Shown: positions 1-64,000 of the stretch, one piece after another | Layout of the letters: the number at the start of each line of letters is the position of its first letter | Numbering within the stretch: the stretch's first letter is position 1 | Origin: Pecten maximus | Taxonomy: Eukaryota | DNA: 64,000 nucleotides | Direction of reading: 5' to 3' | NCBI RefSeq assembly: GCF_902652985.1 | Contig: NC_047028.1 | Location: 10,664,001 to 10,728,000 of the forward strand | The notes under the pieces: model-generated | What the model was told of the DNA's origin: nothing | Databases searched by the model: none | What the model saw: the letters and a program-made list of their open reading frames with translations, nothing else | Translations under genes and position numbers: made by a program

Positions 1-883
1 TTACCCCTTATATTATCGTCCTATATAACAAAGTAGATTATCAATAAAAATACAACGTATTGATATCATTTAATCTACAAAATACATATTAACTCTGCAA
101 TCGGTACAAGTCACAGTAAGGAATTATTAATCATGTTAGACAATCTGCCGTAAATATTCCCGATAGTGATCTGGTTGGAGTCTACATAGCAATTGTATAG
201 AACATTGCCAACATTTTACAAACCAATGATAATTCATATTAGTGGGAGCATGTCTAATAGCATTTACACTTCAGAGTAAGTATTTGACACCAAAGTATGG
301 ACGGATGAACGGATGGATGAACGGACGGACGGGCGAACAATCAGATCTTGTGTGTAATTGTGTGTTTGAGGGTAAGAGTGTGAGAGGGTTTATGTGTGTG
401 TATTTTGCGTCTCCCACAAACGACAAATATATCCTGACAAAATAAATCACTTATATACTCTACAAATACATTGAGTGAATACTGAAACAGGTACATTGCA
501 ACCCATAATGGTGATTAGATTTGAAAACTTGAATATCACTATACAGTATTTCAATTTATGTTGTGGTTGTTAAGTCATTACCCGTCTCCAGATCATTTAA
601 ATGACATAACGAAGTATAATGGTACATGATGGGCGTATGCAAATGAGAGGTCCTGCATTAACAGTATAGCCATAAATCAAATAATAAATTATATTAATTT
701 ACGATAGAAGTATTTGTCTTAGACTGTGAGAACCACCATTTGCATAACTCCCCATAAGGGATAAGCAATAAATATTGACATACAGTACTAAATTCCACCG
801 ATGTCATATTCGACCTTTACCTATAAGTTTTCGCGCTATATTCAAATTACGCGAATACTGATTCCCAAGTGTCTCACCCCTTT

Positions 884-2107
884 TCATAAGAACATTTTAT
901 TTCTGATTCTATCACGTTTTCTATGCAACGCTAGTTGTGATTGGTTTAAAACCGTGTATGATTTGCCAGTATTCCACTCTCGTGTCAATAAAACACGCTC
1001 GTGAGTCACGGCTGTTACGATATTTCCCCTCCAAAATCGTGCATTTGTAAACAAACATGGCGGCGCCAAAACGTTTGAACGTCGGAGACCGTGTATTTTA
1101 CAACGGAGAAATTTGCCAGATTGTTAATTTCCATCAACCAAGAGCAGGCTTTGCTAAACAATATATTGTATGGTCAATTTCCACAGGCAACCTTTGGAGA
1201 GCATTTCTACATGAATTGCTGGCCGACATCCCCGAATGTATTGTACAGAAGCGTATCTTAAGACCTTTCATTTGTGTTATTCACCGATTAACAAATTACA
1301 ATTTTACAATTGTCAGTTTTGCTTCGGATATTACGTGTGTAGGCCTAGTTGAGCACTTTAGTATAGGCTAGATCGAATATGCATAGTAAAGCTATCGATC
1401 AGCTGATCAATCAGGCAGAGCAATGTGAATGGGAACTTAATCTCACGATCCAATAAACGCGACAAGCAGAGTGAACTTCAGATCAAATATAACACCGTTG
1501 TTAAGAAAAGTGGGGGAATTTCCAACTGCAGGAAAATCAACATACTTGTGATTCAAAATACGGTCGGTCTTGCTTGGAAGTCGATTCGTTTTGTCGTCTT
1601 GGCGGGAAGCTCCGTATCGTTGACTGGGCATTGATAACGTTAAAAACCAATAGGCCTAGATCTAGAGTAGACCACTCGTTTATCGAATCTCTCCGATTTT
1701 TATTTAACAAACCATGAACCTTTAATAGGACGTGTAAAGCCTCGATTACATTAAACGTGTTAGGAGATTAATTCGCACGTCTTTCTCGTTGTGTCTTTCA
1801 TGGTGAAAAGGCGGATTGAGAGTTTGCGGCTTGGGATTGACGTCAGCTTTTGAATATTCATTAGCACGCGCGCCTTGTCGTTTCTTGTGAATTGTAACAG
1901 CCATGTAGCGACACACGGTATATGGTAGAATAGAAGTAATAAACTTTGACTCGTGTATTGTTGCAGGATATACAACTCGGACTCGGATATTTTGCAATTT
2001 TAATTAATAACTCAGGCCGCATCGTTATTAATTTAATTGCAAAATATCCTCGTCCTCGTTGTATATCTGCAGCAATACACGAATCATCGTTAATTATTTC
2101 TTAAATA
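884..2107. mobile_element. Probable non-autonomous DNA element (Crypton-like architecture) with a subterminal ~140-bp hairpin; boundaries approximate
   Basis: Long inverted repeat 1948-2085 close to a TTAATTATTTCTTAAAT end; GATTGGTT motif near the other end; short ORF 1057-1371 starts in an AAACATGGCGGCG context. The family call rests on architecture recalled from invertebrate repeats, not on a transposase match. Confidence 0.4.
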
Positions 2108-2727
2108 TACAATCGATCAAAGTAGCGATGTGAGGGACATCGTAACGTAAGGTATCGTATAGTGTCATAACATCAAACGTGTGTAATATCTTATTAGCAT
2201 GCCCTCTATTTCTTTGATGATTTTTAGCACATCTAGTGTTACTTTCTATATACTTTTTCACTGTTTGCCAATTCCGTTAACAGCAATATCTTTACTAGGG
2301 ACTATGATGGTTCATTTCTGTCGAATAGATTGTGACGAAACTTCTCTTTGTCATTTAAATGCAATGCCATACATTATCGTTGTGGTTTTTGGAAGTGAAG
2401 GCATCGTCGTTATGTGAATTCCTATACGTTCACGGTTTTGATAACTTGTCACTGCATGATATCTTTATTATACGAAACAATTATATGTATATAGTTCAAA
2501 TGTTTGCGTTAGATGTTAACAGTCGATTAGAAAAAAAACAAACAAATATCAATATAGAATCTACAGAGATCTAAGATCGTCCTATCTGTAACGCAGCTTT
2601 ACCTGGCAGTAAACGCTCTCTGTCGTGTTCAGATTCAACTTTACACAAGTTCCGTGAGATAGTAAATGACAGGTCACTAATTTTTTAATATATGTATGTT
2701 AGGTTATGATCATACTGAAGTACTTAC

Positions 2728-4731
2728 AATGCCCATTGGTGTCCCTCTAGATATGATGTAAATGTGTCCGAGAGGATGTCATAATCAGCCTTCTGAGTAG
2801 CAGTGAAATTTGTGATTGACACTGCCTTCAATCTTGTACTAAATTCTTCTACCTTGCTCTGAACAGAAATGGTATTTATTATTTAGATATCTGGTTCAAT
2901 GATATATCAATGATGATACAGAATGTCTAAAAATGTCCTTGTCCTTTTACAAGGTTAATCAATTTCGCAACAGCCAGGGTCATAGTATTACTTGTTTTAA
3001 GAGGGAACAATTTTGGTCTCTCGTATGTCCTTTAAAATGGTCATTGCATACATGAAAAATTCATGTTCGAAAAGTCCTGATACGGAAAGTGTTTACTGTG
3101 ACTCTGCAATGTCTTCTTAACAGGAGAAGACATAGATCTAGAGCACTCCCGATCATACAGGCCTCCAGGTTGCCTTTTTACGGCAAGGAGTGAGATGTAG
3201 CAGGTATTTCATCTCCTCTGTTCATACGCGAGTTATGTGTACAAAAACAGATAACTGAAACACGCGTAAGTATAAATAAAACACATTAAATGCAAAAGTA
3301 AGACACATACGTAATGGAAAGAAAACCACGAAATAAGATTATATATTAATCATTATCAGTTTCATAATTTAGACACAATGCAAAACATGTAACTAACTCG
3401 TTAAATAAGTTTAAGCTAACAGGAGAAATGGAAAAGTAGCAAAAAATGGCATCACCATTGATGGTTGAAATACTAAACAAACCACTAAAAGAATCAAGCA
3501 AAACAGAAATATTAACAAGAAGTTAAGAAACATGGCAAAGACAACAAGACACCTGTACAAGAAAACATCAGGAATAGAGGAAATATAGACAAACAACAAC
3601 GGGAACTTCAGAAACATGTACAAGAAAACATCAGGAATAGAGGAAATATAGACAAACAACAACGGGAACTTAGACTGAGAAAGGGAAGTCAAAAACACGT
3701 CTGAAACAGGTAACTGCGAGGAAAAGAGACTTAATATAAATAGGAAAACAACCGATAACTCCCCACCACAAACCTAGAAAATAATCACTGAAATATATCG
3801 GTACCCGTACGATAGAAATACATACCTTCCTGGTGTCAAAAATCGACATATTGTATGATCGTAGTCGGTCGTTGTAGGCGTAATATCCTAAGAAGGTTGC
3901 GTATTCAGGGGAGTCTGCAATTCTCCATGCCCAAAATTCTTTCTCTAGACTGGTCACGTTGCTATATTGACCTGAAATCACGTGACCATTACAACAATAT
4001 CTACATAAAGCAAAGATTAAATAATATTCTCGTATTGCAGCGTATTATTCTGATATCATAATTATCATGTTTACTTATATATACTTATTCCATGGGTCAC
4101 TTTTTGGGTTGAGATTGAATATATTTTAACGAGTGGTTTCCTCATTATGCATGTCAGGGTAAAGTGTTGAATAGTAATCTCATACCATATATGTTTCCAA
4201 AAGAGTCAATTTGTTTAATTGATTTAAAACAATTATGAAAAATCGTACTGAATGTATGTAACAAATAAGAAATACACTTGAAATCAAATTGCATTATATA
4301 ACTGTTTTGTCCGTTTACGACTCGTCAGTGACGCTGAGGATCCAAAGTGGTTTTAGGAGGCGACTAAACTCGAAACTGATCAAACGAAATATCAAAATCT
4401 TGATTGGAGATACAAAAGACCCCTAATTTCAGTAAATCAACATACGTTACGGTATTGGATTTCTAACGAATGTCAAGTGTAGATGTATTAATTAAAATGT
4501 GATGAGCATGTTACTCAAGATAAACATCTGGCACTGAAAAGTCCCCCAGCAGTGTCTACCACCTGCGATATCAAATGATGAATGTTGTAAAATACTGCAA
4601 GTGCTGAAAATCGCCAGGACGACCTCGGTATAGCTTTAGCAGTCATTGTACAAAGAGATAAGATTCATCAAGGTACCTGTCACAGTTGTCGCTAAAGTGA
4701 CGAGACCGACAAACCCAGGTAAGATGAACAT
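2728..4731 (-). CDS. DUF885-like secreted protein, N-terminal three coding exons (remaining exons not found, probably left of the window)
   Basis: In-phase GT-AG exons 4731-4677 (MFILPGFVGLVTLATTVT, signal peptide), 3971-3826 (GQYSNVTSLEKEFWAWRIADSPEYATFLGYYAYNDRLRSYNMSIFDTRK) and 2858-2728 (SKVEEFSTRLKAVSITNFTATQKADYDILSDTFTSYLEGHQWA). The SPEYATFLG..YNDRL motif resembles the DUF885 N-terminus. Likely 5'UTR exon at 5220-5165 and a further donor near 6949. Confidence 0.7.
3556..3670. repeat. Intronic tandem duplication, 63-bp period
   Basis: TACAAGAAAACATCAGGAATAGAGGAAATATAGACAAACAACAACGGGAACTT occurs twice, 63 bp apart. Confidence 0.9.
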
Positions 4732-5234
4732 CTGTAGGTATAGAAACACATAATAAATACGATATACCCAATTAAACACACCCGTAATTTTGTTTTCAAT
4801 TTCAACTGACGAAAAACTAATAATACAAATCATTCTGTACGGAAATCAAATACTTGTCACAACAAGATGAATTTTAATTAATGTTCATTTTATTCTAATT
4901 ATCTATTTTTATTATGATTTCTTTTCATGTATTTTTATTTTTATTTAATCTGATTTTTTAATATCTAGTTATATTAATTTATTCATTATCATTATTGATG
5001 TTTTTATTGTTTTATTTATTTTTGTTTTGTTTTTTGTATTTGGTAAAGTGAATAACAGTTTATACTGATAGTTCGTAATTGTATCAATATGCTATAACGA
5101 TAAAAATAAAATAACCGAAGAACACAACATATCTTATGTAAAGGTAAATCTGCTATAACTTAACCTTTCAGTCAGTCATCATTCTTGACTTATTCTCCAC
5201 TGTATGTCACTGGATGATCCCTGAAACAACTCCT

Positions 5235-6640
5235 CTACCAAATTGATCTACTACCGAATAGATCCACTACCGATTTAATCCACTTCCAAATTAATCCACT
5301 ACCGAATTAATCCACTACAGAATTGATCCACTACAGAATTGATCTACTACCGAATTAATCCACTACAGAATTGATCCACTACAGAATTGATCCACTACCA
5401 AATTGATCCACTACAGAATTGATCCACTACCAAATTGATCCACTACCAAATTAATCCATTACCAAATTGATCCATTACCGAATTAATCCACTACATAATT
5501 GATCCACTACAGAATTGATCGACTACCGAATTAATCCACTTCCAAATTGATCCACTACCGAATTGATCGACTACCGAATTGATCCACTTCCAAATTGATC
5601 CACTTCCAAATTGATCAACTTCCAAATTGATCCACTACCGAATTGATCCACTACCGAATTAATCAACTTCCAAATTGATCCACTACCGAATTGATCCACT
5701 ACCAAATTGATCCACTTCCAAATTGATCCACTACCGAATTGATTCACTACCGAATTGATCCACTACCAAATTGATCCACTACCTAATTGATCCACTTCCA
5801 AATTGATCCACTGCCGAATTGATCCACTACAGAATTGATCCACTACCAAATTGATCCACTACCTAATTGATCCACTTCTAAATTGATCCACTACAGAATT
5901 GATCTACTAACAAATTGATTCACTACAGAATTGATCATCTACCAAATTGATGCAATACCAAATTGATCCACTACAAAATTGATCTACTACAGAATTGATC
6001 CACTACCAAATTGATCCACTACCGAATTAATCCACTACCAAATTGATCATTTACCAAATTGATCCACTACCGAATTGATCCACTTCCAAATTGATCATCT
6101 ATCAAATTGATCCACTACCGAATTGATCCACTTCCAAATTGATCCACTACCGAATTGATCCACTACAGAATTGATCCACTACCGAATTAATCCACTTCCA
6201 AATTGATCCACTACCGAATTGATCCACTACCGAATTGATCCACTACCGAATTGATCCACTACCAAATTGATCCACTACCGAATTGATCCACTACCGAATT
6301 AATCCACTACAGAATTGATCCACTACCAAATTGATCCACTACCAAATAAATCCACTCTCAAATTGATCCACTTCCAGTTTGATCCACTACAGAATTGATC
6401 CACTACCAAATTGATCCACTACAGAATTGATCCACTACCAAATTGATCGACTACCAAATTAATCCACTTCCAAATTGATCCACTTCCAAATTGATCCACT
6501 ACAGAATTGATCCACTACCAAATTGATCCACTACCAAATTGATCCACTACAGAATTAATCCACTACATAATTGATCCACTACAGAATTGATCCACTTCCA
6601 AATTGATCCACTACCGAATTGATCCACTTCCAAATTGATC
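5235..6640. repeat. 16-bp minisatellite, about 88 copies, intronic
   Basis: Unit AATTGATCCACT(A/T)C(C/A)(G/A); successive units start at 6201, 6217 and 6233. Confidence 0.97.
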
Positions 6641-7276
6641 AATTTCATAACGCTTTCATTGTGAATTCAAACAAAATAATATTTTCTAATACTCTGTCAA
6701 CCACTATCAAAACTTATTATACAAAACATTTGTACACACTAGTAAACTTCATCATTCCCTGTACAAAGCCTTTGTAAATGAGAAAAAAGCGAATATGTAC
6801 ATTACCTTCGATAGATATGGTACATCACATTCAGACTCCACACTAGCAGACTGACTAGATAGGAGAGTTGTCAATGTACACCACCACATCGAAAAAAAAG
6901 TATACAAATTACCGTTATAAAACAAAAATAGGTATACCTTACACTTACCAGGTACTGATAAACCATGGTCAATAATCATAAAATGAGAACAATAAATGCA
7001 CGCTATCAGGTATCACTATCAATTAAAATGTCTGACAATAAATTTGCCATTAAGTAAGTAGATGGTACCTTGGCACAGTGTATAAGTTTACTCGACAAGC
7101 AAGAGCCGCGGCGAGATGTGTGTAAATGTTTGTTTTATATAATTATAAGTGGCCTACCTGATCAGTGTTACCAATTTCCTTACTTTAAGTCTAATATTAA
7201 GACTGTGAGGAGCCCTTCAGTGTGGCACGTACATAGTGTTGAATACGGTCTCTGTCACTAATTTGATGGAGCATGC

Positions 7277-7560
7277 TTCCTTGCCTAAGGAGTAGAGTCG
7301 TGGATTGTCACGCCGGAGACCTGGGTTCGATTCCTGTCGAGGCGCTCAATGTCTCATGTCGCTAGTTCGAGTCCAGCGCGGGCACATTACTCCTTCATCT
7401 ACGGATTTGGTGTCGTTGACCACTCCAGGTGAAAGTTATTGGGGAATGAGACACTCCCTTGGAGCTTTAGAATATGGGCCGTGGTTGTCCTCAGGGCGAA
7501 GACATTGTGAGGGGGGAGGGGGACCACTTACATGTAGCATAAAAGTGGAGAGTATAGGTC
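7277..7560 (+). mobile_element. tRNA-derived SINE (tRNA-Asp-like head)
   Basis: A-box-like segment, then GATTGTCACGCCGGAGACCTGGGTTCGATTCC (GTC anticodon-like loop plus B box), followed by a GC-richer body instead of a tRNA acceptor end. Confidence 0.6.
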
Positions 7561-7658
7561 ATCTTAATATACCTCAAGATAGCGGGAATTTCCCTTCGGT
7601 CTAGTGGTAGGATGTTTGCCTTAAGAGCGAGAGGTCATATGCATTTCAGCGCTATTGA

Positions 7659-7940
7659 GTGCCGTTTTAGTATATATTTATCTTAAAAATGTGATTTCAT
7701 TAGTTTGAATTATTGATTATTTGAGTATTTTATCGATATCAATAATTCGAATTAATGATTTCATTAATTCCCCATTTTTTAAACTACCCCCTAAGAATGT
7801 CCGAAACGACGGTTCTCGTGGAATGTGGCAATTTTCAAATGATCGGTAAATTAATTCGATTTAGTGATTTCATTAATTCATCAAGTGATATAAATCGAAT
7901 TAGTGATATCTCATTTTGCAGATTAATACTTAAACGGCAC
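7659..7940. mobile_element. MITE-like element
   Basis: Terminal inverted repeats GTGCCGTTTTAGTAT ... ATACTTAAACGGCAC with internal repeats of TCGAATTAGTGAT-like motifs. Confidence 0.55.
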
Positions 7941-9369
7941 CAGATACAGACTGGCAGGTTATTTTTCATTATTCCTTCCTACTACACGTTACTATTTCTG
8001 TTCAAGGAGTTACAAGTTCGTGTGAAGTTACAATGTAGGACGAGTCAACAATTTATCTTTTGTTGACATTTGGTTGTCTCCCCTTTTCGAGGTAACTACC
8101 GTTAGTGATCATCTTTTTAATTTCAAGGCTCATTCTTGAATCTTATTGTTGGTTTAAAGTTTCTTTTATTCAGGAATTTCAAAACATATATAGTTACAAA
8201 ATTGAATGTACAGAATAGGAAATAGAAACAAGTGTCTCAGACACTTATGTAAATCTATCACCTTATAAATCATAAACAGCAAATATATTGAGGATGGACA
8301 ACATATTATTGGCCATATAAGACCATATAATAACAATGAATAACAAAATGTTTAAGCAAGGAGAAGAAAAGGAAAAGGGTAAATACTTGGTGTAGATTTT
8401 AAGTTGTTGATACAGACAACTTGACTTTAAGTACAAAAACATGCTTATTGTTGGCCGTGTAGGTAAGAGAAATTCGCGTACTAGAATCTAGTTATGCTAA
8501 CGTAATACTTAAGTTTACATAATTACATGTTATTACAAGTGTATTTTTTCAAACAAAACTTAAATTTATGATTGTTATACTTGCAATAACTTTATCGAGC
8601 CCCACATACATCTTTTTTACGATACAACTTCGTTAAATTTTCGTTCGGTGGAAACTGCGTGATTCGTATCTTCGTATTTGACTTTCTTCACGTGATTACT
8701 AGCGAAGGTAGACGGGGTTATTTGAAATCCTCAGCTAATAAGGATACAATTATTAGTGTGGGCATTGGATATGAATACTAAAATAAGGCCGGGAAATAAA
8801 ACATCATGAGAACGGATTTAATAATATATTTGTATAAACAACCAATTTCCCTACGACTGTATACACTCAATATATATATTAGAACACCATAGCAATTGTT
8901 TTTATTGACAAACATTAGGCCTACCAGCTGACTTAAAACATATGATGTTAGTATATCATTAGAATCTAGTTGATTAAACTTTACATGTGTTTGGCTACGG
9001 GGAATATTCATCACACAATTGCATTTTATTATTCTTATTTTTTATGAAGTCTTGTAAGTTCTTGGCAAAACAGAATTTTTAATACTTTGTCGTAGATAAG
9101 AGTGTGAACATCCGGTAGTCTATTTTATTTATTTGTTTATTTTCACGTAGATCTAAATTATTGATTTAGATGTATTTATCAATTATTATTTTCTCAATTA
9201 CGACGACCGAGACAACATACATGTATGATATATTTTTGTGCGTCATGATAGATTAGTCCTATCTATTGGCTTGTACCTATATTTTTTTGATAGAATAATC
9301 CCCGCTGACCTGACAACCAAAGCCTATCTTCATATTGATTAGAGTTACCTCCCCTCTACCAAGTTGGCG

Positions 9370-9380
9370 TTTGGCGGGAA
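9370..9380 (+). promoter_or_regulatory. E2F-type site in the promoter of the coiled-coil gene
   Basis: TTTGGCGGGAA (reverse complement TTCCCGCCAAA) about 45 bp upstream of ATG 9423; inverted CCAAT (ATTGG) near 9265. Confidence 0.55.
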
Positions 9381-9422
9381 TACAAATCAAGATATAAACA
9401 AACAGACGTGGTGAAGATAGAA

Positions 9423-12400
9423 ATGCTACGACAAAGCCTAAATGAAGTACAGCATGGTAGTTTTATACTCAGATTTTCAATTTATGTCGAAAATGAGCCG
9501 ATTGCAATCATCTAAATCCGACTTGCAGCTTAGATTTAGGGTACGACTTGCATCCATTCCTGGGGAACCAGTTTTGACGCATCTTGCAAATTGCTAATAA
9601 CAGGCAGCACATACTCGGAATAACAGTTTCTCCAAATGAAAGCATGATCTTCTGAAGCAATTCTGCCAATATGATAGAGTATCTCATTTTCTATCAGATA
9701 ACTTTTGAATTTTCGTCTATTCGCGACTTGTATTTGTCAGATAAACATACAATTTTGTCGTCTATTGTAAATGGGCCTAAAAACAGATTTCAGTTACTAT
9801 TGTCGTCATCGTCATTTTGACATCGTAGTCATATGATAACTGAATTTAAACTTGAAACTCTTTTCAGAAAGAAGCTGCCTAGAGAACAAGCTTCATGAAC
9901 AGCGAGCCAAGAGAAGAGGATTGGAGCAGGAACTGGAAAAAAGTGAACATATTTGTCATCAATTTAATACCGCTGTGATAGTGTTTATTATCAAGAAATT
10001 GCCTGAATTAAAATTAATTGTGTATGTAAACAAAAATTAAGCCTGAGGTAGCCAAATACTCTTTATATTGTCTCGTGAATTTGATCATTTAACTGTGTGC
10101 TTGGAGTTTATTTTTCATTTAAAGATTTTCATGAGATTATTCCTCTATTATCAATTTCTCCAGACTAATTTTCCTTATGCTCTAAAGCTATTTCTATTAA
10201 ACTTCTGTTTTTGGCACACATGACCAGTGACATTTCCTAGGATAGTGTTGTTGTGCCCTTCCATTTTTTTTTCTTTTGGAGGTTTTTGCCATTTTGTTTT
10301 TTTCTGTGTTTTTTTTTTCAGAAGTTTTAATCTATAGACACTATTGGGAATTTTTATTTTCTTTTGTGGAAAAATAAGGCTAAAATACATCGGCCCATCT
10401 GGAATGAGTCTTTTTGTGCTTCCAGTAAGTTATATTGGTTAAAAAAACACTGTTGTTTGTATTAATTATTCATGATGCTGAAAGTATGAACCATCCTGTG
10501 CTGTTGAAGTTGAAACTCTGGATGATCTGTGCCTTAAAATTATGTTGTTCATTGATGATCCTTGTTCTTTTATTCAGACAGCACATCTTGCATGAGTTTT
10601 CGTATTTTTTGTATTTTTTTTTAAATCGGCTAGATAATATATTTTAAAGTTATTTTATCCAAACCATGCCTTTCGAATGAAAAATTATGTTTACGACTTT
10701 AAGCAGGTCTAGAGCTATACTCAAAAAAGATATGCAAAGTTGGTAAATTCTGTTGCTGTCTTCTTTTCAGCCAAGGTCAAATTAGCACAAATGAAAGATC
10801 TACACACTAAAAGGACAGGTAATTTTACAAATTAGAGATGAAAATGTTTAAATTACTCAATATTAGAGATAGAAATTACCCAGTACTGTAATTTGAAGAA
10901 ACAAAAAATTGAAAATATTAAAAACAAAAAACATTTATGTCCAATTATTTCATTTTGAAATATCCAATAATGATATGTATGTAGTTGATTTTAATGATTT
11001 TACATGAGAAACCAGATTGTACATAAGAAAACAATCAATCTGATCTTCATATTGTATGTACTTACCAGTTGTCATTTGATTTTTTATCAATGGTCAAAAT
11101 TTTCTTTCATGTATCAATAGCTGAGGTCATTAAGCCTGACTTTATAAAGGTATCTTAATCTAGATATATCATACACATGCATTACTTTTAACTGTAAACA
11201 GCTAGACAGAACTTTTTTTAACAAATTTATATTCTATTTTAGAAATTTCAAAGGTTCTCCATCATAAAGTTGGCCAGTTCCAGACATTAGCTAACAGGTA
11301 GGTGTAAAAACATGCTGTGTTTTAAAGAAATATATACATTCCATGTTATTGTAAGTAATATCATAAAATACTAGTAATGACCTCCTTCTGAAATTAGTAT
11401 ATGTACTGACTTTTATTGCTCTTAAGCTTATAATCAAATGCTTATCTGTTTGAATATTATCCATGATTTTGGTCACAGAGATTAATGGCAAAATTCGCAA
11501 CCAAAGGTCTGTATACAATGTATATTTATTAAGTATCAAGCATAAAGGCTGTATTTATCTTTGATTATTACATAGCTACCCACTAATGACTGGCTTCATA
11601 TTCCATCGTACAGAGATTATATTTAACTTAGCCTAATCCAGCTAGTTTTTAGAGATAGGCAGAAATTGCCCAATACTTGTAATATGTAAACACCATGAGA
11701 GATAATTTTCATATGTTATATTCTACAATCAAGATGCATGTAGTACATTATTTTCAGATCTTAAATTCATTTTGATGTGATATTGATATAATGTTTCAGT
11801 ATCACTTTTCCACATGATTCATAACTTCGTTATAACAATAACATAAGTCTCTTGTATGTGAAGAAAAGCAAAAAAAAGAAACAGAAAATAGTACAGCTGT
11901 AGACTAGCGTGGTGCTGAAGCTATCAAAACCATGATGGTGCCTAACAGGAAATCTAGTTCTCAAAAAGAATTTTTCTCTCTCAGTATTGAAGAAGAAAAT
12001 CAAACTAGACGAAAAACCATTGCGGAGAAAAATGGACAAATAGCATCTCTGAAGGAGAATCAGTTAGAGGAGATGTGAGTTTATGATATTCATAAAGTGT
12101 AGTAAAGTGAACATTAACAATGTGTCATATCAATTACCCAATTAAAATTGTTTATCTTCACTGTTCAGTACAGTGTTATTATACTTCTTCATAATTAAAT
12201 ACATTTTTTTGTAGTATCAGTGTGTATCTTCAGTATAAACTAATGCATTGTTGGTGTTAATTAATCAAATCTAAATGATTAAAATCTGTTATATGGAGTC
12301 GGAGACCTAGTATATAGGTCTCTGTATGGAGTACATTGTACTTCTGTATTATAATGATAAATGCAATTATGTAAGCATACTATTCATAATACATGCACAT

Positions 12401-15400
12401 TTACAGTTCATATTTTGTCTTTGAAAATTTCATTTGATATAGAAAAACATTTGAAGAAAACTTGGCAGTCATTGCAGACAAACTGGTTGCTGCTAGAAAA
12501 TTCTATGTAGGTATTAAAAAAAAAAAAAAATACTCAAGTATGCTCTGTATGTGTTAATGATAATATTTAATCAATACATTTTGTTTTTCTTACTAAATAA
12601 TAAATATTCTTAAAAAAGTAAACTATAGTTAAATTACTGGCATGCTTGTCAAATTTTCAAATATGGGCAGTGATATTGAATTGGATGGTGAAAGTTAACA
12701 TTAAATTATAATTGTCCTCACAACCTAAATGTGCTGGCAAAAAAGGTGTCCTCACAACCTAAATGTGCTGGCAAAAAAACGGCTGAGTTAAGTTAAAAAA
12801 AATATCTGGGCAGCTATAAACCTAAAATAAAAGACAGGAAAAGATACACATGTATAGGGATGGCTGACAGGTATGGATCTTTTAGTTTTGATCATCATTG
12901 ATCAAGGTTAAAAGTCAAAAGTCACTTAATTACTTTCAAGAGAGGTTGGGGGGTGTGTGAGCCCTACTCCTATAACATAAGAGGCCGCTGTTCGGCTCTT
13001 TTTCTATCGGATATGGTTTTACCGACTGCGACAGCGCCTGTCAAAAGTATCTTGCCGTGTAAAACCTCTAAAATTTTTGGAGTAGTGTGAGCCCCTGCTC
13101 ACTTTGCAGAAATAATCTTTTCTTTTTCTGGTATTCATTTAGGATGATGGCAATCTAAGCCAGGAAATATCAGCAATTGAGGAAAGAAAACTGCAAATGG
13201 AAAGTAAAGGTAGATTTATTTTTAAAATTTTGGATGCATGTAAAACTCTACACTTTTAGATGAAATTATAATTTAGTATAATTTGTGTAGTTTTGTGTTT
13301 TTATATAATAAATTGTAACGTAATGATTATATATAATTTGTATTAATAATTTTAAAATTGTTTCTACAGAAACTAAGTAAATTAATTTGATTGTATCATG
13401 TACATGTATACATGTGATTATTGCCTTATTCTAAACTGATGGTAGCAGACTTTGAGGATGGAAATTCTTCTCTCTTTTTTTTCATTTTTTTTTTCATTTT
13501 GAAAACGTGCAGGAATGGGTTATGTAAGGAAATTGCTTAAAAACAACCTGTTAGTTTTGATAAATATCAAGGATGGTTGTTTGAGTTATAGACAAATCAT
13601 ACATAAGGTGTCAGATTGATGCATATTATTGGGTGTCCGATAAGACGTGGTTAACTGACTTGTGTGTGTTCCATCTATAGAATCTGTAGGGTGTCAGATA
13701 AGTTAAACTGACCTGTAGATCAGACAGGATGTTAGATAAGTTTAAACTGACCTGTAGATCAGACAGGATGTTAGATAAGACCTGGTAAACTGTTATACTT
13801 TGTGTCCCATACCTGGTAAGGGTTCAGTTAAGATCTGACTGTAATATCCCACAGGGTTCAAGATGAGACAGGTTAATCTATTTTTGGTTCTACAGGATAT
13901 CAGATTAGACAAGTGAAATCTGACTTGTATCCCTCACAAAGTGTTAACTCGATCAGGCAAGTTAATCTGACGTGTGTGTCCCACATGGTATCGGATAAGG
14001 CAGGTTAATCTTGATTGTGTGTGTTCCACAGTGTGTCTTATTAGGCAGGTAAATCTGAGTTGTGTTCCCCAACAGGGTGTTAATTGGATCTGGCAGGTCA
14101 ATTTGACTTGTTTGTCTCACATGATATCGAGTTAGACAGGTAAAATCTTGATTTGTGTTCCCCACAGGGTGTTTACTAGATCAGGCAGGCTAGTCCGACT
14201 TTAAATTGTGTGTCGCACAGGACGTCAGATTAGACAGGATAATTTGACATTTGTGTCCTACAGCATGTCAGGCAGGACAGGTTAATCCGACTTGTGATCC
14301 CCAACAGGGTGTTAACTGGATCATGCAGGTTAATCCGACTTGTGTGTACACTTGTGTTCCACAGGGTGTCAGATTAGACAGGTTAATCTGAATTGTGTTC
14401 CCCAACAGGGTGTTTACTAGATCAGGCAGGTTAGTCTGACTTGTGCGTGTGTCCGTCAGGGTGTCAGATTAGACAGGATACTCTTGACTTTTGTGTCCTA
14501 CAGGGTGTCAGATTAGAGCAATCTGTCATTTTCCCACAGGGTGTCAGATTAGACAGGTTAAACCGGCTTGTGTGTCCCACATGGTGTCAAATAACTCTGA
14601 TTAATTTGGCTGTCATATTGTCTCACAGGGTGTTGGATTAGACAGGTTAATTGGACTTGTGTGTCCCACAGGGTGTCAGATTAGACAGGTTTATCTGACA
14701 GTCATTTGTCTCACAGCGTGTCAGATAAGATGAATATCATGTGTCTCAAACACAGTTTAGTCATCAATACAGGAAGTCAATAAGTGATGATGTATTCATA
14801 TATTCGATGCTTCCTTCCTGTGTGGATTTATGTTTCTCGGGAAGCTGAGAAACACTGAAACAGGCCGATCTTTGCTGCAGTGGTTGTGTCTTGGGTTTGA
14901 CACTTCACCCTAATTGCTCTGGATGGCATGTATCTGGCCTCCTATATGTTGTTCAGTGATGTAATCACCGACTACTACAAATAAACCTCACTTCAAAGTA
15001 ATCCTGGATGTTCAAGCTACTTATGAAAACATATATTTCATACCAAAGTATGAAATATGAAAAATATTCCCCAGAAAATGTGTATAGAGAGGGAAAAAAT
15101 ATGTTTCCAGTGTTTGGTGTACAGTCACATTTCTTCATTTTTTTAGTTGGACAACACTAAAAGGAAACATTAAAAGTTTTGATAAACAGTACTGATTATA
15201 CAAAACTTCATTTTGTGTTTTAATTTTAACATTATCTTGTAATTCAGTGTGGTTGAGTGGCACAGTTGTGACATGCTTGTCTTTGATCTAGTTGGCCGGG
15301 TTCCTTTTTCATGATAAGTTCTGGGGTCACCTGCCTGACCAGGTGGGTTTTCTCCAGATACTCTGGTTTCCTCCTACAGTAAGACCCCTCACGCACAACC

Positions 15401-16316
15401 TGGGCCAACAAGAGTGATTGGTATAAGTTGGTATAATATATACAATCTTTTTAATTTAGTGTAGTCTAAAACATGAAATTGTTGAAATATTTGTCTACAG
15501 CTGCAGATTTCTATCAAGAAATGATGGCACTGCAATCAAGTTTTGAGGAAATAAAACTTGAAGCAAAAACTCAGGAAGATCACTTCAATGACAGCGGGAT
15601 TGACATGGATACAAAGAAAACAATCAAGTATGTACATTATTTAAATTATAGCTCATAACTTAACTTTTACATGTACATGGTGTGCGAGACTTCAGTGGGG
15701 CTATACTTGAGCTCGACTAATCAGAGCAAAAACTTTGTTCTTTGTCAAACTGAAATCCCCCTTTACCAGGCATGTTGGACAATAATGCATTTGTATACAA
15801 TGCATATATAATGAGTATGTGATGAATGTCATTCGTAGTTCTTTGATTCTTTTAAGTACACTTCCATCAAGTTATATATAGTCAACATGTGACTGCACTG
15901 TCATAAATTGAAAATATTCATTTATATGAAAGCCAAGAGCCTGAATGATATCTGGTGTTACACCTCAAATCAAATGTGGTTAGGAAAAAGGAATTAATAT
16001 AAGCTTTAATCTTGTTTTCCAATCCCAAATTGTAAAAGATGTATGCATACTTGAATGAATTTTGATTAAAGTATTGTTAAACTAAATATTGTTTAAAAAA
16101 GATCAAAGTTCATAGTCTGAACCTCAATAAGTAATGCACTGCCACATTGTGCGGAGTTGATAGATTTTTTATGTGTATTGTTTCAGTAAATATTTATTTT
16201 ACATTCAATTCAGGTCACTGTTCCAAGTTGAACATGAGCTAGCCTCCTCAGCACTACAGAAGGCTGAAGTAGACCTACAGGAAGACAAGGAATCGCTTGA
16301 TAAACTCAAAGTGTAA
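9423..16316 (+). CDS. Uncharacterised 220-aa coiled-coil protein, 9 coding exons
   Basis: Exons 9423-9456, 9868-9942, 10771-10818, 11243-11297, 11985-12074, 12443-12506, 13143-13209, 15501-15627 and 16214-16316 are all GT-AG and phase-compatible, 663 nt in total. Translation MLRQSLNEVQHERSCLENKLHEQRAKRRGLEQELEKTKVKLAQMKDLHTKRTEISKVLHHKVGQFQTLANSIEEENQTRRKTIAEKNGQIASLKENQLEEIKTFEENLAVIADKLVAARKFY...LQEDKESLDKLKV. AATAAA at 16576. Confidence 0.85.
12292..12332. mobile_element. 25-bp palindromic transposon remnant flanked by an 8-bp target-site duplication
   Basis: TATGGAGT [CGGAGACCTA GTATA TAGGTCTCTG] TATGGAGT. Confidence 0.7.
13600..14730. repeat. Degenerate intronic tandem satellite, unit about 40 bp
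   Basis: Recurring CCCACAGGGTGTCAGATTAGACAGGTTAATCTGACTTGTGTGT variants. Confidence 0.85.
15240..15470 (+). mobile_element. V-domain-type SINE fragment
   Basis: GGGTTTTCTCCAGATACTCTGGTTTCCTCCTACAGTAAGACCCCTC core, shared with the copies at 17.4 and 48.5 kb. Confidence 0.6.
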
Positions 16317-17349
16317 TTTTACTGTAAAACATGAAAAACTATTGACCGAAATATTCCGAACAATATCTATTATTATTTATTTAAAAACTATTTAAATGTG
16401 TGATCAAATTTACCATAGTCAAATTTCACAACTTGTAATATTAAAGATATTTGTAACAGGAAGAATTGTTAAGTGGATGATTTCTCACTGTATATATAAC
16501 AAAGGAAAAGCTATTACATATTAATCACTGAAGTATTTGTTGTTTTGTTAAACTTGCATTTAATTTGTTGTTTCCAATAAATGAGTTATTGATGAATTTT
16601 TATTGCACAAGCTTTTTTATGGCATCAGTTGTACAATGTATCATTTAGACAGTTTTTCCTTCATATACGGTATCTTTATACCTTACATATAACTTCAGTG
16701 ATTTTGATTTGGGGGGGGGGGGGGGGGGGAAGAGTTATGAATATCTGGGAATCAGATAAAATCATCGAGTGTGAAAAGTTTGAGTTTGAACTTGCCTTAA
16801 ACAGTTATAAAATGACTTGAAATGATGATGCAGACGTAATGACGGATGACATTACCAATTCAGTTTTGTTAAAATTACTTGATGAAAGATGATTACTGTG
16901 AGCTGTGAAGTTTCAGGAGAAGCTTCAAAATAAAGTTTGTAGAGAGAGGATCACATAAAAAAAACTCTATTGATAACACCAGAAACAAAACTGACCTTTA
17001 CAGAAGTTACCTAAAAATAGAGGTTCATAGTTCATGTGTATCCTCAAATAATTAAGCTTCCTCCCCTACTGGGGCCAGGAATTATTTGTGAACGTGACTT
17101 TTACCTTACTTATTAGAGGGCAGCGATTAATTTGAAGATAACACAGCAATATATAATGAATTAATGTGCATTAATCGGGAACCAGAATTTTTGTAATGCA
17201 GGTGGTTTTTAAGGCTGGTTCAACCTTGACCTTTGATTGATTATAAGCTAATATTCAAACTTGCCAAGGTCAATATGTCCAATGCCAACAAACTTGTGCA
17301 AGTAAATTGGACATTAAAGGAGATAATCCTAAGACGTTCACATTGGGTG

Positions 17350-17550
17350 GCACGTACAGTGGTAGCCCTATGCCTTTTACCTAGCTACACAGACGGCTGG
17401 GTTTAATTTCCTGATCACATGAGGAAAGGTATAGGGCGACACCTTCCTGACCACTTTTCTCCGGGTTTCCTGGTTTCCCCCCGTAGTAAGATCCCTTGCG
17501 CTCCCCCGAACAGGTTTAATATAATTTGATATAACTTGCTTCACAATTGT
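17350..17550 (+). mobile_element. V-domain-type SINE fragment
   Basis: Degenerate tRNA head followed by TTTTCTCCGGGTTTCCTGGTTTCCCCCCGTAGTAAGATCCC. Confidence 0.55.
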
Positions 17551-18443
17551 CATGGGGAAAAAAAAGGGCAATGAAAAATAGTGACGGGATAACATTATTC
17601 TGCTCCTTTGGAGGTTGGGGATTATAAATATGTAGCATTGATAATAAATCTATTCATATTATATTACAGTGACATTTCTAATAACTACTGCTCAGGAACT
17701 GACAGTATTCTTAAGTTAGGATATTACATGTATGAATTGTTTCAAATAACCACTGATTTTATCAAAAATGAAGAGTCAGAATTAATACAATATTAAAGGG
17801 AAATATTTTTCCATATATTTATTATCATTGTATTAATATTTCACAATAATTTTCATACTGTACAGATTTTCACAATGTATAAATTAAACAGTGAAATGTG
17901 CCAATATATAGATCTCTGTAAAATGTATTTATAGAACTTTGTAAATCTGTAGAAAAAAAAAGAAGACAATATTGTCGACAGTTCAAGGATTTTAGCACTG
18001 ACAAAAAAATCCAAAACATTAGTCTCGCAGGTTTGTATATCACATGATAAACTATAGATCTGTAGATAATCCAGCAAAAGTAACACATCTTAAAATGGAA
18101 ATTCTTCCTCGCTGAATTTCACTTTGAAAAAATAAACTGATGGCAGCATATAATTGTACAGCACATCTGACAAAATTATCAGATTGCATAAAGTGATATG
18201 GTTGGTTTCAAAAACTATTAATGTAAACGAGTATGAAAAAAAATTGTATTTTAACTCGTCTACTGTTAAATTTCCTGCTCCTGGTTTTCTGTACTCATAG
18301 TTTTGGAAAGTTTTCTCCTCAGTTACATCAAATACATATGATGTCTGCTGGCACAATATTAAAAATCAACAAATATCACAGTCTCTTCAATATGAAAATG
18401 TAGTTCTTCAAGTTTTTATAGATCCTAATTGTCACATATCTAT

Positions 18444-21400
18444 TTAACTGCTTGATTTTTTCCCGAAGATATCGTCTAACAATCGCAGGTAGTTGATGTT
18501 TGACACCGCGTTTTTGTCCTGTTTGGTGCCGCTCCAGTTGGAATCGTCAGGCACTGCTTTGTGCTGCATGGGAGGAACTGGTGCATCTCTCCAGTTCATG
18601 CTGTTCACTAGCTCTGTGTATTGTACTTCTCCCTTCTCATTGGCTGGGGCACTAAAACACAACCAGAGCACACTCGGTTAATTTGTGGAAAAAGTAACCA
18701 ATTGGTTCTGCTTGCTTGCTCTATCAGGCAATATTACGAATATACATTTTATGAACATTTTTACATTTCATGTACATTGTATGTGACTGAACATAATTTG
18801 ATCATGAAAAGTGATTTATTTTAAATCTTGACATCAGACACCCAGGGGAGATAACTTTTCATATCTACAATAAATGATCACATTTCGAAATAATATCTTA
18901 TTTCCCAATAATATTTATGTAGAGAACCTTTTAATAAAATGCATTTCCTTGTTTTAGGGGGTAGGGTGTATAAAAATGTTTTTATACTAGTTAAGATATA
19001 CATGTACATGAATGTTTATTTTGTGTACTGGAAATTTGTACATTTCTAACATTCAGAATATATTTTGTTACTTACATGGCCAGTGTGGCTCGGATGATGT
19101 CATCTGGCAGTGGTACATGGTGAGCGTGGAATACTGTCCGTACAGTATCCACATCTAAGAAACCAGTCCTGTTGAGGAAGGAAATCATATTTATAGCTTT
19201 ACCATTGTTTATATTATAACAACATTCAAATATCAATCTAATTATACAGTACAAGGAGGTAGTCATTAGAAATCATACATAGTGTTGTCTTACCAGTAAT
19301 ATATATTCATTCAAAAAAGATTCTAGTTATGAAGTAATATGGAAGTATTAAATCAAAGAAACCAGAAACAATATGTGTCTTTATCATTTATTTATGGAGA
19401 AGAAACAATGACTGTCTCCAAGTGAATGTTTCTAGCACTGTATACACCCTACTAGTCCATCCTACTACATGTTTTCAATTTAAATGTTCAGATTTGAAGA
19501 TATCACTTACTTGTGCTTGTCATTTTGCATGCAATCTTCCACGAGTTTGGCAAAACCCTCATAGTTCCTCTTCCTCAACTGCTCCTGTGTTATAGCCACA
19601 AGGTTGCGTGCATCGACTGTGTCCTCACCCGTCTTCTCTGCATAGTATCGGGCCAAGGTCATGACCTCCTGGTCAGTCATTTCTGGATTAACTTGGCGCA
19701 GCAATGCCACCAGCTGGTCATAGGTGATGATTCCACCACCGCTGGGGTCATTCTTGGCGAAGAATGATCTGACCTCATCTGGGGTCTTTCCTAGAATGTT
19801 GCCAAGTCTGGAGACAATGCTTTCAATACTGGACTTGCTGAACTAAAATATGAAAGTATAGATAGTGAAGCTATAATTATCATTTTAAATTTTCAGGGAC
19901 AAGTTACAGTATCAATCATGATAATGGAATTATAGTTAGGATGTTTAGAAATCATAACTTATATTTGTTTCTTTGTTTATTTATTTAATTATAAGGTAGT
20001 GTCTTGAGTAGCTCATGTATAAATCATCTGTCCACACCAAAACTAAAACTGTCCCTAGAATGATTACCTCAGCAGAGTGGGCCTCCATGTAGTGGAAAGC
20101 GTACTCGTCAGCATCAATGAGTACAAACTTGTGACTGTTGAAGGTGACACAGGTACCGACGAAGAGATCCTGAGACAGGTAATACTCTGACATCCTTGTG
20201 CTGTACAGTGGCTGGTTTGGCTTCTTAACTCGCGACCTCTCAAGGAACTTCCCTCCAATAATACCTGTCCAGGATGATAAAAATATATTGTTTACATCTT
20301 CAATATAAATCAACCAGACCAAGGTCTGTTTACTGTTTCCATCAAAATCTATTCTACAAAAGCAAACTCTACAAACCCAGACTCAAATCAGATATCAATA
20401 CAAAAGCGTATATAAGGTAACTGACCAGAATTCCTGACTGGGGGCTCAAACACGAGAATGGTGTCATCAGACAAGAAGTAAGAGATGATGAATCGACGGT
20501 CCATGTCAATAGGCTTGGTGGTGTTCATCTTGGCCAGGAAACGCAGTACGTTGCTATCCAGACCACGACGGTCCTTCTCCATGAATTTAATGAAGTCACG
20601 CTTGGGTGGTTTTGGAAGTAGACCCATACATGAACAGAGGGAGTCCTCCTCACTGCCCCAGCCATTGTAAGGTGGAAACTCTTTCTCAAACCTCATATAG
20701 TTGTCTTTCTTGTATGGTACATCTGTGAAATCCGCTGAAAAATAAGTAAAATGTCAACACCAAAATTAGAAAATAGGTTCACACGTACAACTTATATTTA
20801 CAATGTAAATAAAATGAATTATAATTATTAGATATAGAAATCGAGTTTAATAAAAAAATGTTCTTAGTATTTTCCTAACACACATGCACCAGTATGTGTT
20901 TTTGTTATTTGTAAAAAATTCAGCTAAAATAAATACTTGAATAGCTGTCATTGTTTAGCAAGTGCTGACATCAAATGAATTTATGTTATTTGATATGCTT
21001 GAAATTCAGGCTTTTTTCTCACTGGTTGGGTTGGGGTCTTTATGTCTAATTTTGGAAAGAAAATTGGTGAATTGGGAATGATTTTTTCAGCAAATTTTGG
21101 GAATTTGGCTTAAATATGAAATAACTTTAATTATTCAGAAGGCGGCCCATAATAATGGCTACAAAAATCTCCTAGAAAAAGCCCTGAAATTCATTGTAAA
21201 TTTAATTCTGATCGGACACAAAGATAAATTAATCTACTTGCAAAACTAACATGTCAGGTAAGCAATATGGAGAAACTTACCAATGCCATATTTGGTTCTG
21301 TAGTACTCCTTAGTAAAATCATCACAGTCACATAACATGATCTTCCTGCCCCAGACATTGAGCACTGACCCTACAGTCAGGTCTTTGTCATTGTAGAAGT

Positions 21401-23875
21401 GGGTGTGTACCGCTCCGGTCTGAAAACACAATATAACAATATTGTATCTTTGATGTTACTTTAAAAAGTCTTAAATGTAATATCTTAACAGTTTATTACA
21501 ATTTTAAATAAAAGTCAGTCTTAATTGACCAATTAAAACATGTCAACAAAGTTTTACTCAATTGAAATTGTTTAAAAAATTATTTTCAATAAATATTATT
21601 ATTTTATCAGAGTTAAACCCATACAATAACTTATCTAAAGACTTGTTAATACAATACTATATTGAAGTTTTTAAAAGGAGGTGGTGATTTTTTAGATATA
21701 GGGATTGAACAGTGTTTTTATTGTGTTTAAAGTGGTATGAATGCAATGGGATAGGACATATTCTATAAAGTGTGTTTTTTCATGTGGTTACTGCAATCTG
21801 TAAGATATACTGTATCTGATTTCTTGCTACATAAACCAATGAGAAAGATTTGTTTACCTTCAAACTGTCTAGGATGTATCTGCCTCCATGACCAGTGGGA
21901 CCAAACACATTAAGTACAGTACGGTCCGTGACTTCACCAGGCTGTCTTAGAGATTCAATGTTCTTTGGAAGCTTGCCCCTCCTTAGGAACATGGGGACAG
22001 CGTCCCGTCCAGAGTTTGGAGGAATAACCTCGCGGATCTCAATAGTGTCATCAGCAAGGAAGTAGTGGAGGACCAGCTCCCTGGGGTCACCAAACATGTT
22101 GTCCGTGTCATCCCAGTAGCAGAAGAAACGGAGAACATGACGATCGTGATCAAGGAACTGTTTGAGTGTGTCGTGTTTCTCATAAGGTCTCAGTGGCTGC
22201 ATACTTTCATCCATCTGATATAAAACAACAGTTAAAGCAATTGACTTATAGCACTGCCATTTAGTTAAACACAACGACAAAAAATATTGAAAAAGAATAT
22301 ACACTGTATTCAATAAATTATGTAGATATAGGTTTATTGAAAAAAGAAAATATTTGAAGTAGGAAACCGAAACAATGTTACGTCTGATTTTTTTTACAAT
22401 TAATCCCAAAATTAAAACCAGAAAAAAGATTGCAACATATACATGTACACCAGTACTTACAGCTTTTCTGTATTTGGTGTATGGATCGTTGGGTGATGAA
22501 TCAGGTCGTTGTACACGGACACCAAGTTTTCTCAGGAAATTTTGAGTAAAATCATCACAGTTTGTTAGTTTGAAAACTTTGGAATACAGACTGATTTCCT
22601 TTCCTAGGTTGAAATCTTCTACTGTGTAGCATTCATCATCATTGGGTGCTGGTTTGGGAATTCTGTGTCGTCTTATTAATGTTCCTGTTTAAAAGAATTT
22701 CTAGTTTGTAATATAACACAAAAATTTTGAATTCCATACCGATGGCAAAAACTTTATATTACACATAGTTCTGAGTATAGATCAATTTAACATTATACTC
22801 CTGCTAATATACATTACCTACATGTTAGTCCTACGGTATTAAAGTACACATTGTATATAATTTTATCATAAAAGTGGAAATGAATGATATTAGAAATAAT
22901 CATGATGAAAATAAAAATATATTATTAATTAAAGATTTTCCTCAAATTTTAAGTTTATTTACTAACAGAGTCAGTTATTATGTGTACTTTCCAGATTAAA
23001 TTATTTTTGTAAATGCTGAAGGCAATAACATTTTATATTTACCTTGTGGAACACCACTGTTCTTTGCTCTTGGTTCAATCACCTGGATGGAATCATCTTC
23101 AAGGTAGAAATAAACTTTGCAATTCCTCACTCTGTATTGTTCTTCTCTCTTCTCGTGCACTGCCTCTTGGAAGTAAGCATCAAAGCAAAGGACCTGTCTG
23201 TCAAAGGCGACCCATGCTGGTACATTGCTGCCCTCTCCACTTGGGTACATTGTGTTCCTGGGTTTCAGTTTCTGTCCCCTTAATGGCTCTCCTCCTATAC
23301 CTGGCTTATCTTCGCCAACCAGCATGGACACTTCATTTTTGTATCCAAAATGGTGGGATTTGTGATGTTTAGTTTTTCCAAGCTATAAAATTTAAATTGG
23401 ATTAACGAATTAGTATTGTTTGTACATGATGTTTACAGGTTAGTGTACATTGTATACCATTAAATAATTTCTGTTTCTTGTAAGGTCTACATAATAATAA
23501 GTTCATAACCCACCCCTTTTCCTCCTATTTTTAAAACTTTTCTGACACCAAGGGCATTCTATACAAGACAATATTTTTCAATATTCAGCGTTGTTGGTGT
23601 ACGTGAACGTGCAAGAGAGACGTCTTAATGAGTTCATAAACGGATGTGTTTTATGAAAATAAGAACATGGATTGTAGAAACGACTTGTATGTTGTGATCG
23701 GTCTAAAAAATATTCATGTCTAACTCGTACTGAACGGGCAGTGTTGTGCCTTGCATTTCAATATCTTTTATATTTAGTTTTTAAAATAAACTCAAGCATT
23801 ATGAAAAATGAAAATGAACGTGCAATTACTTACACTGTTATTAAATGAGTTCCCTGGTAGGAATGGCAACGCCAT
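18444..23875 (-). CDS. EFHC2: EF-hand domain-containing family member C2 (three DM10 domains plus EF-hand region; ciliary microtubule inner protein), 10 coding exons
   Basis: Exons 23875-23834, 23382-23043, 22684-22461, 22214-21858, 21419-21281, 20734-20426, 20264-20068, 19842-19511, 19168-19076 and 18651-18444 splice in phase. MALPFLPGNSFN start, EDKPGIGGEPL, PAWVAFDRQVLCFDAYF, PLRPYEKHDTLKQFL, FPPYNGWGSEEDSL and C-terminal NWRDAPVP all match the EFHC2 (not EFHC1) pattern. Confidence 0.96.
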
Positions 23876-23968
23876 CTTGATGTAATACTCTGTCGATCTT
23901 CACTATTAAACACTTCAACAGTCTACCCGAGAACCATAACAGATGCACACAAGTTGTTAGTTTATCCG

Positions 23969-23982
23969 GTTACCAAGGTGCT
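23969..23982 (-). promoter_or_regulatory. Candidate RFX X-box upstream of EFHC2
   Basis: GTTACCAAGGTGCT: one perfect GGTAAC half-site and one degenerate half, about 95 bp upstream of the ATG of a ciliary gene. Confidence 0.45.
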
Positions 23983-24269
23983 GTCCCGGTATGAATGTGC
24001 TTCCGCGATCATAGTTACACTAGTACCATGCTTTCTTTGGATGTATTCATATTATTACTTCATATTCTGTCAAATAATGATATTTATAAGCTTAAAATAA
24101 ATACGATGGTAATTCAGCTGTTTTGATGTTAAAACTAAATTGAAATATAGGTATGAACTATATTACAGTAAAATATTCCATATTCATACACTACCGGAAA
24201 TAAAGGGCGATAATGCTGCTAGGAAAATTTGAAGGGAGCAATACATTGATGTATTTGTTAAGATTTGAA

Positions 24270-24625
24270 CACAGGGGCTCGGTTTCGAGCTTTTGAGTAA
24301 TATATGACATCAGAGGCCTACACCATGACATCTTATAAAAATCGGGGATATGTGGAGTGTGATATATCGGAGAATATGCATTTCATGAATTTATTTTTAT
24401 TTTTGTTAATAAACAAAAAATAATTAGATAGAATCTAGACCTGTGTTGTCGTCCACTGTGACGTACATAGTGTATGTTTAACAAAACTATTAAAAAAAGA
24501 AGTGATCAAACTCGTTTATAATTTTATAAGGTTTCAGAATATATAGTCTATGACTACTTAATTTGTAGTGTTGTGGTTACTGAACTGATATCATATGCTA
24601 CTAAGCCGGAACCCGAGCCCCTGTG
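24270..24625. mobile_element. Non-autonomous DNA transposon (P- or hAT-type) with 8-bp TSD
   Basis: TIRs CACAGGGGCTCGG ... CCGAGCCCCTGTG flanked on both sides by GATTTGAA. Confidence 0.85.
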
Positions 24626-25358
24626 GATTTGAATACATATTAACATTCTAGTAATCTCAAAAGATGGTGTTTTTTTCAAGAACAATGAAGGTATATTTTC
24701 ACTATATACAGGCAACATTTAAATCCCTGAGAAACATATATTGTCAGAAGCTTCATTAAATTGACAAGTGGGTTTTCCGGGGAATCCCCGTTTAGGCCTA
24801 GCGTTTCTAAAGGCCTATAGGCAAGACGAACAGTCGTTAACGTTGGTTCCCTTGTATTTCTGGCTCCAGCCCGGTCAGGCCCCACGTTTTTTTTCGAAAT
24901 GAAACAGTAACTTATTTCATTTCTTATTTTGATAACTCGTGTATGGTTTTCCCTTTTGTATTCATAGACAATATTTTATGACTGAAAATTGGTGTTTTAG
25001 ACTTTTCAAAACTAATGCGTACGCTTGTACATTTCAATTTTTGATAAATTATATTTGATCACTACTTTCTTACGGTTGGTTTTATTCGTAGCCATGGGAA
25101 CATATTTTTATTGCACTGATGGAATTACGTACATGTATGTTTCATGAGTAAAATATCGTTTTATAAACCCGGAGACGTATAATACGTCATACTTGTACGT
25201 TACTGATAAACTTGAGTGAATATATATAGCTATAGGGTTTCTTTAAACATGTTATTATCTACGGTAGGGTTTGCCCTATTTCGTGTTGTTAGATGTATGT
25301 ACATATAGCTGAAGTGCATTAAATACAAACATATTTTTTAACACCACGGTGAAAGTTA

Positions 25359-25434
25359 TGGCGCGGGAAGGATGTTATAATTAAATATTTTTGCCTAGGC
25401 AAAACTATTTAATTATGACATCCTTCCCGCGCCA
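25359..25434. repeat. Near-perfect 76-bp palindrome, probably TE-derived
   Basis: TGGCGCGGGAAGGATGTTATAATTAAATATTTTTGCC-TA-GGCAAAACTATTTAATTATGACATCCTTCCCGCGCCA. Confidence 0.8.
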
Positions 25435-27321
25435 CATAGAAAGTACAGTATATATGAGAAAAAGAAAAAAAAAACTGCCCCTTAAACTTATTCAGTGTCG
25501 TTTGTTATCAAGTTTAGTTTAAATGTGATTTGAAAGCTAAAAAGATGTACCAATGGAAGGATCTTAGTATTGATAAAAAAAGATCTTCAGCAATTTTCGG
25601 AAGATAAAAAACAGCGAGCCACGTGGTAAAATAATTTACCCAGCTATTTTAGATACGGAGAAGGACAACATTAACTTTCGACTACTCATACAAAATGAAA
25701 GTACAGCTGTAGTTTCCTTATATTTGAAGTCCTTGACTAAAGGATGTGATCGTAAATACTTCCTGTTTTACTCACTGTAGTTATTTATACGACATATGTT
25801 TCCCGTTCACAAATAATTCATCATGTACGATATTTTACTTATCATTTCCAAGTGTCTATATATATCACCCACTGTACTTGGTAGATAATTTATAATTTAC
25901 GAAGTATATTTACTTGTACATCCTGTCTATTGATTGATATAGGAATTGTTTCGGTATATATAAACTTACCGTTAAGTACTGAAAAAAATAAACGATATAA
26001 ATTTGAACTCTCATGTGTACTTGTTTTTAAATTTACGATATACATAATTTTCAATATGTGAAACATTCCGATCTATAGCCCATTTATCTTGGAACTTTTG
26101 GATAGATTTAAAATGATATACAGTTATTTGTTACAACGGCTTTGCCACCCCATACAAGCATTCGTATGTTGTTTTCCTGTTTAATTTTATCTTTGTCCAC
26201 TGTTAATGTACAGAGAATCATACACCGAGATCCCTTTTAGGGTAACATAACTATTTAAAATTATTACGATATCATGACGTGTAAAGATCAATTTACCTAA
26301 TTATCCGTCAAAATAAATCATTTCTACAACACCAAATTATATAAATCTAGCAGTCATATCAAATTTTTGTGCGGGTATTTTTTTTACGGCTACTGATTTC
26401 GGTATAAACGTTGTCTTGTTCCAGATTCTAGTTTTTTAATGGTTTGGGTAGACAGGTACCTGTCTCTAGAATATACAAATTATACATAGATTCAAGTTTT
26501 ATGATTTTCGAACTAGGGTGCGATTCTAGATTATCTGCCATCTAACGAATTCAGTTGGCATTTTCTTTCCAACAGTATGGGAATGTCGACCTGTCTGGTT
26601 TTATAGTTTAGGATTAATTTGTCCTATTGGTGGAGACTACTACATGTTGTAATGATCGAGTACTAAACCTCAGTTCGGGATGATTAGAGAGGTATCTTGT
26701 CCTTCTGGCTACAAGAACATGTGAGCTTATTACCGATAAATGAACTCATAATGACATAATTAACACCAATCTATCAGATAAACTATAGACATCAATATCC
26801 TTAAATGTAAGATTTAAGAAAAAAAACTTCTTCATATACTTTATCCTATTAAAAGTTGTTATTTCCATATGCATTGTATATATTGTGTTACATTTCCAAG
26901 TATCCAAATAATTTGATTGTCATAACTCTATTTCCAAGTATCCAAATAATTTGATTGTCATAACTCTGTCTTCTTGACGTCTGCTTCTATGTAGGAGACA
27001 GGAAATTAGTTTTTTTACCGTTGTTTTATTTTCGATGATTTTGTGCACTCCCGGTGTCTTAATGACGTAGCAGCAAACCACCGATCCTCCAACAGTTTGC
27101 CATGGATAAAATAAGCGATACTGGAACAATACGTATGACAGGCGCAAGTATTCGTAACACCTACCCCGTTTTCGCTGAGGATATTTACAGAATTTGTTTC
27201 ATTAACCCGTTAATTAATTCGTAACAATCCAGAGCAATCCGTTGAAAGAACTCAACAATAACCTTCATTAGAATGTCAAATTCTCAAGTTTTATAATTAC
27301 GCCTGAAATGAAATTTAGATG

Positions 27322-27827
27322 TACAAGGTCCGATTGATAAGCTGTGAAGCTGTGAGCCTCATATTGAAGGATTTGAATTTTGCCGGACATATTGTATTAT
27401 TTTTCAACATACAATGTATTCCCATTTAGTAGCCATACACTTATGCCAGCGGTGTCTAAAGGGCCTAAATGCTACGTTTATATTACACTGTATTCCCTTT
27501 CTTGGCTACTCAGAAAGCCATCCTCTGCATGACTGCATGTATGACGTCGTCATCGGACTGAAAGTGGGTGCCTGAAAGATCTATTTTCAGTTTTGGAAAG
27601 AGAAAAATGGATGATAGAGCGAGATCAGGTGAATAAGGTGGACACTCAATCAATTTAAAGCCACAACAGTACATGGCAAACATGGCAACGACAAACTCTT
27701 TCACTCTAACAATAACCGATTTTGTCCATTTTGCAAAAGCCGCTTGTCTTGTTTATTTTGATTGCTACTTTGCCGATATAAACTAACCTTCAATACGAGG
27801 TTCAAAACTTATTAATCATCCCTCGTA
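27322..27827 (-). mobile_element. Internally deleted mariner (Tc1/mariner) element
   Basis: Residual transposase C-terminus PPYSPDLALSSIFLFPKLKIDLSGTHFQSDDDVIHAV (ORF 27510-27704); degenerate TIRs of the TACGAGGG...TATTGAAGG type with TA at both ends. Confidence 0.85.
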
Positions 27828-28779
27828 TATACGTGACTGATTATTGAACGCTCTATTTTCTGATATACATTGGATATTACCGTGCACGAGATCGTACAAA
27901 ATACCTTAGAATGTAATAAGTTGATATAACTATATGAATATGACAAATCAGAAAGCACTTGCGACATGTTTTTATTTCAATAATTATTAAGTTATTTTAC
28001 TAACACTAACAATGGAAATACAATTTTCGATTTATTACTGAGCGACAAGTTAAGCACAACAAAATAAAATACTGTAATCATAAAAAAACTAGATAGTAAA
28101 TCTTACTCAAAATTGATCACATAAAAGGTAACATACAACCAAGTATAGTTGAATAGATTTGCATGACAAATTACAATGACTATATGACCAGAATCCGGTT
28201 CTATCAACTTTCCTTCACCTAAGGAACTCTCTTATCAAAAAACAAACAAAAAAAGAAAAGATAGAAAACAAATCCATAGGAAAGAATTTAGTTGGGGGAA
28301 AAGTCTTCTAGTTCAGGAATTTTCGTTTAATAATACAAGGCTTTCATATGGATAATTTAACATTACAGAAAGTCTTTAAGATAAGGTGAAGCTTTAAGAT
28401 GAAGCTGGGACTAAATGTTCCGCAAGCGTAAGCGTTTTATACTTCAATAATGACAACCGAAACGCAAATCCACAAATGACGTGATATAGGTAATAAAAGG
28501 TTTGTAGTACAGATCAATAGTTTGTTGTTATTAGATAAACTTTAACATTGTATGTAACACGTTGATGCAGTTTGTTGCAATGATTATTTAACAGAGTAAT
28601 CGTTTTTTTTATAACCTTATCTTAACTGATCCTTCGTTAGCAAACCTTTTTGAAGCACCCTCCTGAACAGTCACTCACGTTGTCAGAACCACGAAGATTT
28701 CTAGCTATATTCCTTTATAAATTTAATCCAATTAAGGAATTTCTTTTTCTTCAGTTAGACCTCCAAATAAGTTTAATTA

Positions 28780-29007
28780 CTGTAAACGTGGTTATTTTCG
28801 CGGTGGGTTAATTTCGCAATTTCAAAATGTAAACTATACGCGTGGGGTACTTTTCGTGATCGATCAACCTTCGTTTGTAGTTCGAGACTTCGTAAATAGA
28901 TATTACATGTAAAATGTAAACTATACGCATGGGGGAAATTTTCGCGAACAAAAGGACTCCGCTTAATTAGCGTATATTCCCCCTCGCGTAAATTTCCACG
29001 TTTACAG
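28780..29007. mobile_element. MITE with TA target duplication, downstream of TIR-BIR copy 1
   Basis: TA-CTGTAAACGTGG ... CCACGTTTACAG-TA. Confidence 0.85.
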
Positions 29008-29140
29008 TAAATAAAAATGAGGTGATTAATAAACTTTGCAAATGAAAAACATATTTTAAGGTATCACGCTTTTGTTGAAACCAAACAGATATGAACAATA
29101 ATGAGAATGAGATATCCTAATTTCACAATTCTGAGAATAA

Positions 29141-30802
29141 TTACGACTTGGATTGTGAAGGAGGAAATAAAAACACATTTTCATGTTTGATTAAACGATT
29201 ATCCAGTTTTTTTATCATAAACGACACTACCGTTCTCGGAGAGGCATGAGCTGCAGTCTGCAGAATACTATCGATATAGTCCATGCCTTTGACAGACGTC
29301 ACGTGTGCACAAGATGGTGAGAGCCAAGCATGCGTTGCCATCACATTTTGACCATGCTTTATAGAGGTCAGTACCAAACCACACGAATAACACGTAAAGG
29401 CATCACCACACCCCGTATAGTTAAACCCAGCCTCTGCTATTTCATTGATCAGCTTCTGTCTATCAAACGACTGTGCGCTGCCTTCTGGCATTTTTTCAAG
29501 GGAAAATGATTCAAATGATTTTACTCTAGCTTCAAAAGTCCTATACGTCTCATTAACAAGATTTTTGCCCTTTCGAAATGACGTTTTTGCATTTTTGATA
29601 AAATCGTCTGTCTGATTCTGCCTGACAAAAGGACACAGCTGATTGAGTGCAGCATGCGTGACCCAGGGGTTGTCATCCTGTCGCCAGCTGATCACGAATC
29701 TTCCACATGCGAAACAAGTAGTAAACAGAGGTGCCCCACTGAAGAAAAATCCTGCTTTGGCAAGTGATTCTGTCTTTGGAACCAGATCATTTTCATGGAA
29801 TACCGGAAATGAATCATATCGCGTTTTTTCGTCGGCATAATCAGGGAATTTGATGGCATGGTTCGGTGACTTCTCGGTAGTGATCTGGTACCTTGTTTTA
29901 ATCCATAACTGTCTGATGTAATCCTGATCAGAAAGGCGACCGTTTAACGTGCACCCGAGAATAAAAACTACTCCTGCCCGTCGGAGAGTAGAAACGTCCA
30001 TTATATTTCCACAAAGAGAAGCGAAAGCACTATCGAATTCCGTAAGGTCAATATTAGTTTTGATTGTATCTTTGTCGTAAATTAGACTAACCGTTGTATT
30101 GGGTGTACATAACATAGAACATTCGCCGCACACTTTAGTAATACCCAAAGAACTATGTTTCTGACTGTGCTTTAGAAATTCGTCCATATCTATACGAAGG
30201 ACTTCGCTATTAATCTCCACGATGACACCATAAACGTTGAACAACATCAAAGGAAGATCCAAGCCATGCTGATGTAGGCTTTGTGTTACATTCGTAGCCC
30301 CAAGAAAATGACTAAAGGATGGCTGCTTGTAACGTAAATGCCGTATCAAGTGTACCTGCCATCCATCATGTTCGGAATCTACTATCTTTGTAGATGCAAG
30401 ACAGGCCAGGTCATCTTCAAGGAAAAGAGAACTGTTTAAACGCAAACAAACAACGTTGCTTTTCGATACCCGACGTAAAGCTAATGATGGAAAGTATGAG
30501 AGGATGGAGTGATTTCTAAATGGAATAGACAGCATGAACAGAATTTTATCAGTATGATCTAAAAGATATTCAAAGTTATGGAATATTCTCTGTTCTACAA
30601 AGTTGTCTTCAAGTGTGAAACATTCTATGCCGTCGTCTGTTAAGAGGGGCATCAACTCCTTTTTGACAAACTCCAAGTCATGGTCATGATAAACGACGAA
30701 TACCTTAGGCCCCCGAACGTCAGCTGGAAGAACTAAGGCGGTGCTATCCTCAGGAGAAAAACTTTCCCTGTTTACAGGTAAAGACGAAATATATGACCCC
30801 AT
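29141..30802 (-). CDS. TIR-like domain plus two BIR domains (IAP-family fusion protein), copy 1, 553 aa, single coding exon
   Basis: aa 33-158 TIR-like (VFVVYHDHDLEFVKKELMPLL..GIECF..DNF...IFHNFEYLLDHTDKILFMLS). BIR1 has C363-C366-H383-C390 and BIR2 has C471-C474-H491-C498, both with Cx2Cx16Hx6C spacing and RxxSF and AxAGF motifs. MGSYIS start preceded by an in-frame stop; splice acceptor at 30846-30847. Confidence 0.9.
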   Translation of the reverse strand: MGSYISSLPVNRESFSPEDSTALVLPADVRGPKVFVVYHDHDLEFVKKELMPLLTDDGIECFTLEDNFVEQRIFHNFEYLLDHTDKILFMLSIPFRNHSILSYFPSLALRRVSKSNVVCLRLNSSLFLEDDLACLASTKIVDSEHDGWQVHLIRHLRYKQPSFSHFLGATNVTQSLHQHGLDLPLMLFNVYGVIVEINSEVLRIDMDEFLKHSQKHSSLGITKVCGECSMLCTPNTTVSLIYDKDTIKTNIDLTEFDSAFASLCGNIMDVSTLRRAGVVFILGCTLNGRLSDQDYIRQLWIKTRYQITTEKSPNHAIKFPDYADEKTRYDSFPVFHENDLVPKTESLAKAGFFFSGAPLFTTCFACGRFVISWRQDDNPWVTHAALNQLCPFVRQNQTDDFIKNAKTSFRKGKNLVNETYRTFEARVKSFESFSLEKMPEGSAQSFDRQKLINEIAEAGFNYTGCGDAFTCYSCGLVLTSIKHGQNVMATHAWLSPSCAHVTSVKGMDYIDSILQTAAHASPRTVVSFMIKKLDNRLIKHENVFLFPPSQSKS

Positions 30803-32098
30803 AGCAGCACTGGTACTGTATGCTGGTCACTAGTCCAGGTTTTCTCTGTAAAAATATAGTATAACAATGTTTTAAACGTTTTAAACAGTGATTGGTACAA
30901 TATTTGGTAGTGTTTGAAACAGTGATTGGTACAATATTTGGTAGTGTTTGATACAGTATTTGGTACAATGTATAGTACAGTGTTTTGTAAATTGCTTGGA
31001 TCATTACATAGTGCACTGTTTGCTATCATACGTGTACAATCACTTATCAAACATTTAAAGCGTTTACATCTGCAAAATTGGCAACAAGAAATCGACTGTT
31101 ATTATAGAATACTTAAATTAATTATTTATGTATTTGTGGTTCAGTTGGTCTTGATTTAAGTAAGATTGTAATACCTAATAATTTGAAAAGTATCTGTCAT
31201 CAATATCTGTTAGACACATAAATTTCAAACAAGCAAAAATGTTTTCGGTTTTTGTTTTTTGTTTTTTGGTTTTCTTTCTCGTTTTTGTTGTTGTTGTCTT
31301 TTAATTCCACTTTATATTCTACGTAGCTTACATCAGCCAAATGAAAGGGAGATGCATAATATATGATGACCTTAGTCCATATGCTATCTGAAGAGTATTA
31401 ACGCCATTCATTATTATTGTAAAAAAAGAAGCTGCAGTGTCGTACAACCTCTGTTTTGAAATGCTAAATTTTAATGTATTAATCATATAAATGTATTCAA
31501 CGATACCCGGAAATTTTAATATTGTTAAAAGACGTTTATATACCAATCACATGTCATAATATGGTATCGAATGGTGCTCTTACCATTGTAAAGTCTAATA
31601 ATTGATTTTGATAATCGTGTTAGCGCAAACCCAAATGCAAACTCTTGTAGAATGTCAAGCTGGGCGTCTCTTGGTAGTTTTGACAGGCGCTTGCGATTTT
31701 TATGATTCTGCTTGTTTTTTTTCATACTGCTCGCCCTACTAAAACTAATGTATACCAATTTTATAGTGTCCCTGAAACTCTTGTGATATGGAGTATAATG
31801 ACGATATCAGAGAGAATTTCGGAATTTGATTACAGGAATATAAATTATTAAATTTGAAATTAGTTTTTGTGACTAGGCAAACTATATAGATGCACGAAAA
31901 TATCAAACACATTTTGATGAAAATTATTTAATGCATGCATTGAAATCAGATTTTTGAAAACAATACATTTAACAAATTTTTTAGAAGCAAGAATCAGTAA
32001 AGCATAGACGCCTTAATACTAAAATTTCAGTCTCTTAATAACTAGTTTTGTTACATCACTGACCTTATCGGTTAACTCAACCACGTTTTGTGTAAACA

Positions 32099-32121
32099 GG
32101 AAATTCCCACTCCTTTAAATA
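32099..32121 (-). promoter_or_regulatory. Putative promoter of TIR-BIR copy 1: TATA-like box and NF-kB site
   Basis: Minus strand reads CCGGAAG...TATTTAAA GGAGT GGGAATTTCC, then a candidate splice donor AAG|GTCAGT at 32064/32063. Confidence 0.5.
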
Positions 32122-33884
32122 GAAAACATAATCACGCTTCCGGTTCGGTTGACTAAACCGGCTATTGTTAAGCTTGAATTGTTCGTCGTGTATGTAGTGT
32201 ATTGATCGTCTTGGCGTATGTGTTACTACTGTAACCCTGACTGAGCGACTCGTCATGTATTTGTGTACTGTATAATTTATTATTACTTGCACAATACACA
32301 TAGTTTACCATTGACAATGCTATTAAAACCAAATTTTAGACAACTAGTTTATACCTATATCAATAGTTACCAGATAAATCAAATTTTAGACAACTAGTTT
32401 ATACCTACGTCCATAGTTACCAGATACACGAAATCCAGCTTCTGTCACGTTTGTAAACTACCGACATGGCTCCCCGGTTATTATGTCTATACCATGCCTG
32501 CTTTACGTTCAAAATAGACAGATATCTTAATATTGTACCGTAGCTAACATAGTCTTAAAGCTTGACAACATATACTTACTTTTTTGTAGCGATGTTCCAA
32601 TCCCGATTATAATGGTATGTGTTCATCCCCTCGATTATTTGGATGCCATACACCATCATGATTAAAATAATGTTAGATATTTCACAGAAGTAGAAATGTA
32701 AGGATTAAACACGGTCGATATATATTTCCTCCTTTCTCGATACAGACGTGTCACAGTCTATAGAACACAAAGGGCCTTCACGTTATGTTGACAGTAATAA
32801 TTGGCAGATAAAAATGTCGATAATGCTGAATGTTAAACCAGGTGTAACAGTGTATGACACATACAGTTTGTAAACGGCGTTGCCAGTTATATATGTATAC
32901 CCACTATACCACTCCATATACATATAGCCAGTCTCGCCTGTCCTATGGATTGCATGCATCTAAATATAAATCGTCTGTTGTTGCAGCTGTGAACTCCCCA
33001 GCTTAGATCTATGTCAATCTTATATCTTTTTAAAGAAGTACATTTTATTGTGACTATATTTTCAAAAAGAAGAATGGCCGTGAAAAATATTTTGTTTGGA
33101 ATATATACAGTGGCTATTAAAAAAAATTATGCTGAGATAATTTCATTTTTGAAACACTTCCTATTTGTAAGGAAATCCTCTGGGTACTACAGAAGGCGCG
33201 GTAAAATAAGGAACGCATGTTTTCAACACTTAATTTATTATATTTCTGTTGTATTTAGTATTAAATGATAAAAGGAAGTCAAACCATTGCATGTTTCATA
33301 TAGATGTAACATTGAAGTTTGTTTATAAGGATGATAATAATAATAATAATGTTTAGGTCAAACAAAACAGATTATGATGTTTTCCCGTCTCATATCAATT
33401 TGAAAAAAAAACAAACGCACTCTCATTAAGTACACATTTTATCTAATAGATTTGGACAAAATTAATCGTGTGCCTTATATGATAACTATCAACGACACAA
33501 TTGTATCACTCTACATCCAATAGCTGTCGCATTAGTATCTGCCTTGATAAATAGGACAGAAACAATATTTATCATTGGTATGTCTATATAGTATATTGTA
33601 GAGTAGCCTATTCTTGTATTCAATCAATAATGATTACTCTTTTTGTCGGAGGTGTAAATATTTAACTATGGTTAGTCAGAAGAGTGTATACATTCTAAAA
33701 CAATGTTATTAATGTATTTCTGTTTATAAAATTACAATATCACGTGAGCAAATACCACATGGACTGCTAGGTTTGCTACTGCAGTTCCATTTCTTCAGAA
33801 ATGTTCACTGCCTTGTTGATACTTGAATCATGAAATATATGATCATATCAAATACCCCAAATATGGATGGAATCGTCAGTGTTT

Positions 33885-35104
33885 TCAATAATTGAAGTCA
33901 ATATTATAAGTCGATGAAGTTAATGTTGATGACATTCCGATTTCAGGACTCAGGTACGTAGATGCCGTATCTGGGGATTCAGCACTACACGACGACGTCA
34001 CTTCCTTTGGACAGTGATTTCCTCCTATAGGTACAGTCAGTTTCAGAATATGTTTGAATGCCGCTTTGGATCGTTGAAAGTTTGTCACAGGAGGTACGTC
34101 TCTTCCTGTTTCTGTTGTGTTCGGCGACAGGTTACTAAAGATTTCACCAGTCATGTCCTGTGGTATAATGATGCTTAGATTACTGCTAATAGTTTGCAAG
34201 TGTCGATAAGGAAAACTATATGTGAGTTTACCGGGTATGTGGTACCCAGGCAGGTAGCCATCGTGGTTAAAGGAAGGCCTGTTTGTGTAAGAATTTGTCC
34301 CCGTGACACTATCGATACTGTCCCTCCGTCGAATACACGGAGGCAATCTTTTCTGCAATTCAGAATAAAAGTTATCCCCCCTCATATCAATATGTTTTAA
34401 TCGTTTAAAAAGTTTACTTTCTGTAAACGAACACGATGTATTTTGATGTGAAGTTGTGTCCAGAATGGTTATCCTGAAATATTTTTTGTGCTGCACCATG
34501 CTGTTAAATATATTTTCGTGAACTTTTTCTTCTGTTGAATAGTTCGGAATAAAAAACACAACATCACTTTTCTTTATGGTATTGATTTCTGCTGTAGAAG
34601 CACCTGAAAAAGAAGCAAAGAATATGCCGTAAGTCACCATGACCCGTTTGAAGTGGTTATGCCAATTACGAAAAGTTAATGCCATCTACATGGTATTTAC
34701 CTTTGACTTATGTTTAAGAAACGGCAGTGTTGTCGGATGAAGCATTCATGCAACATTAAACATATATTTATGAATATTATGAAGGTGAAATTTCATTTCC
34801 TATTGGTCTTTATATCAACAAGTTTCTTTCTTGTCACGAGGAAGCCTTTTCCTTCATATCTGACTTTGAGGACACCTTGTCTTCACAGAGTTTCAACTGA
34901 TTGATAAAGCATTTTACCTCCACCCGTTAAATCAGCAGAACAGACAACTTTAAGTGACGGTTGTGCGTAGGTCATCAGTATGTCGTACAATTTCTTAGCT
35001 GGGGAGACATCTTCATCACAGTGGCAGATGTACACTTGCTTGTCACTTCCAATGGACTTGCTATTGCCTAATGATACCAAATTTTCCACGAATGTTAAAT
35101 TCAT
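33885..35104 (-). pseudogene. Partial duplicate of the Ig-TIR receptor: only the two cytoplasmic (TIR plus tail) exons, frame intact; pseudogene or cytosolic TIR isoform
   Basis: Exons 35067-34918 and 34603-33885 are near-identical to 46089-45940 and 45625-44952. Homology stops at 35794, just before the TM exon. An in-frame ATG at 35104 would give 301 aa. Confidence 0.75.
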
Positions 35105-36019
35105 CGCTTTATAATGCAGTAATCTTTAAATTGTACAATGAGTTGCTGTTGGTTTTCAAATCTAGATGTTAAATTCAATATGAATAAATCCAAAGATTAT
35201 TTATGAAGAAATAAAAATATATCAGAAATATGAATATATCTTTTTACAAAACTTCAAGGTCAGAAACATCCTGAATAAAATAAGCATTGAAATCATGTGT
35301 AACTAAATGAAAAAAAATACCATAACAATACATTCACTAAATTCGAAGGTTTGACATAATTACAATTTCAAAATGCAAAGTAAAATAAGGCCAGATATTC
35401 ATTTTGCACAACTCAAATTAAGATATTGAGTGTTTTATAAAACTTAAAGCTACGAAACCATTAACACTGTAATGTGTTTGTTCCGCTTGCCCATTTTGTC
35501 CCCTTATCTGAATTTCCAGTCTTTGGCCCCTGGAGTAATTGACGTGTTAACAAAAATAAAATACCCGTGTGATGTACAGGAATTTGAAGTATATTTTGGT
35601 AAATATATGGCATGTATCTATTGCTAATTTCAAATTTAAATATTTGCGCTATCTTAGCAAGGAACTGCCTAGAGTTGGAATTATGAGAAAGATGAATGTC
35701 AACAAAGGTAGTTTTAATGATTGCTTGTTTTTGTTTGATGCGTTATCTTAACCCCATTTTATTATTTATTTATTTTTCTGAATTGCAATACTCTAGATTA
35801 TATACTCCAATATTGTTTGCAACACATTTATGAAGTTTGTCGCCAAGATTATGCATATATATTTACCAGAGTAATTGATCTTTCTTTGGTAAGCCTTTTT
35901 GAAGCACCCTGAAAGGTCACTCACGTTGTCAGAGCCACGAAGATTTCTAGCTAAATTACTAAACCAAATTCAATTAAAGATTTTCTTTCTTCAGTTAGAC
36001 CTCCAAAGAAGTTGAATTA

Positions 36020-36243
36020 CTGTAAACGTGGTTATTTTCGCGGTGGGTTAATTTCACGATTTCAAAATGTAAACTATACGCATGGGGGTAATTTTCGCGA
36101 TCGATCCACCTTCGTTTGTAGTAACACTAAACAATCGAACTTGAACTTGTAAATTATACGCGCGGAGGAAATTTTCGCGAACAAAAGGAGACTCCGCTTA
36201 ATAAGCGTAAATTCCCCTCTTGCGTAAATTTCCACGTTTGCAG
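36020..36243. mobile_element. MITE with TA target duplication, downstream of TIR-BIR copy 2
   Basis: TA-CTGTAAACGTGG ... CCACGTTTGCAG-TA; same insertion site as 28780-29007. Confidence 0.85.
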
Positions 36244-36372
36244 TAAACAAAATGAGATGCTCAATAAATTTTACAAATGAAAGAATTATTAAGTACCACG
36301 CATTTGTTGAAACCAAACCGATATGAATAATAATGAGAATGAAGTATCCTTGTTTTACAATTATGAGAATAA

Positions 36373-38034
36373 CTACGACTTGGATTGTGAAGGAGGAAAT
36401 AGAAACACATTTTTATGTTTGATTGAACGATTATCCAGCTTTTTTATCATAAACGACACTACCGTTCTCTGAGATGCATGGGCTGCAGTTTGCAGAATAC
36501 TATCGATATAGTCCATGCCTTTGACAGACGTCACGTGTGCACAAGATGGTGAGAGCCACGCATGCGTTGCCATCACATTTTGACCATGCTTTATAGAGGT
36601 CAGTCCTAAACCACACGAATAACACGTAAAGGCATCACCACACCCCGTATAGCTAAATCCAGCCTCTGCTATTTCATTGATTAGCTTCTGTCGATCAAAC
36701 GAATGTGCGCTGCCTTTTGGCATTTTATCAAGGGAAAATGATTCAAATGATTTTACTCTAGCTTCAAAGGTCCTATACGTCTCATTAACAAGATGTTTGC
36801 CCTTTTGAAATGACGTTTTCGCATTCTTGATAAAATCGTCTGTCTGATTCTGCCTGACAAAAGGACACAGCTGATTGAGTGCAGCATGCGTGACCAAGGG
36901 GTTGTCATCCTGTCGCCAGCTGATCACGAATCTTCCACATGCGAAACAAGTAGTAAACAGAGGTGCCCCACTGAAGAAAAATCCTGCTTTGGCAAGTGAT
37001 TCTGTCTTTGGAACCAGATCGTTTTCATGGAATACTGGAAATGAATCATAACGCGTTTTTTCGTCGGCATAATCAGGGAATTTGATGGCATGGTTCGGTG
37101 ACTTCTCGGTAGAGATCTGGTACATTGTTTTAATCCATAACTGTCTGATGTAATCCTGATCATTAAGGCGACCGTTTAACGTGCACCCGAGAATAAACAC
37201 TACTCCTGCCCGCCGGAGAGAAGAAACGTCCATTATATTTCCACAAAGAGAAGCGAAAGCACTATCAAATTCAGTAAGGTCCATATTGGTTTTGATTGTA
37301 TCTTTGTCGTAAATTAGACTAACCGTTGTATTGGATGTACATAACATGGAACATTCGCCGCACACTTTAGTAATACCCAAAGAACTATGTTTCTGACTGT
37401 GCTTTAGAAATTCGTCCATATCTATACGAAGGACCTCGCTAATAATCTCCACAACGACACCATAAACGTTGAACAACATAAAAGGAAGATCCAAGCCATG
37501 CTGATGTAGGCTTTGTGTTACATTCGTAGCCCCAAGCAAATGACTGAAGGATGGCTGCTTGTAACGTAAATGCCGTATCAAGTGTACCTGCCATCCATCA
37601 TGTTCGGAATCTACTATCTTTGTAGATGCAAGACAGGCCAGGTCATCTTCAAGGAAAACAGAACTATTTAAACGCAAACAAACAACGTTGCTTTTCGATA
37701 CCCGACGTAAAGCTAATGATGGAAAGTATGAGAGGATGGAGTGATTTCTAAATGGAATAGACAGCATGAACAGAATTTTATCAGTATGATCTAAAAGATA
37801 TTCAAAGTTATGGAATATTCTCTGTTCTACAAAGTTGTCTTCCAGTGTGAAACATTCTATGCCGTCGTCTGTTAAGAGGGGCCTCAACTCCTTTTTGACA
37901 AACTCCAAGTCATGGTCATGATAAACGACGAATACCTTAGGCCCCCGAACGTCAGCTGGAAGAACTAAGGCGGTGCTATCCTCAGGAGAAAAACTTTCCC
38001 TGTTTACAGGTAAAGACGAAATATATGACCCCAT
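36373..38034 (-). CDS. TIR-like domain plus two BIR domains (IAP-family fusion protein), copy 2, 553 aa
   Basis: Same length and motifs as copy 1; about 23 substitutions by manual count (~96% identity); all eight Zn ligands retained. Confidence 0.9.
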   Translation of the reverse strand: MGSYISSLPVNRESFSPEDSTALVLPADVRGPKVFVVYHDHDLEFVKKELRPLLTDDGIECFTLEDNFVEQRIFHNFEYLLDHTDKILFMLSIPFRNHSILSYFPSLALRRVSKSNVVCLRLNSSVFLEDDLACLASTKIVDSEHDGWQVHLIRHLRYKQPSFSHLLGATNVTQSLHQHGLDLPFMLFNVYGVVVEIISEVLRIDMDEFLKHSQKHSSLGITKVCGECSMLCTSNTTVSLIYDKDTIKTNMDLTEFDSAFASLCGNIMDVSSLRRAGVVFILGCTLNGRLNDQDYIRQLWIKTMYQISTEKSPNHAIKFPDYADEKTRYDSFPVFHENDLVPKTESLAKAGFFFSGAPLFTTCFACGRFVISWRQDDNPLVTHAALNQLCPFVRQNQTDDFIKNAKTSFQKGKHLVNETYRTFEARVKSFESFSLDKMPKGSAHSFDRQKLINEIAEAGFSYTGCGDAFTCYSCGLGLTSIKHGQNVMATHAWLSPSCAHVTSVKGMDYIDSILQTAAHASQRTVVSFMIKKLDNRSIKHKNVFLFPPSQSKS

Positions 38035-39300
38035 AACAGCACTGGTACTGTATGCTGGTCACTAGTCCAGGTTTTCTCTGTAAAAATATAGTATAACAAT
38101 GTTTTAAACGTTTTAAACAGTGATTGGTACAATATTTGGTAGTGTTTGATATAGTGTTTGGTACAATATTTGGTAGTGTTTGATACAGTATTTGGTACAA
38201 TGTATAGTACAGTGTTTTGTAAATTGCTTGGATCATTATATAGTGCACTGTTTGCTATCATACGTGTACAATCACTTATCAAACATTTAAAGCGTTTACA
38301 TCTGCAAAATTGGCAACAAGAAATCGACTGTTATTATAGAATACTTAAATTAATTATTTATGTATTTGTGGTTCAGTTGGTCTTGATTTGCGTAAGATTG
38401 TAATACCTAATAATTTGAAAAGTATCTGTCTTCAATATCTGTTAGACACATACATTTCAAACAAGCAAAACATGTTTTCGGTTTTTGTTTTTTGGTTTTT
38501 TTCCCCCCCGTTTGTTGTTGTTGTCGTCTTTTAATTCCACTTTATATTCTACGTAGCTAACATCAGCCAAATTAAAGGGAGATGCATATGATGACCTTAA
38601 TCCATATGCTATCTGAAGAGTATTAACGCCATTCATTATTATTGTAAAAAAGAAGCTGCAGTGTCGTACAATCTCTGTTTTGAAATGCTAAATTTTATTG
38701 TATTAATCATAAAAATGTATTCAACGATACCCGGAAATTTTAATATTGTTAAAAGACGTTTATATACCAATCACAGGTCATTATTTTGTATCGAATGTTG
38801 ATCTTACCCTTGTAAAGTCTAATAATTGATTTTGATAATCGTGTTAGCGCAAACCCAAATGCAAGTTCTTGTAGAATGTCAAGCTGGGCGTCTCTTGGTA
38901 GTTTTGGTTGTTTTCATACTGCTCGCCCTACTTAAACTAATATATATCAATTTTATATATATCAATGTCCCTGAAACTCTTGTGATATGGTGTATAATGA
39001 CGATATCAGAGAGATATTTTTCGGAATTTGATTACAGGAATATAAATTATTACATTTGAAATTAGTTTTTGTGACTGGGCAAACTATATAGATGCACGGA
39101 AATATCAAACACATTTTGATGAAAATTATGTAATGCATGCATTGAAATCAGATTTTTGAAAACAATACATTTAACAAATTTTTTAGAAGCAAGAATCAGT
39201 AAAGCATAAACGCCTTAATACTAAAATTTCAGTCTCTTAATAACTAGTTTTGTTACATCACTGACCTTATTGGTTAACTCAACCACGTTTTGTGTAAACA

Positions 39301-39323
39301 GGAAATTCCCACTCCTTTAAATA
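39301..39323 (-). promoter_or_regulatory. Putative promoter of TIR-BIR copy 2: TATA-like box and NF-kB site
   Basis: Same TATTTAAAGGAGTGGGAATTTCC block as copy 1. Confidence 0.5.
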
Positions 39324-41312
39324 GAAAACATAATCACGCTTCCGGTTCGGTTGACTAAACCGGCTATTGTTAAGCTTGAATTGTTCGTCGTGTATGTAGT
39401 GTATTGATCGTCTTGGCGTATGTGTTACTACTGTAACCCTGACTGAGCGACTCGTCATGTATTTGTGTACTGTATAATTTATTATTACTTGCACAATACA
39501 CATAGTTTACCATTGACAATGCTATTAAAACCAAATTTTAGACAACTAGTTTATACCTATATCAATACAATGTAGTTACCAGATAAATCAAATTTTAGAC
39601 AACTAGTTTATACCTACGTCCATAGTTACCAGAAACACGAAATCCAGCTTCTGTCACGTTTGTAAACTACCGACATAGCTCCCCGGTTATTATGTCTATA
39701 CCATGCCTGCTTTACATTCAAAATAAACCTGACAGATATCTTAATATTGTACCGTAGCTAACATAGTCTTAAAGCTTGACAACATATACTTACTTTTTTG
39801 TAGCGATGTTCCAATCCCGATTATAATGGTATGTGTTCATCCCCTCGATTATTTGGATGCCATACACCATCATGATTAAAATAATGTTAGATATTTCACA
39901 GAAGTAGAAATGTAAGGATTAAACACGGATATTCCCTCCTTTCTCGATACAGACGTGTCACAGTCTATAGAACACAAAGGGCCTTCACGTTATGTTAATA
40001 ATTGGCAGATAAAAATGTCGATAATGCTGAATGTTAAACCAGGTGTAACAGTGTATGACACATACAGTTTGTAAACGGTGTTGCCAGTTATATATGTATA
40101 CCCACTATACCACTCCATATAGCCAGTCTCGCCTGTCCTATGGATTGCATGCATCTAAATATCTTGTGATCAAAAAATTTAAGATTATAATAGAAACGAA
40201 ATGTGAATTTTAAAATAATTTGGTTTTAATTACTTATGCTTTAGGTTAGCGAATCGTAGCAATTATTTACGATGAAACTTTGATGTTGCACTAAATACTG
40301 ATCACAATATTTTTATTTAGACATTTTTTATTTCTTTCACTTCAGCTCATTTTATGTGGTAATTTAGATTTCCCAATAAATTCGCGGGAAATGAATTTGA
40401 TGACGTAACCGGAAGCCCACATGCTATTAGAACTTGACCCGGAAAACATGCATGACGATAATAAAAACAGAAGATCATTGAACGTTATACCGGATTATTT
40501 TCGCATTTTTTGAGACACCAATGTACTAAAATACAACGGAAGGTAACACTGATTTTGTTCATTGCTATCGTATAAAGTAAAACGAACAGTTATTGCGAAA
40601 ATAGCATTTGCGTCACCTACTACTGTAGTTGGGCTAGACCTACTTTCGTTTTACAGCTTACAGATATGGTCGTATAAATAATTCATCTTCTCAACCATAG
40701 TCGATCTAATTGCTTATCAGCGGGATTGTTCTATTAAGAATATTTGTACTTCTCATGTACAGTGCATCTTTGTTTAAAATTGACTGGTCTGCGGGTCTGA
40801 TATGACTACCCTCATAATCAGCCGACCACAGGGTCACGTTACTATCGTATCCCTTAGTAAACACTTCATAATAAATGACTATGTCTGTATCTACGGCAGA
40901 TTCGTCTGTATTACTAAAATTTTCTACCTACTTGCAGAGACGTGTATATGGGACGTTGTGTCTCCATTGACTAAATACTTCTGTTTACACACAGGGACTT
41001 GATAATTAGTTACAGTCTACATGTATTTGGACCCCCCCACCCCCCCCCCCTCCCCCCTCCTAGTGTATAGCACATTTTGAGACGTTTTGGGGGGCTTGAT
41101 TAGAATTTGGCAAAAATGACATCCCGGGTGGTCAGAATTCGAAGGGGGGAGCCCTATGACTCGAGCTCATACAATTCATTGTAACCTGTCTTTGTACTCT
41201 ATGACTCATAACCTGTCACAGGTTTACTGGATATGAGTTACAGGGTAAACAGACATACATGTACATGTATCAAGTGTGTCACAGGTTATAACAGAAGAAA
41301 GAGAAAACTAAG

Positions 41313-41582
41313 TAGCGAGACCAGGGTTCGAACCCAGGACCCACTGAGCTACCTGGTCGCCGCTGATCAACCCAGTCCAGTTCCGCAACATTCCTCCCTC
41401 CTTTTATCAAATCTTCACCCCAAAAGACAACAGGTTCGGATATCCCGTTGCTTTAGCATCCTCCCAAAGGATTTGCAAGCTCGCTAAATATGTAACAGAA
41501 GAAAGATAGTAGCCAGACAGGGGTTCGAACACGAGACCCTGCAAACTCTACACATACACTTTACCACTGAGCTACCTGGTCG
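41313..41582 (-). repeat. Two tandem tRNA-derived (pseudo-tRNA or SINE head) units
   Basis: Minus strand GCGACCAGGTAGCTCAGTGG...GTTCGAACCC...GCTA occurs twice; the copy at 41313-41360 lacks the anticodon arm. Confidence 0.6.
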
Positions 41583-44500
41583 CTGGTGCACTAATACATG
41601 TTTGATGAGTCTGCGGTATGTTCGTGTTTGTCTCCTTTGGTATACACTTGTATATTACCGGTAATGTGGAAAACTTTTAAATTTTTTAAGATTGTTCCAG
41701 CACTGGCAACCTGTCTTTCCCTTGGTTGTCATTTAGCTTAAGAAGATATTTATCAATTTAATCTCTTTCATTTGATCATATAAAAACAGTGAATATTTCC
41801 CCAAATATTAAGTGTAATTGCTTTACACATACCCGTACCTTGTATTACTGACCACGATTGATGTTTAAACGGGAATGGACTACACATTCTTATCAAATAT
41901 CTGCATTACCTAAAACACTGAATTTTTTGGGAAAAAAAGCATGCAAGATTATTTTTGAGTCAGTCAGGTTAGTAGAGAAAGTTTTACTGTATTTGACATA
42001 TTAGCCGAAGTCATGAAAATGTGAAATTAAAAAAAAAATTGGTTATTGAAGATCAGAGAAATGTCAACAACAAATTTAAAAAGAATGGAATTGGGTTTTT
42101 CTCGGTCAGTTCTGATGGCCTGTGTAAACACGTTATGAAGATATAAAGTTCATTTTACACAATTGCCTGCTTCGATTGTCTATCTTTTAAAATTAAGTTC
42201 ATCTGTGTATATTTTTATTTTTTGAGGGGTTTTGTTTTATAAATCCTTGCAACAACTTTTTAAGTCATGTAGAATATGATTCTTGACAACTTGACTACAG
42301 TAAGAATTTAGCATTCAAAATCCATTGCGCTCCACACCATATTGTTTGTTGACAGTGACATTTTCACAGTTATTACATTACTTAATTAGAATACTGTGTT
42401 ATATATTTCTTGAATCCACTCGAATATAGAAATATTTCCTTCATTTTCCAAATCTGTAATTGAAATAATTGTAGAATATACATGTATGTGTTTGCAGTAA
42501 TAAGAAAATATTTTTTATTAATATTAACATATTTGGTGCATCAATCCAAAAATACTTGTTGACATATACTGCATTACTTTTGGTCGGATTTCAATACACA
42601 GAATGTAAGATTTTATTAATCAATAGATCTGGCAACCTCACCTTCTAACAGGTCAAAGACCTTTGATATGAGACTAATTAATGAGTATTCAGAGTTTCCT
42701 CTTGCCCCACCACCGGAAGTTAGACACTGACAAGCTCTCATACAGTTGTTGACTTGAGTTTAGGAACACATTCTCAAATGACAGATGATCATATGCTAAA
42801 TTAAGGGTTGGATTTTCACTAACTTGAAGAGTTGTGCCCCTTTGTTTTCTTTCCTATACATCTTATTCTAGCAGATTGACATTCATATTTGTTTCCAATT
42901 GTTCTACACCTCATTATATACATCTGATGACATTTGAAAGTGGGTGAAAAATGGAATAGGTTATTGTATTGAGTCACATTGACTTCATTTCTCCCAATTC
43001 ATCCAGTTCAAGAAATCTGGAAAATCCATTTTAGTTTCCATGTAGGTAAGATTTTAACATTTTATTGTTATGGTTGTTTTGCTTTCTATTGTTGGGGCAG
43101 AGGGCATATTCATATAAATCAGATATATAACTCCTATATAACATGGTTTACACTTGGTTATTTGTATACTTAAAATTTGTTTCCTTTCTTTTGTTAATAT
43201 CTCTGTGGTTATAACTTCTAGTCTCTCACATGAGTCTTTACACTTCCTTCTAGTAAATATCTTCAAAAGTTTCTTCTTATTTCTTTCTGTTTCCAGTTTC
43301 CTTTTGGTTAAAAAATTGTCATATTTAGTGGATTTTGAGAATTGGTTGATTTTCAAAATTTGCATTTGTTTTGCAATACATATACATCAATATTTTGCAT
43401 GCCTCTGTAACATATATATATAGAAATGTGCTGCTTCTTCCTTTTTAACAATAATTTCAATAAAATCTTTAGTTTGGTTAACACTTCCTATAATGTTGTT
43501 GAACATTTTGAATTGGTGGATCTGTCAGATCAGCACATATTCAGCACAGTAGTCCAAGATAACATTCCGGTTTAATTGTTTTTCTTCTGTATGGCTAACT
43601 TTATGATCTTTTCAAACTTGGTCTTGGGCATTATTTGGCTGGTCTGATTGTTGTTTAAGAATCTTGAGGCACTATGCTGGCTCCCAAGGAGGAGGGGTGG
43701 GACACAAAAGGACAATTCAACAATTTAATAGCACATGCATTCTGTAGTGATGGTCCCAAATCTTGAATGCTACCAGGTTTGTTTTTTTAAAAGGAAGGAC
43801 CTTTACCTTCATTAAAGACCACTGGCGCCAGGCGTGCAAAAAAACTTGAAAATCTTCAACTGAATAACCTTGAGGCCAAGATACCTTGTATTGGGCCTGT
43901 AGTATGCTGATGAAGTGATACAAAATTCAAGGTCACAGCCATCAAAAATGTTTAAATGTTTAAACCCTTTTTTTCTCAGTATCAAAAAAAGGTCCAGAGA
44001 AGAAGGTGATTCATACAGGCCCATATGGCCTCTTATTTGGTTGCTGCACAATTCCTTAAGTACTCTTTCATACTCGGATGTCAAAGGTCAATGTCACTAT
44101 TTCTGTCAAATGAAAACCAGTTGCTTGGAATACGACATGTAGCTTAAGATTTGAAAGACAAATGTTAAAGATAATGTAACTATAGATAGAAAAATACTGC
44201 AGATATCAATGAAAGACCATACTTTCCCTACATGAAAAAAGTATTAGAACCCAATGCTACTGGCATGGTCACACAATACTTCTTTTATATATTCTTTACA
44301 TGGATGGATAACGGCAGCATTTTAAATACTTTAATATATAAATACTTATTATCGGTTAGCTTGTAATAATAATAATGTTTAGGTCAAACAAAACAAATTA
44401 TGATGTTTTCCCGTCTCGTATCAATTTGAAAAAAACAAACGCACTCTCATTAAGTACACATTTTATCTAATAGATTTGGACAAAATTAATCGTGTGCCTT

Positions 44501-44951
44501 ATATGATAACTATCAAAGACAAAATTGTATCACTCTACATCCAATAGCTGTCGCATTAGTATCTGCCTTGATAAATAGGCCAGAAACAATATTTATCATT
44601 GGTATGTCTATATAGTATATTGTAGAGTAGCCTATTCCTGTATTAAATCAATAATGATTACTCTTTTTGTCGGATGTGTAAATATTGAACTATGGTTAGT
44701 CAGAAGAGTGTATACATTCCAAAACAATAATATTAATGTATTTCTGTTTATAAAATTACAATATCACTTGAGCAAATACCACATGGACTGCTAGGTTTGA
44801 TACTGCAGTTTCATTTCTTCAAATGTTCACTGCCTTGTTGATACTTGAATCATGAAATATATGATCATATCAAATACCCCAAATATGGATGGAATCGTCA
44901 GTGTTTTCAATAATAGAAGTCAATATTATAAGTCGATGAAGTTAATGTTGA

Positions 44952-47900
44952 TCACATTCCAATTTCAGGACTCAGGTACGTAGATGCCGTATCTGGGGAT
45001 TCAGCACTACATGGCGACGTAACTTCCTTTGGACAGTAATTTCCTCCTATAGGTACAGTCAGTTTCAGAATATGTTTGAATGCCGCTTTGGATCGCTGAA
45101 AGTTTGTCACAGGAGATACGTCACTTCCTGTTTCTGTTGTGTTCGGCGACAGGTTACTACAGATTTCACCAGTCATGTCCTGTGGTATAATGATGCTTAT
45201 ATTACTGCTACAAGTTTGCAAGTGTCTATAGGGAAAACTATATGTGAGTTTACCGGGTATGTGGTACCCAGGCAGGTAGCCATCGTGGTTAAAGGAAGGC
45301 CTGTTTGTGTAAGAATTTGTCCCCGTGACACTATCGATACTGTCCCTCCGTCGAATACACGGAGGCAATCTTTTCTGCAATTCAGAAAAAAAGTTATCCC
45401 GCCTCATATCAATATGTTTTAATCGTTTAAAAAGTTTACTTTCTGTAAACGAACACGATGTATTTTGATGTGTATTTGTGTCCAGAATGGTTATCCTGAA
45501 ATAATTTTTGTGCTGCACCATGCTGTTAAATATATTTTCGTGAACTTTTTCTTCTACTGAATAGTTCGGAATAAAAAACACAACATCACTGTTCTTTATG
45601 GTATTGATTTCTGCAGTAGAAGCACCTGAAAAAGAAGCAAAGAACATGCCGTAAGTCACCATGACCCGTTTGAAGTGGTTATGCCAATTACGAAAAGTTA
45701 ATGCCATCTACATGGTATTTACCTTTGACTTATGTTTAAGAAACGGCAGTGTTGTCGGATGAAGCATTCATGCAACATTATACATATATTTATGAATATT
45801 ATGAAGGTGAAATTTCATTTCCTATTGGTCTTGATATCAACAAGTTTTTTTCTTGTCACGAGGAAGCCTTTTCCTTCATATCTGACTTTGAGGACACCTT
45901 GTCTTCACAGAGTTTCAACTGATTGATAAAGCATTTTACCTCCACCCGTTAAATCAGCAGAACAGACAACTTTAAGTGACGGTTGTGCGTAGGTCATCAG
46001 TATGTCGTACAATTTCTTAGCTGGGGAGACATCTTCATCACAGTGGCAGATGTACACTTGCTTGTCACTTCCAATGGACTTGCTATTGCCTAATGATACC
46101 AAATTTTCCACGAATGTTAAATTCATCGTTTTATAATGCAGTAATCTTTAAATTGTACAATGAGTTGCTGTTGGTTTTCAAATCTAGATGTTAAATTCAA
46201 TATGAATAAATCCAAAGATTATTTATGAAGAAATAAAAATACATCAGAAATATGAATATATCTTTTTACAAAACTTCAAGGTCAGAAACATCCTGAATAA
46301 AATAAACATTGAAATCATGTGTAAATACATTCACTAAATTCGAAGGTTTGACATAATTACAATTTCAAAATGCAAAGTAAAATAAGGTCAGATATTCATT
46401 TTGCACAACTCAAATTAAGATATTGAGTGTTTGATAAAACTTAAAGCTACGAAACCATTAACACTGTAATGTGTTTGTTCCGCTTGCCCATTTTGTCCCC
46501 TTATCTGAATTTCCAATCTTTGGCCCCTGGAGTAATTGACGTGTTAACAAAAATAAAATACCCGTGTGATGTATAGGAATTTGAAGTATATTTTGGTAAA
46601 TATATGGCATGTATCTATTGCTAATTTCAAATTTAAATATTTGCGCTATCTCAGCAAGGAACTGCCTTTAGTTGGAATTATGAGAAAGATGAATGTCAAC
46701 AAAGGTAGTTTTAATGATTGCTTGTTTTTTGTTTGATGTGTTATCTTAACCCCATTTTATTATTTATTTATTTTTCTGAATTGCAATACTCTCGATTAAT
46801 GAAGAATGCATCCAAATATGAAAACTTACCTGTTATCGACATTACGAAGGTCATCTCTGACAACACTGTGACATGCAGCTTGCTCCTGATTAATGCAGTG
46901 ACTAACAGAAAACCCAAAATAGTCACGACCGAAAGGGGTAACAATACAGTCTTTAGAAGGTACGTCACAGTGCTGTCCTGGTCTGATGATCTGTACTGCA
47001 CCTCTGTGTGACAGAACAGAACAGACATTTAGACACACCAGCGACATCGTATACACCAAATGTTAGAAAATGCATACAATAACGTTGAAATAAATACCTA
47101 ATGAACACAAGCATACATTATATAACATAATCTTTCCGTCCTAAATGATTCTTTTAGGATGAAAACTACACACCACATATACATAATTTTCAGATAATTT
47201 CTAGAAACACAAACCAAATGTGATCAGATACGATGAACGTTAAAGAACACCGTCAAGTTTGGACCGTAAATATCGTAAATTATATGATTACGACTTATAA
47301 AAATACAACGAAGATAAAATCATCCTCATTGAATTGTATATAAACAACGTCCTGGAGGTGGTGGTCAGATCTTCCAACAGACTAGAGGAATACTAATTGG
47401 AACACACTGTGACCTCAGTTAGCTGTCTTGTTCGTGTTTTCATACGATTGAAGACCTCATCGGAATATGTAAGAAAGGCATTACAAAATCCTTCCCTTTT
47501 ACCAATACATAATTACATTGACGGCATATTGTACTTAAATAGCAAACATTCCATTGACCATGCCGATCAGATATACTCTGTAGAAACTGAATTAAAATAC
47601 GATACAGACTATTTGACATCAGCTGCCTATACCGATCTCTACTGACAATGTAAGCAACAGCTGAGCTGTGTGATCAATGTGGCTATTAAAATTTCCTTAT
47701 TGTTAAGTTTCGTGACAGGAGAAACCAATACGATTTCAAGAAATGCATTTTAGTAAGATCATGTAGAAGTTTAATGGTCTGCATAATGATTTCATTTAGA
47801 AATATTCTATTTCCTCATTCAATACGACGTTGTTGATGCTGGTTGATATGCTTATTGCCTGTTTCATCATCCTCAACCTTTATAACTTTCACTTGAAATT

Positions 47901-50900
47901 TGACTTAACCCGTATTTGACCTAAATTTGTATGGCGGTTTTCGTCGATGAGAAGACGCTTAATTTTCCGGAATTCCTTGCCGTTTCCTCCTTTTAAGTTT
48001 TCGGGAGTTTTCATGCAAATTTTTATTTTTGTTAATATCTTGCTCTAATTTACTTTGAATTTGAAATATAGTTTCATTATTATGTCAGAATTCTTTGTTC
48101 TTGAAATCGAGCAAGCCCTTATGTATGCTTATTTCTGATCTACATACATGAGGGAGTCTTTATAACTTTCTGTTACTGCGAGCAACATACAAGTTCACCA
48201 TTGAAATACGTAAATGTATTGTCCACTGACGTTAAGTATTAAAAATACAAATTATAATTACCACTCAGGACTGTGAAGTTCCTCGACACTTTCTCTGCCG
48301 TTCCTTTGTAGCATGCTGTTGCTGTGATGGATACCACTACACCCGGTTTTGCCACGAGAGATACAAATCCTCTGCAGATCCTCGGCACAGATCTATCGCT
48401 GTGAATGTAATAAGAACGCCAGAGTTATCTCCCTTGCACGTGCTTTATTTATTTTTTCAGATGGACGTTATTTTATAGCCACAAGTACACGGACTATTCA
48501 GAACATAATTTGATTAGGTGGTAGGATGGCACTGTGATGACACACTTCGCGATGGGTTTTCTCCGGGAACTCTGGTTTCCTCCCACAGTAAGACCCCACG
48601 CGATTCCACAAGAGCTAAGAAGAGTTATCAATATTGGTTGATATAACTTATTTCGAAATTGTTGCATTATAAATAAAGTCATTACATAATACTATGAGAA
48701 AGCAGTATTTACAACGATAACACATATTCAAATCATCACAAAAAATATCAAAAAATAAAATTCAATTCCAGTTCAACTGTTATTCATTTATTTCCGACAA
48801 AACATATTGTTGCATGCGTTTGCATGTTATAGGAACAAAGAAAAATATTGTTTATATTATATATATAATGTGGAGTAATTTACCTTGCACAGCCCTGTAT
48901 TACTACAGGCGGAACACGAGTTGTCCCTATGTTGTGCCCATCTTTATGATATATAATGTTGATATTTCTTTCTGCAGCGTCACATCCAAAGTTGACATGA
49001 TAAGAAAACGTGACATTCTGTTGATCAGCCTTTACATAAGAGGTATCACTAGACAACTTGACTTCCGGCTTGTCAAAACTTTTTCTACAATCTGAAGGAT
49101 GTCAAATACAATAGACAAATATACATTACTGTGAAAGCATAGGGTCATGAAGTAAATTATCTGAAAAATATTCAACTGAAATTGACCTGCAAATCATCTG
49201 AAAAAAAGATCAATTTTAAAGGAAGAAATTTTCAGGTAAATTTCAGATCAATTTAATGTCAGTTTGACCTGATAAAATCTGAAAATGAATGTGAAATGAA
49301 GTGTGAAGTTTCCGTGCCAATTTTAGGTAAATTGCAGGTCAAATTCAGGTCAATTTCTTGATATGAATCGACTATTTCGACCTGAAAATGTTCACATGCA
49401 ATAAACATGAATTAGAACTAAATGATTTAGAATGGAGCTAAAACATGAATATTCTATTTGTTAATATCTCCTACAATAAAACTATGTCGAAATAAAAGAA
49501 AATGAAAATTATTCAATGTTGTTATTGTATCTAAAGGCCGGCTACAGCTGTTCGTTAAATTTCTCAATTGATATAGTTGGACATATTATTCCATGTTCTC
49601 TCGTCCGACAAAGAAAAATATATTTTCGAAATAAAGAATCTCATGCAGAATGTTTCTTCCTTTTTGTGATAAGCGAACGCTTTTGTAGACAGCACTGGAT
49701 ACATTGTTATTGAACACCCATTTCCGAACCTATGACCTGTTCTTCTACAATAACAGATTTTAGCCAATGACAAAAGCTGTTACATCATCGACAATGTGTT
49801 ATACATGTATAACATTAATAAACATTGCAATATATAATCTCCATCAATACAATACTTACCAATTGCTGTTAGATGAACAGTCTGGTTACCATTACTAGTG
49901 ATACACCTATACAAGCCCATTTTGTGTCTACCTATTTGATCAAATGATATCGTCTCGTTGGTATACGGGAGTAGTTTCCATGTCTTTGTATCCCGTGAGA
50001 AATACCATTTCCGAGTGGTACCGTTATATCTATTGTCACAGCAGGGAATGTATATCGTCTCAAACTTTGGGCTACCTAACTGTACCTCCATCAATGGACA
50101 AACAGGCTTGAACTGACCATCTGAAACCAGTAAAACAAAATAATGGGGCACATGATAAGTCAAATAATAAAATAACGGAGTTTTTACACTACACTGTATA
50201 TCATTTGTATCTGAAAGGAACCAATAAGGAGTGCTGGCTAAAAGAAGGAGGATATGTGTATTCCAAATTATATGGACAAAATACAAAAGGAGAGATATAG
50301 ATCTTTGTTGTGTAACAAAACTATCGATTCAGTGCTGAACTGAAATCCATACCCGTAAGAATAGTCAAAGATAACATAGGTGAGACTGTGGTTAGTCATC
50401 ATTTTAATGTATCTAACAAACAACGTATGTACGATTTCACAGGTGAAGCGGATATGGGGCTTCAAGTAGTTGAATACCAATGTAAACAGGCCTGCATTTT
50501 CTCTGCACATCTCAGGTTTCGTCATTGTAAAATTTTCTAATACACGTGCAAATTCAAGTTCAAATTCATTTTATTCTCTTTTCAAATGATTTATAGAGAA
50601 AACATATCACAAAATGTCTTAAGGTCAAATGAAAGGAGTAGATTAGTCATTTCAGGTCAAGAAATTGAACTGAATTTTCATGTCGATTTCGGGTCGATAT
50701 TTTGTCAGGTCAAATTCACCTTAAGACATTTTGCCTTTGTTTATAGAGTTAAATACTTATTAAACACGTGATTAGTCATATGATACATAAAACAGAATAC
50801 ATATTACACTATTGAAAGTCTATTTTGTCAAAAAAAAAACCAAACAAGCTACTAATAATAATCACTGTTAAACCACTTACCGGCCGTACTTGTTTTACAA

Positions 50901-51019
50901 TAATCCCTCTCTGGAATGGTTACACAACTGTCTTCCCGGGCACACAATGGTTGAGTAAGGGGTATAGTACAACATAGTGTTATCCCCCTCAACAACACGA
51001 GGATTTCCTGGGGTTTCAT
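44952..51019 (-). CDS. IL-1-receptor-like type I membrane protein: signal peptide, 2 Ig-like domains, TM, TIR, Ser/Thr-rich tail; 7 coding exons, 580 aa
   Basis: Phase-compatible GT-AG exons: 51019-50881 (MKPQEILVLLRGITLCCTIPLTQPLCAREDSC...); 50120-49860 (Ig: IYIPCC..KWYF..MGLYRC..TVHLTAI); 49091-48884 and 48398-48262 (second Ig-like); 47003-46830 (TM: VLLPLSVVTILGFLLVTALI-RSK); 46089-45940 (KQVYICHCDEDVSPAKKLYDIL..LKVVCSADLTGG); 45625-44952 (..IKKSDVVFFIPNYS..LKHIDMRRDNFFSELQKRL plus tail). Total 1743 nt. Probable 5'UTR exon 52300-52191 and a first exon ending at 52714. Confidence 0.85.
48520..48690 (+). mobile_element. V-domain-type SINE fragment in a receptor intron
   Basis: GGGTTTTCTCCGGGAACTCTGGTTTCCTCCCACAGTAAGACCCCACGC. 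Confidence 0.65.
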
Positions 51020-51227
51020 CACAGACAGTGATCAAAGTAGTGCCGCAATAATTATTACACCTGACGAGAAAAATTGATAGCAATATAAACTTCTTGTACC
51101 ACACTGCATAGCATTAGTACTGCGTTGTGTCCATTTGATTTTGAATCTGATCCAGACAGACAGCTAGACGGTATGTACTCTGGCCATCAAAAGCAACCAT
51201 GTGTTATAGGTATGCATATATATTAAC

Positions 51228-51455
51228 ATTTTAGCAAGGTATGATTATTAGGAAAGCAGTTAAATTTTTATCGGAAATCATCTATACCTGTATATATCAC
51301 CATAGTAATACTAACGGTAAATGTTCCTTCCTCATGTGTACATTTAAGCAAGGTATGATTATTAGGAAAGCAGTTAAATTTTTATCGGAAATCATCTATA
51401 CCTGTATATATCACGATAGTAATACTAACGGTAATTGTTCCTTGCTCATGTGTAC
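51228..51455. repeat. Tandem duplication of about 114 bp
   Basis: AGCAAGGTATGATTATTAGGAAAGCAGTTAAATTTTTATCGGAAATCATC... occurs twice head to tail. Confidence 0.9.
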
Positions 51456-51758
51456 TTTGATAGGAGTGATGTTATTAACTGGAAAACCAGAGTCGACCAC
51501 AGCTACTTGAGGTTGGATTTATCAAATTTTGTGAGTAGTAAGAGAGTAAATCGATTTTCAACAATCAATTACATAATTTAGGCAGTTTGTAGAAATAGCT
51601 ATCCATATAGTGGTCTTGATACCCACTATCTGGGTGGTGATTCTTATCAATGAATCTACACCATCATTAATTTTCGATATATTTGTTACAGTAATGAACT
51701 GTGTAGGCGGACTAGCTTGTGGTTTGTTAATATATCATTCTAATTTACTTTTATAAAA

Positions 51759-51877
51759 CACAGGGACTTGGCACGATTTTTCAAATGATGGTCCATACAT
51801 ATGTCCATATATATATATATATATGTATTATAGTATTATATGGACCATTATTTGGGAAATCTTGCCAAGCTCCTGTG
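51759..51877. mobile_element. Small palindromic MITE (CACAGG termini)
   Basis: CACAGGGACTTGGCACGATT...TGGTCCATA / TATGGACCA...AATCTTGCCAAGCTCCTGTG; imperfect 8-bp flanks TTATAAAA and CTATAAAC. Confidence 0.7.
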
Positions 51878-53171
51878 CTATAAACTGTGTATACTTCGGA
51901 GTAGTGCGACATTAATCATGGCAGACCTACGTATATGTGGTCGCATTCACTAGAGAATTGATTACAATTTTTTTTGACAACTTGGCTTGAAATGAAAGCT
52001 AATTTAAAAGATAAAGGGAAATTAATACATCAAAATATTGGAATTTTAGCCGTATACATCGAAAATTGATAAAAATGTAGATAAGTGAAATATATATATA
52101 CAAAAAAATAAATAAATAAAATTAAAAAAAAAAGTAAAATTAAATTGAAAAAAAAATTAAATCATTGATTTTTATCCTGAAATACCTCACCAATATTTGA
52201 TACACATTTCACATGATAAAGAGTCTATGTCAAGATGTCAATGTCAAACAGAATTCACGAGATTTATACGGTATTGACAAAAATGATATTCAGTGGAAGG
52301 CTGTAAGGAAAGCATTTCACAAAAGATTACATTAACACTGAGGATTGTGAATGTAAACCTTATAAGAAAAAGCAAATAAAAGTATAAAAACGTCTCAAAG
52401 TCATAATACATTCAACAGTAGGCAGGACTTTAATGAGTGTATGTTGAGAGGGCCATTCATGTCACACATTTCTAGACCACATACGCCCAAATTTTGAATT
52501 GGTATAGTGTGATTCCTTATAAAATGAGATTGGTTATAATATACCTACCTAGATCAGATTGAGGAGTGGTGTATGTGACGTAAGCTTTTAAGTTCGCTAA
52601 TTGGATTTCAGCTGACAATCATATACAATGTACATGTACCATAATTATACGTTTATAAACGTTGTGTCATCAATATAATAACTGTACGTCACTACATGTC
52701 GATATATTCTTACCTGTTTTGTTTTCATTGTAGTTGGTAATCGCCATTTTCTGTTATAGGTTGTTTACTTCCTGGTAATTGAATCCAGATGAGGTTATCT
52801 CCCTTGTACCAAGAGTGGCGTTGTATTCTCCAATCTGAGTGACATAATACAGCCGAGACGTCCCTCACTTATACGGGACTGATGGAGACCAAAAGATAGA
52901 TAACTCGTCTATACTACATGTATGCTAGATATGAATGCAATATCATTTCTTACTAGGGTAAACTATTGCAGAAACGGGAATAAATTTTCTTGCACTTTAG
53001 CTAGAATCAGTTAATATTACGTTATTTATAGGAACATTAGATATGTCATAATTTGGCTTCAAAATAAAAGAATAGAAGATAATAGTATTGCTTCAAAAAG
53101 CTATAAATCATCAAAGCGTATTATTAATAATATTATTATTATAATTAAATTCATCATTGAATAATTATAAA

Positions 53172-54938
53172 ATAATTTAATTAATATATCGCAAAAAAAT
53201 CTAATAACCACCATAATAAAATCATTGGTCCAGTCCTGATGCGGACAGTGGTCATATACATGTATATATAAATTTGATTGACACATTGACTTCTTTATGT
53301 TTACATAAATGTAACGATTCCTGTTTATTGGGGTTTTTAAGTGAACCAACACGGACGGAAATGAAATGATTGTGAAGATAACAACAAGAAATATCTTTAA
53401 AAAAGATAAACGGCATAGTTTTAATGCTGGTGGTTATAATGTAAAACTGCTGGTGAAATAAATTAACGAACTCATTAATAAATGCGCAGTTTCAGCACGG
53501 ATAACAAAATTATATCAGTTTGAATCATTTTTGGTGATAATAAGACTGCATTTGAATCAGGAATATGATTTTATTAATGTGCCATTTGAATAGATACATC
53601 CACTTATTCAGCTTGCTTTCAATCTTAATTTTGTTTCGTCTTTAACTGCATGTCTTCATTTTGCATTTACCGCTACATTGACCAATCACATACTCCATCA
53701 TGACCAGTAACGCCACCTGTCGCGTCATATCCGGGAACAAAAGAAAATTATACGGCTATGCCGAAAAAGCTTCAAACATCCTAAAAAACGCACCCTTTTC
53801 GAGGACGGTCCTTGTCGCGGACGGGTAGAATCAGGATACTTATGTTTTATTTTTCTAAGGTTTCTGAATGTATCAACAGAAATGAATGAACATCATCCAA
53901 AGACAAGTATAAACGATTTTTTTTTTAGAAAAGATGACAAAACCTTTGAAACATCCAAAAACACCTTATTCTAGGACGAACTTGCTGGGAACAGCTAAAT
54001 ATAAAAAAATATAATGTTAAACATGTATATGTCTGAAGATTTAAAAGTTTATCAACACGAAAACAAGAGTTTATTATCTTTAGACAAGTTTAATGATTTT
54101 GAAATAGAAAAGATAGCAACACAAAATTTGTAACGTCCTGGAAAAACACATCGTTTCAGGACGGTCGTAACGGGGGGACAGCCTGAATCAGGAATATTAT
54201 ATAGTTTTATATTTCAGAGATTTCAAGGGATATTCCACAGCTTAAAATGTCTTATTGTTCTGTAGTTTTTAAATTAATCAAAATACCATTTCTGTGGTCA
54301 AATTGAGCGATTGATTGGACAAACGAAATTGTTGAGAATACCTGTGTCCAGTATATACTTAAGCCGTCTAAATATAACGCCTCGGGGAATAAAGAACTGA
54401 ATCTCACTGATTCATAGATTTTTAAAACATTTTTTTTTTAGTTTTTTTTTTTTTAGTTTTGGGTGAATACAAAGAGAGTATACTTTTCACTAATACTTTC
54501 TGTTTTGATTGTTATATCAATGCTGCGCTAGGCTGATTTTCTACCAAATATATAGTGTACACCAATATTATATGCAGTTCAGCTAATACAAGGTTACCAG
54601 TCTTCAAGTAATTAGGACCACATTAATGTTTCTTAATTGGTCTAGTTAAATCTATTAGGAATTTCCACAAATTAGGTATGGACCGCAATAAATCCTGGGA
54701 GGGATTGAGGCGCCTCGGTATATTTTTCTATGAAATGTAATAAACAGAATGTCTGAAAGTATCTTCAGTCATACCATATATATCACTCACGTGGCTAATA
54801 GTTTACTATTTTTCACTCATGCTACGCTCGCGAAAAATATAAAAATATAGCCACATTCGTGAAATATATTTGGTTTTACTGAAGACACTGTTAGATATTC
54901 TCTATACATTTGTAACTCCAAATGCGCTTAAAAATATA
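53172..54938. repeat. ~1.8-kb direct repeat, copy 1 (non-coding, TE-derived composite)
   Basis: Closely matches 57282-59066 along its length. Confidence 0.92.
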
Positions 54939-56801
54939 GGAATGTAAGTGAACCCCAAATATTATTTTCAATAGTCGCAGTTTATTACATTTAATTTCTA
55001 TAATATAAACCAACATCTCAATGCTTATATAATGTTTGTATTAACTTAATCAGGAAGTTATAATTTCATTTGAATAAAATATGGTTTCTTAAAACTAATG
55101 AGTAAGTAAACAAATGAAATTAACCAGCAGTTTACTATTTTGGATCCCTGCTATGAAATATAAATACTCGTCTATGTCATGATATCGTTGATTAAGATAC
55201 TAATAGACATATATTGTTTCATTTCAAATTAATTTCTATTACTTTCGGAAAGATACATACTTCTCCCTGTATTGAAATGAGTATACTGGACAAAAACAGT
55301 AACAGTACCTAACAATCCACATTGTCTTCTGAATTTTAAATATTAACTACTATTTCTCTCATATCTCGCCATGTTGGATAGAGTTTGCCCATGTAAGATA
55401 GCTATGTAAGATAAATCTAAATCTATCTTACATAGCATTTCACGCGCGCGGATTAATCTGCGTTCAAGGGGGACAACTCTCACAACGTCGTCTGCTTGTG
55501 TTCACATCCGACAGTCCTTATCGTCGGTGTCGGTTTTGAAACGTTGGACTTAACTATAAAAATACATACATTCTTAGATAAATATATATCATATCAGCAG
55601 TAAATCAATAGGGCTACACGGTTAAACGATTAGACATTTCATCTGAGCGAACATATAACTCCGTTACTGTAACAAACAGTTAGACTACGCCTACAGGCCT
55701 GTTGTAACAGTACAGTACAATACAGACTTGCCTACCCGACAGAATTGTCATTTGTCATTAAAAACATGTAAACACACACAATCACCTGGCAATGACAGGA
55801 AGTAAAATAAAAGCCATACATAAAAAAAATATGAAAAAGAAAATGTCAAACGTCACAACCTATGAAATGATTCCGTTTGCGTCAGCAGGGGGCCCTGGAA
55901 TTTGTTTACTCTACTGTACTGTCAGTAACTGTTAGGCCTACTCAGTAACCTGTGTATTTGGAAGTTGGGAATTGGCTCTTAAATGAACGAACACTCGGTA
56001 AAAATGACACCCCTCGATGTTCATATAAAAATATTTATTTCAATTGTAACTCAGAGTCTATATTTGTGTAGAGTAACCATGAAAACTAACTGCCATCCTA
56101 ACCTTTCAATATGATCATCGTTAGCCTATCGACTGACCTACCTTCGTCATTCCATCAAGACAACCGGTTAAACACATATAATCCTATGTCACAGAAAAGA
56201 TCGAATACTCGTATAGAGTCACTGTTCGCTGGTTCACACACGAAGTTGCCAAAATCACAGTGAATTTAAAATTACCAGCCACGAAACATCGCCGCGTCAT
56301 GGCGATCGAGATCGACATCACTCTCAATATCCTTGAACTATGAATGGAATTCCAATGACAGTCGTGACGTCATGCAGTGACGTAGTATCTTATAAAAAAA
56401 AATTTGACTTGACATTTAAAAGTACAGTGTGTTCTGTGAAATGATTAAATATGTCGAGGTACAAATCAAATTATATGTGAAGTTGGAAAACTCATTTCAG
56501 CGTTGGCTTTCAGTATTGTTGATAGAACTTCTTTTTCTCGGATGTTGACAATTTGATCACGGCCACGTAAAAGTCGGTCAAGTTACGGTAATTTTTATCG
56601 GCGAATTGTTCATTCGTTCATCACTTAACCACAAAATGAATGAAATTTGTGTGCAAACATAGTTTGCCAAAATAGGGTATGATCTTTCAGAATATTACAA
56701 GTATATTTAGTAAAAACGTCAAATAAAGAAATTAAAAAATTGAAGAAAATGGATGGCTGAGGGACACTTTCGCCAGAAATTCGGTAATGATATCAGAGAA
56801 A

Positions 56802-56956
56802 AAGACTCTTTCATTATGTGTGTATGTAGGATAGGGATATTCCACCCTCGGGATCACAAAATGTGGTAAAACCCTCGGCAAGCCTCGGGTTTCACCACAT
56901 TTTGTGACCCCTCGGGTGGAATATCCCTATCCTACATATACACATATGAGAGTCTT
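56802..56956. repeat. 155-bp hairpin with CTCG/CTCG mismatches, probable subterminal structure of a non-autonomous element
   Basis: The arms GTAGGATAGGGATATTCCACCCTCGGGATCACAAAATGTGGTAAAACCCTCGGC and GCCTCGGGTTTCACCACATTTTGTGACCCTCGGGTGGAATATCCCTATCCTAC pair around an AA loop. Confidence 0.85.
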
Positions 56957-57281
56957 ATAATCTTTTGTTTTGATTGTAAAGAAACATATAAAATATATTT
57001 CTTTCTCGAAGAAAATAAATAAATACAAACAGTGATATAAATGTCAGTCATAATGATGTGTGTATATATATACTTCCATACTATGCAAATATTCAGATAT
57101 GATTATAATTACTTGAAAGGAAATAGTATGCAATGGATGCTTATACATGTATGTATCAGAGTTTTGAATATGTGATATGAAAAAATGGATGAAGGTAATC
57201 AGGAACGAATGTATTGTCAAATTGTGTCATGTGTATGTATTTTTTGTTTGAAAACTGAATAAAAATATGTTATAAAAAAAA

Positions 57282-59066
57282 TTAATTTAATTAATATATC
57301 GCAAAAAATTATAATAACCACCATAATAAAATCATTGGTCCAGTCCTGATGCAGACAGTGGTCATATACATGTACATGTATTTATAAATTTGATTGACAC
57401 ATTGACTTCTTTATGTTTACATAAATGTAACGATTCCTGTTTATTGGGGTTTTTAAGTGAACCAACACGGACGGAAATGAAATGATTGTGAAGATAACAA
57501 CAACAAGAAATATCTTTAAAAAAGATAAACGGCATAGTTTTAATGCTGGCGGTTATAATGTAAAACTGCTGGTGAAATAAATTAACGAACTCATTAATAA
57601 ATGCGCAGTTTCAGCACGGATAACAAAATTATATCAGTTTGAATCATTTTTGGTGATAATAAGACTGCATTTGAATCAGGGATATGATTTTATTAATGTG
57701 CCATTTGAATAGATACATCCACTTATTCAGCTTGCTTTCAATCTTAATTTTGTTTCGTCTTTAACTGCATGTCTGCATTTTGCATTTACCGCTACATTGA
57801 CCAATCACATACTCCATCTTGACCAGTAACGCCACCTGTCGCATCATATCCGGGAACAAAAGAAAATTATACGGCTATGCCGAAAAAGCTTCAAACATCC
57901 TAAAAAACGCACCCTTTTCGAGGACGTTCCTTGTCGCGGACGGGTAGAATCAGGATACTAATGTTTTATTTTTCTAAGGTTTCTGAATGTATCAACAGAA
58001 ATGAATGAACATCATCCAAAGACAAGTATAAAAGTATATTTTTTTTTAGAAAAGATGACAAAACCTTTGAAACATCCAAAAACACACCTTATTCTAGGAC
58101 GAACCTGCTGGGAACAGCTAAATACCAAAAATATAATGTTAAACATGTATATCTCTGAAGATTTAAAAGTTAATCAACACGAAAACAAGAGTTTATTATC
58201 TTTAGACACGTTTAATGATTTGGAAATAGAAAAGATAACAACACAAAATTTGTAACGTCCTGGAAAAAACACATCGTTTCAGGACGGTCGTAACGGGGGG
58301 ACAGCCTGAATCAAGAATATTATATAGTTTTATATTTCAGAGATTTCAAGGGATATTCCACAGGTTAAAATGTCTTATTGTTCTATAGTTTTTAAATTAA
58401 TAAAAATACCATCTCTGTGGTAAAATTGAGCGATTGTTGGACAAACGAAATTGTTGAGAATAGCCTTGTCCAGTATATACTTAAGCCGTCGAAATATAAC
58501 GCCTCGGGAATAAAGAACTGAATTTCACTGATTCATAGATTTTTAAAACATTTTTTTGTTTTTTTTTTTGTTTTTTTTTAGTTTTTGGTGAATACACAGA
58601 GTGTATACTTTTCACTAATAATTTCTGTTTTGATTGTTATATCAATGCTGCGCTAGGCTGATTTTCTACCAAATATATAATGTACACCAATATTATATGC
58701 AGTTCAGCTAATACAAGGTTACAAGTCTTGACGTAATTAGGACCACATGAATATTTCTTAATTGGTCTAGTTAAATATATTAGGAATTTCCACAAATTAG
58801 ATATGGACGACAATAAATCCTGGGAGGGATTGAGGCGCCTCGGTATATTTTTCTATGAAATGTAATAAACAGAATGTCTGAAAGTATCTTCAGTAATACC
58901 ATATATATCACTCATGTGGCTGATAGTTTATTATTTTTCACTCATGCTACGCACTCTCGAAAATTATAAAAATATAGCCACATTCGTGAAATATATTTTG
59001 TTTTACCGAAGACACTGTTAGATATCCTCTATATATTTGTAACTCCAAATGCGCTTTAAAATATAG
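57282..59066. repeat. ~1.8-kb direct repeat, copy 2
   Basis: Closely matches 53172-54938. Confidence 0.92.
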
Positions 59067-59259
59067 ATACAATATACAATACAATGCAAAATTATAAATT
59101 ATAGTGTAATATGCATCACAATTACATTTTAGCTTTTTATACCGAAAACAGGTGTAATTGATGTAAAATTAATTAGTATCTTATTCTTCTGAACGGTCTC
59201 TTTAGACGGCTGAGAGATGAACTTGTGTTGACCCAGACAACGATATCTATTACACATAC

Positions 59260-59710
59260 TATTAATACATATCACCAGAACTGGACATACGATATATATT
59301 ACACATTAATTATAATGTAATTCTTAGACTGGACATACGACATATACTACACATACTATTGATATATACCACTTGGACTGGACATACGACATATACTACA
59401 CATAATATTAATATATACGACTTGAACTAGACATACGATATATACTGTACTACACATAATATCAATGTATACCACTTGAACTAGACATACGATATAAACT
59501 ACACACACTATTAATGCATACCACTTGAACTGGTCATACGTTATATACTACACATAATATTAATATATACCACTTGGACTAAGCATACGATATATACTAC
59601 ATTTTATATTAATATATACCACTTAAACTGGACATACGACATATACTACACATAACATTAGTATATACCACTTGGACTAAACATACAATTTAAACTACCC
59701 ATAATATTAA
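59260..59710. repeat. ~49-bp tandem repeat, about 9 copies
   Basis: Unit CTGGACATACGACATATACTACACATAATATTAATATATACCACTTGGA; units start at 59329, 59378 and 59427. Confidence 0.9.
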
Positions 59711-62354
59711 GGGAGGGGAGAGGGACTATTTCAATTCCTGTAATTATCCAACACCGAACTGTATATAGGACATGCATGATGTGCACCGTAAAGAGCTAAA
59801 GGCAGATAATCTACGTTTAAAATCTTAGACACGTATATAGAAAAAATAGATACAATGACATAGCGAATCCATTATCATGTTTAGTATTACTGTTTTGCCT
59901 TCAAAGTCTTCCGGGTAGACTGTGATCATTAGGCGAGTCAAGTACAGGTAGGTTTTATCGTTCAAATTTTATATTACATTTCCATGATGATGAAATATTA
60001 ATTTTGTGTAAATTTTCTACAGTCTTACTGTTCGTGAGGTGTTATAAGTACCAGGATAGATCGTGGAATATAAACATATGGCCTTACACCTACCAAGACC
60101 CTATGAGTCTATACTACTCTATACTTCTGTTCATATCTTACTTACGTTTATCGACTTAAGTTAGAAATACGGCTACGGTTTTTATGTCGGTATACCATGT
60201 TTTCCGAAAATTTATCATGTGCATTTTCTATCTTAATTGGACTGTGCTTAACGCTCAACAAATTAACCATTAATGTATACAGTAACAGTGAATCAGACAA
60301 ACTTCGACTTATTAATAATGTTGCCTCCTACCGGCCATTTTTAGATAATTCTAGGAACTAGCCATGCCCAGTAACTGAGAGAAAATACACAAAAAACTAT
60401 AAATAGCTATGATTGCATTGTTAATGAACGGATGAGAAACGGACCAAAACATGACAAACTATTGAAAAATATAGGGTTATCTTTGTCTGATATGTAATTT
60501 TCAATCCCTCTCTAGGAATTCGGGTTGAACAAGATACGCAATATTCCAGCCAAGTCAGGGTGTAATCATTTTAGATTGTTTATATATGTATTTATTATTA
60601 TTATTTCATCTTTTATTATATTGTTTAATCTTTTTTTCATTTTATTTCTTTGCTATAATGAGTATTACTGTACCTGAATTACGTAAGGGATACACATAAA
60701 AAAAACTGCATACATAATATGCACAATGTTAAAACAAGAAAATTGTTACAAATACAAAAGTGAAGATAACATGAGCATTATATGTTACCACCGAGTAATG
60801 CAAATGGATATCTTTCAAAAGCAGAGAATTTGTGAAATACCAGTTAGATTTCAACATCAAACTAGAAAAAATGAATCTTTTCGCATTTACTAACATATAA
60901 ACATAATACTTCAAAGCCGTGTGTGTTCTAGGCAAATTTTGTGGCCCTCTCTTGACTGACTTGTTTTTTTTATTTAATACGAGCCTGTTTATATTGAAAT
61001 GATAATAATGAAAATGAAAATTGTGTTCAACATTTGTATAGCGCACTATTGAATTTGCAAATTTGCAAAAAATGTAAAGGGTATCTGCATCAAGGTCTTA
61101 TGGCAGGCATAAAGAGATAAATAATATTCAAGAAAAGAATACGAATAAGAGTTTATCAGAGAAGGTGCAGGAAACAAAGACCCTGCATAGTCCTCCAATA
61201 TAAATATGAATCGCCAAGGCTTGTGCCGACCAACCATACTCTTCAACGCGGGTTCAGACAAGCCTCGTGCTGGCCAGTCAAACTCTTCTACGAGAGTTCA
61301 GACATGCCTCATGGTGCCTAGACAACCTCTTACACGAGGGTTAAGACAAGCGTTGTGCTGGCCAGCTAAACTGTTCTACGAGAGTTCAGATATCCCTGTT
61401 AACAGTTAAGAACTATGTAAGATTATATAAGGCTTTTTCAGTCTACTGTTGATTTAAGTCAAATACTGATGGCGAAACTAAGGTTTCTAGAGATGCAGGC
61501 TGTGGAAGACAATCGGAAAGTTTTACGGTTGGTATCTTGATCTCATTTGAGAATATTGATATGTTTATTGATATGGCTTGTGGTTCCGTTGTCACCTAGT
61601 TGTAGATCTGCATAGCGGATTTCGTCGATTAAGTTTAAATATGTTTATCTTTAAAAAAAAAAATGGTATTATTATCCTTGTACTTTATTCAAACGGTATT
61701 GAAATACAAATCTATATTGCTTATTCTTATTTTGCTCTCGTTTTACCGCTTTCGAGTTTGACTTAGGTTTTCCTTTTAATATAGATATTCGTTGTCTAGA
61801 AAATATCTACCGTCACCCATAGTAGTAGAATGCAAGCTGTACTATAATCTAATTACTCAGCGCATTATTAATTAGCTGAATGAATTACATATTTATTCAA
61901 ACGCAGCAACAGGTCAATATAGCAGCATGGCGCTTTTTATATTTCGTGCCGTAGACCTAAGAACTGTTTTGTGGACGATGTGGAACCATTTAGACCCATT
62001 CTCTCTTTTGTTCGATAGCAACAAAAACGTTCAAAGCAAACGCAAACACTTAAAGATTTGTAGGATCAAAGTGATATTGAATAAGCAGTTACATGAGTAA
62101 GTTTATCGATTACTTTTGTCGGATCAGAGGACTTGGTTCAGTCTATTATTTAATTATAATATGTAAACCATTGTATCGTTATACAACTGATGTCTGGTTT
62201 CTAATGTATAGGAGTGTAAAGAGGCATATAAATTGTTAAAACGGACCAATTTCAACTCGATAATTCTCTATAGTCTGATTTGGCGAGAAAACTTTCACTG
62301 AGTAGTTCCAATTGAGACAGGATACGTGTTTAAGCTTTGTTATGGTTTATAAAT

Positions 62355-62712
62355 GCCATTGTTGATTGTAATTATGAATATCCATAATTTATTACATTTT
62401 TACCAGTGGAATATCAAAAATTATTCATTCTATAAATGTGATATTTTTCACTAGTGAAAATACTAGTGAAAAATATCACTTTTGCTGATTTGACCAGATC
62501 AGATTAATGATTAGAAAATAGCAAAACAATTGACCAATTAGAAAGCCCGACATATATGTCAGCACCTGGACAGGGGGAACTACTTTGTTTAGGGAACTGT
62601 AGGCCTAGTTAGCATACGTGGTAGGTTTTTCGTTGATAAATAAATCAAAATATTAGCCCCACTCGTGAAATATATTTGGTATTACTGAAGACACTGTTAG
62701 ATATCCTCTATC
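62355..62712. mobile_element. Non-autonomous interspersed element, same family as the right ends of the 1.8-kb repeats
   Basis: TCGTGAAATATATTTGGTATTACTGAAGACACTGTTAGATATCCTCTAT is shared with ~54857-54905 and ~58984-59032. Confidence 0.6.
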
Positions 62713-64000
62713 TACTGCATACATTGTAAATACTGTATACAAGTATCTCAAAAGAGTCGAGCTATGGCAAAACAAATTATAATAAGAGTATGTGTCATGG
62801 AGTAGTTTAAATATAATTCAACACATGGTGTACGATACGCAAGTAATGTAATACTGTTCTTTTGTCGTGCGACGCTTTTGGTGTTTTTTTAAAGTTCCTA
62901 AGATATCTTTAAACATTTGTGTGAAAATAAATTTTAGATACAACTGCACCTCACTTCATGCATAGTCATTTTAAGTTATTTAATAATTTAAACACATTCA
63001 ACAATATAACCTTATCAAACAAAAATTATCAGATGCTACTTCTCAAATAATTCCCATTGGTGTAGTGATATGAACAATTAAGTTCTTGATGACGTCAATA
63101 AATGACAACGATTAGTTTGACATCACTATATTGAGTGTAAAAACACAACTGATCAATGCAGCAATTAATCAATGTGTGTAAGTGTGTGTGTGTGTGTGGG
63201 AGGGGGGGGGGGGGGGGGATGAGTGAGAGAGTATATTGGTGCGTGTGTGTGTGTAAATCGTGTCTGTTCTTTTTTGCCGAGAACGATCGCTTGTAGTTGT
63301 AACGTAGTATGCACTTGTTTGTTTTTGTATAACGTCCTATTAACAGTATATTAAGTAGTATGCACATTTCACGCACTGTTATACGTATCAAACCTGATTT
63401 AGAAAGTTATTTTCCTGTAATTCTCACAGGATTGGAGACCAATTTATCATAATCTTTATTCCTCTTGTCCGCAATAATGTGAAATAATAGTTTAACTTAA
63501 AAAAACAACATATTAATACTTAATAATCGATCACAAAATACATTGTATAATTTATCTTCATATATATATGTACGATTGTAGGTTAAACTAGAGTAGATTT
63601 GCAAGCAAATGTAGTGATACTGTTAGCATGTCCAAGATATTTTTATTGTGAGAATGTCGACTTTATAGAACCATATTATAGGTGATATACAAACGAATTC
63701 CGAAAGTAATATGGAAGGCATTTTTTTTCTGATTACCGAATACGTGGTCCCCTAAAACAGCGGTCATGTAATCATTTGGTGTTTTCAAGAGTTTCAATTT
63801 CAATCTATGTTTTGATTATGTTTTCCATTCATTATATCGAATATGGGCTTGTTTTCCAGATTCGTCCACTTTTCGGCATTTTCATTTTCTCTTTCTACCA
63901 TTTCTATTATATCAACCATTGGTTCGCTCATTTGCCTGAGTCATGCATGTAAAACAGGCATTATCTAAATATGACAGCACCCGTGAATCTTGTATCCTGT

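What the first reader, a model, noticed from the sequence alone, without database searches (positions are those of the whole stretch)
29141..51019. Candidate self-contained immune module: Ig-TM-TIR (IL-1R-like) receptor clustered with myristoylated TIR-BIR-BIR adaptor genes
Seen: a 7-exon Ig2-TM-TIR receptor lies directly upstream of, and on the same strand as, genes for a TIR-BIR-BIR protein, and parts of both were duplicated together. Known: TIR domains assemble by homotypic contacts. In vertebrates and flies IAPs (cIAP1/2, XIAP, DIAP2) reach receptors indirectly through adaptors such as TRAF2, RIPK or IMD, and no TIR-containing IAP is part of those pathways. Inference: the TIR-BIR protein is the dedicated adaptor of this receptor and brings BIR domains straight to the receptor tail, linking ligand sensing to cell-death or NF-kB control without MyD88. 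I know of no description of this pairing but cannot search the literature.
Basis: partly seen in the sequence, partly recalled or inferred. Interest (0 to 1): 0.92.

Follow-up and report, generated by a model that had tools for sequence, protein, structure and literature searches.

The report
Scallop Ig-TIR receptor beside TIR-BIR genes
A scallop chromosome carries a real, spliced gene for an immunoglobulin-type membrane receptor right next to two recently duplicated genes for an unusual bivalve-only protein that joins a TIR signalling domain to two BIR (IAP) domains, but nothing beyond their adjacency yet shows that the two work together.

Summary
Two intronless minus-strand ORFs of 553 aa (29141-30802 and 36373-38034) encode TIR, an unassigned alpha/beta domain, then BIR-BIR, with no RING. 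The TIR fold is solid (Z 16.1 to the MyD88 TIR) although Pfam misses it. Both BIRs pass Pfam.

The family occurs across bivalves: scallops, mussels, pearl oyster, hard clam and a unionid. This genome, inferred to be Pecten maximus, has four copies.

Spliced transcript contigs from four studies confirm the 7-exon upstream gene. All six introns are GT..AG and the protein is 580 aa: signal peptide, two Ig-like regions, a TM segment, a TIR-like region and a tail. Its Ig and TIR assignments are weak. Pfam gives nothing, and only custom exon-by-exon profiles and motifs support them.

A 7.2-kb tandem duplication copied the BIR gene together with the receptor's last two exons. A 4.2-kb transposon inserted later.

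The "dedicated adaptor" reading is untested rather than supported:
- The paralogous TIR-BIR pair 27 Mb away has no such receptor nearby.
- The receptor has no paralog in the genome.
- The complex prediction gave no answer.

TIR-BIR is best read as a bivalve "shortcut" architecture, a new variant of the known cytosolic TIR proteins.

The parts
29141..30802 (-). TIR-BIR gene A: intronless 553-aa ORF. Myristoylation-type N-terminus MGSYIS; TIR aa 31-159 (about 30326-30712); unassigned alpha/beta domain aa 164-310 (about 29873-30313); BIR1 aa 328-393 (29624-29821); BIR2 about aa 425-505 (about 29288-29530). No RING.
   Evidence: ORF; Pfam BIR x2, E 1.4e-26; models; TIR fold; BIR fold and sequence
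36373..38034 (-). TIR-BIR gene B: tandem duplicate of gene A. 23 aa differences, dS 0.079, dN/dS 0.24.
50881..51070 (-). Receptor exon 1: 5'UTR plus the ATG at 51019 and a signal-peptide-like start (46 codons + 1 nt).
   Evidence: spliced contigs; splice sites and phase
49860..50120 (-). Receptor exon 2: Ig-like domain 1, with a C...W...GLYRC pattern.
   Evidence: weak IgSF hits in PDB sequences (Otk E 0.017, DIP-alpha 0.018, IL1RAPL1 0.11); no Pfam hit
48884..49091 (-). Receptor exon 3: first half of Ig-like domain 2.
   Evidence: motif only, no profile hit
48262..48398 (-). Receptor exon 4: second half of Ig-like domain 2.
   Evidence: motif only
46830..47003 (-). Receptor exon 5: a hydrophobic transmembrane segment of about 24 residues followed by RSK.
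   Evidence: read directly from the sequence
45940..46089 (-). Receptor exon 6: N-terminal third of the TIR-like domain (box-1-like VYICHCDED up to the BB-loop-like DLTGG).
   Evidence: custom TIR HMMs 6.1-9.0 bits, reached by 0 of 500 shuffles, aligned to the start of the profile; no Pfam or PDB hit
44952..45625 (-). Receptor exon 7, coding part: rest of the TIR-like domain plus a tail of about 110 aa. Stop codon at 44952-44954. The 3'UTR runs on to about 44300-44600.
   Evidence: custom TIR HMMs 2.0-4.2 bits, reached by 9-21 of 500 shuffles, aligned to the later part of the profile; no Pfam or PDB hit
33885..35067 (-). Truncated duplicate of receptor exons 6-7 (E6' 34918-35067, 100% identical; E7' 33885-34603, 96.6%, stop shifted by 15 codons). 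It has no TM or Ig exons. dN/dS 0.63. Probably a relic.
28623..35800 (.). Tandem duplication unit 1: BIR gene A with its flanks plus the receptor 3' fragment.
   Evidence: self-BLAST; flank identities
35872..46798 (.). Tandem duplication unit 2: BIR gene B with its flanks, the transposon insertion, and receptor exons 6-7 with part of intron 5. The unit ends 32 nt short of exon 5.
40163..44363 (.). 4.2-kb dispersed repeat (transposon) present only in unit 2, between BIR gene B's upstream region and the receptor's 3' end.
   Evidence: at least 117 matches genome-wide, full-length copies at 93% identity; absent from unit 1

Best explanation
Shown. The locus holds two kinds of real genes, head to tail on the minus strand.
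(a) A 7-exon gene encodes a 580-aa type I membrane protein: signal peptide, two Ig-like regions, one TM helix, a divergent TIR-like cytoplasmic domain and a tail.
(b) Downstream lie two copies of an intronless gene for a bivalve-specific protein built as TIR, a family-specific alpha/beta domain, BIR and BIR, without a RING.

A recent tandem duplication of about 7.2 kb (dS about 0.05-0.08) produced the second BIR gene and a truncated copy of the receptor's last two exons. A transposon then inserted into one unit.

Inferred. The TIR-BIR proteins are cytosolic TIR-domain adaptors or regulators. In scallops they are possibly membrane-tethered by N-myristoylation. They would join TIR assemblies under TLR or Ig-TIR receptors through homotypic TIR contacts. 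Their BIRs would then act as protein-binding modules, for caspases or IBM-bearing proteins and for TRAF- or TAB-like partners. That makes them a 'shortcut' between TIR signalling and cell-death or NF-kB control, like the direct-connection proteins described in amphioxus. Lacking a RING, they can scaffold or sequester but cannot ubiquitylate.

Whether they serve the neighbouring receptor in particular is not shown. The adjacency may be incidental.
For: Gene reality:
- Intact ORFs under purifying selection (dN/dS 0.24).
- A 73%-identical ortholog annotated in Ylistrum balloti.
- 22 family clusters, mostly 520-570 aa, from Pecten, Mytilus, Pinctada, Mercenaria and Sinanodonta.

Domains:
- TIR fold, Z 16.1 to the MyD88 TIR; TRR-2, IL-1RAcPb and IL-18Rbeta TIRs follow at Z 14.9-15.9; Foldseek finds TLR1/10/6.
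- Pfam TIR or TIR_2 hits in 7-8 of 19 family members.
- BIR: Pfam 1.4e-26, fold hits to cIAP1/XIAP BIR3 and DIAP1 BIR2, and both CX2CX16HX6C zinc sites can be read in the sequence.
- No RING, CARD or UBA hit.

Receptor:
- Six GT..AG joints in four studies' contigs and one open frame.
- Exon 6 and exon 7 align in the right order to TIR profiles above shuffles.
- Exon 2 draws weak IgSF hits.

Duplication. Transposon.

Concept of TIR-to-apoptosis shortcut proteins: PMC2575513. The IG-TIR receptor class is already listed for oyster and Aplysia (PMC4346834, PMC9334734).
Against: - No functional data of any kind.
- The BB-loop Pro-Gly, present in most family members, is lost in the pectinid copies. 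This could weaken or change TIR-TIR signalling.
- The BIR peptide-groove residues are only partly conserved. This is my reading against XIAP BIR3 numbering recalled from memory.
- The receptor's TIR and Ig domains fail every curated profile.
- The myristoylation motif is confined to the scallop clade.
- The complex prediction gave no answer.
Confidence: 0.55

Rival explanations
1. The TIR-BIR protein is the dedicated, MyD88-independent adaptor of the adjacent Ig-TM-TIR receptor, and the two genes form a self-contained module kept together by selection.
For: - Same strand, with about 3 kb between the receptor's stop codon and the BIR gene's ATG in the ancestral arrangement (unit 1).
- Both proteins carry TIR-type domains.
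- A myristoylation-type N-terminus, conserved in the Ylistrum ortholog, would place the adaptor at the membrane.
Against: - The older paralogous TIR-BIR pair at C14:37.46 Mb has no receptor-like exon within about 30 kb.
- The receptor's TIR exons have no other copy in the genome, and no relative of 138-439 aa was found in the protein database, whereas the TIR-BIR family is bivalve-wide.
- The co-duplication copied only the last two receptor exons, as expected for an arbitrary segmental breakpoint.
- The genome has at least 150 TIR-coding places, so my rough estimate is that about 0.4 adjacent pairs of unrelated TIR genes would arise by chance.
- The complex prediction gave no answer.
Confidence: 0.12
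2. The TIR-BIR proteins are negative regulators or decoys. With no RING and an altered BB loop, they would cap or sequester TIR assemblies, or bind caspases or IAP antagonists, and so dampen signalling rather than transmit it.
For: - No RING, UBA or CARD.
- BB-loop PG lost in the pectinid clade.
- Purifying selection shows the proteins are used.
Against: No direct evidence. Most other family members keep the PG motif. BIR-only proteins can also act as positive scaffolds.
Confidence: 0.2
3. The upstream gene is an IgSF membrane protein whose cytoplasmic region is not a TIR at all. In that case the two gene types share no interaction domain and the cluster is a coincidence.
For: No hit to Pfam TIR, TIR_2 or any other family. 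No PDB sequence hit for exons 6 and 7. hhalign of exon 6 against the TIR-BIR family profile gave probability 0.4%. The ESM Atlas gave nothing.
Against: Exon 6 scores above all 500 shuffles with two of the three custom TIR HMMs (own-genome TIRs, and those combined with the TIR-BIR TIRs) and above 498 with the third, and aligns to the start of each profile. Exon 7 aligns to the later part (reached by 9-26 of 500 shuffles). The two hits are in the right order and sit just after the TM segment, as in TLR and IL-1R proteins. The alternating beta/alpha motif pattern is also readable in the sequence.
Confidence: 0.2

Closest known systems
Vertebrate TIR adaptors, especially TRAM/TICAM2 (myristoylated) and MyD88
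   Same: A cytosolic protein with a TIR fold (Z 16.1 to the MyD88 TIR, Z 12.5 to the TRAM TIR). The N-terminal Met-Gly-x-x-x-Ser pattern resembles that of TRAM. A second protein-binding module follows the TIR.
   Different: The effector module is BIR-BIR rather than a death domain. There is an extra alpha/beta domain of unknown fold. The BB-loop proline is absent in the scallop copies. There is no detectable sequence relationship beyond the fold (11-22% identity).
IAP/BIR proteins (XIAP, cIAP1/2, DIAP1/2, NAIP) and the expanded bivalve IAP repertoire (PMC7831173, PMC8917759)
   Same: Two canonical zinc-binding BIR domains. BIR1 is closest to NAIP BIR2/3, DIAP1 BIR2 and XIAP/cIAP BIR3. BIR2 is closest to XIAP BIR1/BIR2.
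   Different: No RING, UBA or CARD. An N-terminal TIR, which neither of the two bivalve IAP surveys I read lists as a partner domain.
IG-TIR / IL-1R-like receptors (IL-1R family, SIGIRR; the 'IG-TIR' class counted in oyster and Aplysia, PMC4346834, PMC9334734)
   Same: The order signal peptide, Ig-like domains, single TM, then a cytoplasmic TIR-like domain directly after the membrane. Exon 2 weakly resembles IgSF proteins, including IL1RAPL1.
   Different: Two Ig-like regions instead of three. Neither the Ig nor the TIR passes a curated model. Orthology to the IL-1R family is not shown. There is a C-terminal tail of about 110 aa of unknown function.
Amphioxus 'direct connection' (shortcut) immune proteins (PMC2575513)
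   Same: Domain shuffling fuses a receptor-proximal TIR with a domain of the apoptosis network. This is predicted to bypass hub adaptors.
   Different: A different phylum and a different partner domain. That paper discusses TIR with NACHT, NB-ARC/WD40 and other partners. I found no TIR-BIR in its main text; its supplementary tables were not read.

Membership tests
TIR-domain proteins | TIR (flavodoxin-like) fold of about 130-150 aa | tested here: met
   For the TIR-BIR protein, aa 31-159: VIA Z 16.1 (MyD88 TIR), 15.9 (Hydra TRR-2), 15.6 (IL-1RAcPb); Foldseek finds the TLR1 TIR at E 2.6e-5.
TIR-domain proteins | Match to the curated Pfam TIR or TIR_2 model above the gathering score | tested here: not met
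   TIR-BIR A/B: TIR_2 14 bits against a cut-off of 28. No hit in six-frame genome scans. Relatives in the same family do hit at E down to 1e-7.
TIR-domain proteins (receptor's cytoplasmic domain) | TIR fold or profile match | tested here: inconclusive
   No Pfam or PDB hit exon by exon. Custom TIR HMMs: exon 6 reached by 0-2 of 500 shuffles, exon 7 by 9-26 of 500, in the right order. The joined domain was not searched or folded.
TRAM-like myristoylated adaptors | N-terminal Gly2 in a myristoylation context | tested here: met
   MGSYISS fits the pattern G-{EDRKHPFYW}-x(2)-[STAGCN]-{P} (pattern recalled from PROSITE). MGSYMS recurs in the Ylistrum ortholog. It is not found in the wider family. 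The lipid modification itself was not tested.
Signalling TIR adaptors | BB-loop Pro-Gly | tested here: not met
   The scallop copies read EDN-FVEQ where most family members have PGK or PGN.
IAP/BIR proteins | BIR domain with CX2CX16HX6C zinc ligands | tested here: met
   Pfam BIR in two stretches, E 1.4e-26. Both ligand sets can be read in the ORF. Fold hits with TM 0.8-0.9 normalised to the target.
E3-ligase IAPs (XIAP, cIAP, DIAP) | C-terminal RING | tested here: not met
   No RING, zf-C3HC4, UBA or CARD hit at E up to 10. The protein ends 33 aa after BIR2.
IL-1R-like / IG-TIR receptors | Signal peptide, extracellular Ig domains and a single TM | tested here: inconclusive
   The signal-like start and the TM segment can be read. 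Ig1 has weak IgSF hits at E 0.017-0.1. Ig2 rests on motifs only. No Pfam Ig model hits.
Receptor-adaptor gene module | Linkage conserved across paralogs or species | tested here: not met
   The paralogous TIR-BIR pair at C14:37458633 and 37473451 has no receptor-like exon in 70 kb.
Receptor-adaptor gene module | Physical TIR-TIR interaction | tested here: inconclusive
   Complex prediction gave 'no answer' (score 0.27, mark 0.34). This is evidence neither for nor against binding.

The most novel reading that the evidence does not exclude
In scallops the myristoylated TIR-BIR protein is the private adaptor of the adjacent Ig-TIR receptor. It brings BIR domains directly to the receptor tail, so that ligand sensing controls caspases or NF-kB without MyD88, IRAK or TRAF. 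That would be a two-gene immune pathway that duplicates as a unit.
Probability: 0.1. Interest if true: 0.8.

Novelty: new variant of a known kind. Interest (0 to 1): 0.45.

Why it matters
Bivalves have hugely expanded TIR and IAP repertoires, and how these families are wired together is unknown. A conserved, bivalve-wide protein that physically joins a TIR to two BIRs is a concrete, testable link between Toll/IL-1-type signalling and cell-death control. No such fusion takes part in the vertebrate or fly pathways.

There is also a practical point. Curated TIR models miss both TIRs at this locus, so published TIR and IAP censuses in molluscs probably overlook this family.

The receptor-adaptor pairing would be the more striking result, but it is still only a hypothesis.

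Tried and rejected
I could therefore not inspect the Ylistrum ortholog's neighbourhood or the database gene models.
- The search for homologous proteins with the exon-7 ORF found nothing. Its length filter of 138-439 aa excludes a 580-aa receptor, so this says little.
- Pfam, PDB sequence and ESM Atlas searches of single receptor exons were blank or noise.
- hhalign of exon 6 against the TIR-BIR family profile gave probability 0.4%.
- Genome-wide six-frame Pfam TIR and TIR_2 scans listed 97 and 146 places, none in the window and none near the paralogous pair.
- The middle domain of the TIR-BIR protein got no Pfam, PDB-profile or Atlas hit. Its cysteines are not conserved in the paralogs, which rules out my passing idea of a Cys/His catalytic or zinc site.
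- Complex prediction returned 'no answer', score 0.27. The input was the receptor's exon-6 and exon-7 pieces as two chains plus the adaptor TIR. This counts neither for nor against binding.
All receptor searches were exon by exon, by reference.
- Literature: the strings 'TIR-BIR', 'BIR-TIR', 'TIR-IAP' and 'IAP-TIR' occur in no held paper. The key survey of bivalve TIR proteins (Gerdol et al. 2017, Dev Comp Immunol) is not held, so it may already describe this family.
- The 30-letter loose end of one contig beyond 51070 is not in the window.
Full report
**Where we are.** The window is C14:10664001-10728000 of a 918-Mb assembly. The window's own protein and Pecten maximus LOC117341971 both sit on a contig of 38,909,756 bases. 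The closest annotated relative is from the scallop Ylistrum balloti, at 73% identity. I therefore take the genome to be Pecten maximus. This is an inference.

**The TIR-BIR genes.** Two intact minus-strand ORFs of 553 aa lie at 29141-30802 (A) and 36373-38034 (B).
- Pfam finds two BIR stretches (E 1.4e-26) and nothing else above threshold. TIR_2 reaches only 14 bits, E 0.07.
- A phmmer search of residues 1-320 against 1.8 billion representatives found 22 relatives, most of them 520-570 aa long.
- The relatives come from Pecten, Mytilus, Pinctada, Mercenaria and Sinanodonta. They are named 'uncharacterized' or 'TIR domain-containing protein'.
- Of 19 aligned members, 17 hit BIR, 8 hit TIR_2 (best E 4.5e-6) and 7 hit Pfam TIR (best E 1.3e-7).
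- AlphaFold models built on this alignment have pLDDT 78.
- Residues 31-159 are a TIR fold. Foldseek's top hits are the TLR1, TLR10, TLR15, TLR6 and MyD88 TIRs. VIA gives Z 16.1 to the MyD88 TIR and 15.9 to Hydra TRR-2, with the IL-1RAcPb, IL-18Rbeta, SARM1, TIRAP, TRIF and TRAM TIRs below.
- The whole-protein model hits cIAP1/XIAP BIR3, DIAP1 BIR2 and NAIP.
- By sequence, BIR1 is closest to NAIP BIR2/3, DIAP1 BIR2, ML-IAP and the BIR3 class. BIR2 is closest to XIAP BIR1/BIR2.
- Both CX2CX16HX6C zinc sites are intact. There is no RING, CARD or UBA.

It has no Pfam, PDB-profile or Atlas match. Its cysteines are not conserved in the paralogs.

**N-terminus and BB loop.** MGSYISS fits the N-myristoylation pattern. 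The Ylistrum ortholog has MGSYMS at residue 20 of its annotated, probably over-extended, N-terminus. No other family member starts this way. Most family members have a PGK or PGN BB loop, but the scallop clade has lost it.

**The receptor.** Logan contigs from four runs of four studies, one of them a declared RNA library, were laid on 45201-51200. They show the same six joints, all CT..AC on the plus strand, which is GT..AG on the minus strand.
- With the stated cut shifts, the exons are 50881-51070, 49860-50120, 48884-49091, 48262-48398, 46830-47003, 45940-46089 and 45625 down to the stop at 44952-44954.
- Donors are GTAAGT, GTAAAT, GTAATT or GTAAAA and acceptors are CAG or TAG.
- Translating exon by exon while carrying the phase gives one frame of 580 codons from the ATG at 51019.
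- Read directly, the protein has a signal-like start, an Ig-like exon with C...W...GLYRC, and a second Ig-like region split over exons 3-4. A 24-residue hydrophobic segment followed by RSK comes next, then a box-1-like VYICHCDED about 25 residues after the membrane.
- No curated model recognises any exon. PDB sequences give nothing for exons 6 and 7.
- Exon 2 draws weak hits that are mostly IgSF: Otk 0.017, DIP-alpha 0.018, IL1RAPL1 0.11.
- I built three HMMs: one from 20 TIR domains of this genome, one from the TIR-BIR TIRs, and one from both.
- Exon 6 scored 6.1 bits against the own-genome HMM and 9.0 against the combined one (no shuffle of 500 reached either), and 3.7 against the TIR-BIR HMM (2 of 500). 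It aligned to the start of each profile.
- The first 115 residues of exon 7 scored 2.0, 4.2 and 2.1 bits against the same three HMMs (21, 9 and 26 of 500 shuffles) and aligned to the later part, so the two hits are in the right order.
- I read this as moderate support for a divergent TIR, not as proof.

**The duplication.** Self-BLAST shows that 28623-32967 matches 35872-40162 (94-95%) and that 33338-35800 matches 44364-46798 (96.5%).
- This is one tandem unit of about 7.2 kb. It carries the BIR gene, 2.1 kb of its upstream DNA, and the receptor's exons 6-7 with part of intron 5. It ends 32 nt before the TM exon.
- The 4.2 kb present only in unit 2 (40163-44363) is a dispersed repeat with at least 117 matches and full-length copies at 93% identity. 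It is therefore a later transposon insertion.
- BIR A against B gives dS 0.079, dN 0.019 and dN/dS 0.24. Both genes are constrained.
- The truncated receptor copy keeps its splice sites and an open frame, but dN/dS is 0.63 and the stop has shifted. It is probably a relic.
However, a breakpoint inside an intron is what an arbitrary segmental duplication gives.

**Is it a module?** The genome has only four TIR-BIR genes: this pair and an older pair at 32-33% identity at C14:37458633 and 37473451.
- In 70 kb around that pair I found a Rac-like GTPase, an EF-G-like gene, repeats and a BIR fragment. I found no exon resembling any receptor exon, even at tblastn E 10.
- The receptor's TIR exons occur nowhere else in the genome.
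- The genome has at least 150 TIR-coding places. By my rough estimate, about 0.4 adjacent pairs of unrelated TIR genes would arise by chance.
- Complex prediction gave no answer.
- Co-expression could not be examined, because the single read-laying run went to the receptor model.

**Literature.**
- IG-TIR proteins are an established class in oyster and Aplysia inventories (PMC4346834, PMC9334734).
- The two bivalve IAP surveys I read classify IAPs by BIR, RING, DD, UBA and UBC, and do not list a TIR partner (PMC7831173, PMC8917759).
- No held paper contains 'TIR-BIR' or its variants.
- The main survey of bivalve TIR proteins (Gerdol et al. 2017) is not held and may cover this family.
- The idea that shuffled proteins connect TIR directly to the apoptosis network was set out for amphioxus (PMC2575513).

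**Verdict.**
- The TIR-BIR architecture is real, conserved across bivalves and apparently unnamed. It is a new variant among cytosolic TIR proteins.
- The most likely mechanism is homotypic recruitment into TIR assemblies, with the BIRs serving as binding modules. The protein would act either as a positive shortcut or as a decoy.
- The specific pairing with the neighbouring receptor remains a hypothesis, which I put at about 10%.

Noticed in passing
window 29873-30313 (gene A, aa 164-310) and 37105-37545 (gene B): A conserved alpha/beta domain of about 150 aa sits between the TIR and BIR1. It has invariant G180, G192, H216 and G288 across the family and no Pfam, PDB-profile or Atlas match. The architecture is therefore TIR-X-BIR-BIR, not TIR-BIR-BIR.
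   Followed up: partly
window 40163-44363: A 4.2-kb dispersed repeat (at least 117 genome matches, full-length copies at 93% identity) has inserted between BIR gene B's upstream region and the receptor's 3' end. It is absent from the other duplication unit.
   Followed up: yes
G000:C14:37458546-37460198 and 37473349-37475124 (L004, L003): A second, older tandem pair of TIR-BIR genes lies 27 Mb away on the same chromosome, with a BIR2-like ORF fragment between the two genes at 37465345-37465614. No Ig-TIR receptor lies nearby.
   Followed up: partly
window 30326-30712, and family alignment A1: Pfam TIR and TIR_2 miss this TIR and the receptor's TIR-like domain, even though the fold match is strong (Z 16). 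The BB-loop PG motif, present in most of the family, is lost in the scallop clade. Domain censuses based on Pfam would overlook these genes.
   Followed up: partly
window 51070 (receptor exon 1, upstream edge): One contig (run X5) continues beyond 51070 with 255 letters that are not in the window. This is either a further 5' exon outside the window or a chimeric contig.
   Followed up: partly
window 49357 to 50723: Contigs in two runs join 49357 to 50723 with 19 other letters in between. This is separate from the receptor's splice joints and is unexplained.
   Followed up: no
window 19981-23331, minus strand: Exon-like ORFs resemble an EF-hand/DM10-type (EFHC-like) ciliary protein. This is my reading of the translations only.
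   Followed up: no
window 5231-6640; 13889-14721; 59228-59710; 53169-54939 and 57278-59066: There is a long tandem array with a 16-nt register (about 87% identity) and two shorter tandem arrays. A further 1.8-kb direct duplication (95.5% identity) lies upstream of the receptor in a stretch without long ORFs.
   Followed up: no

What the first reader, a model, noticed from the sequence alone, without database searches (positions are those of the whole stretch)
29141..30802. Unusual domain architecture: TIR fused to two BIR domains, with no RING, CARD or UBA
Seen: a TIR-like beta/alpha motif order at aa 33-158 and two complete CCHC BIRs in one intronless 553-aa ORF, present in two intact copies. 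Known: IAP families are expanded in bivalves, but canonical architectures pair BIR with RING, UBA, CARD, NACHT or UBC. Inference: a lineage-specific shuffle that makes a scaffold rather than an E3 ligase. The single coding exon suggests a retroposed or intron-loss origin.
Basis: partly seen in the sequence, partly recalled or inferred. Interest (0 to 1): 0.85.

Follow-up and report, generated by a model that had tools for sequence, protein, structure and literature searches.

The report
Scallop TIR–BIR–BIR adaptor gene pair
Two neighbouring scallop genes each encode a protein that joins a Toll-receptor-type signalling (TIR) domain to two apoptosis-inhibitor (BIR) domains; it belongs to an old, uncharacterised family found across bivalves that may link pathogen sensing directly to cell-death control.

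Summary

- **Not a scallop-specific shuffle.** The same architecture occurs in at least 22 clusters (50% identity), with named members from Mytilus, Pinctada, Mercenaria, Sinanodonta and Ylistrum. This genome has four paralogs. Some members are already auto-named "TIR domain-containing protein".
- **Not retroposition for this pair.** The two copies arose by DNA-level segmental duplication. All four paralogs carry a splice acceptor just upstream of the ATG.
- **A scaffold role is plausible.** No member has the TIR catalytic Glu, and there is no E3 module.
- **Both copies look functional.** dN/dS between them is 0.24.

The scan also noted this cluster under other headings on the same window.

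The parts
29141..30802 (-). Copy 1 coding exon: 553 aa plus stop. Domain order is TIR, middle domain, BIR1, BIR2, tail.
   Evidence: ORF. An identical 553-aa protein exists in public sets. Domain evidence.
30782..30802 (-). N-terminal MGSYISS, which fits the N-myristoylation consensus M-G-x-x-x-S.
   Evidence: Read from the sequence. In-frame stops (tag, tga) lie between the upstream acceptor and the ATG, so Met1-Gly2 is the first possible start in this exon. MGSYMS is conserved in Ylistrum and absent in the other paralogs. The modification itself was not tested.
30329..30706 (-). TIR domain, aa 33-158. It is most similar to receptor-type TLR1/2/6/10/15 TIR domains. It lacks the catalytic Glu and the BB-loop Pro-Gly.
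29858..30322 (-). Family-specific middle domain, about aa 161-315. It is alpha/beta, has an invariant H216, and carries an H212/H216...C225-x2-C228 motif that most but not all members share.
   Evidence: Conservation. AF2 pLDDT about 60-85. No Pfam hit, no PDB sequence hit and no Atlas hit. Not a TIR duplicate. Found only in the four paralogs of this genome. The fold was not searched on its own.
29615..29830 (-). BIR1, aa 325-396. Zinc ligands are C363, C366, H383 and C390. It keeps W373 and D377 and has Leu where NAIP and XIAP have the groove Trp.
   Evidence: Pfam. Alignment to NAIP5 BIR2/3 and DIAP1 BIR2. Positions.
29288..29536 (-). BIR2, aa 423-505. Zinc ligands are C471, C474, H491 and C498. 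It lacks the Trp and the Asp-Pro-Trp of peptide-binding BIR domains, so it is atypical and type-I-like.
   Evidence: Pfam. Alignments. Positions.
29144..29287 (-). C-terminal tail, aa 506-553. It has a conserved strand (T..V.F....K.D, aa 523-532), a terminal F.P motif and no Cys.
   Evidence: Family alignment. AF2 strand E523-532.
30846..30858 (-). Candidate 3' splice acceptor (tatatttttacag) 43 nt upstream of the ATG. It implies a non-coding 5' exon further upstream.
   Evidence: Sequence. The same element is present in copy 2, and analogous ones lie at -59 and -57 in paralogs L003 and L004. There is no RNA evidence.
36373..38034 (-). Copy 2 coding exon: 553 aa, 96% identical to copy 1. It carries 13 derived substitutions, including W380L in BIR1.
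28623..32967 (.). Duplicated block A, copy 1 (gene plus flanks). It matches 35872-40162 at 94-95% identity.
   Evidence: blastn self-comparison.
35872..40162 (.). Duplicated block A, copy 2.

Best explanation
The window carries a tandem pair of expressed-type genes, each with one coding exon and probably one upstream non-coding exon. They belong to an old, bivalve-wide protein family with the order TIR, family-specific middle domain, BIR1, BIR2, short conserved tail.

The protein is most likely a non-enzymatic cytosolic adaptor or scaffold. Its receptor-type TIR domain would join TIR assemblies of Toll/IL-1-type receptors or MyD88-like adaptors. Its two BIR domains would recruit or sequester BIR-binding partners, such as caspases, IBM-bearing proteins, or TRAF/TAB-type proteins. 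It has no ubiquitin-ligase activity of its own.

In the Pecten/Ylistrum clade an N-terminal Met-Gly...Ser motif suggests myristoyl anchoring to membranes, as in TRAM.

Shown here: the ORFs, the domain identities, the family distribution, purifying selection, the mode of duplication, and the absence of the catalytic Glu and of a RING. Inferred: the binding partners, membrane anchoring, expression, and the 5'-UTR intron.
For: - Intact ORFs in two copies, with dN/dS 0.24 between them.
- Two canonical BIR domains.
- No other Pfam domain.
- The same architecture is conserved along the full length in 25 aligned sequences from several bivalve orders.
- This genome has four single-ORF paralogs.
- The position aligned to the TLR 'YEL' Glu is hydrophobic in every member.
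- The MGSYISS start is preceded by in-frame stops.
- The gene and its flanks were duplicated together.
- All four paralogs have acceptor sites upstream of the ATG.
- Mercenaria isoforms X1 and X2 differ only in their first 2-6 residues, which fits a short alternative 5' exon ahead of the large exon.
Against:
- No interaction was tested.
- The window clade has lost the BB-loop Pro-Gly that the rest of the family keeps. In TLRs this loop matters for adaptor coupling (from general knowledge), so its TIR contacts may be atypical.
- BIR1 has Leu where peptide-binding BIR domains have Trp, and BIR2 lacks most groove residues. Caspase or IBM binding is therefore uncertain.
- Copy 2 carries W380L in a conserved BIR core position and 13 derived changes against 3 in copy 1, which may indicate relaxed constraint.
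- The function and fold class of the middle domain are unknown.
Confidence: 0.6

Rival explanations
1. The protein is a dominant-negative or decoy regulator. It occupies TIR assemblies or soaks up IAP antagonists or caspases, and so dampens signalling rather than relaying it. This would resemble TIR-only MyD88-like proteins and RING-less IAPs.
For: There is no effector module such as a death domain, RING or kinase. The BB-loop Pro-Gly is lost in this clade. RING-less BIR proteins and TIR-only MyD88-like genes have been proposed as competitors in oysters (PMC4346834; PMC8917759).
Against: A conserved 150-aa middle domain and a C-terminal tail are kept under purifying selection across bivalves. 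That is more than a simple decoy would need. This rival cannot be separated from the scaffold model by sequence alone.
Confidence: 0.22
2. The protein is a sensor or guard. The BIR domains, the middle domain, or both act as baits for pathogen-encoded or stress-released BIR ligands. Ligand binding releases the TIR domain to oligomerise and signal, in the manner of an integrated-decoy receptor.
For: The full-length model is compact (pTM 0.68). The strand at 280-288 is predicted only when the C-terminal part is present, which hints at a closed intramolecular arrangement. The family has expanded and diverged quickly, and the two duplicates evolve asymmetrically, as immune sensors often do.
Against: There is no direct evidence. 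Between the copies dN/dS is below 1 in every domain. No ligand is known.
Confidence: 0.1
3. The protein is an enzymatic TIR effector that consumes NAD+ or makes a signalling nucleotide, like SARM1 or the bacterial and plant TIR proteins, with the BIR domains acting as regulators.
Against: The residue aligned to the catalytic-type Glu is F in the window protein and hydrophobic in all 23 members that cover the region. No Glu is conserved anywhere in the family's TIR region except at the end of the last helix. The best sequence matches are receptor-type TLR TIR domains.
Confidence: 0.03
4. The copies are silent retrocopies or young pseudogenes that happen to keep long ORFs.
For: The coding sequence sits in a single exon. 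Many intronless bivalve IAP genes are untranscribed retrocopies (PMC7831173). Expression could not be checked.
Against: dN/dS is 0.24 between the copies. The ortholog in Ylistrum is 73% identical along its full length. Four intact paralogs and a family-wide conserved architecture exist. The flanks were duplicated with the gene and no poly(A) tract is present. Upstream acceptor sites are conserved.
Confidence: 0.05

Closest known systems
TRAM (TICAM2), the vertebrate myristoylated TIR sorting adaptor
   Same: It is a small cytosolic protein with an N-terminal Met-Gly myristoylation motif followed by a TIR domain that bridges a TLR to downstream factors. The TRAM TIR is among the fold matches.
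   Different: TRAM has no BIR domains and no middle domain. There is no specific sequence relationship, since the best matches here are TLR1/2/6/10/15 TIR domains. Myristoylation here is only a sequence motif.
MyD88 and bivalve MyD88-like adaptors
   Different: The recruitment module here is two BIR domains plus an unknown domain, not a death domain. The domain order is reversed, with the TIR at the N-terminus.
IAP family proteins (XIAP, cIAP1/2, DIAP1, NAIP) and the RING-less BIR-only IAPs described in oysters and clams
   Same: The BIR domains are canonical Cx2Cx16Hx6C. The closest solved relatives are NAIP BIR2/3, DIAP1 BIR2 and cIAP BIR1. Tandem duplication and single-exon coding sequences are typical of bivalve IAP expansions (PMC7831173, PMC8917759).
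   Different: There is no RING, UBA, CARD, NACHT or UBC. An N-terminal TIR and a family-specific middle domain are present. Neither bivalve IAP survey lists a TIR-containing IAP architecture. The groove residues are only partly kept.
Bivalve cytosolic TIR-domain-containing (TIR-DC) families, such as the ecTIR-DC families and oyster TIR-STING
   Same: These are bivalve-enriched intracellular proteins that fuse a TIR domain to another signalling module. They have been proposed as alternative adaptors (PMC10279657; PMC6321704).
   Different: I found no open paper naming a TIR+BIR family. The key catalogue (Gerdol et al. 2017, Dev Comp Immunol 70:145) is not held, so it may already list this family.

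Membership tests
TIR domain superfamily (Pfam PF01582 / PF13676) | Sequence match to a TIR profile above the curated threshold | tested here: inconclusive
   The window protein scores TIR_2 at 14 bits, E 0.07, below the cut-off of 28. Other evidence is positive: 8 of 25 family members hit TIR_2 (best E 4.5e-6) and 7 hit TIR (best E 1.3e-7); the family profile hits the solved TLR15/TLR2 TIR at E 2e-13; the four-paralog profile hits TLR15/6/1/10 at E 5.5e-7 to 1.6e-4.
TIR domain superfamily | Flavodoxin-like fold of five parallel strands and five helices that superposes on solved TIR domains | tested here: met
Signalling-competent receptor/adaptor TIR domains | BB-loop Pro-Gly (box 2) | tested here: not met
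   The family consensus keeps P-G. The two window copies and Ylistrum have 'FV-EQR' / 'IE-EQN' with a one-residue deletion and no Pro-Gly.
Enzymatic (NADase) TIR domains: SARM1, plant TIR, bacterial TIR | Catalytic Glu in helix alpha-C, aligned to the E of TLR 'WCxYEL' | tested here: not met
   The HMMER alignment to TLR15 puts the consensus Leu opposite that Glu. The column reads F, L, M, A, Y or V in all members.
BIR / IAP family (Pfam PF00653) | BIR profile match above threshold and Cx2Cx16Hx6C zinc ligands | tested here: met
   93 bits against a cut-off of 22.9, in two stretches. Ligands are C363/C366/H383/C390 and C471/C474/H491/C498. PDB matches to NAIP, DIAP1, cIAP and XIAP BIR domains reach E 1e-20. 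Foldseek target TM is 0.8-0.9.
E3-ligase IAPs (XIAP, cIAP1/2, DIAP1, ML-IAP) | C-terminal RING (with or without UBA and CARD) | tested here: not met
   No RING, UBA or CARD hit at E up to 1 and none in any family member. The tail is 48 aa without Cys. The C-terminus is conserved in Ylistrum and other members.
Type II (IBM/caspase-binding) BIR domains | Peptide groove residues: Trp after the CxxC, an acidic residue, and Trp/His before the last Cys | tested here: inconclusive
   BIR1 keeps W373 and D377 but has L386 opposite the NAIP 'akW' Trp. BIR2 has I481, Q485 and NVM in place of W, E/D and DPW. Mapping to XIAP numbering is from memory.
N-myristoylated adaptors (TRAM-like) | Met-Gly-x-x-x-Ser/Thr at the true N-terminus, with the modification shown | tested here: inconclusive
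   The motif is present in both copies and in Ylistrum. In-frame stops upstream fix Met1 within this exon. The lipid modification cannot be tested with these tools.
Processed retrogene | Poly(A) remnant or target-site duplication, no shared flanks with the parent, no introns | tested here: not met
   The 3' flank has no A-tract. The flanks were duplicated with the gene at 94-95% identity. A candidate acceptor lies upstream of the ATG in all four paralogs. The parent gene is unknown, so an ancient event cannot be tested.

The most novel reading that the evidence does not exclude
The TIR-middle-BIR-BIR family is a bivalve-specific signalling route. A membrane-anchored TIR adaptor or sensor would couple Toll/IL-1-type receptor activation, or the detection of BIR ligands, directly to caspase control. 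It would do so through a previously undescribed middle domain and would bypass the death-domain (MyD88/IRAK) relay.
Probability: 0.2. Interest if true: 0.7.

Novelty: new variant of a known kind. Interest (0 to 1): 0.5.

Why it matters
Bivalves have very large TLR, TIR-adaptor and IAP repertoires, and how these are wired together is largely unknown. A conserved protein that physically joins a receptor-type TIR domain to BIR domains is a concrete, testable candidate for a direct link between pathogen sensing and apoptosis control. It does not rely on a death domain or a RING. It also defines an uncharacterised domain of about 150 aa that occurs only in this family.

The finding is not a scallop oddity, and it is not invisible to databases. 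Homologues are deposited for several bivalves, and some are auto-labelled as TIR proteins. The value therefore lies in recognising and delimiting the family rather than in a categorically new system.

Tried and rejected
- Pfam on the single protein gave only a sub-threshold TIR_2 hit. Profiles and folds were needed.
- Foldseek on the full-length model returned only BIR hits, so the N-terminal 296 aa were modelled separately.
- The middle domain gave nothing in any search: no PDB sequence hit with one sequence or a four-sequence profile; no Pfam family in any of 25 members; no ESM Atlas feature hit, and only TM below 0.4 to unrelated bacterial and phage clusters from a poor Atlas model. hhalign against the TIR profile gave probability 0.1%, so it is not a second TIR. 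I do not claim a new fold.
- The search for homologous proteins, with the protein and then with the family alignment, found only the self cluster, the Ylistrum ortholog and BIR-only IAPs. The family came from the exhaustive representative search.
- A search of this genome with the TIR profile found no closer donor TIR than the four paralogs, so no donor gene could be named.
There is therefore no RNA evidence and no exon structure from other species.
- Complex prediction was not used. No specific partner pair was well enough founded.
- Rfam found nothing in the window.
- Literature: there is no TIR+BIR architecture in the oyster or hard-clam IAP surveys. Phrase searches gave no hits. Gerdol et al. 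2017 is not held.

Full report
**What is there.** Window 29141..30802 on the minus strand is a 553-aa ATG-initiated ORF. A second ORF of identical length lies at 36373..38034 (-). The two are 530/553 identical with no gaps. The window is G000:C14:10664001-10728000 of a 918,306,378-base assembly in 3,983 contigs. The nearest named ortholog is an uncharacterised protein of the scallop Ylistrum balloti, 73% identical over its full length. From memory these assembly figures match the Pecten maximus reference; I did not verify this. The exact 553-aa protein is already present in public protein sets.

**BIR domains.** Pfam BIR scores 93 bits (cut-off 22.9) in two stretches. Both repeats have the canonical Cx2Cx16Hx6C ligands: C363/C366/H383/C390 and C471/C474/H491/C498.
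- The closest solved relatives are NAIP BIR2/3, DIAP1 BIR2 and cIAP BIR1.
- The full-length AF2 model superposes on XIAP, cIAP and DIAP1 BIR domains at target TM 0.8-0.9.
- BIR1 keeps the Trp and the acidic residue after the CxxC (W373, D377) but has Leu where NAIP has the 'akW' Trp.
- BIR2 has lost most of those positions.

Peptide-groove competence is therefore uncertain for BIR1 and unlikely for BIR2. No RING, UBA, CARD, NACHT or UBC is detectable. The tail after BIR2 is 48 aa without cysteines.

**TIR domain.** It holds.
- A profile of 25 family members hits the solved TLR15/TLR2 TIR at E 2e-13.
- A profile of the four paralogs of this genome alone hits TLR15, TLR6, TLR1 and TLR10 TIR domains at E 5.5e-7 to 1.6e-4.
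- 8 and 7 of the 25 members hit Pfam TIR_2 and TIR respectively.
- AF2 predicts five beta-alpha units over residues 33-157 at pLDDT about 90.
- Foldseek's best matches to the N-terminal model are all TIR domains: TLR1/10/15/6, MyD88, TRAM and Hydra TRR-2.

Two functional details stand out. First, the residue aligned to the Glu of the TLR 'WCxYEL' motif is Phe in the window protein and hydrophobic in every member. From general knowledge this is the catalytic Glu position of SARM1, plant and bacterial TIR domains, so an NADase role is very unlikely. Second, the BB-loop Pro-Gly that most of the family keeps is lost in the Pecten/Ylistrum clade.

Between the TIR and BIR1 lies a conserved alpha/beta region of about 150 aa (about aa 161-315). 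It has an invariant His (H216) and an H-x3-H...C-x2-C motif that most but not all members share. A conserved strand sits in the C-terminal tail at aa 523-532.

The middle region matched nothing:
- no Pfam family in any member;
- no PDB sequence match;
- no usable Atlas neighbour;
- no relation to the TIR profile, so it is not a degenerate second TIR.

In this genome it occurs only in the four paralogs. The strand at 280-288 is predicted in the full-length model but not in the truncated one. This hints that the C-terminal tail packs onto the middle domain, which is an inference only.

**Family and history.** An exhaustive search with residues 1-320 found 22 representative clusters at 50% identity. 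Most are 510-570 aa long and align over TIR, middle domain, both BIR domains and tail.

Named members come from:
- Mercenaria mercenaria (two loci);
- Sinanodonta woodiana;
- Pinctada imbricata;
- Mytilus edulis (three).

Some are labelled 'TIR domain-containing protein' or 'BIRC7_8' by UniRef. The rest are unnamed Logan, JGI or ENA contigs.

This genome has two further single-ORF paralogs at C14:37.46 and 37.47 Mb, about 33% identical. A maximum-likelihood tree groups the window pair with Ylistrum (100/100 support). Next come an unnamed sequence and the second Pecten pair. The Mytilus, Pinctada, Mercenaria and Sinanodonta lineages are separated by branches of about 1 substitution per site. 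The architecture is therefore old and bivalve-wide, not a scallop-specific shuffle. I saw no named non-bivalve member.

**The duplication.** Self-comparison shows two duplicated blocks. Block A, containing the gene, is 28623-32967 against 35872-40162 at 94-95% identity. Block B is 33338-35800 against 44364-46798 at 96.5%. The order is A-B-A-(4.2 kb)-B, which is a DNA-level segmental duplication carrying about 2.2 kb of 5' flank and about 0.5 kb of 3' flank.
- Nei-Gojobori dN/dS between the copies is 0.24 (dS 0.079) and is below 0.35 in every domain.
- Using Ylistrum as outgroup, copy 2 carries 13 derived residues against 3 in copy 1. These include W380L at a conserved BIR1 core position.

**Intronless?** The coding sequence is one exon in all four paralogs. 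However, each has a polypyrimidine tract plus CAG 43-59 nt upstream of the ATG. These elements persist although the two pairs share no upstream sequence similarity.

In copy 1 in-frame stops lie between that acceptor and the ATG, which fixes Met1 within this exon. Mercenaria isoforms X1 and X2 differ only in their first 2-6 residues, as expected for alternative short 5' exons. No poly(A) remnant follows the stop. ATTAAA signals lie 366 and 416 nt downstream.

Retroposition is therefore not supported for these copies. An ancient event at the root of the family cannot be tested here.

**Mechanism.** The best-supported reading is a non-enzymatic adaptor or scaffold. A receptor-type TIR domain would join Toll/IL-1R/MyD88-type assemblies, and the BIR domains would hold BIR-binding partners, with no ligase activity of the protein's own. 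The MGSYISS start fits the N-myristoylation consensus and is shared with Ylistrum but not with the other paralogs, which suggests TRAM-like membrane anchoring in this clade.

The rivals are:
- a decoy or negative regulator, which sequence cannot distinguish from the scaffold model;
- a BIR-baited sensor;
- an NADase effector, disfavoured by the missing Glu;
- silent retrocopies, disfavoured by selection and conservation.

**Literature and limits.** The hard-clam and oyster IAP surveys describe tandem duplication, retroposition and new architectures, but they list no TIR-containing IAP. Phrase searches for TIR-BIR found nothing relevant. The main bivalve TIR-DC catalogue (Gerdol et al. 2017) is not held and may list this family.

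Earlier first-stage notes on this same window flag the myristoylation motif and a possible IL-1R-like neighbour. I checked only parts of those notes.

**Verdict.** It is a new variant of known kinds (TIR adaptors and BIR proteins). It is visible in databases but, as far as I could check, undescribed and functionally untested.

Noticed in passing
window 33885-34685 (-) and 44952-45707 (-): Two ORFs of 266 and 251 aa are 94% identical. They lie in duplicated block B (33338-35800 against 44364-46798, 96.5% identity) and have no Pfam hit at E up to 0.01. The first-stage notes treat 44952-51019 as an IL-1R-like gene. If that is right, a partial copy of its 3' part lies between the two TIR-BIR genes.
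   Followed up: partly
L003:1453-3177 (+) and L004:1423-3069 (+) = G000:C14 about 37.47 and 37.46 Mb: This is a second tandem pair of TIR-middle-BIR-BIR paralogs of 574 and 548 aa, about 33% identical to the window pair, with dN/dS 0.52 between them. The L003 protein ends in a hydrophobic stretch (IPFSCFFIFFALLLLLSSFFCKI) that looks like a tail anchor. That would be a different route to membrane attachment from the N-terminal Met-Gly motif of the window pair.
   Followed up: partly
L003 and L004, 57-59 nt upstream of the ATG: Directly after the candidate acceptor (cag) both leaders contain an upstream ATG. In L003 it opens a short uORF that ends before the main start.
   Followed up: no
window 5231-6640: A minisatellite of 88 copies of a 16-bp unit (TCCACTACCAAATTGA) with 86% matches. 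It coincides with a strong negative GC skew.
   Followed up: partly
window 21780-22409 (-): A 209-aa ORF with a DM10 domain (E 1.4e-27). It is probably an exon of an EFHC- or NME-type ciliary gene unrelated to the finding.
   Followed up: no
window 53169-54939 and 57278-59066: A further direct duplication of 1.8 kb at 95.5% identity. Its content was not examined.
   Followed up: no

Follow-up and report, generated by a model that had tools for sequence, protein, structure and literature searches.

The window, a stretch of 64,000 nucleotides from Pecten maximus, carries a seven-exon gene on its minus strand that encodes a predicted receptor of 580 aa (Table 1). The sequence-only reading had assembled this model from fragmentary open reading frames with intron phases 1,1,2,1,1,1, and the model is borne out, with one open frame and GT..AG introns throughout. 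Each of the six splice junctions put forward for checking is present in contigs of 4/4 runs (X3, X5, X18 and X9). These runs come from four studies and are 4 among 21 runs listed as containing the gene; X3 alone is recorded as RNA, and two of the other three are guessed to be RNA. The connection of the transmembrane (TM) exon to the TIR exons had been singled out as the point on which the model would fall, and both joints, 46830/46089 and 45940/45625, are made in the contigs. Single contigs of X3 and X9 span the entire coding region. The locus is a real, intact, spliced scallop gene. Acceptor 47001 was rejected since it breaks the frame; acceptor 50210 keeps the frame, yet no contig uses it. 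No relevant match came from Pfam scans of the eight separate ORF pieces. Two upstream ORFs start within the leader exon, and one of them, of 20 codons, is in frame with the gene and stops 12 nt ahead of the main ATG.

Table 1. Features of the putative receptor gene and its partial duplicate, in positions of the window
Feature	Coordinates	Strand	Evidence
Upstream leader exon, 3' part only	52714..52754	-	joint 51060/52714 in one X9 contig only, short side 41 letters
Exon 1: last part of the leader, start codon (ATG) at 51019; a predicted signal peptide plus a short stretch rich in Cys, aa 1-46	50881..51060	-	contigs; orthologue alignment
Exon 2: Ig domain 1 (aa 47-133), with C73/C74, W85 and Y117-x-C119	49860..50120	-	matches to Ig proteins
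Exon 3: first half of atypical second Ig-like domain, aa 134-202	48884..49091	-	contig junctions; strands in low-confidence model
Exon 4, following the phase-2 intron: remainder of the second Ig-like domain, aa 203-248	48262..48398	-	contigs; model; invariant ITxTACY motif
Exon 5: stalk, TM helix at about aa 268-287, juxtamembrane	46830..47003	-	hydropathy; model helix 261-298; contig junctions
Exon 6: degenerate TIR-like domain, first part (beta-A to BB loop)	45940..46089	-	TIRAP alignment; Pfam TIR_2 below cut-off
Exon 7, coding: remaining TIR-like domain to about aa 446, then 134-aa tail	44952..45625	-	contigs; orthologue alignment
3' UTR, end approximate	44364..44951	-	X5 and X18 contigs reach 44364 and 44411
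Coding sequence by exon	51019-50881, 50120-49860, 49091-48884, 48398-48262, 47003-46830, 46089-45940, 45625-44952	-	
Partial duplicate, exons 6 and 7 only (34918-35067, 33885-34603)	33885..35067	-	open frame, no TM or Ig exons

The partial duplicate, close by on the downstream side of the gene, is 96.5% identical to it over 33338-35800 and its tail is 15 aa longer. At a distance of 7-15 kb downstream, the same strand carries two expressed single-ORF genes that have a weak TIR_2 match and two BIR domains. The neighbouring TIR-like/BIR-BIR protein bears a myristoylation motif. No paralogue with exon 2 was found.

The gene had been described as hidden, but RefSeq carries its protein. The product is letter-for-letter identical to the entry 'uncharacterized protein LOC117342033 [Pecten maximus]'; therefore, the gene is annotated but unnamed. 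No publication naming LOC117342033 or this gene was found, the IL-1anc supplements included, in a search that extended to neither subscription journals nor figure-only supplements, and five of the accessions of the gene and its orthologues are named in no paper of the literature searched. Orthologues that align end to end at 42-47% identity are present in Argopecten irradians, Ylistrum balloti (LOC132558739) and Mizuhopecten yessoensis (LOC110454715). Their records are named 'uncharacterized' or 'Ig-like domain-containing', with no TIR or receptor name among the records listed. Among the 1.84 billion representative sequences searched, no clear orthologue occurs beyond scallops. Twelve ectodomain cysteines are invariant across the four scallop genera, and a hydrophobic N-terminus and the Cys-Cys pair are kept in 4/4 orthologues. 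In the comparison of Pecten with Argopecten, conservation is highest in the TIR (60% versus 38-51%), and 44/140 columns of the TIR-like domain are invariant over the four genera. Coding differences are mostly non-synonymous (19/26 listed). The protein is likely a fast-evolving cell-surface immune receptor that is built like vertebrate IL-1 receptors.

The proposed architecture (signal-like N-terminus, two beta-sandwiches, TM segment, TIR-like domain and tail) stands as the best reading, but its support is weaker than had been claimed, with no Pfam match over the cut-off on the 580-aa protein. Support is fair for the first Ig domain and for the TM helix. The first domain has the Ig Cys-Trp-Tyr-x-Cys pattern, and 6/7 non-scallop matches fall on it, carry Pfam Ig domains and have E values of 7e-10 to 8e-4. 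Its weak PDB Ig matches are CEACAM1, DIP and otk. Of the 15 PDB profile matches, five are Ig proteins that cover aa 76-139 and the other ten are the TIRAP TIR, aligned to the cytoplasmic domain, with E values of 0.045-1.3; a phmmer search of the whole protein against the PDB returned only chance DHFR rows. There is one TM segment, with a Kyte-Doolittle peak of 2.56 at aa 269-287, and its exon is joined on both sides. The assignments of the second Ig domain and of the TIR rest on weak, agreeing signals. The second Ig-like domain has seven predicted strands at a pLDDT of 38-58 only; it lacks the canonical Cys pair and Trp, and five other Cys are invariant. The two AlphaFold2 models are both poor (pLDDT 35 and 42), and fold searches with them point to no particular family. 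The two predicted sandwiches lie within about 200 residues, and the Foldseek matches, obtained from a poor model, are tandem beta-sandwich proteins. In the Atlas search by language-model features, IL-1R-family clusters account for 7/7 matches listed (top 0.90, 189/256 features). The ectodomain alone reaches only 0.84, to mixed cytokine-receptor Ig/FN3 clusters.

The cytoplasmic domain is a divergent TIR candidate. When isolated, it has TIR_2 as its sole Pfam family match, under the cut-off at E=0.0019, and this match is found for 2/4 orthologue domains. The exon 6 region aligns to TIRAP from beta-A through the BB loop (E about 0.04). By several tests, however, the TIR assignment is close to noise. 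Against a profile of 23 other scallop TIRs, the four receptors are absent from the top 9 rows, all of which are shuffles (200 shuffles), and the hhalign probability is 6.6%. The TIR model (pLDDT 42) has no Foldseek match under E 0.001. Box 1 (YDVFISY-like) is absent; the four orthologues have QVYICH, TVFICH, KVHIAH and KVCILH, which are nearer to the TIRAP form YDVCVCH. Box 2 RDxxPG is also absent in 4/4, where ADLTGG, YKLTGK, GDFTGG and CDSKGT contain neither Arg nor Pro, and in the TIRAP alignment Gly takes the place of the Pro of RDATPGG in all four. Box 3 FW is missing, with no Trp in the last helix region of any of the four orthologues. Since Box 1, the BB-loop Pro and the Box 3 Trp are lacking throughout, the domain does not pass by motif for a vertebrate IL-1R TIR. 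Groups of TIR that use MyD88 are marked by Box 2 RDxxPG and Box 3 FW in the available part of PMC7075850, and loss of the BB-loop Pro abolishes TLR4 signalling according to the available part of PMC8635717. E384 lies near the helix-C catalytic Glu of NADase TIRs, as placed by eye in an unsure register, and is E in 3/4 and D in 1/4 orthologues. The tail of 134 aa ends in a conserved ESPDTAxT Ser/Thr ladder. An LxVP motif in the tail was dropped as a lead, since it is missing in 1/4 orthologues and its context is non-canonical. A tree built on 28 scallop TIR rows groups the four orthologues into one clade (100/100), which has a stem of 6.45 and no supported neighbour; this tree holds scallop rows only, without vertebrate, MyD88 or SARM sequences, and omits 2/18 single-exon loci that have no anchor motif.

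The receptor had also been called an orphan with an unknown ligand. This still holds for the protein itself, but is outdated for its class, as IL-1anc cytokines have been published in the species. Three IL-1anc genes are reported for P. maximus (PMC13736523), and the same study infers that IL-1, IL-1R, GCC2 and ESD shared an ancestral locus, identifies chr14 of P. maximus as the conserved linkage group and states that ligand-receptor binding is yet to be shown. Exons of IL-1anc.1 and IL-1anc.2 lie at 31.51-31.55 Mb of C14, the contig that carries the receptor gene; the IL-1anc.3 motif has no match, perhaps because it spans an intron. Matches to ESD are on C14 in 5/5 cases and matches to GRIP (GCC2-like) in 1/4. 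IL-1anc.1/.2, ESD and the GCC2-like gene are 10-21 Mb from the receptor gene. The distance between the receptor gene and the IL-1anc genes is 20.8 Mb, so the linkage is not tight. As C14 makes up 4.2% of the genome, one of the two Ig-TIR genes found would fall on it by chance in about 8 of 100 cases, or more if other such genes were missed. Motif filters, which could miss divergent exons, flagged no Ig-TIR gene within the 120 kb that surround the IL-1anc genes, nor in the 30 kb on the flanks of the window.

We tentatively favor the reading that the gene encodes a predicted IL-1R-like chain with a regulatory or accessory role in cytokine-receptor complexes, probably those of IL-1anc, without MyD88 recruitment of its own. 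Such a chain would present two predicted Ig-type domains outside and, after a single TM segment, a degenerate predicted TIR and a long tail inside. The ectodomain may contact a beta-trefoil cytokine jointly with a partner chain, e.g. the product of the Ig-TIR gene on C19. The altered BB loop could compete for or block TIR assemblies, as DIGIRR and SIGIRR do, and the S-P-x-T-x-x-T-x-x-S ladder of the tail may be a kinase-controlled docking site. The chain would then be a candidate for dampening rather than driving the IL-1anc signal. In the accessible part of PMC3705552, vertebrate family members in which an altered TIR goes with two Ig domains or a long tail are described as non-signalling or inhibitory. 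Invertebrate IL-1R-like proteins usually have two Ig domains (PMC13736523), and therefore this number is no sign of an inhibitor.

It is rather unlikely that the Ig exons were instead fused independently to a molluscan TM-TIR cassette, giving a receptor that does not descend from IL-1R, binds another ligand (a host protein or microbial surface molecule) and evolves under pathogen pressure. The canonical-looking Ig-TIR gene at 15.91-15.92 Mb of C19, off the IL-1anc linkage group, bears on this origin. It shares with the receptor its Ig exons, TM exon and a TIR split by a phase-1 BB-loop intron. It differs in retaining YDVFISY, KDFVPG and FW, in having a second TIR intron and probably three Ig domains, and in lying on another chromosome; no special kinship of the two is detectable in the TIR tree. 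The phase 1,1,1 layout of TM/TIRa/TIRb is common to this gene and four EGF-TIR genes, and therefore the cassette has taken different ectodomains. The 1,1,1 pattern was rejected as proof of IL-1R ancestry: the EGF-TIR genes have it too, a BB-loop intron occurs as well in a TIR gene of a STING-like cluster, and the positions differ by a codon. The phase-2 Ig intron may be a likeness to vertebrate IL-1R genes; published phases of vertebrate IL-1R Ig introns were not found in the literature searched. Independent fusion also fits the divergence of the orthologues, their absence outside scallops among the sequences searched and the predominance of non-synonymous differences. A parallel origin of invertebrate Ig-TIR proteins is favored in the parts available of PMC2858798, PMC5094078 and PMC7075850. 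However, one argument for it, the absence of IL-1 in invertebrates (as far as PMC2858798 is available), is now challenged by IL-1anc. The location of the gene on the IL-1anc linkage group and the language-model features that indicate IL-1R clusters also speak against it.

An active signalling receptor is an unlikely explanation. Its TIR would have co-diverged with a lineage-specific adaptor other than MyD88, possibly the neighbouring TIR-like/BIR-BIR protein with the myristoylation motif, which would connect a cytokine directly with the control of cell death or of ubiquitin signalling in the manner of IAPs. The TIR is the most conserved domain, the two expressed TIR-like/BIR genes are close by on the same strand, and the TIR adaptor set is much expanded in oyster according to the available part of PMC4346834. 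However, the neighbour TIR has no affinity to the receptor TIR (score of -0.7 bits, long separate branch), and the only link between the two is their adjacency in P. maximus.

It is highly improbable that the cytoplasmic domain is a SEFIR or other alpha/beta domain, which would make the protein an IL-17-receptor-like or unrelated cytokine receptor. The structure search of the TIR model does not separate these folds; the best Z is 6.8, to tRNA-synthetase anticodon domains, TIR domains score 4.5-5.5 in 10/50 rows, and one SEFIR structure at 4.8 is on par with them. The ectodomain features are also similar to class I cytokine receptors. Against this, the isolated domain has a Pfam match to TIR_2 but not to SEFIR, the TIRAP alignment spans beta-A through the BB loop, and the first domain shows the Ig pattern. 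A SEFIR search of the genome gave 9 matches elsewhere and none at this locus, which is weak evidence because the TIR_2 genome search also missed the locus. A decaying gene under relaxed selection without present function is scarcely credible: the pN/pS is 0.63 for the gene compared with its partial copy and 0.26 for the TIR-like/BIR copies, and one X18 contig has a 1-nt deletion in exon 6, but four genera keep the open frame, the ectodomain cysteines and the tail motif, transcripts are spliced in all four runs, and the constraint-free member may be the copy that lacks the TM.

The gene bears on the standing question of whether the Ig-TIR receptors of invertebrates are genuine IL-1 receptors or only resemble them, even though the gene model taken alone is ordinary, as an annotation already exists. 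For P. maximus, three candidate ligands have been published and there are at least two candidates for a receptor chain, the canonical one on C19 and the motif-poor one on C14. If the chain is inhibitory, decoy-type control of IL-1 signalling would be older, or would have arisen more often, than thought. A more specific history is quite unlikely, in which the gene would descend from an IL-1-linked cnidarian-bilaterian receptor, bind IL-1anc with only two Ig domains, and have turned, independently, into either a brake of the DIGIRR kind or a transducer that works without MyD88. If true, this history would provide IL-1 signalling with its first ligand-receptor pair from a protostome, and shared ancestry between invertebrate Ig-TIR and vertebrate IL-1 receptors could be tested directly. 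Since the protein is under every Pfam cut-off, Pfam-based TIR surveys would miss it, and the number of invertebrate IL-1R-like genes has likely been underestimated.

Among known systems, the vertebrate IL-1R family (group 4 TIRs) shares the domain order and provides the nearest clusters by language-model features. It differs in having one or three Ig domains in the available part of PMC7075850, where two are predicted in the scallop protein, and in the Box 1, RDxxPG and FW motifs that the scallop protein lacks; the same part describes group 4 TIRs from jawed vertebrates only. Invertebrate Ig-TIR proteins of cnidarians, amphioxus and oyster likewise have an Ig-type ectodomain, one TM and a TIR-like domain, as far as PMC5094078, PMC2858798 and PMC4346834 are available, and invertebrate putative IL-1Rs have two Ig domains (PMC13736523). 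In contrast to the scallop protein, which is below both cut-offs, these Ig-TIR proteins were found, in the accessible text, by Pfam TIR and Ig; the scallop protein also differs from them in its lack of the three boxes and its 134-aa tail. The teleost DIGIRR, the two-Ig exception to the rule of one or three, combines two Ig domains, the number predicted for the scallop protein, with an altered TIR, and SIGIRR/IL-1R8, IL-1RAcPb and IL-1RAPL combine an altered TIR with an extended C-terminus, the tail of SIGIRR and AcPb being 95-140 aa, all as given in the part available of PMC3705552. The substitutions in the DIGIRR/SIGIRR-type chains are different, with no sequence evidence of orthology, and inhibition by the scallop protein is a candidate role only. 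Its TIR-like domain with motif loss and its long tail nevertheless appear to resemble these non-signalling chains, in likeness rather than by orthology.

The receptor gene (44952..51019, minus strand) is real, spliced and already annotated without a name, as follows from its exon structure, its contig junctions and its identity with LOC117342033. The seven-exon model proposed in the sequence-only reading was found in full: exons with GT..AG ends, intron phases of 1, 1, 2, 1, 1 and 1, and, when spliced in silico, one open frame of 580 aa. All six junctions are present in assembled contigs of each of the four runs examined (4/4, four coded studies), which were taken from 21 runs listed as containing receptor sequence. 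The whole coding region is spanned by single contigs in run X3, the only one of the four recorded as RNA, and in X9; such contigs are evidence of presence, not of expression level. The last exon, used as a query, matched a single database protein, P0001 ("uncharacterized protein LOC117342033 [Pecten maximus]"), whose sequence equals that of the reconstruction. The gene had been described as hidden, but it was already in RefSeq, though unnamed; no paper naming it was found in the literature searched, with subscription journals outside the scope.

Location of features in the window and elsewhere in the P. maximus genome
Feature	Location	Strand	Remarks
Receptor exon 1	51019-50881	-	GT..AG ends (all exons)
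Receptor exon 2	50120-49860	-	Ig domain 1
Receptor exon 3	49091-48884	-	domain 2
Receptor exon 4	48398-48262	-	domain 2
Receptor exon 5	47003-46830	-	TM
Receptor exon 6	46089-45940	-	TIR-like
Receptor exon 7	45625-44952	-	TIR-like; 134-aa tail
Leader exon	52714-52754	-	joined to 51060; one X9 contig
EFHC-type gene	about 18450-23400	-	exons with DM10 and EF-hand domains
TIR-like/BIR gene, two copies	36373-38034; 29141-30802	-	each a single ORF, about 552 aa; two strong BIR domains; weak TIR_2, E 0.07
Tandem duplication, first pair	28623-32967 with 35872-40162		93.8%
Tandem duplication, second pair	33338-35800 with 44364-46798		96.5%
1.8-kb direct duplication	53169-54939 with 57279-59066		95% identity; upstream of receptor gene
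Tandem repeat arrays	5224-6650, 13826-14730, 59228-59710
C19 Ig-TM-TIR gene (L040 + L069)	G000:C19:15.91-15.92 Mb	-	canonical-looking; probably three Ig domains; Boxes 1-3 intact
IL-1anc.1 exons and IL-1anc.2 exons (L010, L013)	C14:31.51-31.55 Mb	-; +	divergent, about 22 kb apart; match to published genes
ESD	C14:0.70-0.76 Mb		match in genome
GRIP domain	C14:21.68 Mb		match in genome; presumably GCC2-like

The leader exon contains two upstream ATGs. One of the resulting uORFs has 20 codons and a strong start context, is in frame with the receptor and terminates 12 nt short of the main ATG; it may dampen receptor translation. Two single contigs deviate from the model. One from X18 carries a 1-nt deletion at 46027 (exon 6), which would cut the receptor short before most of the TIR. 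One from X5 reads through the stop at 44953, as the duplicate does, and combines the two versions in a mosaic. Each is an allele or a contig artefact.

The receptor very probably has an Ig-Ig-TM-TIR architecture. Among the Ig, Ig-like, TM and TIR modules read from the sequence earlier, the TM helix is clear, domain 1 is fairly well supported as Ig, and a TIR is the probable identity of the cytoplasmic domain, while domain 2 is Ig-like by inference: it has seven predicted strands in a low-confidence model, and the cysteine pair typical of Ig domains is missing. The sole Pfam match of the cytoplasmic domain is TIR_2, which falls below the cut-off (E=0.0019, 19.1 bits vs 28) and is matched in 2/4 orthologues. 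TIRAP accounts for 10 of the 15 PDB profile matches. Atlas, a language-model feature search over protein clusters, places IL-1R clusters at the top when given the whole protein (score 0.90), and it gives the ectodomain alone 0.84, a lead-level score only. Two results count against a TIR: scored with a profile built from 23 other scallop TIRs, the cytoplasmic domain did not rise above shuffles (hhalign probability 6.6%), and its poor fold model gave comparable Z scores (4.5-6.8) for TIR, SEFIR and unrelated alpha/beta domains.

Close relatives were found in scallops. HMMER matched 11 proteins among 1.84 billion representatives: the receptor itself, three orthologues, six Ig-domain proteins that align over aa 80-165 only, and one low-complexity match; no oyster or mussel protein scored under E 0.001. 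The orthologues, from Argopecten, Ylistrum and Mizuhopecten, align end to end with 42-47% identity. In the comparison with the Argopecten protein, exon 1 shows 49% identity, the two ectodomain modules 51% and 46%, the TIR-like domain 60% and the tail 39%. All four scallop proteins keep, without change, the ESPDTAxT motif of the tail and twelve cysteines in the mature ectodomain. Five N-glycosylation sequons precede the TM helix.

A tandem duplication accounts for the two TIR-like/BIR gene copies and for a copy of receptor exons 6-7. Its junction near 35800-35872 is bridged with zero mismatches by contigs of X1 and X16, two runs that seem to hold the same data and possibly represent the source sample itself. 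The partial copy lacks TM and Ig exons but has an open frame, with a tail 15 aa longer. Since an in-frame ATG lies just upstream, within intron sequence, it could yield a soluble TIR-only protein. Most coding differences among contigs are non-synonymous (19 among the 26 listed), and pN/pS is 0.63 for the receptor vs the partial copy and 0.26 for the BIR gene copies, as would be expected if evolution is fast or the copy is under relaxed constraint. An upstream exon is joined to the TIR-like/BIR gene in the contigs covering it. The protein starts with MGSYIS, which we take to be myristoylation-like, and is possibly a membrane-anchored TIR-IAP adaptor. No paper on a TIR-BIR or BIR-TIR protein was found in the literature searched, and the accessible parts of bivalve IAP papers do not mention one.

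The descent of the receptor was considered next to other TIR genes of the genome. The receptor shares with the C19 gene and with four EGF-TIR genes a TM exon followed by a TIR domain split across two exons, with phase-1 introns; therefore this layout marks a molluscan receptor cassette and is no proof of IL-1R descent. In a phylogeny built from 28 scallop TIR rows, the stem leading to the four orthologues is 6.45 changes per site long, and no neighbour of theirs has support. The available text of PMC2858798, PMC5094078 and PMC7075850 favours a parallel origin of invertebrate Ig-TIR proteins, a case that leaned partly on IL-1 being absent from invertebrates. The four EGF-TM-TIR genes (L027, L029, L030, L032/L033; C4 and C18) form a supported clade. 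A cluster of TIR exons at C14:38.60-38.67 Mb (L022, L023, L025) lies beside weak STING-ligand-binding-domain matches (E 0.006) and likely represents TIR-STING-like genes. On C9, two related genes (L036-L039) combine, by eye from translations, LRR, Roc/COR-like and several TIR-like exons.

According to the accessible portion of PMC13736523, IL-1anc cytokines occur across invertebrates, with three listed in P. maximus; putative invertebrate IL-1Rs have two Ig domains; an ancestral IL-1/IL-1R/GCC2/ESD locus is inferred, with P. maximus chr14 named as the conserved linkage group; and the receptor pairing is putative, binding yet to be demonstrated. The window is at G000:C14:10.66-10.73 Mb. The receptor thus lies 20.8 Mb from IL-1anc on C14, a loose linkage that would arise by chance in about 8 of 100 cases given two candidate genes, and it provides a modest ligand lead. 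The C19 Ig-TM-TIR gene is the obvious candidate signalling chain for IL-1anc. With 150/157 candidates scored, C14 has 10 TIR_2 matches, seven in long single frames (340-1283 aa) and three in the STING-like cluster; none looked like an Ig-TIR gene, and the same search also missed the receptor gene itself. It is rather unlikely that the receptor descends from an ancestral IL-1-linked receptor, binds IL-1anc and became a brake or a MyD88-independent transducer.

RDxxPG and FW mark TIRs that use MyD88, as described in the available part of PMC7075850. The receptor BB loop is ADLTGGG, and alignment to TIRAP RDATPGG puts Gly where Pro stands. The BB-loop Pro, the Box 1 Ser-Tyr and the Box 3 Trp are absent in all four scallop orthologues, whereas the C19 gene of the same genome retains all three boxes. 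DIGIRR, SIGIRR, AcPb and IL-1RAPL, vertebrate chains that have either two Ig domains or an extended tail, share an altered TIR with the receptor, and the accessible text of PMC3705552 describes them as failing to activate NF-kB or as inhibitory. By analogy with these chains, and given the motif loss, the receptor may act as a chain of the IL-1R family would, the favoured though tentative reading being that of a regulatory or accessory chain. The earlier interpretation as an invertebrate Ig-TIR receptor is partly supported: within that known class the receptor is probably a new and strongly diverged member, but its TIR fails the motif tests of the vertebrate IL-1R family.
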